Assembly: GCA_965219535.1 (NCBI GenBank)
Contig: CBDCNV010000001.1
Location: 1,110,001-1,142,000, forward strand
DNA: 32,000 nucleotides
Direction: 5' to 3'
From: Opitutales bacterium
Lineage (GTDB): Bacteria; Verrucomicrobiota; Verrucomicrobiia; Opitutales; PNEW01
Below, in pieces: positions 1 to 32,000 of the stretch. Position 1 is the first letter of the stretch. Every line of letters begins with the position of its first letter. A program made the position numbers and the translations under genes. The notes below the pieces were generated by a model that did not search any database, had not been told where the DNA came from, and saw nothing but the letters and a program-made list of their open reading frames with translations.

Positions 1-63
1 TAGCCCGACATCTTCCACCCTGTACCCCAATCTCTAATCACTCCTACAATCAATATCAAATAA

Positions 64-1698
64 TCAACTGACATATCGTTGAACGATAGGGATGCGGCGA
101 CCGACACCGAATGCAAGGGGCGTTATTTTTAAGCCCGGCGCGGCTTGCTTTCGTTTATATTCATTCAAGTCTACTTTACGAATCACGTCCTTAACGATAG
201 CTTCATCGAAACCAGCCGCAATTATCTGATCCGAAGATTTACCTTCTTCCACATAGAATTCCAGTATCTGGTCAAGGATATCATAAGGGGGTAGAGAATC
301 CTCATCTTTTTGGTCTGGTCTTAATTCAGCCGAAGGCGCTTTTTCGATTGAATTCCAAGGTATAATTTCTTTCTCCCTGTTCATCCAACGCGCTAAAGCG
401 TAGACTTTTATTTTTGGTAAATCGGAAATCACTGCTAGTCCACCTGCCATATCGCCATATAAGGTGCAGTAACCGACGGCTAACTCACTTTTATTTCCCG
501 TAGTAAGAAGAAGTGCACCGAACTTATTCGAAACAGCCATAAGCAGTACACCGCGGCTGCGCGCTTGAATATTCTCTTCCGTAATATCCCGTTCAACTCC
601 TTCAAAGATAGAGCTGAGTGATCTTTCCGATGCTTCCACTAACTCAGCTATCGGGAGTTGGTGGTAAGTTATGCCGAGATGCTTTGCCAGTGTCGCTGCA
701 TCATCTTTACTATGCTGGCTGGAAATAGACGAAGGTAAACTGATTCCGATTACATTTTCACTTCCCAATGCGTCTACCGCGATCGCTGCGGTAATCGCAG
801 AGTCGATTCCTCCACTCAGTCCAAGAAGGGCTTTCTTGAAACCACTTTTGTGTGCATAATCGCGTAAACCTAAGGTAAGCGCATCGTGGATTGACTCCAT
901 TTCATCTTGGGATGAGCTATCGACTTCTGTATCAACATCCGATGCGATGACCTGAAGGTCCTCTTTAAAACTATTAAGTATACCGATTGTTTTTCCCTCG
1001 GGCGTGACAACGAGGCTGTTTCCATCAAAAATGAGTTCATCGTTGCCCCCGATGGCATTGCAATAAAATACCGGGCAGCCACAGCGCTCAGCCGCTGCTT
1101 TGACCAATGATTCACGAACATTGCTTTTACCGTTATGCCAGGGACTGGAGGAGAGATTCAGCAGTATATCTATCTTTTCACCTGCAAGTTGCTCGACTGG
1201 ATCCTGGTTGTATCGTTTTCCTTTATCAACGCTGCAACTTGTCCAGATGTCCTCGCAAACAGTGATCCCCAGTTTTAAATCTTTATAAGTTATAATTTGC
1301 GGCTTTCCCGATGCTTCAAAATAACGGTCTTCATCAAATACATCATAAGTAGGTAATAAGCATTTGTGAGTCGTTTGTTTTACTTTACCGCCTTCGCACC
1401 AGGCCGCTGCATTGTAAAAGGGTCGGCCTGTTGTCTCCGTGTTTGGGGCGACATAGCCTATAAGTGCCGGAATATCTTCGGTTTCTGTGGCTATTTCATG
1501 AAGGGACGCCACATTGTCGGGGACAAAACGGCTTTTAAAGAGCAGGTCGCGCGGAGGGTAGCCGGTAATCACCAGCTCGGGAAAGAGAACAAGCTCGGCA
1601 CCATTCTCGCAAAGTTTCCTATAGGCGAGAATTATTTTTTGACGATTACCGACAATATCACCCACTGTCGTATTAATCTGAGCGAGTCCTATCTTCAT
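64..1698 (-). CDS. nadE: Glutamine-dependent NAD+ synthetase (N-terminal CN-hydrolase/glutaminase domain fused to NAD synthetase domain)
   Basis: 544-aa ORF. The N-terminal half has the nitrilase-superfamily Glu/Lys/Cys triad contexts [17 protein letters not shown] and TVCEDIW. The C-terminal half has the ATP-pyrophosphatase P-loop GLSGGIDSA. Stop codon is TGA. Confidence 0.93.
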
Positions 1699-1766
1699 TA
1701 TAACAAATTTACGTGAATAGAATTGTCATTAGAAAAATTTAATTCTTTTTAAAATAAGAAACTAGT

Positions 1767-3161
1767 ATGAAGTTGATTTGTCAGGTTAACTATAAAATGA
1801 GATTTATTATAAATTTATATCAAGGTTACTCTCATAATCTTGGGCGAAACCTCAAGACAAAGATTTTACCGGTCATTTTATCACTCTTAGCCTGTTTCTC
1901 GCTGGGAATAGTGGCAACAGCAGAAATCGTTACTTTATCTCTCTCGCAGGCTTTAGACATTATTGAGAGTGAGAATTTACAGGTTTTAATCCAACGTCAG
2001 GCAGTTGAAGAAACCCTGCAAAGATCATTTATTGAACGGTCAAAATTATTGCCTTCGGTTAACCTGGAAAGTTTTCAACTGCGCACGCAATTTGTGAATG
2101 TCGGGAGGGGCTTTGATTTTCCCTCTCCACCTCCGGTTAATCGCTTTGATGCAAAACTGGTGGGAGGGGTCCCAGTTTTCAATTACAATAAATATTCCAG
2201 TTATCGATTAGCTAAATATCAGCATGAAATTTCGGAGCTCAATTTCAATAGTGTGCTTGAAGATATCCTCGAAGCGACCACTAACGCATATCTTACGCAT
2301 TTGCGAAATCTGAAAAGAATGGATGTAATCGACGCTAATATCATTCGCGATCACATCCTTTTAGAACTGGCGGAAAATCAGTTTCAGGCGGGGGTGGCAA
2401 CAAGGATCGATGTCACGCGAGCGGAAGTGCAAATTGCGACCGATGAAAAAGAGAGATTGCAGCAAGAGACATTGATTCTGGAGAGCGAACTTCAAATTAA
2501 ACGATTGCTCAAAATTGATCTTGAGGCCGAATTGACGCTTGAAGACATTGAACTGAAAAGCCCCGATCGGAGCCGTTCCTTTGATTACGATATTGAAAGC
2601 ATTCTGGATTTACGGCCTGATTTTATTGAAGCGTCGCTTGAACTGACTCGCGACCGCTATGCAAAAAAAGCGGCTCAATGGGAAAGATTGCCCTCGATAG
2701 AGTTATTTGGTGAAATCGGTTACGTCACGGAAGAGATATTCGATGGAAATGAAGATGATGCGTGGGTTGTCGGTATTTTTGTTTCACTCCCTATATTTGA
2801 GGGCTTGCGTTTGCGTTCGAATAAGCTTCAGGCAATTGCTTCAATCCGAAGCCAGGAATTAATTCTCGATGATCTGCAGTTGGAAATCAGTTCGGAATTT
2901 TTACTCGCGCGCCAGGACGCGCGGTCACGCTATAAACAGATCGATATCGTTCGCAAAAAAGTGGTATTAAGTGAAGAAGAACTTGAATTAGCGCGTAAAC
3001 GTTTTACCGAGGGGATAGCAGATAATCGTGATGTCACCGATGCGCAAGCAGCTTTAGCAGCAGCTAATGATGAGCTGGTTGAAGCGGTATATTTTTATAA
3101 TCTCAGCCGTCTCGAGCTAGCCCGTTCCCGAGGCGGTGTGCGTTTATTGTTTAGTGAATGA
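1767..3161 (+). CDS. TolC-like outer membrane efflux protein (OEP family)
   Basis: 464-aa ORF with a signal-like hydrophobic segment (ILPVILSLLACFSLGIVATA) followed by two coiled-coil-rich repeats typical of outer membrane factor proteins. An alternative ATG lies at 1797. No adjacent membrane-fusion or RND gene. Confidence 0.78.
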   Translation: MKLICQVNYKMRFIINLYQGYSHNLGRNLKTKILPVILSLLACFSLGIVATAEIVTLSLSQALDIIESENLQVLIQRQAVEETLQRSFIERSKLLPSVNLESFQLRTQFVNVGRGFDFPSPPPVNRFDAKLVGGVPVFNYNKYSSYRLAKYQHEISELNFNSVLEDILEATTNAYLTHLRNLKRMDVIDANIIRDHILLELAENQFQAGVATRIDVTRAEVQIATDEKERLQQETLILESELQIKRLLKIDLEAELTLEDIELKSPDRSRSFDYDIESILDLRPDFIEASLELTRDRYAKKAAQWERLPSIELFGEIGYVTEEIFDGNEDDAWVVGIFVSLPIFEGLRLRSNKLQAIASIRSQELILDDLQLEISSEFLLARQDARSRYKQIDIVRKKVVLSEEELELARKRFTEGIADNRDVTDAQAALAAANDELVEAVYFYNLSRLELARSRGGVRLLFSE

Positions 3162-3167
3162 CTAATT

Positions 3168-3328
3168 GTCAAAAGGTCAAAAAGTCAAAAGGTCAAAACG
3201 TTAATTTGATGGTGTTTAAAATTTGATCCTATCTTAACCCATACTGATTATTTTAACCGTTGAACCGCTGAACCCCTGAACCCCTGAACCCAGATTCCCC
3301 AACCTTTTGACATTTTGACCTTTTGACT
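3168..3328. repeat. Composite intergenic repeat element A: GTCAAAAG x4 (3168-3199), AT-rich core, CTGAACCC array (3257-3300), inverted CTTTTGAC array (3303-3328)
   Basis: Read directly. The outer arms are reverse complements of each other. The element occupies nearly the whole spacer between the stop at 3159-3161 and the ATG at 3343. Confidence 0.88.
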
Positions 3329-3342
3329 TTAAAACTAATAAA

Positions 3343-4509
3343 ATGCCTGTCGTTTTGCAGCCTGAAGAAAAGAAAATTACCGAATCAAAGAAGGATGATT
3401 TGGTGGCGGGGCATTTCCAGGATTACGAATCGCTCTTGGTCAGTTTTTTTCTCACACTCTTAATCCACCTTTTAGCTTATTTCACAATTCCCAAAGCTAT
3501 TACCGCAGTACCTGGACCCGAACGGGAAAGGGTAAACGAGTTGGAATATGTTTACCAGGACATTGAAGAGAAGCCCAAACCGGAGACGCAGCGGTTTGTA
3601 GAAGCTAATCCTGATGTGCCGACAAATATACCCGATTCTACCTTAAACATTGCCGCCCGCGATCAACAGGCTGCTCAGGTGGAACAAGTTGAAATTAGTT
3701 TTAATGAAACACCTTATCTCGAGGGCGAGGAGGAGTTGTCACCAAAAATTCTGGCAGGTAGGATCCCCTCACCATCGCAACCCGTAATCGTAGCTTCACA
3801 ACAGCCGATGGGCGTTCAGGTTGCCGAGCAGAGCAGCATACCCCTAATTGAAGAGGGTGTAGTTTTTGCTTCGCCGGAACCGCCGCCGAGACCAGATTTT
3901 ATCGATTGGGAACCGGATACTGAAGAGGGGATGGCGAGCATGCTTGAGCCCGGGGAAGGGAAGGATCCTGCTGAACAGCCCGCAGATCGGGTGCCTCTCG
4001 CGATCAATCTCAATCCCGATAGCATTGAAGGTGGCACGGCGTCTAATCAGAACAGTCAGACTCAGGCCGCGGATGCACAGTCTCAAACTCAACCGCAACT
4101 TCCGAAACCACGATCCCGGCTTGCGCCCGATGTCTTACCCGGACCAATGATGAGGTCTATGTCCGGAGTGCCCGGTTTGGGAATGATTGCGATTGAAGCT
4201 AAGTTTAGCGAATTTGGAGATTATCTTCAACGCATGTATGAAGCTATTGGTTATCAATGGTTGTTGCTCGCAAATCAGACCCGTCGCGGCTCTGCCCAGA
4301 TTGCGTCTCGTGTCGTCCTGGAATTCATAATTTATAATGATGGACGCGTTGAGAATCTAAGGGTCGTTCATTCTTCTGCCGGTCAGGCAGCTACGGTAAT
4401 CTGTAAAGATGCCATACAGTCTCGCTCCCCTTTTGGAATGTGGACGGAAGAAATGGTTCGGACACTAGGTGAAGAGCAGACAATCCGTGTAACATTTATC
4501 TATCAATGA
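3343..4509 (+). CDS. TonB-like energy-transducer family protein (N-terminal TM anchor, Pro/Gln/Glu-rich linker, TonB-C-like domain)
   Basis: 388-aa ORF. It has a single N-terminal TM with His (FFLTLLIHLLAYF), a long Pro/Glu/Gln-rich low-complexity linker, and a C-terminal segment (VVLEFIIYNDGRVENLRVVHSSAGQAATVICKDAIQSRSPF...IRVTFIY) that resembles the TonB C-terminal fold pattern. Confidence 0.55.
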   Translation: MPVVLQPEEKKITESKKDDLVAGHFQDYESLLVSFFLTLLIHLLAYFTIPKAITAVPGPERERVNELEYVYQDIEEKPKPETQRFVEANPDVPTNIPDSTLNIAARDQQAAQVEQVEISFNETPYLEGEEELSPKILAGRIPSPSQPVIVASQQPMGVQVAEQSSIPLIEEGVVFASPEPPPRPDFIDWEPDTEEGMASMLEPGEGKDPAEQPADRVPLAINLNPDSIEGGTASNQNSQTQAADAQSQTQPQLPKPRSRLAPDVLPGPMMRSMSGVPGLGMIAIEAKFSEFGDYLQRMYEAIGYQWLLLANQTRRGSAQIASRVVLEFIIYNDGRVENLRVVHSSAGQAATVICKDAIQSRSPFGMWTEEMVRTLGEEQTIRVTFIYQ

Positions 4510-5285
4510 ATCTTTCTGTAAAATCGGTGACAACAGATATTCCTTTGGGGCGAGGGGTGACTGTAGTCCAATCTCACGCTTCGGGTTTGTTCGCTTTTAA
4601 TAAACCTGCGAGTGTCCGTGCGCATCCCAATTCCGCTAAAGCAGACGAACGCGCACTCCTAAACTGTACTTATAATCAGGATCTCCAATTCTACCATTGG
4701 GTTCTACCCAATGGTCGTGAGGAAAAGCTCTACCTGTTAAATCGGCTTGATTCACCCACGTCTGGTTTGATCATCGGGGCATTGTCTCTAGAGCTCGCTG
4801 AAAAAGTGAAGAAACGTTTTGCGAATAAAGAAGTGGAAAAAATATACCTTGCGGTGGTTTTTCGCGGACATGATCTGAGACGTGAAACCTGGCGTGATCA
4901 GCTAATGGTTGTAAAAGAAAACGAAAAACTGCGAACGAGGACTGATTCCTCCCAGGGTGAACACGCGCTTACCCACGTTCGCCGCATTCACTTATCAACG
5001 GGTCGATTCAAATGCGCGCTTATGGAATTACAACCTGTTACCGGGCGAACGCATCAGCTTCGCGTTCAGTGTGCGAAGAGAAGATTTTCCATCGTTGGTG
5101 ACAGCACCTATGGAGACTTTAAATTGAATCAAGAGGTGCGCAAAGCAACCGGTTGTAAACGCCTTTTTCTCCATGCCAGTCATATCCGCATTCCGCTAAA
5201 TGACACTGAACCAAGAGAGTATTTTGAAGCCGAATCACCTACACCGGCTGAATTTAACACGCTGCTTAATGAGAGCTGGCTTTAA
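4506..5285 (+). CDS. RluA-family pseudouridine synthase
   Basis: 259-aa ORF with the catalytic-Asp motif LNRLDSPTSGLIIGA and the GRTHQLRVQ motif. Its ATG overlaps the upstream TGA (ATGA at 4506-4509). Confidence 0.85.
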   Translation: MNLSVKSVTTDIPLGRGVTVVQSHASGLFAFNKPASVRAHPNSAKADERALLNCTYNQDLQFYHWVLPNGREEKLYLLNRLDSPTSGLIIGALSLELAEKVKKRFANKEVEKIYLAVVFRGHDLRRETWRDQLMVVKENEKLRTRTDSSQGEHALTHVRRIHLSTGRFKCALMELQPVTGRTHQLRVQCAKRRFSIVGDSTYGDFKLNQEVRKATGCKRLFLHASHIRIPLNDTEPREYFEAESPTPAEFNTLLNESWL

Positions 5286-5315
5286 CCTGTCATCTTCTAT
5301 TTTTCACACCTCATC

Positions 5316-6353
5316 ATGATTATACCAAAAGAAAATAAACTTAGCAAAGAACAGCTCAAAGAAATTGAATCGATAGTGGGTGAGTTTGAATGTAATATTC
5401 AAGTCATCACGGGTGCGCATAAAAATATTTATGCTATCATCGGTGACGAGCGCAGCGAATTGATGGTTAATCGCATCGTTGGACTCAATTATATCTCCCG
5501 CGTGGATCGCATGGAGTCAGTCTACAAGTTAATGGGTATTCGCTCAGATATGGCCGGTCATGAAATAAAAATTGGCGGCGTTACTCTTAAAAAAGAATTA
5601 TTTATTTCAGCCGGTCATTGCACCATCGATCCGAAAAACCCTCAATACTTTCTCGAGACCGCAGAAGCAGTGAAAGAAGCTGGGGCACAGGCTATTCGCG
5701 GTGGAATCTGGAAGCCGCGAACGACACCGCATTCTTTCCAGGGTGACAGTAAGTCCATAGATGTATTGTTAGAGGCGCGAGATAAAACAGGGTTACCGGT
5801 TCTCACCGAGGTTATGGATGAAGAACAAATTAAGATCACGGTTGAGGCGGGGATTGACATTTTTCAAGTTGGTACTCGGAACGCACTCAATTACTCGCTC
5901 TTAAAGCAAATTGGAAAAAGTACCGCCGGATCCAATATCGCAATCTTCCTTAAACGCAGTCGCCATATGGGGCCAATCGATGAATTTATTTCTGCGGGAG
6001 AATACATCGTATCCGGCGGTAATCCAAACATCGTGTTATGTCCCCGCGGAACGATGCCAAATATCGATGGTTACCGCAACCACCCCGATGAATCGATCAC
6101 CCCGCTTCTCAAAGAGAGGACTTGGGCACCTATTATCGTCGATCCCTCACATGCAGTGGGTCGAGCCATCTATGTACCCGCGTGTAGTCTGGCCGCCATT
6201 GCTTATGGCGCAGACGGTCTGAATATTGAAACACATATCAATCCGCAAAAGGGCATCGGTGACGATCCAGCACAAAGCGTAACACCCGATAAATTAGCAG
6301 AAATTATTAAAGACGCCCGTCAGTTGTGGATTTCCCCCTCAAGATTCGCTTGA
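5316..6353 (+). CDS. 3-deoxy-7-phosphoheptulonate (DAHP) synthase, class I-beta, with N-terminal ferredoxin/ACT-like regulatory extension
   Basis: 345-aa ORF with GGIWKPRTTPHSFQG and VDPSH motifs typical of the KDO8PS-like DAHP synthase subfamily. An extra N-terminal domain of about 90 aa precedes the barrel. Confidence 0.85.
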   Translation: MIIPKENKLSKEQLKEIESIVGEFECNIQVITGAHKNIYAIIGDERSELMVNRIVGLNYISRVDRMESVYKLMGIRSDMAGHEIKIGGVTLKKELFISAGHCTIDPKNPQYFLETAEAVKEAGAQAIRGGIWKPRTTPHSFQGDSKSIDVLLEARDKTGLPVLTEVMDEEQIKITVEAGIDIFQVGTRNALNYSLLKQIGKSTAGSNIAIFLKRSRHMGPIDEFISAGEYIVSGGNPNIVLCPRGTMPNIDGYRNHPDESITPLLKERTWAPIIVDPSHAVGRAIYVPACSLAAIAYGADGLNIETHINPQKGIGDDPAQSVTPDKLAEIIKDARQLWISPSRFA

Positions 6354-6369
6354 GAGGTAAAGTATTCTG

Positions 6370-6882
6370 ATGACTACCGGTATTGGAATTAAAACCCCGT
6401 TGCGCTATACGGTGTTTTCCCGCAAGTATAAGTGGCTTCATTTTCTCATACTGATCGCGTGCTCGTTTTTCATTTCTGGGTGTGGAAAAAGACCCATGTT
6501 GATCGCACCCGAGGAAGTATGGGAAGTGGTGAGCCGCGAGGGAGAAAAGCATAACCTTAATCCTTCTTTCATTTTTGCGATTGCTTTCGCCGAAAGCAGG
6601 TTCGATGCCCACGCGAAATCACGTCATGCTCGTGGCATGATGCAAATAAGTAAAATCGCGTGGCGGGAAGTGAGCGAACTCTCCTATCGTAAAGCCTGGG
6701 ATTGGCGTCGTAATATTGAAGTGGGAACAAACTATTTGGCCCACAATCGTGCATTGCTGCAAAAGCATCGGCACTTCAGCTACCCCCTTCTCGCCGCTTC
6801 TTATCGCTACGGATTTTATACCGTTAAAAAAAGCGGGTTTGATATTCAAAAAGTAAAAAGTCCCAAAAATAAAATCTATTAG
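6370..6882 (+). CDS. Lytic murein transglycosylase, lipoprotein (SLT domain)
   Basis: 170-aa ORF with a lipobox-like signal (LILIACSFFISGCG), the catalytic-Glu context AFAESRFDAHA and the ARGMMQIS motif of the SLT/GEWL family. Confidence 0.8.
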   Translation: MTTGIGIKTPLRYTVFSRKYKWLHFLILIACSFFISGCGKRPMLIAPEEVWEVVSREGEKHNLNPSFIFAIAFAESRFDAHAKSRHARGMMQISKIAWREVSELSYRKAWDWRRNIEVGTNYLAHNRALLQKHRHFSYPLLAASYRYGFYTVKKSGFDIQKVKSPKNKIY

Positions 6883-6930
6883 CAACTATTTGCCGGTGTG
6901 CTGGATCCCGTTGCCGTCCCTGATGTGTGA

Positions 6931-7356
6931 GGTGAACAGCAATCTTCGTCTTCGTCTGCCTCTTCGTCTTCGTCCGCGTCTGATTCTTCGTCTTTAATAA
7001 GATTCCTTAGAAATGTAGGGTCGCAAGGAGCTTGTCGGCCATAGTACCGCAGCAGTGAAGACGACGGCTGATTGCGTCCGTTTTGACAGAATGGTTACAG
7101 CCACGATCAGCCGACGCCAAGGCTATGGCCGACAGGCAGGAGCGTGGCCCTCCAGACAGGGTGTCTCTAGCACGCTTCTTTAATTACGACAAATCTAACG
7201 CGGTAGGGACACCGCGTTCCACCCTGAATTTGAATTATATAGATGAAGAGGACGAAGACGAAGAGGCAGACAAAGACGAAGCTAATAATTTCCAATCCTC
7301 AACCGTTGAACCGTTGAACCCCGAACCCCGAACCCTGAATCCCGAACCTCGAAACC
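6931..7356. repeat. Nested inverted-repeat mosaic B: CTTCGT-type arms 6944-6975 / 7250-7281 enclosing the long module 7031-7080 and short module 7108-7136; CYGAACCC array 7301-7356
   Basis: Read directly. The 32-nt arms are complementary at 31/32 positions. The inner modules pair tgtcggccata/tatggccgaca and cgacggctg/cagccgacg. It fills the convergent spacer between the transglycosylase and mutS. Confidence 0.88.
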
Positions 7357-7360
7357 TATA

Positions 7361-9910
7361 TCAAAACAGATCCTGCTGGCTGTATTCTTCATCCGTGTCT
7401 TTTGATTTTTTCCGCTTTATCATCTGACGACGAATTAAATTGTGACTGGAGTCGTCAGATTCCAATTTTTGCAGGATGGTCTTTGCCCGCCCGATAACGC
7501 TTTGAGGCAGGCCCGCCAGTCTCGCTACCTGTATCCCATAACTGCGATCGGAGGCTCCACGTATGACCTGACGCATAAATACTATTTCATCATTCCATTC
7601 TTTAACCGCGACGCAGTAATTATTAACGCGCGCAAGTTGCTGTTCCAATTGAGTCAGTTCATGATAATGGGTAGCGAAAAGGGTGCGAGGACCTCGGCTG
7701 TCGTTTCCGTGAAGATGTTCCACAACAGACCACGCAATACTTAATCCATCATAGGTGCTGGTTCCCCGCCCAATTTCATCGAGAATGATAAGACTTTTGT
7801 CGGTGGCATTATTAAGAATATTAGCCGTCTCATTCATTTCTACCATGAAGGTGGAATTCCCTTGCGATAACTCATCACTCGCGCCAACGCGTGAAAAGAT
7901 ACGATCAACTATACCGAATTGGCACCGCTTGGCTGGAACCCAGGAGCCGATCTGGGCCATGAGGACAAGGAGGGCCACTTGTCGGATGTAGGTCGACTTG
8001 CCCGCCATATTGGGCCCCGTGATCAGCCCTATTTGTTCACGATCTGCACTTAGACTGGTATCGTTGGGGACGAAGGAGCGGGTTCCTGCCAACCCGTAGC
8101 GATCGCTCTTCATCATTTGTTCCACCACCGGATGACGGCCCTCTTCTATGATTAAGGTATCGCTGTCATCTATATCCGGGCAGTTGTAATCCCATTCGCG
8201 TGCAATTTTAGACCACCCCAAAAAGAGATCCGTTCTCGCCAGTGCTTCAGCAGTTGATTTTAGATCATCAACCCTGGCCAGTACCTGTGCCACAAGTTCA
8301 CGAAAAAGAATCTCTTCCCGTGCAATGCTTTTTTCTTCGGCATGAAGAATTTCTTTCTCTTTTTCTTTAAGATCCGTCGTGTAATAACGCTCCGCATTTG
8401 TCATCGTCTGTTTCCGGATGTAATCATCGGGTACGAGATGAATATTGGACTTCGTTACCTCGATAAAATAACCGAATGCATTGTTGTATTTAATACGAAG
8501 ATTTTTTATTCCGGACCGTTTCTTTTCACTGCTTTCGAGTTCACTAATCCAAGTCTTATTGTCTCTCGAGAGTAGCCGCAAATGATCCAACTCCTCGTCA
8601 TACTGATCACGGATATAATTGCCATCCTGAAGCTGGTTGGGGAGCGTTTCCACTAATGATTTGTTGAGGAGGTCTCGCAGTTCCGGGAAATCATCAACTT
8701 TGTTACACAGCTCAGTCACATTGGGGCCGTCAAACTCCTGGAGCACGCGAATAATGAGTGGGAGTTGTTGTAAGGTGTCACGAATGCCACCCAGTTCGCG
8801 GGGATTGCGCAGGCGGTTCTGCAAACGGCCGAGGATCCTCGTGACATCGCGAACACACTTTAGGTAGTCATGTAATTCGGAGCCGAGACTGGGAGCTTCG
8901 AGAAATTCACCCACACAGTGTTGCCGCTTTTTAATCTCACTCAAATCGAGGATGGGTTCCGCGAGATAGAGTTCGAGTAGTCTTGAACCTGCCGCTGTAA
9001 CCGTAGCATCCATGACCGCGATAAGTGATCCGTCACGCGTATTGTTGGTCGTTCGGAATACTTCCAAATTCCGTAGGGTCGCGGGATCGAGAAGGAGAGA
9101 ACGAGTACTGCGATATTCGCGGATCAAGTTTAAATTTGCCGGTTTGGCGCAAAGATTTTCTGTAGCGTAATAGATAAGGGCACCTGCCGCTCCAAGCGCA
9201 GCGTGGTCCCGGTTCAAGCCAAAGCCCTCGAGATTGAGCACCCCCAGGGTTTCCATGACCGTTTTTGCTCCCGTGGATTGCTCAAAATGATAGTCGGGTA
9301 ATTCATTCAAGGGATTTCCTTCGCAGAAATTAATCAAGGGTTCGAGCCAGGATAAATGCCGATCCCGTTCCGAGAATAATTCACGACAGCTTTCAGGAAT
9401 TATAATCTCTCGGGGCTCGATGCTCGTGAAGAGGGGAAGCAGATTCTCCGGATTTTGATCGGTAGTAATTTGGAAATCACCAGTTGTTAGATCCAGCCAC
9501 GCGGCGTGAATAGAATCATCCGAAAGATAAAAGGAAAGCAGGTAGTGGTTTTTACGTGCTTCGATTTGATGGTCTTCAAGTATCGTGCCGGGCGTGAGAA
9601 TGCGTGTGAGTGCGCGTTTGACAATTTTTCCCGGTTGCGGGGATTCTATTTGATCGCAAATCGCCACTTTCATACCTGCTGCGAGTATCTTGCCAATATA
9701 ATTATCGGCGGCATGGAAGGGGATTCCGGCCATCGGCTGCTTGTGTCGAGCAGTTAAGGTGATGCCGAGTATCTCAGCTCCCCGCTTCGCGTCTTCATCA
9801 AACATCTCGTAGAAATCACCCAGACGAAAGAGCAGCAACGTATTCGGCGGCAGGTTCTCGCGAACCCCCAAATACTGCTGCATCATCGGAGTGAGTGTTT
9901 TCTTGGGCAT
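7361..9910 (-). CDS. mutS: DNA mismatch repair protein MutS
   Basis: 849-aa ORF with the N-terminal mismatch-binding motif RLGDFYEMF, Walker A GPNMAGKSTY, and Walker B/signature region LIILDEIGRGTSTYDG. Confidence 0.97.
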   Translation of the reverse strand: MPKKTLTPMMQQYLGVRENLPPNTLLLFRLGDFYEMFDEDAKRGAEILGITLTARHKQPMAGIPFHAADNYIGKILAAGMKVAICDQIESPQPGKIVKRALTRILTPGTILEDHQIEARKNHYLLSFYLSDDSIHAAWLDLTTGDFQITTDQNPENLLPLFTSIEPREIIIPESCRELFSERDRHLSWLEPLINFCEGNPLNELPDYHFEQSTGAKTVMETLGVLNLEGFGLNRDHAALGAAGALIYYATENLCAKPANLNLIREYRSTRSLLLDPATLRNLEVFRTTNNTRDGSLIAVMDATVTAAGSRLLELYLAEPILDLSEIKKRQHCVGEFLEAPSLGSELHDYLKCVRDVTRILGRLQNRLRNPRELGGIRDTLQQLPLIIRVLQEFDGPNVTELCNKVDDFPELRDLLNKSLVETLPNQLQDGNYIRDQYDEELDHLRLLSRDNKTWISELESSEKKRSGIKNLRIKYNNAFGYFIEVTKSNIHLVPDDYIRKQTMTNAERYYTTDLKEKEKEILHAEEKSIAREEILFRELVAQVLARVDDLKSTAEALARTDLFLGWSKIAREWDYNCPDIDDSDTLIIEEGRHPVVEQMMKSDRYGLAGTRSFVPNDTSLSADREQIGLITGPNMAGKSTYIRQVALLVLMAQIGSWVPAKRCQFGIVDRIFSRVGASDELSQGNSTFMVEMNETANILNNATDKSLIILDEIGRGTSTYDGLSIAWSVVEHLHGNDSRGPRTLFATHYHELTQLEQQLARVNNYCVAVKEWNDEIVFMRQVIRGASDRSYGIQVARLAGLPQSVIGRAKTILQKLESDDSSHNLIRRQMIKRKKSKDTDEEYSQQDLF

Positions 9911-9914
9911 TTAA

Positions 9915-10101
9915 CTAGTCAAAAAGCCATTTCAATTGTCGATTTTCGAATGACGATTGTCGATTTGGAAAATATCGACCTTCGACATCTCAATGAATGC
10001 TATTAACCCAAACAGAGATTTTTTTTCAACTGCTGAACCCTGAACCCTGAACCCTGATTCCCAAACCTTTTGACCTTTTGACATTTTGACCTTTTGACTA
10101 G
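9915..10101. repeat. Composite intergenic repeat element C: CTAGTCAAAAAG (9915-9926), core with ATTGTCGATTT x2, CTGAACCC array (10030-10062), CTTTTGAC array ending GACTAG (10066-10101)
   Basis: Read directly. Its ends are palindromic (ctagtcaaaaag ... cttttgactag). It lies 4 nt from the mutS start codon and 1 nt from the holB stop codon. Confidence 0.88.
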
Positions 10102-10102
10102 T

Positions 10103-11041
10103 TCAGTTTGCCCAAATGCGTAATGAATTTAAAAAGAAATATTCCATCGCTGCCCCTTCGTTAAGATTAACTTCGAGGAGACCGGCGCTGTGTTCAAGAT
10201 AGGCTATTGCCCGTGCGAATTGACGTGTTGGAAATGGTTTAGATCCTTTAATCGATTCGATTGCGAAATCTCTCGTTATTATCTCAAGTTCAATAATTAA
10301 TTGTTGCCGAATTCGCTTACGCATTCCTATTTCATAAGCTTCTTTCTCTTCATCGTCCAAGTGCTGAGGGATAAGATCTTTATCATTCTTTCCAATCGGG
10401 CCACTATACTCTTTTATTATACATTGGTAACGTCTTACCAGTCCGTATGCCGCCAGAACTAAGTCGGCTTTGTCCTGGGCTGACCTCACTTCACTCCTCA
10501 GTTGCACCAGCCAATGGCGATAATCTTCAAGCCATGATTGCCACTCAGCGTCCCTTGAACGGTTTAATTGAGAGGGGATATGGAAATTAAAGCACCGGCT
10601 GCGAATAGTATCGAGTAGGGCATAGGGTCGAGTCGAAAGTAAGATTATCGTCGTATTGGTTGGGGGTTCTTCCAGAGTTTTAAGAAAAGCGTTGGCCGAC
10701 TCACGATTCATTCGATCGGCTTCATGGACAAAGGCCACTTTGTTTTCGCCTTGATGGGGTGAATGCTGAATCTGACGAATAAGTTCGCGCGTATTTCCAA
10801 TGCGAATCTGTCTCGCCTTGTGGGTGGGGCGCAGGGCGAAAAAGTCTGGGTGTAAGCTTACCTCACGGGAAGGCTTTAAAAGGACGGAGGCCAGCGCTAA
10901 GCCTACTTCTTCAAGCACTTCCAGGTCATTGCCGTGAAGTAGAATGCCGTGTGCGAGTCGCCCTTTAGTGATGGATCGATCAAGAACCTTAACGGGTCGG
11001 CTTTGGCGCAGGGGGTCAGCTAAAGCGTTCGCTAAGCTCAT
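10103..11041 (-). CDS. holB: DNA polymerase III subunit delta-prime
   Basis: 312-aa ORF with the degenerate P-loop context RLAHGILLHG, FLKTLEEPP and DTIRSRC (sensor) motifs. Its 5' end overlaps the tmk 3' end by 26 nt. Confidence 0.87.
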   Translation of the reverse strand: MSLANALADPLRQSRPVKVLDRSITKGRLAHGILLHGNDLEVLEEVGLALASVLLKPSREVSLHPDFFALRPTHKARQIRIGNTRELIRQIQHSPHQGENKVAFVHEADRMNRESANAFLKTLEEPPTNTTIILLSTRPYALLDTIRSRCFNFHIPSQLNRSRDAEWQSWLEDYRHWLVQLRSEVRSAQDKADLVLAAYGLVRRYQCIIKEYSGPIGKNDKDLIPQHLDDEEKEAYEIGMRKRIRQQLIIELEIITRDFAIESIKGSKPFPTRQFARAIAYLEHSAGLLEVNLNEGAAMEYFFLNSLRIWAN

Positions 11042-11657
11042 TCCAGATTTGTTCCTCTAACTGCCTTGCTTGTTGCGTTCCGTCGATGATCACAAATCTT
11101 TCTGGCATCGCTTTTGCGAGCATTAAATAACCCTCCCGAATCTTGTGATAAAAATCAATGTTCTCTTCCTCCATACGATCCGGAAGGTCGGAGGCGCGTT
11201 CTTTGATTCGCAAAAGGCCAACTTCTGCAGGGACATCCAATATTACCGTAATATCCGGCATCAAGTTGCCCACCGCAAAAGTATTAATGACGTGAACAGG
11301 TTCCGCCGCAATCTGTCTGCCCACACCTTGATATACGGTCGTCGAGTCAACAAAACGATCGCAGAGTATTATCTTACCCTCCTCAAGATTGGGGAGAATG
11401 ATTTCGCGCACAAGCTGTGCCCGGCTCGCGGCAAAAAGTAATAATTCGGTTTCAGGACAGACATTACTCCCGGGAGAGGCGTGTTTAAGCAGGTGGCGTA
11501 TTTCTTCTCCAATCTCCGTGCCGCCGGGTTCACGCGTGACGACGATATCATAGCCAGCATCCTGAAAACGGGCCGCTATTCGACCTATCTGTGTGGTTTT
11601 TCCGCTGCCTTCCGATCCCTCAAACGTAATGAGTATACCCCGATCTGAATCTTCCAT
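11016..11657 (-). CDS. tmk: Thymidylate kinase
   Basis: P-loop ITFEGSEGSGKTTQ, plus REPGGT and LCDRF motifs. I place the start at ATG 11657 (MEDSDRG...). The ORF-track start at 11753 would overlap the upstream kinase gene, whose stop is at 11665-11667. Confidence 0.92.
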   Translation of the reverse strand: MEDSDRGILITFEGSEGSGKTTQIGRIAARFQDAGYDIVVTREPGGTEIGEEIRHLLKHASPGSNVCPETELLLFAASRAQLVREIILPNLEEGKIILCDRFVDSTTVYQGVGRQIAAEPVHVINTFAVGNLMPDITVILDVPAEVGLLRIKERASDLPDRMEEENIDFYHKIREGYLMLAKAMPERFVIIDGTQQARQLEEQIWNELSERFS

Positions 11658-11664
11658 CTGAGTA

Positions 11665-12777
11665 TTAATTCCAGTTTCGAATAAAATTGTCGATATCGAA
11701 AAGTGACGGGCTTTTTGCTGTAGACACATAGTGACTGGAAAAGGCAACCGCAAGGGTGAGGCATGCGGGTGGACTCAAGCCAAGAATTAACCCGGTTGTA
11801 AATCCCGCGTTAAAATGATCACCCGCACCCGTCGTGATTTTTGGTTCATCGGTATAGATTCCCTCGATCCACCAGGAATCATCCTTTGTCGCGCAAGCCG
11901 CGGATTCAAGTGGGTGGATAACAACACAGTGAATTTCAAGATCCTGACGAATAAGCGCGGCCATTTTTTTGAGACCCTTCGCGTCGGATTTAAGCTTTTT
12001 GTGACCCATTACCTTGAATACCTGTTGCGCTTCTTTTTGATTAAGCCCAAGGCATACGTTTCCATGACTGCGAAATTTTGTTATCGTTGCGAGGACAACT
12101 TTAAGATCACCATCAGAGCGTTTTTGTGGATCGGACAAATCGAAGAAAAACTGGCGCCCATCGCGGGGGGGCAGATTGGGTAAAACTTTATCGAGCAGGG
12201 CGACGAAAATTGCAGTCATGTTGGGAATCATCGTCCAGTTGAGCAGGGAGATGAGATCAGCTCTTGACAGGAAATCATAGAGTGCGCCTTCTCCAACCTC
12301 ATTTACAATATTGGAATAGGTGATATTTTCGATGCCCGAGGTGTCGTTAAGCATAATTTTTCCATCTGAAAACTCCAGGGCAAGAGTAACACCCGGTTCA
12401 CTCACGGATACGCCTTCAGCCTTTTTTGCAAAGTCTTCAAAAACAGGATGAATACCGGGTTTTCCTAACGCCCCTAAATATTTAACTTCCATTCCCGTAG
12501 CCAGTAATGCATTGGCCATAATCGGTCCATTCCCCCCGATTTTTTCGGTTTTTGGATAGACTTCAATGTTCGTGCTTTCCCCCGCGGCCTCAGTTATCCG
12601 CGCACCTAATACATCAATCTTATCAATCGGCTTAAAGTTCTCCCCCGGGCCGAGGCGTTTATCGACAACCGTCATAATCTTGTCGACAAACCCGTCAAAT
12701 CCGACAAGTGCATGTTTAGAGCTTATCGCACTGCCTTTACTTTCGAGTTCTTCTAATGTTCCTTTTTTGAAATTCAT
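11665..12777 (-). CDS. Ribokinase-superfamily sugar/nucleoside kinase (PfkB / ADP-dependent-kinase-like)
   Basis: 370-aa ORF with KIGGNGPIMANAL and the C-terminal catalytic-base motif ITTGAGDHFNAGF. Substrate cannot be inferred. Confidence 0.7.
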   Translation of the reverse strand: MNFKKGTLEELESKGSAISSKHALVGFDGFVDKIMTVVDKRLGPGENFKPIDKIDVLGARITEAAGESTNIEVYPKTEKIGGNGPIMANALLATGMEVKYLGALGKPGIHPVFEDFAKKAEGVSVSEPGVTLALEFSDGKIMLNDTSGIENITYSNIVNEVGEGALYDFLSRADLISLLNWTMIPNMTAIFVALLDKVLPNLPPRDGRQFFFDLSDPQKRSDGDLKVVLATITKFRSHGNVCLGLNQKEAQQVFKVMGHKKLKSDAKGLKKMAALIRQDLEIHCVVIHPLESAACATKDDSWWIEGIYTDEPKITTGAGDHFNAGFTTGLILGLSPPACLTLAVAFSSHYVSTAKSPSLFDIDNFIRNWN

Positions 12778-13013
12778 TTAATTTAAAATTTAATATTTTT
12801 CAGAAGTTTAGCAGCGCGTCAGGGCCATGCAAGCTAGCAATGATGTGTTGCACAATTATTCTTGTTTTAAGCTTAATGGATTCTCAATAAATACGTCTTG
12901 AAATCATCAAGATAAACCCAACGTTCTCATTCTGGAACTCATCTCTGTGCCCAGGTATTCCAAAAAACACTATTTTTTAATTTTCAGGTTTGCCAATGGT
13001 AGCTTACTATAAC

Positions 13014-13031
13014 GATAGTGTATGCACTATC
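13014..13031. promoter_or_regulatory. Candidate operator: palindrome GATAGTG-tatg-CACTATC (Fur-box-like half sites) upstream of exbB
   Basis: 7-nt perfect inverted repeat with a 4-nt spacer, 30 nt upstream of ATG 13061. A third ACTAT unit lies at 13006-13010. It resembles GATAAT-type hexamer arrays. The regulator assignment is inference only. Confidence 0.3.
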
Positions 13032-13060
13032 ACATGTCCTAACTCTATTAATTTTTGGAT

Positions 13061-13777
13061 ATGCTCTTGTATAAAATTATTTTTTCGCCCGTCGTTTTAG
13101 GCACATCACCCAACGTATTCACTTACTTCAGCCAGTCGAATACCGCAGGTAAATTTATCGTTATTGCCCTGCTGCTCCTAAGTTTGCTCGCATGGACTGT
13201 TATGGTTGGCAAATACCTTGATTTACAGCGTTTGCGGGACTTGAACTTAAATTTGCAAAATAAACTAAACCAATCGAATTCCGTATTAAATCTCGATCCT
13301 CAATTTTACACTCACGTAAGCGGGCCCTATGGTGTTCTCTCAAAAAATGCGATTGATGCGTATTACCGCACGGGACATGGATGGAAAAATGAAACGGCGC
13401 GCATCGGGCATGTTGAAAACGCCCTCCAAAGATCCGTCGCTGAGGCAACTATTCTATACGAGTCGAAAATGGTCCTGCTCGGCTCTATTGTATCCGGGGC
13501 GCCTTTTCTCGGGTTGCTGGGAACGGTATGGGGAGTAATGGATGCCTTCGGTTCGATCGCTTTGAAGAGTAGCGCCAACATCCAGACCCTCGCGCCGGGG
13601 GTCTCCGGGGCATTGCTTACCACCGTTGCGGCACTCCTTGTTGCCATCCCCTCAGTTTTTGGTTATAATTATTTGCTCACCCAATCAAAAATTATGATTA
13701 CCGACCTGGAAAACTTTGCCAGTTCATTCGCCGACCGAATCGAACTCGAAGCCTATACTGTGAAGGAGGATGAGTAG
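13061..13777 (+). CDS. exbB: MotA/TolQ/ExbB proton-channel protein
   Basis: Signature PFLGLLGTVWGVMDAF and three TM segments. ATG at 13061 (an alternative TTG at 13055 is used by the ORF track). It is followed by exbD and a TonB-like gene. Confidence 0.88.
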   Translation: MLLYKIIFSPVVLGTSPNVFTYFSQSNTAGKFIVIALLLLSLLAWTVMVGKYLDLQRLRDLNLNLQNKLNQSNSVLNLDPQFYTHVSGPYGVLSKNAIDAYYRTGHGWKNETARIGHVENALQRSVAEATILYESKMVLLGSIVSGAPFLGLLGTVWGVMDAFGSIALKSSANIQTLAPGVSGALLTTVAALLVAIPSVFGYNYLLTQSKIMITDLENFASSFADRIELEAYTVKEDE

Positions 13778-13966
13778 GTCAAAAAGTCAAAAGGTCAAAA
13801 TGTCAAAAGGATGCTTACGCAGTTTTAAGTGTTAGGTGTTAAGTTTTAAGCTAATTTAAAAATCTTAATAACAGATTGTATAAACCATATAATTGACGAA
13901 ATTCATCATGCGCACTGATAAATTGTCTTCCCTAAAACTTAACACCTAAAACCTAACACTTTTGTC
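13778..13966. repeat. Nested repeat element D between exbB and exbD: GTCAAAAG x4 (13778-13810), GTTAGGT-type arm (13822-13851), AT-rich core, inverted arm (13931-13959), degenerate CTTTTGTC (13959-13966)
   Basis: Read directly. It starts at the nucleotide after the exbB TAG (13775-13777) and ends at the nucleotide before the exbD ATG (13967). Confidence 0.9.
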
Positions 13967-14383
13967 ATGGCCCGAACATTTCATCGTAGAGACAGGTTGA
14001 GCGCGATCTCAGAAATTAATATCATGCCGCTGCTCGACCTCGCGTTCGCACTCTTGATTATTTTTATGATTACGGCGCCTCTACTTGAACAAAGCATTGA
14101 TTTGAACCTGCCTTTTGAAAATCAGAAAGCGCAACAATCGGCTGAGAAGAAGCGGTTTCTAACCATTTCGATCAATGGTGAGGGGCTCTACTTTTGGGAT
14201 GATCGTGAAGTAGATGAAGCAAAACTTGCTGAAATGCTTGAAGATATTTCCGCGCAGCCGGATTCACCTGTTATTAGTATTCGTGCTGATCGCCAAATTC
14301 CCTACCAGAAAGTTATTACCGTGATCGATCTCGTGAAGCAAAACAACTTGACGGAGATCAGTCTCGATACCCAAATTAAATAA
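13967..14383 (+). CDS. exbD: ExbD/TolR biopolymer transport protein
   Basis: 138-aa ORF with the N-terminal motif EINIMPLLDLAFALLIIFMITAP and a periplasmic domain typical of ExbD/TolR. Confidence 0.9.
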   Translation: MARTFHRRDRLSAISEINIMPLLDLAFALLIIFMITAPLLEQSIDLNLPFENQKAQQSAEKKRFLTISINGEGLYFWDDREVDEAKLAEMLEDISAQPDSPVISIRADRQIPYQKVITVIDLVKQNNLTEISLDTQIK

Positions 14384-14410
14384 AATCTCGCTTACCTCGC
14401 GAATGTAAAG

Positions 14411-15100
14411 ATGGAATTAAGTTCGAGAACAGCCTTTTTGATATCGGCGATTCTGCACGGCGTTTTTTTTGTTATTCTGATCGTGTGGACCCTGATTAGT
14501 TCCCTCATCGCAAAAGAAGACAGTTTTGTCTTTACGATGGTATCGCCACCGGCGAGCGCACTGCAGAGTGAAAAGAGTCCCGCAAGCAGCGAAGATACTG
14601 CAGCGGAGACACAAGCGCCAGAGGTGGAAGCAGAACCACTTCCAAGTTTGTCCTATGAAGAATTTATTAAACAGCACGGGGCACCAAAAGCTCAGAAGTC
14701 TGTAACCCCGGTAAAAAGAAAAGTTACGGTCCAGGACATTGATACTGAAAATCTAAGGGAAGAATTGGAAAAAGCGCTCGCCAGTGATCATTGGCAGGAA
14801 GTGAGCCGGATGACTTCTGTAGAGCAAGATGAATTTCAGCGTTACATCAGCAGCCTGAAGGCGCAGATAAATCATGCGTGGAATAAACCATCACAGCTTT
14901 CAGGGCGCCAGTTTCTTGCGACCCTGCGTTTCACCGTATCGAGTAAAGGTGTCATTTCCGACGTTCAGATTACCGATTCATCGAATAATGAATTATTCGA
15001 TCACTCCGTGCTTGCCGCCTTTGAACGCGTAGGTCGGGCCGCGCCCACTCCCGATGGTAATACTTATTCTCTAATCCTGACCTTTCGAATGAAGGAGTAG
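14411..15100 (+). CDS. TonB-family energy transducer
   Basis: 229-aa ORF. Its N-terminal TM contains SAILH (SxxxH motif). It has an acidic/Pro-containing linker and a C-terminal domain (LATLRFTVSSKGVISDVQITDSSNNELFDHSVLAAFERVG). It sits immediately after exbB-exbD. Confidence 0.72.
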   Translation: MELSSRTAFLISAILHGVFFVILIVWTLISSLIAKEDSFVFTMVSPPASALQSEKSPASSEDTAAETQAPEVEAEPLPSLSYEEFIKQHGAPKAQKSVTPVKRKVTVQDIDTENLREELEKALASDHWQEVSRMTSVEQDEFQRYISSLKAQINHAWNKPSQLSGRQFLATLRFTVSSKGVISDVQITDSSNNELFDHSVLAAFERVGRAAPTPDGNTYSLILTFRMKE

Positions 15101-15138
15101 ATTTTACACCGCAATTGCCATAATAGCTGAGATAGGCG

Positions 15139-15912
15139 ATGGAGAAAATACGTCTGGCACAAATTAAAGTATACCCGGTTAAGGGCGATTTAGATAGTAA
15201 CCAATCTCGATTATTGGAAATACTGCGTGAAGTGGAGTCATTTAAACCGGATGTTGTTATTACTCCGGAGTGTTTTCTTGATGGTTATGTATCCACTGAA
15301 ACCTTTGTGACCAGAGACAATATTGGAGACTATGCGATTGATCCCAATAAATCACCTTACGTCGATGCCATCTCTGAATGGGCAAAGAGAAATAACTCAT
15401 GGTTTATTTATGGATCCACCCGGTTGAGTGAGGGAGGTGTTTATAACTCCGCTCTCATCATTGACCGATCGGGAGATAGGGTGGGGATCTACGATAAGGT
15501 TCACTGTCAGAATCATGACGAAAAATATCTCCCCGGTAAAAGCCTACCTGTATTTCAATCAGATTTCGGACTGTTTGGTGTCATGATATGTGCTGATCGG
15601 CGATGGCCGGAAACCGTGCGCTCGCTGGCTATGAAGGGCGCGCGTATTATTTTTAATCCGACTTATGGTGCCCATGATACATTAAATGAACATATGATGC
15701 AGACACGATCCTATGAAAGTGAAATATTTATTACTTTTACACACCCGGAGCAATCATTGGTTACCGGTCCTGAAGGTGAGATTATTAACAATGAGAAATC
15801 AGCGGATGTTAATTTCGCGATCACTGAAATCGATCTTGCTCAATCTGATCGTGCACGAGAAAAAGTCCTCGCCCATTTAAAAGATCGGCGACCGGATATT
15901 TATTCACTTTAA
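15139..15912 (+). CDS. Carbon-nitrogen hydrolase (nitrilase superfamily)
   Basis: 257-aa ORF with the Glu/Lys/Cys triad contexts VITPECFLDGY, IYDKVHC and VMICADRRWPE. Confidence 0.85.
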   Translation: MEKIRLAQIKVYPVKGDLDSNQSRLLEILREVESFKPDVVITPECFLDGYVSTETFVTRDNIGDYAIDPNKSPYVDAISEWAKRNNSWFIYGSTRLSEGGVYNSALIIDRSGDRVGIYDKVHCQNHDEKYLPGKSLPVFQSDFGLFGVMICADRRWPETVRSLAMKGARIIFNPTYGAHDTLNEHMMQTRSYESEIFITFTHPEQSLVTGPEGEIINNEKSADVNFAITEIDLAQSDRAREKVLAHLKDRRPDIYSL

Positions 15913-15934
15913 TGAGTTGAAAGTCTAAGGTTAA

Positions 15935-17146
15935 AAGGTCAAAAACCTGAAAGTAATAGTTATTTTATTTTCGTTCATTTTAAGCGCTGTCTTATCGTTC
16001 ATAGCGCTTAAATACCTATCCCTCCCATTTCTATGGATTTCCCTGTCTTGGGTTCTCTGTTTTTCATTCTATTTTTATCGCTGTGATAAGTACGCTTATA
16101 AAGCAATCTGGTTCAACCTCGCTTTCATCATATTGGTATTAGGGATAATTGAGGTCTTCTCTTGGCGTTCACTGTGGAAAGAAAAGGAAGCTACACGCTA
16201 CGAAATTCAATACTCAAAAGGGCCTAACACCTACAATGACATACTTGGCTATGCTCCCAGGAGTAGGAATACTATAGTTTCGAAGAAGTACAGAGATGAG
16301 CAATTATTGTATGATGTCACCTATACAATTGGTGATGATGGTTTACGTATCACTCCGAAATATGAACTTATTGAATTAAATCAATGCGTCGTTTTTTTCG
16401 GGGGCTCTTTCACTTTTGGGGAAGGTTTGAATGATGAAGAGAGTATGCCCTACCTTGTCGGTAAGCTTTCAAAATTTAATACATATTATTTTTGATTTTA
16501 TGGGTATGGTCCCCATCAAATGCTATCTGCTCTTGAGCAGGGTATGGTCGAGAGGATAGTAGAATGTAGACCAAAAATTGCTATCTATCAGGTGCCGCGC
16601 ACGCATGTTCTGCGATCGACCGGATTAACGAAATGGGATAAACATGGACCTGAATATGTTCTACTATCCGATGGGACAGTCAAATTCGATGGTCACTTCG
16701 ACGATGAATCCCCCACTACAACGCGAGATGAAAGTGCTGCTTTTTCGTCGAGGATAATTGCCCAATTGAAAAAATCTTTTCTCTTTAAAAAATATTTTGA
16801 AAACATCGTCCCTTATAGCGACGAAGCTATTGAATTATTCCTTGCCATTATAGAAGCAGCGAAAAATGAATTCACCGGTAGATATCCGGGATCAGCTTTT
16901 CATGTGATTTTTTGGGATTATAAGCCTAATCATTGGGATACTAAAAAAATTCTCGAAGAATTAAGCAGTAAAGGGATAAAAACCCATCTTATCAGCAGTA
17001 TATTACCCGATTTTAACCGCCAAAAAGCGAAATATGAAATCAGTCCCTACGACCTGCATCCCAATGCCCTCGCACAGGAGACCATCGCTCAATATGTTGT
17101 TGAGGATATTCTGAATGAGAGTTCAGGTCAAAAAGTAGAATACTGA
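15935..17146 (+). pseudogene. SGNH/GDSL-like hydrolase with hydrophobic N-terminal region, interrupted by one in-frame TGA (16496-16498)
   Basis: ORFs 16133-16495 and 16520-17146 share one frame. The first carries block I (VVFFGGSFTFGEG). The second carries YGYGPHQ and the DxxH block (YDLHPN). The same frame is open from 15935 and encodes three hydrophobic helices, but has no ATG or GTG upstream of TTG 16133. Confidence 0.6.
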
Positions 17147-17203
17147 AAGTAGGTATTTTTCTTTTTATTTCCAGACTGAGCATTTGCATAATACTATTCT
17201 CTT

Positions 17204-17229
17204 CCCTTTTGACCTTTTGACATTTTGAC
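17204..17229. repeat. CTTTTGAC array (reverse GTCAAAAG units x3)
   Basis: Read directly: cccttttgaccttttgacattttgac. A single forward unit lies at 17127-17136, inside the 3' end of the preceding ORF. Confidence 0.85.
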
Positions 17230-17262
17230 AAAAAAACCCCAGGCACTGCCTGGGGTTTTTTT
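17230..17262. terminator. Bidirectional rho-independent terminator between the SGNH pseudogene and HU
   Basis: A-run 17230-17236, stem ccccagg (17237-17243), loop cactg, stem cctgggg (17249-17255), T-run 17256-17262. The genes on either side converge on it. Confidence 0.82.
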
Positions 17263-17271
17263 AAATAATTA

Positions 17272-17547
17272 TCAGACGGCAGCTTTAAAGGCTGCACCGG
17301 GTTTGAATTTTACAGACCTGGATGCTTTGATCTTAATCTTCTCTCCGGTTTGGGGGTTAACGCCAGTACGAGCAGAGCGTTTTGAAATAGAAAAAGTACC
17401 GAAACCAATTAACTGGACGGCTTTATCCTTTTTCACTCCCTTTTTGATACTATCTAAAACAGCATCAACCGAACGTTCGGATGCGGCTTTAGATGTATCG
17501 CCACCGAGAGATTTTTGGACACTAGCTACTAATTCAGCTTTATTCAT
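17272..17547 (-). CDS. hup: HU-family nucleoid-associated DNA-binding protein
   Basis: 91-aa ORF starting MNKAELV, containing GFGTFSISKRSARTGVNPQTGEKIKI (the beta-arm with conserved Pro). It has a strong AAGGAG Shine-Dalgarno upstream and tandem stops TGA-TAA. Confidence 0.95.
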   Translation of the reverse strand: MNKAELVASVQKSLGGDTSKAASERSVDAVLDSIKKGVKKDKAVQLIGFGTFSISKRSARTGVNPQTGEKIKIKASRSVKFKPGAAFKAAV

Positions 17548-17791
17548 AGAATGACTCCTTTAAACAATTATTAAGATATTCAGATTTAATACACAGCTAT
17601 GAATTGGATTAAAATATCATGCGTCAATATAAATCCAAATTTATTTTTAATTTTTTTTATTAACCGGGTGGAGCGCTCTCCCTTTGTTCTTGCGACAAGC
17701 GGAGCGACTGAACGATTTAGTTAGCTGATTAGGTTGTCGCCGTTTAAGAATTATTTACAACTTTTACTTATGAGTGCTGATAAGTATTCTT

Positions 17792-17835
17792 ACTTTCAAC
17801 TTTCAACTTTCAACTTTCGACCTTCGACTTTGGAC
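17792..17835. repeat. Period-8 array CTTTCAAC x3 grading into CTTTCGAC/CTTCGAC units
   Basis: Read directly. It overlaps the last codons and the stop of the ygfZ-like gene. Confidence 0.85.
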
Positions 17836-18751
17836 TATTACCTATATATACGCTCGGTGCATCGTTAGCTTTTAAGGAGAGACCTGACAGTGTATCCTTA
17901 TTTCGGTTTCTGAGTAGAGCATGACCGATCCATGACTTTCCATCACTGGCTGCGCTGCGCAGTTGGCCGACGACGTTTTCTTGATCAAACAAATCACAGG
18001 GTAGAGTGGGGGGGGTGGGGCCTTCACTGTAAACAGGGAAAATTTTTCTCTGAACCCGCCCCATCGAATGTAAGCGCGCCATCACTTCTTGACCAAGGAA
18101 ACATCCCTTGTCGAATGATAGTGCGTCATTCTCCAGCTCTCCTTCCTGGGGTAAATCGTCTGGGCCAATATCATTCGGTATAGCTGGTATACGGGATTTC
18201 AATCTTTCCCAATGAAGTTCTTCTTCTGAAGCCCGGGAGACCTTCTCAATGGCACCGAAAGCGTCAATTTGTGATTTTAATGCCTCTGTTTGATCTTTTG
18301 GAACGATAAGATCGTAATTGTCACCCTTGGAGCGTCTACCGCGCATGAGAAATTTACCGGCGGCTTCTATGAAAGAGCCAGATAACGGCTCATTCAGTTC
18401 CATATGGCTGAGAAAAGATGCGGATTTATCTCCCCACCAGGAGATGGCACTTACAGTAGAAGTCAGATCTTCCAGTTCTACCTCATCGGCAATAATGTTC
18501 TCTTCCATTTTATCGATAATCGTAGCCGCGGGGCAAAAGTAACTGAAAATCAGGAACTCCTTTTCAGACTGGCGAAAAATAAAACTATCCGAGCAAGTTT
18601 TCCCTTTGCGCGTCAGCCAGAGACCGTAGATGACCGGATTGGGTCCTGCTTGTTCCAACTCGTTGCTAAACTGGCTTTGTAAAAAAGTGGGCGCATCCTC
18701 CCCCCTAACACGTATCCATGCAGTCGGCTGATATTCGTAAATCGTGGGCAT
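17810..18751 (-). CDS. ygfZ: YgfZ/GcvT-like folate-binding protein
   Basis: 313-aa ORF with the family signature FDKGCFLGQEVMARLHSMGRVQRK (KGCaxGQE motif). Confidence 0.82.
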   Translation of the reverse strand: MPTIYEYQPTAWIRVRGEDAPTFLQSQFSNELEQAGPNPVIYGLWLTRKGKTCSDSFIFRQSEKEFLIFSYFCPAATIIDKMEENIIADEVELEDLTSTVSAISWWGDKSASFLSHMELNEPLSGSFIEAAGKFLMRGRRSKGDNYDLIVPKDQTEALKSQIDAFGAIEKVSRASEEELHWERLKSRIPAIPNDIGPDDLPQEGELENDALSFDKGCFLGQEVMARLHSMGRVQRKIFPVYSEGPTPPTLPCDLFDQENVVGQLRSAASDGKSWIGHALLRNRNKDTLSGLSLKANDAPSVYIGNSPKSKVES

Positions 18752-18776
18752 TAGATACTAGTCAATGGAGCTGGCG

Positions 18777-18813
18777 CTGTGTTAGGTGTTAGGTTTTAAG
18801 TGTTAGGTTAGGG
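18777..18813. repeat. GTTAGGT-type array (left arm of a split inverted pair; partner at 20272-20302)
   Basis: ctgtgttaggtgttaggttttaagtgttaggttaggg. The reverse complement of 20272-20302 reads ctgtgttatgttttaagtgttaagttttagg. Confidence 0.85.
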
Positions 18814-18814
18814 T

Positions 18815-20200
18815 CGGTACGGTACAACCAGGACATGGTTTACAGATTTAGATCAAGACATGGTTTACACTTTGTGAGGGATGCTGAACGGTAATCGGGT
18901 TATATAGTTAAGTTAATGTTATGCGGTTTTAGAGGTTTGGCTGGCATTGTTGGGGCCGCAAGCGGCCCCAATGAAAGCAGCCGTTGAAAGGTCAATCTGA
19001 CCGATTCTGAGAGTGGCAAAGTAAACATCGAAGTGTACCGTGTCTAGTGGTTTTAGTCCAACGCTCCAACCGGCGAGGGCGGTGGAGATAGGAATCTGGA
19101 AGCCATCGAGTTTGATAGACCCGCTTTTTGAGACCCGGCGAGTCATCAAATCATAGCTGATATCGGCAGGAGTGCCACCGTAAGGATGAGAGCTGTGCTG
19201 ATAGATTTCAGAGGGCGTGCTCATGGCAAGAGCCGCATGGGGGCGTTCTTCATTGAAGGTCTTGCGCCACAGATCGAAGGCCACCTGTTGGGTGCGAAGA
19301 TCGTCCTGGGCATGTTTTTGCAACTCCTCTTTGATATCGCGATGGAGACGCTCATGGGCACCGTTATCCTGGGGTTTACCCGGACGTCCACGCTCGAGAT
19401 TGATCCCTAAGGCCAGCCACCAGGCCGCCAGTTTGCTCAGGCCCAGGACCGCATTGGCACTGGCAAAGGGACTGCCGTTGTCGCTGCGGATGCAAGCGGG
19501 AAGTCCATAGCGTTCAAAGAGTTTTGTGAAGCATTCACGCACCGCTTCGCTACGGGCTGAACTGAGCACCCGCACCTCTAATACATAGCGGCTCCATTCA
19601 TCCCGTACCGTCAAAGGTTCACAACGGTTGCCATCAACGGTGTGCCACCACCCTTTGAAGTCTACGCTCCACACTTCGTTACAGCCACTGGCCTTGACGC
19701 TGCGGTAAAGGCGTCCGCTTTTTTGAGCGCTTCTGCGCCGACGCTTTTGCACCAGTCCCGCACGTTCCAAGACCCGTTTCACGCTCGAGTCTGAGGGGGC
19801 CTTCCCGTAACGCCTCTGGTAAAGCTCGCGGATCTTGTAGGGGCCCCACGTCGGGTGATGATGCTTGAGTTTGATCAGCGTACATACTACTGATTCGGAT
19901 AGTTCCTGAACACTTCCATGCGGTCGGCGTGAGCGCTCGTGCAACCCCTCCATCCCTTCGCTCAGGAAGCGCTTCTTCCATTTATACCCTGTCGGTCGGC
20001 TGATCCCGTAGTCTTCACACAGCTCGTTCATCTTTACTCCCGGTTGCATCGATTCCAGGGCGAATTGGTATCTTTGGTCCATTTTATTTGTTTCCTTCCA
20101 TGACATCATACCCCTTACTTAGCATCCTTCTTTCTTTGGCAATCTGTAAAGGATGTCCTGAACCTTTTGTGTAAAGAATGTCTTGAACCTATACCGTAAC
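18815..20200 (-). mobile_element. IS element, IS481-like (single DDE/rve transposase), apparently intact
   Basis: Visibly more GC-rich than its flanks. It has imperfect terminal inverted repeats (acggta...) and two copies per end of a 17-nt motif caRgacatNNtttacaS (18829-18845 and 18854-18870; reverse 20144-20160 and 20169-20185), spaced 25 nt apart at both ends. Exact ends and the target duplication are not resolved. Confidence 0.78.
18919..20109 (-). CDS. Transposase, HTH + integrase-core (rve, DDE) domains, IS481-like
   Basis: 396-aa ORF with an N-terminal HTH (CEDYGISRPTGYKWKKRF) and catalytic core contexts VWSVDFKG, IRSDNGSPF and KPQDNGAHERLHRDIKEE. An alternative start lies at Met10 (20082). 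Confidence 0.9.
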   Translation of the reverse strand: MMSWKETNKMDQRYQFALESMQPGVKMNELCEDYGISRPTGYKWKKRFLSEGMEGLHERSRRPHGSVQELSESVVCTLIKLKHHHPTWGPYKIRELYQRRYGKAPSDSSVKRVLERAGLVQKRRRRSAQKSGRLYRSVKASGCNEVWSVDFKGWWHTVDGNRCEPLTVRDEWSRYVLEVRVLSSARSEAVRECFTKLFERYGLPACIRSDNGSPFASANAVLGLSKLAAWWLALGINLERGRPGKPQDNGAHERLHRDIKEELQKHAQDDLRTQQVAFDLWRKTFNEERPHAALAMSTPSEIYQHSSHPYGGTPADISYDLMTRRVSKSGSIKLDGFQIPISTALAGWSVGLKPLDTVHFDVYFATLRIGQIDLSTAAFIGAACGPNNASQTSKTA

Positions 20201-20271
20201 TATAACATAAATGCCAATCTAGTAATTCAGTTTACTTGGTAATACCTATTGTGAATAAATAAAATCCATTG

Positions 20272-20302
20272 CCTAAAACTTAACACTTAAAACATAACAC
20301 AG
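20272..20302. repeat. Reverse GTTAGGT-type array (right arm of the pair split by the IS)
   Basis: cctaaaacttaacacttaaaacataacacag. It has the same organisation as 13931-13959. Confidence 0.85.
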
Positions 20303-20391
20303 AAAATCTATGGATTTTCTATCTTGCCCCTGACTGGTAAAATAATCAGGATCGCCAGTTTGCTATTTTACTGACTCAAGATATACAGACT

Positions 20392-21459
20392 ATGCCACAG
20401 GTAACGGACATCAATGTCGTATCGACGACCGCGCTTCCTTCGCCGCAATCATTTATTAATGAAATCGCACGCTCTGAGGAGGAGGCGGCTTTTGTTGCCG
20501 AATCACGTAAAAATATTCACAAAATAATCTTTGGGGGGGATAAGCGACTTCTCGTTGTCGTTGGTCCCTGCTCCATCCATGATGTCGAAGGAGGGATAGA
20601 ATATGCGCAGCGCCTGCGCAAGCTATCAGAAAAAGTGTCCGACCGGCTCTATCTCGTTATGCGCGTCTACTTTGAAAAACCACGCACCACCGTTGGATGG
20701 AAAGGGCTTATCATGGATCCGAAAATTGATGGGACCTGTGATATACCGGCGGGCCTAAAGATCGCACGACAGTTTCTCCAGGATGTCATAAAGTTAGGTA
20801 TGCCGACGGCGACCGAGCTTCTCGACCCCATTACACCCCAATACATTGCCGACTACATCTGTTGGTCGGCCATTGGTGCCCGTACCGCTGAATCTCAAAC
20901 TCACCGCCAGATGGCATCCGGTTTGTCGATGCCCCTGGGGATTAAAAACGGCACCGGGGGGAGTTTGAAAGTAGCGGTCAATGCCATCAATGCCGCTATC
21001 CATTCACAGACCTTTCTCGGTATCGATCATCAAGGTCAGGCCGCTGAAGTGACGACGCGAGGGAACCCTAATTGTCACATCATATTGCGTGGCAGTGAAA
21101 AGGGCTCCAATTACCATCGTCAAGACATTGAGGACACGGAGAAATTACTCCGCGAAAGTCACCTGATAACCGCAATCATGGTTGACGCCAGTCATGATAA
21201 CAGCAGTAAGGATCACACAAAACAACCTGACGTCATTCATGTGATCGTCGAGCAGATCAACGCGGGGTGTGAATCGATCATCGGCGTCATGCTGGAGAGC
21301 AATTTAAAAGCTGGAAATCAGAAAATTCCCGATAAACGTGAAGATATTGTCTATGGGCAGTCGATTACTGATGCCTGTATAGACTGGGAAACAACGGAGG
21401 CGCTCATCCTTGAAACGTATTCTGCCCTGGAGAGTCGATTCTCACCCGTTGCCTCATAA
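20392..21459 (+). CDS. aroG: DAHP synthase, class I-alpha (AroG/AroF/AroH type)
   Basis: 355-aa ORF that is collinear with the E. coli AroG pattern: RLLVVVGPCSIHD, VMRVYFEKPRTTVGWKGLI, TPQYIADYICWSAIGARTAESQTHRQMASGLS and ITDACIDWE. The feedback specificity (which isozyme) cannot be read from the sequence. Confidence 0.92.
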   Translation: MPQVTDINVVSTTALPSPQSFINEIARSEEEAAFVAESRKNIHKIIFGGDKRLLVVVGPCSIHDVEGGIEYAQRLRKLSEKVSDRLYLVMRVYFEKPRTTVGWKGLIMDPKIDGTCDIPAGLKIARQFLQDVIKLGMPTATELLDPITPQYIADYICWSAIGARTAESQTHRQMASGLSMPLGIKNGTGGSLKVAVNAINAAIHSQTFLGIDHQGQAAEVTTRGNPNCHIILRGSEKGSNYHRQDIEDTEKLLRESHLITAIMVDASHDNSSKDHTKQPDVIHVIVEQINAGCESIIGVMLESNLKAGNQKIPDKREDIVYGQSITDACIDWETTEALILETYSALESRFSPVAS

Positions 21460-21491
21460 TTTTTATCAATCGTAAAAGTAATATATAAGTG

Positions 21492-22475
21492 ATGAAAAAA
21501 CCTATACGTGTTACTGTAACTGGAGCTGCCGGTCAAATCGGTTATGCGCTTTTATTTAGAATTGCTTCTGGTGCCATGTTTGGACCGGAACAACCCGTCA
21601 GTTTGAATCTTATTGAAATTCCGCCCGTGATGGATGCTTTAAACGGTGTCGTGATGGAACTGGACGATTGTGCATTTCCACTGCTTAAAGACATCGTTCC
21701 CACTTCCGATCTCGATGAAGGATTCAGAAATGTTAATTGGTGTCTCCTCGTAGGCAGTGTACCGCGAAAAGCCGGCATGGAACGTAAAGACTTACTTGGG
21801 ATTAATGGTAAAATCTTTACCGGACAGGGGCAAGCGATTGAAAAGAACGCGGCCAGTGATGTGCGTATTCATGTCGTGGGCAACCCCTGCAACACAAATT
21901 GCCTTATCGCGATGAATAACGCCCGTGAAATTACGTCCGACCGCTGGTTTGCGATGACCCGGCTCGACGAAAATCGCGCGCGCTCACAATTGGCGCAGAA
22001 AGCCGGTGTGTCGATCTCATCGGTCAGTCATATGACCATCTGGGGCAATCATTCAGCCACCCAATATCCGGATTTCTACAATGCGACGATAGAGGGTAAA
22101 AGTGCAGTGGATGCAATCGGAGACGAAAATTGGCTGAAAGACGAATTTATTCCCAGCGTGCAACAGCGCGGTGCCGCCATCATAAAAGCGCGTGGCGCCT
22201 CATCTGCCGCTTCCGCAGCTAACGCTATCGTTGATTCTGTGCGGTCATTGACCATTCCCACCGAGGGAGATGACTGGTTTAGCGTGGCTGTCTGTTCAGA
22301 TGGCAGCTATGGCACACAAGAAGGTCTGATTACCTCTTTCCCCGTATGCAGTGACGGCAATAAATGGGAAATTGTCCAGGGCTTGGATATAAATGACTAC
22401 AGCCGGTCAAAGATCGATGCCTCTATCGCGGAGTTGGAAGAAGAGCGCTCGTTGGTTTCCGATTTATTACCATAA
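21492..22475 (+). CDS. mdh: Malate dehydrogenase (NAD-dependent, long cytosolic/Thermus-type family)
   Basis: N-terminal Rossmann motif [32 protein letters not shown], and WGNHS with the catalytic His. ATG at 21492 (the ORF track uses GTG 21489). Confidence 0.92.
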
Positions 22476-22490
22476 ATCGAAAACCAGCGC

Positions 22491-22806
22491 GTCAAAAAGT
22501 CAACAGCCGTCGCCAAGGCTATGGCCGTCAAGAAAGGTCAAAAAGTCAAAATGTTGATTCTTCTGGAGGGACGCACGGTGCCTGTCGGCCATAGTACCGC
22601 AACAGCGAAGACGACGGCTGATTGCGTCCGCGGACATATTTGTGAATAAATAAAGCCAGATATTTATTTATAATAAGCGGCCACAACGGAGTGTGGCCCT
22701 CCAAATTATATACCGTCTTATAAAACATTCGGACTTCCTTTAAAACCCTATTCATTCTTCCCTGAACCCTGATACCCTGAACCCTGGGCGGAACGTCGGC
22801 TCCGCC
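22491..22806. repeat. Mosaic J: GTCAAAAG units (22491-22506, 22537-22553), short module (22504-22532), long module (22581-22630), hairpins (22679-22698, 22787-22806), CTGAACCC array (22761-22787)
   Basis: Read directly. 22581-22630 matches 7031-7080 at 47/50 positions. The short and long modules are mutually inverted, as in mosaic B, but in the opposite order. Confidence 0.85.
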
Positions 22807-22811
22807 GAAGT

Positions 22812-23645
22812 TTAAAGTCCAAATATTCTGCCAAGCATTTTCCAGATGCTCATGCCACCGCCTTGCTGTTGCTGTTGGCCTTTGCTTTGACTGCTGCCGC
22901 TGCTGCCGCCGCCACTCCCTTGGCCTCCACCCTGGCCGCTGCTGCCCGATGAGCTCTGTGATTGCTGACTCTGCGAGGATTGATTCCCTTGATTTGAAGC
23001 CATGTTTCTCTGATTCTGGCTCATCTGTCCACCGGCCTCTTGCATCTGTTGCTGACCGGGCATCTGGTTCATTTGGCCCGGGAAGCCTCCCATTTGTGCC
23101 ATTTCTCCACTCTCTTGAGCTTCCCTCATTTGAGCCATCTGCGCCGCACTCATTGGGCCGGTATTGATAATCGTGCCTTGTTCATTGCTTTGAGATGAAC
23201 CTGACGATCCCTGGTTGCCAGGGATCTCCGCAACTTGTAAGCCCTCCGGTTGACCACCGCTCATGGCGTCTTCGAACATGCCATCGGAAAATTGCCAAAC
23301 ATATATCTCACTACTCTTTAAGTAGGGGAGCTCGAAGGTGGCCAAATCTAGTATTTCCTGTAATTCAAAACTTTTTTCTTCCGCGGTGTAGTAGTCATCG
23401 GTGGGGCCAAAGTAATATGTGAGGTTAGCGTGAGTATAGCGGACATAATAGCCCTCCTCATCGGGGATATCACTGGATACATCTATCCCGGGATACTTCT
23501 TTTTGAATTCGTCCTGCCTTAAACGCCCGCTCTCATAGATAGCCTCCATCGGTAAGATGAGTGACAATGCAAGAAGGGACTGAGTACCCAGGAGACTAAC
23601 TAACCCGAATACTGTGAATCTCTTTAATAGGAAAAGTATACTCAT
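22812..23645 (-). CDS. Secreted protein: small N-terminal globular domain plus Met/Gln/Gly/Ser-rich disordered C-terminal half; function unknown
   Basis: 277-aa ORF with a signal-like N-terminus (FGLVSLLGTQSLLALSLI). The low-complexity region has 10 Met in 51 residues (MSAAQMAQMREAQESGEMAQMGGFPGQMNQMPGQQQMQEAGGQMSQNQRNM), followed by a Ser/Gln/Gly tract and a short amphipathic tail, MSIWKMLGRIFGL. Confidence 0.6.
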   Translation of the reverse strand: MSILFLLKRFTVFGLVSLLGTQSLLALSLILPMEAIYESGRLRQDEFKKKYPGIDVSSDIPDEEGYYVRYTHANLTYYFGPTDDYYTAEEKSFELQEILDLATFELPYLKSSEIYVWQFSDGMFEDAMSGGQPEGLQVAEIPGNQGSSGSSQSNEQGTIINTGPMSAAQMAQMREAQESGEMAQMGGFPGQMNQMPGQQQMQEAGGQMSQNQRNMASNQGNQSSQSQQSQSSSGSSGQGGGQGSGGGSSGSSQSKGQQQQQGGGMSIWKMLGRIFGL

Positions 23646-23655
23646 AATCCAATGG

Positions 23656-24420
23656 CTAGATGTCAGAAGGAATTCTATCTCCTTCTTCCATTCCCAGCGA
23701 TTGACCTCTATTTTTGCCGATCATCGGTTTTTTAGGAGATGTGGATTCGGCATTTGTATCCATACCCTCGGAAGCATCATTTTTCATCTCGACCACGTCG
23801 ATCATTTCCGACGGAGCGCCGATACCTATTTTGGAGAGGATAGGACTACCCGACGCTTCTCCCATTTCACCCGTTCCGCCTTCCATGCTTTCCGCTGAAC
23901 TCATACCTCCTTGTTCACCCTCCTGCGATTCCTCACCGCCAGCACCCATGCCTTCCATCTCTTCGCTTTCAGCCAGGGCGGCCTCATCGACTTCTGCCAA
24001 CTCTCCACCGACCGCGCCTTCAGACTCCTCATCGATCATTTCTGATGCATCACCCAATCCCGATCCTTCCTCGCCTTCTTTACCTTCTTCACCTGTTTGA
24101 TCCCCTTTGCCTTCTCCCTCTTCAGCTTCACCGCCCTCTTTGCTTTCACCCTTCTGATGTTTAGATGCCTCCTTGCCTTCAACACCCTGGCTTTGTTGCT
24201 GCATGCCCTCGGAATTGAATTGGCCGGGAATTCCAATTTTTGGCCTTTTCTGAATGATTTTCGCTAGTGACGAGGTGGATTGTTCTTCAGGGGGTAGTTG
24301 AGAACCGTCAAAAATCAACGGGTCCGGTGAATGTTGGTACTCTGCGAACGCCACTCCCGTCCACGTGACGGTAAGGATAAAGAGCACAAGAGGAGTAAAA
24401 ATAGATTTTATAAGCATCAT
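23656..24420 (-). CDS. Secreted acidic Glu/Gly/Met-rich low-complexity protein; function unknown
   Basis: 254-aa ORF with a convincing signal peptide (LVLFILTVTWTGVAFA-EY) followed by about 150 residues dominated by E, G, M and S. Its stop lies 10 nt upstream of the next gene's start. Confidence 0.6.
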   Translation of the reverse strand: MMLIKSIFTPLVLFILTVTWTGVAFAEYQHSPDPLIFDGSQLPPEEQSTSSLAKIIQKRPKIGIPGQFNSEGMQQQSQGVEGKEASKHQKGESKEGGEAEEGEGKGDQTGEEGKEGEEGSGLGDASEMIDEESEGAVGGELAEVDEAALAESEEMEGMGAGGEESQEGEQGGMSSAESMEGGTGEMGEASGSPILSKIGIGAPSEMIDVVEMKNDASEGMDTNAESTSPKKPMIGKNRGQSLGMEEGDRIPSDI

Positions 24421-24506
24421 TACTGTATTTAAGGCCTTAACACATTAGAAAGTGAATACCGTCCATAAGTTCCTAATAATATAATATATTTAAAATTTAA
24501 CGTCAA

Positions 24507-24717
24507 ATCTTCGTCTGCCTCATCGTCCTCGTCCTGGAAAAGTGGAATAAAGGAATAATGGAAGAACGGAAGATTGGATGCTTGGAAGGGTAGATTAATA
24601 AAACTGTTCACTGTTCACCGTTCACTGTTCACTTAGTCTTACCTGTCCTGAGCGTAGTCGAAGGGAATAATCGCCACGCTTACTAGACGTAGACGAAGAG
24701 ACAGACGAAGACGAAGC
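24507..24717. repeat. Mosaic K: CTTCGT-type arms (24507-24534 / 24686-24717) enclosing GGAANNNN x7 (24536-24591), CACTGTTC array (24604-24632) and a CCTGAGC..GTCGAAGGG module (24642-24665)
   Basis: Read directly. The arms are complementary at about 21/25 positions. The right arm ends gacgaagctaat, as in mosaic B (7274-7285). Confidence 0.87.
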
Positions 24718-24724
24718 TAATGGC

Positions 24725-26440
24725 TCAAATCCTATCATTACAAACCACATTAATAACTGGCAGTTGCCTGCCTGACCGTACTCTCACTTCAAATAGTATG
24801 TCCTGATAGCCTTTGCGGCGACCGACGACTCGATAGTTTCCCGGTAAAAAATTTTCTGTATACTCGCCCTTAAACTTACCGAGCATTTTGTACCCGGACA
24901 CGCTGACCCAGGTTGATCCATCAGATGTAAAGACTATCCGTACTGGCTGGCTTTGTTCTTTGAGAATCTGTTGAAGTCGACGTGCACTACCTTCCAGTGG
25001 TAAGTAGTCAGGTTTTAACGCCATGGCTTCGTTGAAATCGTAAATCGCTTCCTGAAATTCACCCTTTACTGCTTTCTCTTCCGCTAATTCGAGAAAGTTT
25101 TCAAAGCGCAGAATGGCCCTGACCAATTTACCAGCGTTCACCAGACCTTCTGTTGCCTCCTCGTGACCACTCTCGATGTCCAGGACTTCCTGGTAAGCGT
25201 CACGTGCCTTATACCAATCGTACTCTTTCTCAAAGTAACGTGCTTTTTTCAGTGCGGCACTAATCAGGAATTGGCGCTTCATTTCTCGCGTCTTCGCGAT
25301 CGCGTCCTTTGGTTCCTGAAGATCGGGATAGACTTTGGATGCCGCTTCATAGTGACCGATCGCTTCATCCCATAGCTTATCTTCGATCGCACTTTCCCCA
25401 TAGGCTATTAATTGAGAATATTTATTGTCCTTAATCGTCTTCGCTAAACGGTACTTTCCCTGTTGCGCTTTAATCGAGTAGGAGTCGATGTCAAATGCCT
25501 CCTCAAAGGCGACGAGGGCCTCTTCAAGATCTCCTTTTTTTTCAAGCGCTTTGGCTTTACTGAGAAGGGGATGGACCTGGTCTATGGTCTGCGCGCGCAT
25601 CAGGTTGCGTAAAGCCAGTTCGTTATCCGGCTGAAGTCTGAGGATTTCTTCAAAAACCTCGACCGCTTTGCCCTTGTCACCCGAGGTGAGCGCCTTTTTT
25701 CCCTTGAGTTCCATCTTCGATAAAGAGGTGAGGATTTGATCTTCCATCTTTTTCATCGCGGCAATACCAGCGGTAAAGGCGTTAAATGCTTCAGAAAAAC
25801 TGCCCGTTTCGTAGGCGTTGCGTCCCTCAATACCGAAGTTAACGGCTATTTCATATTCAAAAGGGGCAAACATGCGGATTTTTTCATTCTCTTCGACGAG
25901 AACGAGAAAATCATCGTACCTCGCATTGGCCTGTTCTTTAAGGGCGATGAGTTTTTTAAAATCTTCGACTGAATCTGTGATCGAATCAAACAACTCCATG
26001 GCCTGTGGGTAGTCGCCGGAATCGATGAGCTTATTAGCTGTATCAAAATTATTTTCTATCGAGAGCAGGTTTTGCAAAAGGACTTCATGTTCATCGGTGA
26101 GCTTCTTGACCACGTCGATCGCACTTTCCGCTTCCGCTTTAAAGCGATCGACACGCTCACGGCTGACAAAACGATATTTAGTGTTCGCGGTGTTCAGCGA
26201 TGAAGAATCCTGAGTGGCTGTATCAGTTTCTTCCTCCATTATCTTATCCAACCCGGGAATGGGGATGTTTATGATTATCACAAATGCGATCAAAAGGCCC
26301 CCCCCGATGTAGATTAAAGGCTTCTTTGACTTTTTTTTCGGCGCTCTCGCCGACGGGCCTCCATTCTCTGCTTCAGGGTTCCAATGTACTATCCTGCGCC
26401 GTTTTACACTGCCCGGCTTATGCTCACTATCGTCACTCAT
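24725..26440 (-). CDS. Membrane-anchored TPR-repeat protein with C-terminal PEGA-like beta domain
   Basis: 571-aa ORF with a basic cytoplasmic N-terminus, one TM (LIYIGGGLLIAFVIIINI), multiple TPR-like helical pairs (for example GDKGKAVEVFEEILRLQPDNELALRNL), and a C-terminal LPGNYRVVGRRKGYQD motif typical of PEGA domains. Confidence 0.72.
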   Translation of the reverse strand: MSDDSEHKPGSVKRRRIVHWNPEAENGGPSARAPKKKSKKPLIYIGGGLLIAFVIIINIPIPGLDKIMEEETDTATQDSSSLNTANTKYRFVSRERVDRFKAEAESAIDVVKKLTDEHEVLLQNLLSIENNFDTANKLIDSGDYPQAMELFDSITDSVEDFKKLIALKEQANARYDDFLVLVEENEKIRMFAPFEYEIAVNFGIEGRNAYETGSFSEAFNAFTAGIAAMKKMEDQILTSLSKMELKGKKALTSGDKGKAVEVFEEILRLQPDNELALRNLMRAQTIDQVHPLLSKAKALEKKGDLEEALVAFEEAFDIDSYSIKAQQGKYRLAKTIKDNKYSQLIAYGESAIEDKLWDEAIGHYEAASKVYPDLQEPKDAIAKTREMKRQFLISAALKKARYFEKEYDWYKARDAYQEVLDIESGHEEATEGLVNAGKLVRAILRFENFLELAEEKAVKGEFQEAIYDFNEAMALKPDYLPLEGSARRLQQILKEQSQPVRIVFTSDGSTWVSVSGYKMLGKFKGEYTENFLPGNYRVVGRRKGYQDILFEVRVRSGRQLPVINVVCNDRI

Positions 26441-26520
26441 CCGTCTATATCACCTGAATAATTACCACCTAAATGTCTAATGATTATAATATTAAACAGA
26501 TTTTAGAATGCAATGTTTCG

Positions 26521-26562
26521 TTTTTATCGTAAAATCTTAAAAATAAGATTTTACGATAAAAA
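26521..26562. repeat. Perfect 19-bp inverted repeat with 4-nt loop (tttttatcgtaaaatctta aaaa taagattttacgataaaaa)
   Basis: Read directly. It is AT-rich and lies 81 nt upstream of the TPR gene's start codon on the minus strand. Confidence 0.92.
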
Positions 26563-26852
26563 GTCGAATGTCGAAGGTCGAAAGTCTAATGTCAGATTAA
26601 ATTCCCACTTTCGACCTTCGACCTTCGACTTTTGACGGAGGGTGCCTAAATCTCAAATAGAAGCCCGATCATTCTCCACAGACACCTGCCTGCCCTGAGC
26701 CCAGCCGAAGGGCTCGCCCTGAGCCTTGTCGAAGGGAACCCATATTCAATCCGCAACTCCCCACTGTTCACTGTTTACCGTTCACTGTTCACTGATCTTC
26801 CCCCTTTCGACTTTCGACGAAGGAGGACAACGGTTTACCGTTGTCCTCCTTC
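26563..26852. repeat. Mosaic L: GTCGAAGG arms (26563-26586 / 26607-26636), CCTGAGC..GAAGGG modules x2 (26685-26736), CACTGTTC array (26762-26794), CTTTCGAC units (26804-26818), 15-bp perfect hairpin (26819-26852)
   Basis: Read directly. The terminal hairpin contains the last five codons and the stop codon of the upstream ABC fusion gene. Confidence 0.87.
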
Positions 26853-29800
26853 AAACCGAATCCTCGGATCCAGCCACATCAACAGTAGATCACTGACGAG
26901 AGTGCCGAACACACCGAGGAGGCTGAGGACCATCAACATCGATCCGGCCAAATACATGTCTTCGGTCATCAGCGCTTCGAGCATCATGGGCCCAACGGTG
27001 GGCAGACTTAAGACCATCGCGACAATCGCTCCGCCGGATACGAGTTGTGGAAACAAGGTGCCGATCCCGGATATAAAGGGATTAAGCGCAATGCGAACCG
27101 GGTATTTCAGCAGCAGCTTAAAGGGACGGACACCTTTTGCCATCGCGGTGATCACGTAAGGCTTCTTTAATTCATCGAGCAGATTACCGCGCATCACACG
27201 GATCATGCTCGCGGTTCCTGTCACTCCCAGGACTACGACCGGCATCCAGATATGCTGCAACAAGTCAACTACTTTGCCCCAGGACCATTCCGGTTGGGTG
27301 GCGTACTCGGATGAAAATAATCCCGACATACTGATCCCAAAATAAACATTGCTCCAATACATGAGTAATATCGCGAGGAGGAAGCTGGGCACACACATTC
27401 CGATAAATCCCAGGAGCGTGAAAAAGTAGTCGCCGATCGAATATTGGCGCACCGCGGAATATATACCGATCGGCAGGGCGACCGCCCAAGTAAAGAGCAC
27501 GGAGCCCAGTGAAATTAAAAAGGTTAGCAGGATGCGGTCGCCCACCACTTCATTGACGGGCTTTCGGTTATGCATGGAAAACCCCATGTGCCCCTGGAGC
27601 AATCCTTGATCCGCAGGTTTAAAGGAGAGAAACCAGGGAAGGCCCAACCAGTGGGCATACTGGTAAACGGTATGTCTATCGATGGGAAAGAGCTCACGCA
27701 GTTGCTGAGCTTCGGTTATCGCCTTTTGATCGTTCGTTAATTCGGCTTGTAAAATTTTCGAATCAACGAAGTTTCCCGGGGGCAGTTGAATGATCGTAAA
27801 GGCGATAATGGAAATGACGAGAAGGGTGGGCACCATAATGAGAAAACGCCTCCCCACATAAGGATGCTTTACCCCGACAAGAATCAGACCGACGACGACT
27901 ATACCGTAACAAAACAAACGAATCAACCAGCTGAGGATTTTACCGCTGCCGGTCTCAGCATAAATTCTGTCAGTCGAGTAGGGCGAGGGCCCAATTTCAG
28001 AAATCTCTCGTTTGATCTGCGCAACTGCGCCGGGAGAATCCTTCGGGTTTTCAAAAAAGAAGGTTTCGAATCCGCAGCTGGAAGGACTCTTATAAAGAGA
28101 TCCGTAGATGGCTTTACGCGGAACGTTTCTAAAATCCTTCTTAACGATCACTATGCTGGGCGGGGGAGTCGCAATATTGATATTCCAGATATTTTCTGCC
28201 GCGATGTCCTGGATTTCACTGTAAAATTTTACTTGCTCTTCGAAGGTAAGCGCGCTGTAAGCGCTATCGAGCAATTCCATGGATCGCCTCAGGGGATGAC
28301 CGGGTGGGGGTTCGGTGCGACCCGGTCTTTTTGATTCCGGTTCTCCGTAGAGACCGCCATCCTGGTACCAGAGTATATAACCTGCGGCCTCAATGTGTCC
28401 CGGTATAAATCGGTTTGATGAAACTAAGGGTTGATACTCGCCTTCAACACCCCAGATGTGAAAATCCAATTTGCGGGCCGGCTGTTCCGCGATGTGAAGA
28501 GTATAGGATCGCACCTTTTCAATCGTATTGATTCCAACCTTTTTCCAGTCATTGGCGACAAAAGAGGAGGGGCCCTCGCTGAAATTAGGAATCATGTTTA
28601 AATACCATGCCATGCGCGTCCCGTCTTTAAAGGTACGGAAGCCCTCGGTGTCACGTCCTGTGAGACCGATTTCATCGAGCATTTGGTTCGCGCGTTCGGG
28701 GTCGTATTCGATATAGCTGTTTTTTAATTTTTCATGGTAAAAGGGGGACTCCTTTCCCGGCGAATTCTGTGAGGGTTCACCATAGCCGTGGTAAACCGCA
28801 TCGATAATTTTCTGGCGATTGATCGCCAGAGAGAGGGCTTGCCGAAAATGTTTGTTGTTGAGCAATTCCCACTTATTACGGGTCTTCGGATCATTGGGAT
28901 CTATATAGCGATCGAGATTAGGATATAATGCCCAGTCAGAAGAGCCTGAAGTATACCAGTGATAGACATCATAATTACCTTTATCGCGATGTGACATAAA
29001 CAAAGTGTAATGAAAATAGTAGATATTAAACCCCTGCATCGTAATTGAACCATTCGATGCGGCGATAGGAACTAGTCTTTCTGTTTTTACATCGACCGTA
29101 AATCGGTCGACATAGGGTAACTGATTTCCTTGGGAGTCTACTGCGTAATAATAGGGATTGCGCACAAAGGTTTGAGGGGGGTTGGGTTTGTAGGTGCGGT
29201 AGACCCAGGGCCAGATGCGAGGATGTTCCGAGTTATTGCTCAACTTAAGTGTAATATAGAGTGCGTCTTTCGTGGTTATTTTATTTACCCGCATCATCCC
29301 CTCGATAAGTTCCTCATCGCCAAGTTGGGGGTGATAGGGTTCCAGGTAGTGGCGGGGCGAATATAATTCAATGACCGGAGCTAAACGTTCCAGCAGTAAC
29401 ACGTGAGGGGCGGGAAAAATAAATTTCACGGTGTGGGAGTCAATCTTGATGATATCTCCCTTTTTGCCTTTTATCTTCATCCAGGTAGGGAAACCGATGA
29501 TCTCGTCTTTCACCTCGTGCTCCCACCAGTAGAGAATATCATCTGCGGTGAAAGGATGACCGTCTGACCATTTTATTCCCTTGCGCAGATAAAACGTCCA
29601 CTCTTTTTTGTCGGGGGTAAATTCCCAGCTCTTGGCAATGTGAGGGACAATAGGGTATCCCATCGGTGACCAGCGAACGAGGCAGGCTCCCGACATCCAT
29701 GATTCAATATGATCCAGCGTAGCGGGACTGTTCGTTACAATGTTCCAGGTTCCCCCGTACTTGCCGATGCCATCAACGCCCTCGATCACCACCGGTTCGG

Positions 29801-30131
29801 GTCCCACCCGTTCCGCTACCGGAGGGAGCTTTCCCTCTTGAACGAGTTCCGCGAGGATCGGCGCTTCCCCTTTTGGATACCAGGCGCCCGATGTTCCCTC
29901 CGCATAATCGACATTGCGCTGAACAGCGTACAAATCCTCCTCACTGAAACTGTAATCCCAAAGCTCTTCCTGTTCCCGAAGCTTTTCCGGAGAATAAACT
30001 ATAGGTTCCACCTCCAGCTCCGGTTTAGTCACACCCCCCCAGAAATAATAAAGACAGAAAATGAATAAGCCCGTTATGAATAAGAAAAGGAATTTTGGGA
30101 TAATTGCTCTCTTATTCATAACCGAAATCAC
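26835..30131 (-). CDS. ABC transporter fusion protein: family-5 (peptide/nickel, DppA/OppA-like) substrate-binding domain fused to a DppB/OppB-like permease
   Basis: 1098-aa ORF. It has an N-terminal TM anchor and an SBP_bac_5-like region (KYGGTWN, IAKSWEFTPDKKEWTFYLRKGIKWSDGHPFTADD). An extra TM (ILSWLIRLFCYGIVVVGLILVGV) follows, then a permease N-terminus (GRRFLIMVPTLLVISIIAFTIIQLPPGN) and an EAA-loop region (YVITAMAKGVRPFKLLLKYPVRIALNPF). GTG at 30131; alternative ATG at 30119. Confidence 0.85.
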   Translation of the reverse strand: MISVMNKRAIIPKFLFLFITGLFIFCLYYFWGGVTKPELEVEPIVYSPEKLREQEELWDYSFSEEDLYAVQRNVDYAEGTSGAWYPKGEAPILAELVQEGKLPPVAERVGPEPVVIEGVDGIGKYGGTWNIVTNSPATLDHIESWMSGACLVRWSPMGYPIVPHIAKSWEFTPDKKEWTFYLRKGIKWSDGHPFTADDILYWWEHEVKDEIIGFPTWMKIKGKKGDIIKIDSHTVKFIFPAPHVLLLERLAPVIELYSPRHYLEPYHPQLGDEELIEGMMRVNKITTKDALYITLKLSNNSEHPRIWPWVYRTYKPNPPQTFVRNPYYYAVDSQGNQLPYVDRFTVDVKTERLVPIAASNGSITMQGFNIYYFHYTLFMSHRDKGNYDVYHWYTSGSSDWALYPNLDRYIDPNDPKTRNKWELLNNKHFRQALSLAINRQKIIDAVYHGYGEPSQNSPGKESPFYHEKLKNSYIEYDPERANQMLDEIGLTGRDTEGFRTFKDGTRMAWYLNMIPNFSEGPSSFVANDWKKVGINTIEKVRSYTLHIAEQPARKLDFHIWGVEGEYQPLVSSNRFIPGHIEAAGYILWYQDGGLYGEPESKRPGRTEPPPGHPLRRSMELLDSAYSALTFEEQVKFYSEIQDIAAENIWNINIATPPPSIVIVKKDFRNVPRKAIYGSLYKSPSSCGFETFFFENPKDSPGAVAQIKREISEIGPSPYSTDRIYAETGSGKILSWLIRLFCYGIVVVGLILVGVKHPYVGRRFLIMVPTLLVISIIAFTIIQLPPGNFVDSKILQAELTNDQKAITEAQQLRELFPIDRHTVYQYAHWLGLPWFLSFKPADQGLLQGHMGFSMHNRKPVNEVVGDRILLTFLISLGSVLFTWAVALPIGIYSAVRQYSIGDYFFTLLGFIGMCVPSFLLAILLMYWSNVYFGISMSGLFSSEYATQPEWSWGKVVDLLQHIWMPVVVLGVTGTASMIRVMRGNLLDELKKPYVITAMAKGVRPFKLLLKYPVRIALNPFISGIGTLFPQLVSGGAIVAMVLSLPTVGPMMLEALMTEDMYLAGSMLMVLSLLGVFGTLVSDLLLMWLDPRIRFEGGQR

Positions 30132-30169
30132 AGTTAATATCTTAGTAAATTAGTAAAATGAATTTTAGC

Positions 30170-30254
30170 CACCAGTCGTCGCCAAGGCTATGACCGGCAG
30201 GCAAGAGGCACAAGAAACACCAGCCGTCGCCAAGGCTATGGCCGGCAGACAAGA
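30170..30254. repeat. Two direct copies (48-nt period) of the short module caccagYcgtcgccaaggctatgRccggcagRcaaga
   Basis: Copies at 30170-30206 and 30218-30254 match at 34/37 positions. It is the same module as 7108-7136 and 22504-22532. Confidence 0.9.
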
Positions 30255-30326
30255 AATGAAATAGTGTTTGATTAATATGGTTTAAAAAATGTCGTTTAAA
30301 GTAAAATAAAAGTGATGAATTAAAGT

Positions 30327-30635
30327 ATGATGGATATAGAGATTAAGGTGCTAAGCGATCAAATCAGAAGTACAAGTCTATCATTACATTCTTATCTCAA
30401 GCACGGACATTTAGAGAAAGTCTATGAACACGGGTTATTGAACAGACTTTCAAAAGCTGGACTGTCTGTTAAGTCACAGTACTCAATTAAAGTATTGGAC
30501 GAAGATAATACAGAGTTAGGTGATTATTATGCAGATCTGCTAGTAGAAGATATAATGATTGTAGAAATAAAAGCCTGTAGAATCTTAACAGGTGATCACA
30601 CTGCCCAAATTCTTGGTTATATGAGAGTGGAGTGA
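30327..30635 (+). CDS. GxxExxY-family protein (PD-(D/E)xK-like), probably 3'-truncated by the IS3-family insertion
   Basis: 102-aa ORF with GHLEKVY (GxxExxY), YYADLLVEDIMIVEIKA and HTAQILGYM. From my recollection of the family, a GLLINF-type C-terminal segment is missing. The TGA stop (30633-30635) coincides with the first bases of the IS inverted repeat. Confidence 0.7.
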   Translation: MMDIEIKVLSDQIRSTSLSLHSYLKHGHLEKVYEHGLLNRLSKAGLSVKSQYSIKVLDEDNTELGDYYADLLVEDIMIVEIKACRILTGDHTAQILGYMRVE

Positions 30636-30692
30636 CCCCCAAAAATCGTATCATTTACAGAGAGAGGTTATCGGGATAAACAGATAACCTCA

Positions 30693-30986
30693 ATGAAAAG
30701 AAAAAGATACACAACAGAACAGATTATAACAATATTGCGGCAAGCCGATACCGGTAAAACGGTACAGGAAATCTGCCGTGGAAACAACCTGAGCGAACAG
30801 ACTTTCTATCGCTGGCGTAAAAAATATGGCAATTTAGAACTTGCCGATGCGAAGCGATTTAAAGAGCTGGAAAAAGAATTCACGAGCGCAAGCGAGAAGG
30901 CCTGACATACCGAGCTGAAGAAGCTGCTCGCAGATCAAATGCTCAAGAATCAGGTAATGGAGGAAACGCTGTCAAAAAAATGGTGA
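30693..30986 (+). pseudogene. IS3-family orfA (HTH transposase subunit) with in-frame TGA at 30903-30905
   Basis: MKRKRYTTEQIITILRQADTGKTVQEICRGNNLSEQTFYRWRKKYG is a typical IS3 OrfA HTH. After the TGA the same frame continues as HTELKKLLADQMLKNQVMEETLSKKW (leucine-zipper region) to a TGA at 30984-30986. Confidence 0.82.
30974..30980 (+). promoter_or_regulatory. A AAA AAA slippery heptamer: programmed -1 frameshift site joining orfA to orfB
   Basis: The A7 run lies 4 nt before the orfA stop. The -1 frame opens exactly here (ATG GTG AGC ... = MVSPKQKK, the start of the orfB frame). This is the standard IS3-family arrangement. Confidence 0.65.
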
Positions 30987-31945
30987 GCCCAAAGCAGAAG
31001 AAACGAGTAGTAAAAGCTGCGGCTGAGAAAGGGTTGTGCTCGTTGCGGAGGGCTTGTGCTTATCTCAGCCTGAGTTGGTCAACGTTCAGTTACCGGCCCA
31101 AACAGGCCAGTGAGAAAGCTCAGCGGTTGGTCGAGCGGATTGTGAGCTTGTCCTGGAAACATCCCCGCTACGGTTACCGGCGCATCCGTGCCTTGCTGGT
31201 AAAGGAAGGCTGGACAACAAGCAGGAAGTTTGTCCAGGCGGTACGACGTTCAGAAGGGCTGCAGGTAAAGCCCCCGAAAAAGGGCAGACACCGTCAAGGA
31301 GTCTCTACGGGGTCACCTACTAAAGCAAAGGGTCGCAATCACGTTTGGTCCTGGGACTTTGTCCATGATCGTACAGACAACGGCGGTCCATTAAAGATGA
31401 TGACTCTAATCGATGTACCGAGGAGCTGAAAGCGACGACACTCAAGCGAAGCGAAGACATATACGCGTAAATGCCTGGATATCCGGGTCGCTCGTCAACT
31501 CACCTCAACCGATGTCCTCTCTGTGCTTAGCGAGGCCATTGAAGAGGAGGGACCTCCCAGCTATATCCGTAGTGACAACGGCAGTGAGTTCATTGCTCAT
31601 CAAGTGCAGCAGTGGTTGTCCGGTAATAACATAAAGGCGATCTATATCGATCCGGGCAGTCCCTGGCAAAACGGTTTCATCGAGTCGTTTCACAACCGCT
31701 TACGCGATGAGTGTTTGAACCGTGAAGTGTTGCTCAGCGTGGCTGAAGCGCAAGTGGTAATCGAACAATGGCGTCAGACCTATAACCATGAACATCCCCA
31801 CAGTCGTTTAGGCTTCAAAAGCCCACAAGAGTTTGTCAGATTCCTTTCCGATCTTGGCCGCGTTCGGGCTACGCCCTCACTTCGCCAAGATCTCTCATAT
31901 ACATCAATCCTAAAACCATTAACACCCGGTAACTCTCTCACTTAA
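30980..31945 (+). pseudogene. IS3-family orfB (DDE integrase-core transposase) with in-frame TGA at 31427-31429
   Basis: ORFs 30980-31429 and 31523-31945 share one frame with no other stop. Motifs are HVWSWDFV, YIRSDNGSEF and DPGSPWQNGFIESFHNRLRDECLN (DDE plus the conserved downstream region). Confidence 0.82.
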
Positions 31946-32000
31946 ATTGGTACGAAAAACGGGGTCCGATCAAGGTTTTGAGCGAAACGTTGTGGAGTAA

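Follow-up and report, generated by a model that had tools for sequence, protein, structure and literature searches.

Tandem heptamer repeats have already been described in cyanobacteria, Beggiatoaceae and Bacteroidetes. In the account of Mrazek (2007) given in PMC4679880, bacterial LSSRs prefer heptamers, a preference attributed to polymerase slippage. Such arrays can also be paired, as in Xanthomonas, where Rehm et al. (2015; PMC4692102) reported that each genome has 70-75 pairs of arrays of the heptamer GGGAATC in convergent orientation. For arrays of the unit TAACTGA, MacGregor (2015) proposed binding by S1, Csp or CsrA. The repeats analysed here are likewise inverted pairs, and the inverted-arm architecture that a sequence-only reading of this DNA had called their defining feature is not unique to this genome. 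The STRR and BIME repeats offered by that reading are reasonable analogues; the general kind (heptamer LSSR/STRR) is catalogued, and no function is known for it.

The window, i.e., the whole stretch of 32,000 nucleotides that was analysed, belongs to a marine Opitutales (Verrucomicrobiota) MAG and not to a cyanobacterium, in agreement with the earlier judgement on its gene content, and its MutS is 99% identical to that of an Opitutales MAG. It was compared with L003 (genes 96-98% identical), with L132, a species at ~89% whose genes differ from the window by ~10%, and with L010, an 82%-identical, array-poor relative (0.55 arrays per 10 kb, i.e., nearly array-free). The repeats were found in independent assemblies (an ENA long-read contig, a Logan short-read contig and an NCBI MAG), and an assembly artefact is therefore excluded. 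Tandem Repeats Finder and direct reading agree in placing arrays of period 6, 7 and 8 at essentially all the coordinates listed before, and the same units do recur as a vocabulary common to several loci of the window. Heptamers (~14 arrays) outnumber octamers (~9) and hexamers (3-4), which corrects the statement that most units are octamers; two of the units then listed, CACTGTTC and GTCGAAGG, are the 7-mers ACTGTTC and GTCGAAN. The features are as follows, with strand given for the one feature to which it is assigned:

3168-3199, E1 5' arm, GTCAAAAN x4, starting 7 nt past the stop of an outer-membrane efflux gene
3200-3256, E1 core, AT-rich and unique, ancestral spacer
3257-3300, CTGAACC(C) array (complement GGGTTCAG), unpaired, four C3+ tracts
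3303-3328, E1 3' arm, NTTTTGAC x3, ending 15 nt short of the next start codon
6943-6994, E2 5' arm, array of GTCTTC/CTTCGT hexamers interrupted by GCC
7242-7281, E2 3' arm, GACGAA units
7296-7357, CCGAACC/CTGAACC array whose end lies 4 nt short of the mutS stop codon; the sense strand of mutS is the G-rich one
9915-9926, remnant of the E3 5' arm, GTCAAAAAG, separated from the mutS start codon by 5 nt
9935-9965, ATTGTCG x4.4 array within the replaced E3 core
10030-10062, CTGAACC x3.6 array, four CCC tracts
10065-10101, E3 3' arm, NTTTTGAC x4, its end 1 nt short of the holB stop codon
13778-13810, E4 outer 5' arm, GTCAAAAN x4, its first base directly after the exbB stop codon
13821-13850, E4 inner hairpin 5' arm, GTKTTAR x4
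13931-13960, 3' arm of the E4 inner hairpin, YTAAMAC units; a single degenerate TTTTGTC unit and then the exbD start codon come next
17204-17229, solitary NTTTTGAC x3 array adjoining the canonical HU terminator hairpin (17230-17262)
17792-17836, ACTTTCR x6 array (GTYGAAA on the complement), which overlaps a GCV_T-family gene at its 3' end
18777-18813, E7 5' arm, GTKTTAR x4-5
18821-20195 (approximate ends), minus strand, IS481-family insertion sequence in the E7 core (Pfam rve/LZ_Tnp_IS481)
20272-20320, E7 3' arm (20272-20302) and small hairpin AGAAAATC-NNNN-GATTTTCT (20301-20320)
22491-22553, GTCAAAAN units (E8 arm) after the mdh stop codon, split by a 30-nt GC-rich module (~22496-22525)
22761-22787, CTGAACC x3.7 array, four CCC tracts; the minus-strand gene at 22812-23645 has its stop 25 nt away
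24507-24534, E9 5' arm, CTTCGT type
24536-24591, GGAANNNN x7 array, unpaired
24603-24633, ACTGTTC x4.4 array, unpaired
24686-24717, E9 3' arm, GACGAA type
26559-26593, E10a 5' arm, GTCGAAN x4, preceded by a perfect 19-bp hairpin (26521-26562); z about -12
26607-26636, E10a 3' arm, (N)TTCGAC x4, last unit TTTTGAC
26762-26794, CACTGTT x4.7 array, paralogue of 24603-24633
26804-26818, CTTTCGA x2, adjoining a hairpin which extends over the stop of the 26835-30131 gene

Arrays of period 6-8 occupy 7.09% of the intergenic bases versus 0.07% of the coding bases, and 200 shuffles of the intergenic sequence produced none. Within the window, the units exceed what composition predicts: GTCAAAA occurs 30 times versus 7.7 expected (top shuffle value 14), GTKTTARGTKTTAR 11 times versus 0, and GAACCCYGAA 6 times versus 0.24. 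Array density reaches 7.8 per 10 kb, compared with 0-1 per 10 kb at ~70 unrelated bacterial loci. This is a real, fast-changing non-coding repeat. The elements span the whole spacer, with arms abutting the flanking genes at 0-25 nt from the ORFs; the flanking genes are in tandem in 11 cases, convergent in 5 and divergent in 3. Spacers had been described as assembled from arrays; arrays do lie in them, but of the 16 spacers, 12 consist of arrays to the extent of only 12-49%, and over all spacers together the share of bases is 18%; the arrays therefore bracket the spacers rather than compose them. Confinement to non-coding DNA, right up to the coding boundaries, would be expected of a neutral by-product, in which slippage-prone heptamer/octamer DNA builds up under weak selection and inverted pairs survive as tolerated imperfect palindromes. 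The general heptamer preference of LSSRs in the account of Mrazek (2007), the unit-number polymorphism with rapid turnover, and the near-absence from L010 also fit this explanation, which we nevertheless consider improbable on the evidence of orientation, motif and arm conservation given below.

Arrays of the same family within one spacer are inverted in 10 of 10 pairs and never direct, around AT-rich cores as had been claimed. Complementarity is 96% for 3168-3193/3302-3327 and for 26559-26585/26607-26633, 92% over 37 nt for 6944-6980/7245-7281, 89% for 13821-13848/13933-13960 and 76% for 24508/24711. The elements fold with z-scores of -2 to -13 (about -10 for the whole of E2), and the arms pair better than shuffled arrays. 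The CTGAACC(C), ACTGTTC and GGAANNNN arrays have no inverted partner in the window; a shorter inverted copy of the GGAANNNN array lies in the L003 spacer downstream of mutS. Two-deep nesting, also proposed before, is clear at 13778-13966 and 6941-7284 only. In a metagenome scan, 36 contig stretches holding 40 elements (30 non-redundant; GC 0.28-0.65) were all ordered GTCAAAAN...NTTTTGAC, and the opposite order was not found in the same gap range. Arm polarity is absolute, and each unit type has its own family-specific polarity; these counts, 40 to 0 for polarity and 10 to 0 for inversion, argue against a neutral by-product.

Several side observations concern the distribution of the repeats. 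Compact copies exist with 17-26-nt loops, hairpin elements lie in frame within a 1711-aa phage ORF, solitary GTCAAAAN arrays immediately precede start codons in viral contigs, and the phage-like contigs L088 and L117 use the same repeat vocabulary.

In each unit the motif is fixed except at one or two positions, which are free (in 5' arrays GTCAAAA+N, GTCGAAN, GTKTTAR and GTCTTC), and variation is restricted to particular positions of the unit. Across 58 GTCAAAAN units, positions 1-7 are invariant at 93-100%, while position 8 is A25/G18/T15; among the metagenome elements, C at position 8 is common in high-GC contigs only. The same heptamer is retained over contigs of GC 0.28-0.65, including genomes of 60-65% GC, and one genome holds several unrelated motif families with one common architecture. 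Both the identical heptamer and the confinement of variation count against a neutral by-product. Between the two arms, free positions match as complements no more often than by chance (4/12 versus 0.33 expected), and pairing is therefore not being optimised; the better-folding strand shows no correspondence with the direction of transcription. The long transcribed hairpin suggested before thus gains no support from strand asymmetry or from the variable arm positions. The terminator-like layout of an A-rich 5' arm and a U-rich 3' arm is found only in the GTCAAAAN family, GTKTTAR showing the opposite.

Conservation of the motif rather than of pairing, with positions 1-7 fixed, position 8 free and tracking GC, and non-complementary free positions, would suit binding-site arrays for host proteins, whose convergent placement at the boundaries of genes would serve to regulate or organise the neighbours, with hairpin potential as a by-product. 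The candidates would be cooperative binders of 7-8-bp subsites on dsDNA, such as ribbon-helix-helix proteins, or S1, cold-shock or CsrA-like proteins on RNA. Tandem operator subsites of 7 and 8 bp, as in omega and MetJ, provide a precedent. The strict polarity, the persistence of the motif against mutation pressure in 60-65% GC genomes, the solitary arrays before viral start codons and the proposal of MacGregor (2015) agree with this explanation. However, at least six motifs would require several proteins or a very degenerate reader, no binding protein was identified, close strains differ at the same genes, the flanking genes form no obvious functional class, L010 is nearly without arrays, and the use of TTGAC as an outward-facing promoter was negative (4/52 versus a background of 3.5). 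We regard such binding arrays as quite unlikely. Slippage alone leaves the retention of the same heptamer across loci, lineages and GC, and the absolute polarity, unexplained; a sequence-specific protein would account for both more naturally.

Comparison of orthologous spacers, which had been recommended, revealed differences in both unit number and whole contents. When the window is aligned with L003 by blastn, the alignments are interrupted precisely at the repeat spacers, and genomes that are ~96.5% identical have swapped the entire contents of spacers. Unit number is polymorphic between strains: the 17204-17229 site holds 2, 3, 3, 3 or 4 units in other strains (and GTCGAAGG/GTCTAAAG units in L109), and the site at 17792-17836 has six units in the window versus a single ACTTTCGAC in L003, the GCV_T-family protein being 313 aa in the window versus 308 aa elsewhere. 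E3 arms differ in size between genomes (4+2 versus 2+5 units), with 4 full units at the 5' arm site in L003 and 2 in L132. The array at 3257-3300 shows a concerted unit change from CTGAACCC to CTGAACCG in L003, and is shorter and without CCC tracts in L132. These variations point to slippage. Copying of ready-made arrays is suggested by 24603-24633 and 26763-26793, which are paralogous because they are 96.8% identical and share an internal ACCGTTC variant in the same variant order; by the junction GATTCCCAAACCTTTTGAC, recurring in E1, E3, L003 and L105; and by the module of small hairpin plus GTKTTAR array, present in three different spacers in different strains. In addition, 10030-10062 with its adjoining arm is 89% identical to 3263-3327, and the arm type of the E2 5' arm recurs at 24507-24534 and in L003.

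The centres of the elements appear to be insertion sites. E7 is intact without the IS481-family element in L101-L103 (empty site), the L118 orthologue of the element at 22491-22553 is a simple, uninterrupted GTCAAAAN...NTTTTGAC hairpin that lacks the 30-nt module, and GC-rich modules lie within the E2 and E8 cores. The ATTGTCG array is missing from the orthologous E3 cores of L003 and L132, and E4 in L003 keeps both GTCAAAAN arms around a different core, the L010 spacer being only ~25 nt. Simple AT-rich cores are ancestral spacer, since the E1 core aligns with array-poor L010 and the L003 E3 core is 74% identical to that of L132. The E1 core, for which a paralogue search found none, is 72% identical to L132, the arms being identical. 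The E1 5' arm is the same in the window, L003 and L132 but for one free position, and the E1 arms show 1 substitution in ~51 positions across genomes, whereas genes differ by ~10% and cores by ~27%, a contrast that a neutral by-product does not predict.

Reiterated transposase-binding sites forming terminal inverted repeats, as in eukaryotic Foldback elements, would make these arrays the ends of non-autonomous transposons, in which a transposase encoded elsewhere or phage-borne mobilises the DNA between two correctly oriented arms. The polarity of 40 to 0, family-specific for every unit type, motif constancy with free positions, the same modules in different spacers of different strains, the vocabulary common to L088, L117 and contigs of GC 0.28-0.65, the in-frame elements of the phage ORF and the compact copies are all compatible with this. 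Yet none of the 40 elements has a direct-repeat target duplication, the flanks instead continuing the palindrome, and simple elements have unique cores with homology to ancestral spacer; on these two tests the earlier MITE reading fails. Moreover, elements persist at orthologous sites where genes have diverged by ~10%, and their arms are better conserved than the genes, unlike the decay of dead MITEs; the arrays also have no candidate transposase linked to them. The window holds two IS types, the IS481-family element of E7 among them, and the ends of both are unrelated to the arrays. A transposon origin is thus unlikely.

The explanation that we tentatively favour, at a little under even confidence, is that LSSR/STRR-type short tandem repeats with 6-8-nt units were amplified in this lineage as polar foldback units forming boundary hairpins, and are not classical transposons. 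A 5' array begins 0-25 nt from one gene and a complementary array ends 0-25 nt from the next; what they enclose is either the AT-rich spacer that was there first or material inserted later (other arrays, REP-like GC-rich modules, IS481). As the arms lie at both spacer ends, the whole spacer can fold back, either in its RNA form, if it is transcribed, or by cruciform extrusion. Replication slippage would resize arrays in place, ectopic recombination between arrays would copy whole arrays and arm-plus-junction modules to other spacers, and a fragile foldback centre may be a hotspot of breakage and insertion, which would give rise to nested mosaics and to the replacement of entire alleles from strain to strain. 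A constraint would hold motif and orientation, most plausibly because a stem that spans the spacer at gene boundaries brings some benefit, or because no other form of it is tolerated: between convergent genes it might end or insulate transcripts, and between co-directional genes mask or couple the downstream start. Chance-level pairing of free positions, the lack of strand preference, a terminator-like layout in the GTCAAAAN family only, the array-poor L010 and the several motif families count against such boundary hairpins. L010 is nearly array-free and close strains swap whole elements, and therefore no given element is essential. The repeats of this genome extend the heptamer repeats described from other bacteria to a new phylum and to a stricter architecture.

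The arrays of the window are non-coding, intergenic and hypervariable tandem repeats of the LSSR/STRR kind, arranged in polar foldback pairs that bracket the spacers in which they are found. Tandem Repeats Finder (TRF) returned 47 rows, equivalent to 25 arrays of period 6-8 in the 32 kb once overlaps are discounted, and both this result and the direct reading of every spacer place arrays where an earlier sequence-only reading had reported them. When coding and intergenic DNA were separated with a gene model built from Pfam-supported ORFs, arrays of period 6-8 were found to cover 7.09% of the intergenic bases of the window versus 0.07% of the coding bases, so the units are not as common inside genes as outside them. 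Array coverage was zero in intergenic shuffles (n=200). Nor are the units explained by composition, a possibility that the same reading had left standing: the motif GTCAAAA occurs 30 times in the window against 7.7 expected (shuffle maximum 14), GTKTTARGTKTTAR 11 times against 0, and GAACCCYGAA 6 times against 0.24. An independent short-read contig shows the identical sequence, and a long-read contig differs from it only slightly; the repeats are therefore not an assembly artefact. LSSRs (Mrazek 2007, as cited in PMC4679880) are repeats with units of 5-11 nt; the arrays studied here consist of head-to-tail units in that range, are longer than composition predicts, have heptamers as their most abundant class, and show periods that are not multiples of 3 in non-coding DNA only. 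The TRF periods (around 14 arrays of 7, 9 of 8 and 3-4 of 6) contradict the statement that most units are octamers, and CACTGTTC and GTCGAAGG, as listed in that reading, are really 7-mers. The earlier observation is thus confirmed, and is sharper than originally stated, while its interpretation is only partly supported.

Arrays make up 12-49% of the sequence in 12 of the 16 spacers and, by TRF coordinates, 18% of all spacer bases in the window; the spacers are thus bracketed by arrays, and not built from them as had been proposed. The inverted arms are real, with a complementarity of 76-96%, and all ten same-family array pairs located within one spacer (in the window, its flanks and the related locus OY829953.1, hereafter L003) are inverted. 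For the numbered foldback elements (each consisting of a 5' array, a core and a 3' array), MFE z-scores against dinucleotide shuffles go from about -2 (E8) to -13 (E10a). The C-rich, ACTGTTC and GGAANNNN arrays are unpaired in the window.

The units combine a fixed motif with one or two free positions. A set of 58 GTCAAAAN units drawn from six genomes is 93-100% invariant at positions 1-7, while position 8 is free (A25/G18/T15). Variation in GTKTTAR is limited to positions 3 and 7, and in GTCNAAN to positions 4 and 7. When the 5' and 3' arms were compared at these free positions, 4 of 12 were complementary, with a fraction of 0.33 expected by chance, which indicates that the arms are the same motif in opposite orientations and not mirror copies. 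GTKTTAR, GTCTTC and GTCGAAN form the 5' arm in every case. The arm edges lie within a few bases of neighbouring stop or start codons, and one array even runs into the GCV_T gene, whose product ends in ...GNSPKSKVES here versus ...DKSRK elsewhere. In practical terms, the repeat spacers disrupt alignments and assemblies, yield spurious ORFs and lengthen real proteins:

13778: arm edge directly after the exbB stop codon
10101: arm edge one base before the holB stop codon
7083-7427: spurious ORF of 114 aa arising from repeats
Long-read ENA contig (L001): spurious 50-aa call arising from repeats
GCV_T: protein lengthened by 5 aa by an array

The reading that is preferred here, which we regard as plausible rather than probable, is that the arms form a spacer-wide stem at the gene boundary, which would end or insulate convergent transcripts and would mask or couple the downstream start in co-directional pairs. 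Several data speak against this boundary stem: the arms are not complementary at the free positions, the folding asymmetry is unrelated to the direction of transcription, GTKTTAR has the "wrong", U-rich arm first, and arrays are nearly absent in the relative Opi.OSU.00C (L010). 

Selection for a hairpin in the sense RNA found no support, as the better-folding strand ignores transcription direction and the free positions are unpaired; the role as transcribed hairpins that had been suggested before finds support in neither strand asymmetry nor free-position pairing. TTGAC units acting as outward -35 boxes were also discarded, given that a -10 box at 16-18 bp appears in 4 of 52 flanks versus a background of 3.5. 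A scan for consensus promoters and terminators gave the same counts as shuffles, a search of the window against Rfam yielded 0 hits at gathering thresholds (with four chance-level hits at E up to 1), and no tRNA or tmRNA was detected. When the concatenated spacers were compared with PLSDB plasmids by BLAST, a search weakened by the low-complexity filter, the sole matches were two trivial GAC/GAA-rich ones.

Two kinds of core have been distinguished. In the simple elements, namely E1, E3, the E4 inner hairpin and the versions in L003, the core is AT-rich and unique; E2, E8, E9 and E10 have complex cores that contain further arrays, along with GC-rich, REP-like modules found again at other loci. 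These modules constitute a second repeat class, REP-like in look:

GC-rich core class: 47-nt module GTCGGCCATAGTACCGCA...GATTGCGTCCG, 24-37-nt module CAGCCGWCGCCAAGGCTATGGCCG..., and hairpins of the form GGAGGG...CTCCGTCG...
7036-7082 and 22583-22630: GC-rich core repeats
7108-7137, 22504-22533, 30170-30206 and 30218-30254: GC-rich core repeats
7140-7158, 22568-22590 and 22678-22708: GC-rich core repeats

The stems of the GC-rich hairpins show compensatory variation (GGACGCG/CGCGTCC versus GGCCACG/CGTGGCC in L003 and strain L105), and, compared with L118, a species with ~90% identity, a GTCAAAAN unit is interrupted at 22496-22525 by a short GC-rich module. Another small dispersed repeat, CCTGAGC..(A/T)GTCGAAGGG, is located at 24648-24667, at 26692-26738 (two copies in tandem) and in the spacer downstream of mutS in L003. 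The array at 24536-24591 (GGAANNNN x7) presents seven GGA(A) motifs with 8-nt spacing, and in this resembles the GGA arrays of CsrA-sequestering sRNAs; L003 carries a shorter, inverted copy. On the same contig, ~150-260 nt upstream of window position 1 (L112 11850-11960), a CTTCGT-armed core contains TCATTGCGAGGAGCACCGCGACGAAGCAATCC and its partner ...TTCGCGATGACA, a small palindrome that we take to be found in many phyla.

The genes of the window are of the housekeeping type (nadE, an outer-membrane efflux protein, mutS, holB, tmk, exbB/exbD/tonB, two DAHP synthases, mdh and HU), and its mobile DNA consists of an IS481-family element and IS3 fragments. The MutS protein is 99% identical to that of the Opitutales MAG OY829953.1 (L003), 89% to that of Verrucomicrobia bacterium Opi.OSU.00C (L010) and 57-65% to those of other Opitutales, so that the earlier remark that the gene content is not cyanobacterial proved correct. 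Opi.OSU is a single-cell genome from the Sargasso Sea (PMC6003095), indicating that the host belongs to a marine Opitutales lineage; the idea that Opi.OSU.00C came from a cyanobacterial co-culture was rejected on the basis of the same source. Some genes deserve separate mention. Two ORFs (16133-16495 and 16520-17146) are apparently remnants, in the region 15913-17146, of one gene of 379-401 aa without a Pfam match, and since this gene is intact in strains L101-L109, the copy in the window is probably a pseudogene. A 1098-aa ORF (26835-30131) fuses SBP_bac_5 (family-5 solute-binding) and BPD_transp_1 (ABC permease) domains in an unusual architecture; in the ENA contig, the gene caller begins four codons later (1094 aa). 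The region 30327-31945 holds a small PD-(D/E)XK_3 ("GxxExxY"-type) gene followed by IS3-family fragments (orfA from ~30685; HTH_21 and rve_3 ORFs at 30980-31945), and a full IS3 copy lies just outside the window (L115 3353-4468).

Array density is lineage-specific. Per 10 kb, the window has 7.8 arrays and L003 has 7.1, whereas L010 has 0.55, other Opitutales have 0-2.4, and most of ~70 unrelated bacteria have 0-1. Between the window and L003, whose genes are 96-98% identical, blastn alignments end exactly at the repeat spacers. Of the spacers with arrays, conservation is seen at E1 and at the HU-terminator array; an outer arm is retained around a different interior at E3, at E4 and in the GCV_T-HU spacer, and the spacers downstream of nadE, mutS and the aminotransferase gene, as well as the DAHP/GCV_T spacer, hold altogether different elements. 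The array-free divergent promoter spacers 1699-1766 and 12778-13054 are 95-98% conserved in L003.

Seven further strains with an identical HU protein extend this picture to the strain level. The HU-adjacent site carries 2, 3, 3, 3 or 4 GTCAAAAN units depending on the strain, and L109 presents GTCGAAGG/GTCTAAAG units where other strains carry the GTCAAAAN array. E7 exists as an intact hairpin without IS481, that is, as an empty site, in L101-L103, while L105, L106 and L003 have in that divergent spacer a wholly different GTCAAAAN-armed element. A module consisting of a small hairpin (AGAAAATC-NNNN-GATTTTCT) and a GTKTTAR array appears in three different spacers in a strain-dependent manner. The arrays at 24603-24633 and 26763-26793 are 96.8% identical and share an internal ACCGTTC variant, three CTTCGT-armed elements have the same GCC interruptions, and the junction GATTCCCAAACCTTTTGAC is recurrent across loci, all of which indicates that arrays are copied ready-made. 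Arrays also grow in place, as deduced from 17792-17836, with six units in the window versus one in L003, and from the concerted change of units from CTGAACCC to CTGAACCG in the C-rich array of E1. The stem of the HU terminator, CCCCAGGCAGTGCCTGGGG (17230-17262), is replaced in L101 (3277-3320) by the wholly different but still paired CCCGCGGGCAACGCCCGCGGG at the same position.

The E1 spacer aligns end to end with the spacer of array-poor L010, whose edges show degenerate units only, and the E3 core is 74% identical between L003 and L132, a species whose genes are ~89-90% identical; therefore, the cores of simple elements are old spacer. The E1 arms differ by one substitution in ~51 positions among the window, L003 and L132, versus ~5 changes expected by our arithmetic at gene-level divergence, with the core at 72% and the genes at ~89-90% identity. 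The E3 arms keep the motif with changed unit counts (from 4+2 to 2+5). E8 in the window is a degraded ancestral hairpin. Its orthologue in L118 is simple, a GTCAAAAN hairpin of 123 nt, whereas the window version bears a 30-nt GC-rich module inside one unit of its left arm, has a core filled by REP-like modules, and carries a CTGAACC array in place of the right arm.

A mechanism for this turnover can be postulated. Slippage would resize the arrays. Arrays also offer homology at many loci and in every register, and recombination between them would copy arms and swap interiors. The centre of a long imperfect palindrome would be the preferred point of breakage, repair and insertion, and breakage and insertion at palindrome centres are an established behaviour in bacteria. 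The IS481 element in the E7 core, the nested modules and the cores that diverge faster than genes are consistent with a fragile centre. As to that insertion (~18821-20195), a 5-nt duplication (GGTAC) at 18821, the end of the IS, distinguishes the window from L001. Another IS481 copy adjoins the aminotransferase gene in a second sample of the same strain (L113 13305-14468), where neighbouring genes are split. With slippage and drift at work, the arrays might be taken for a purely neutral by-product; we consider this quite improbable, as neither process accounts for the frozen arms of E1, for a polarity without exception, or for a heptamer that stays constant at different loci, in different lineages and at different GC contents.

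The polarity was determined in a metagenome collection with two patterns of equal composition and equal gap (80-110 nt). The divergent order (TTTTGACNTTTTGAC...GTCAAAANGTCAAAA) was found in 0 stretches, versus 36 stretches carrying 40 elements for the convergent order. After deduplication 30 elements remained, 17 of them at a GC content of 0.44-0.51 (many from a ~90% relative of the window species), 6 at 0.28-0.40 and 7 at 0.59-0.65; their contexts were tandem in 11 cases, convergent in 5 and divergent in 3, with 11 contig-edge cases. No two cores of the 40 elements are alike, sizes span 70-480 nt, degenerate units in the flanks often prolong the palindrome, and the arms lie 0-25 nt from neighbouring ORFs according to naive ORF calls. 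C at the free eighth position of GTCAAAAN is common only in high-GC contigs. In this orientation the motif is either recognised or needed by some factor. The arrays could be protein-binding sites, a general proposal in line with this constancy of the motif that we nonetheless regard as very doubtful. A further reading, in which GTCAAAA with its free, GC-drifting eighth base would be the site of a conserved orientation-sensitive protein and convergent arrays would represent a widespread prokaryotic foldback class, seems to us unlikely.

In 17 viral contigs GTCAAAAN x3 is mostly solitary, and a start codon often follows it immediately. L088, a phage-like contig (60% GC, with a terminase whose matches are too distant to point to a host), is packed with GTCGAAGG/CGACCTT hairpins, and its 1711-aa ORF (5829-10964, IMGVR_UViG_3300037518_000430) runs in frame through three of them, translated as ...SKVEGRK...GPSTFDL.... 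As GTCGAAGG arrays are stop-free in all six frames, elements of this type may be able to sit inside genes. The two orders gave 0 versus 0 for GTCGAAGG hairpins in viral contigs, and 1 versus 0 for GTCAAAAN at short gaps. Inverted heptamer pairs of their own kind are also present in unrelated genomes: a Thermodesulfovibrio MAG, a metagenome contig (51% GC, CGCCAAG/CTTGGCG), a viral contig (63% GC, 16 arrays) and another Opitutaceae MAG; these loci are L017 7177-7712, L120, L117, and L006 4575-4611 and 7998-8029. The architecture thus extends beyond the GTCAAAAN motif.

A mobile origin has been considered in two forms. Like the MITEs Nezha, Correia and ERIC (PMC3184786), the elements are small, non-coding and intergenic, have terminal inverted repeats and stable predicted hairpins, and show filled and empty sites between close relatives. 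However, MITEs have target-site duplications, conserved cores and sizes, and terminal inverted repeats shared with a parent IS, none of which was found here: no consistent direct repeat flanks the 40 metagenome elements or those of the window, the cores of E1, E3, E4 and the L003 elements are unique, and the ends of the IS481 and IS3 copies in the window are unrelated to the arrays. A MITE-like nature was consequently rejected for its lack of target duplications and conserved cores. The second form is a foldback-type transposon whose reiterated units would be transposase sites. Eukaryotic Foldback (FB) transposons, from Drosophila and related, are kilobase-sized, with demonstrated transposition and target duplications. 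They resemble the window elements in their long inverted arms of tandem short repeats, arm lengths that vary from copy to copy, heterogeneous and often unrelated loops, and a fixed outward polarity of the arm repeats. They are the nearest analogue in architecture only, with no homology implied, and we see this transposon as a possible but improbable explanation.

Among prokaryotic repeats, the STRR tandem heptamers of heterocystous cyanobacteria were reportedly described by Mazel et al. in 1990. They comprise several families per genome (STRR1 CCCCAGT, STRR2 TTGGTCA, STRR3 CAACAGT) in hundreds of intergenic copies of unknown function. The window arrays are likewise tandem intergenic heptamers of several families, in a member of the Verrucomicrobiota instead of a heterocystous cyanobacterium, and their units (GTCAAAAN, GTCGAAN, GTKTTAR, CTTCGT, CTGAACC and ACTGTTC) do not match; the best correspondence is that of ACTGTTC with the STRR3 complement ACTGTTG (6 of 7). 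A 50-kb stretch of Nostoc PCC 7120 plasmid alpha carries five arrays, all solitary (~1 per 10 kb), which differ in unit and layout from those of the window.

The closest described system is that of the GGGNATC-type heptamers of Xanthomonas and Nostoc, despite the different phylum. Their units (GGGAATC / GGGGA(C/T)T) are intergenic, with a preference for four units and unknown function, and form 70-75 convergent (inverted) GGGAATC-type pairs with stem-loop potential per Xanthomonas genome and few inverted pairs in Nostoc; in Xanthomonas they are under-represented between divergent ORFs, lie near stops (sense) or starts (antisense), and differ strongly in array length between Xcc and Xac, with sequence, too, varying widely among close relatives (Rehm 2015, PMC4692102). 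The arrays of the window are also intergenic heptamers in inverted pairs that vary between close relatives, and the CTGAACC(C) arrays (complement GGGTTCAG), which have a GATTCCC unit at the end, follow the same placement rule as those G-rich repeats:

7296-7357, 10030-10062, 22761-22787 and L112 11706-11757: G-rich strand downstream of a stop, sense
3257-3300: G-rich strand upstream of a start, antisense

In contrast to the single G-rich unit type of that system, at least six unrelated unit types, mostly without G-tracts, are found in the window, its G4-capable arrays are unpaired, and the repeats occupy the most variable part of the genome rather than unusually stable loci (PMC4692102). Within the window, 4 of 4 CTGAACC(C) arrays (5 of 6 if its flanks are counted) contain four C3+ tracts, which makes a G-quadruplex function attractive there; at E1, however, the orthologous arrays in L003 and L132 have lost this feature, and the lack of conservation speaks against such a function. 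A G3+ tract in every unit, as in the GGGNATC type, is not to be expected of the other five families.

The TAACTGA repeats of Beggiatoaceae, cyanobacteria and Bacteroidetes are patchy, cross-phylum intergenic heptamers, with 169 direct sets versus one inverted, mostly just upstream of starts and reading towards the gene (PMC4679880). As in the window, they are intermingled with different heptamers, close strains differ by indels that are multiples of 7 nt, and there are relatives with the same gene order and short repeat-free spacers, but they consist of one motif in direct repeats, instead of several motifs in inverted arms. The REP/BIME sequences of Enterobacteria and the REPINs of Pseudomonas, for which roles in termination and mRNA stabilisation have been proposed (PMC2817692, PMC3733652), are similarly extragenic mosaics of alternating hairpin-forming units and IS targets. 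A REP unit is nevertheless a GC-rich imperfect palindrome of 20-40 bp with a GTAG or CGTC tag, linked to a RAYT, whereas the arms of the window are tandem non-palindromic 6-8-mers, none of which fits that description, and the main family is AT-rich; the GC-rich core modules (GGAGGG...CTCCGTCG) come closer. No RAYT (IS200-like) transposase is encoded in the ~46 kb of this genome that were covered. A literature search of incomplete coverage, and hence no proof of absence, found nothing linking Opitutales or Verrucomicrobia to such repeats.

Cyanobacteria have been known to carry intergenic heptamers since 1990, and reports from Xanthomonas, Burkholderia, Beggiatoaceae and Bacteroidetes followed; to our knowledge, neither the mechanism of their origin nor their function has been established. 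The system is not categorically new. What is new is the phylum, the multi-family vocabulary including octamers, the nested mosaics, and a polarity rule with constraint at the level of the motif. The locus adds testable rules: a fixed motif plus free positions, inverted non-mirror arms, absolute polarity, arms that abut coding boundaries, ancestral cores and extreme strain turnover. Of specialist interest are the 40:0 polarity, the GC-independent heptamer and the cassette-like turnover between strains. Since the same spacers hold different alleles in several near-identical genomes, the lineage represents a natural experiment on how such repeats affect neighbouring expression, how fast they change and what moves them. 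If GTCAAAA is indeed the site of a conserved orientation-sensitive protein, the repeats could be a new phage-spread mobile element that captures or replaces whole intergenic regions or, alternatively, a gene-boundary code read by a host factor, and either would explain the strict polarity, the persistence of the motif at 28-65% GC and the replacement of spacers between near-identical strains.
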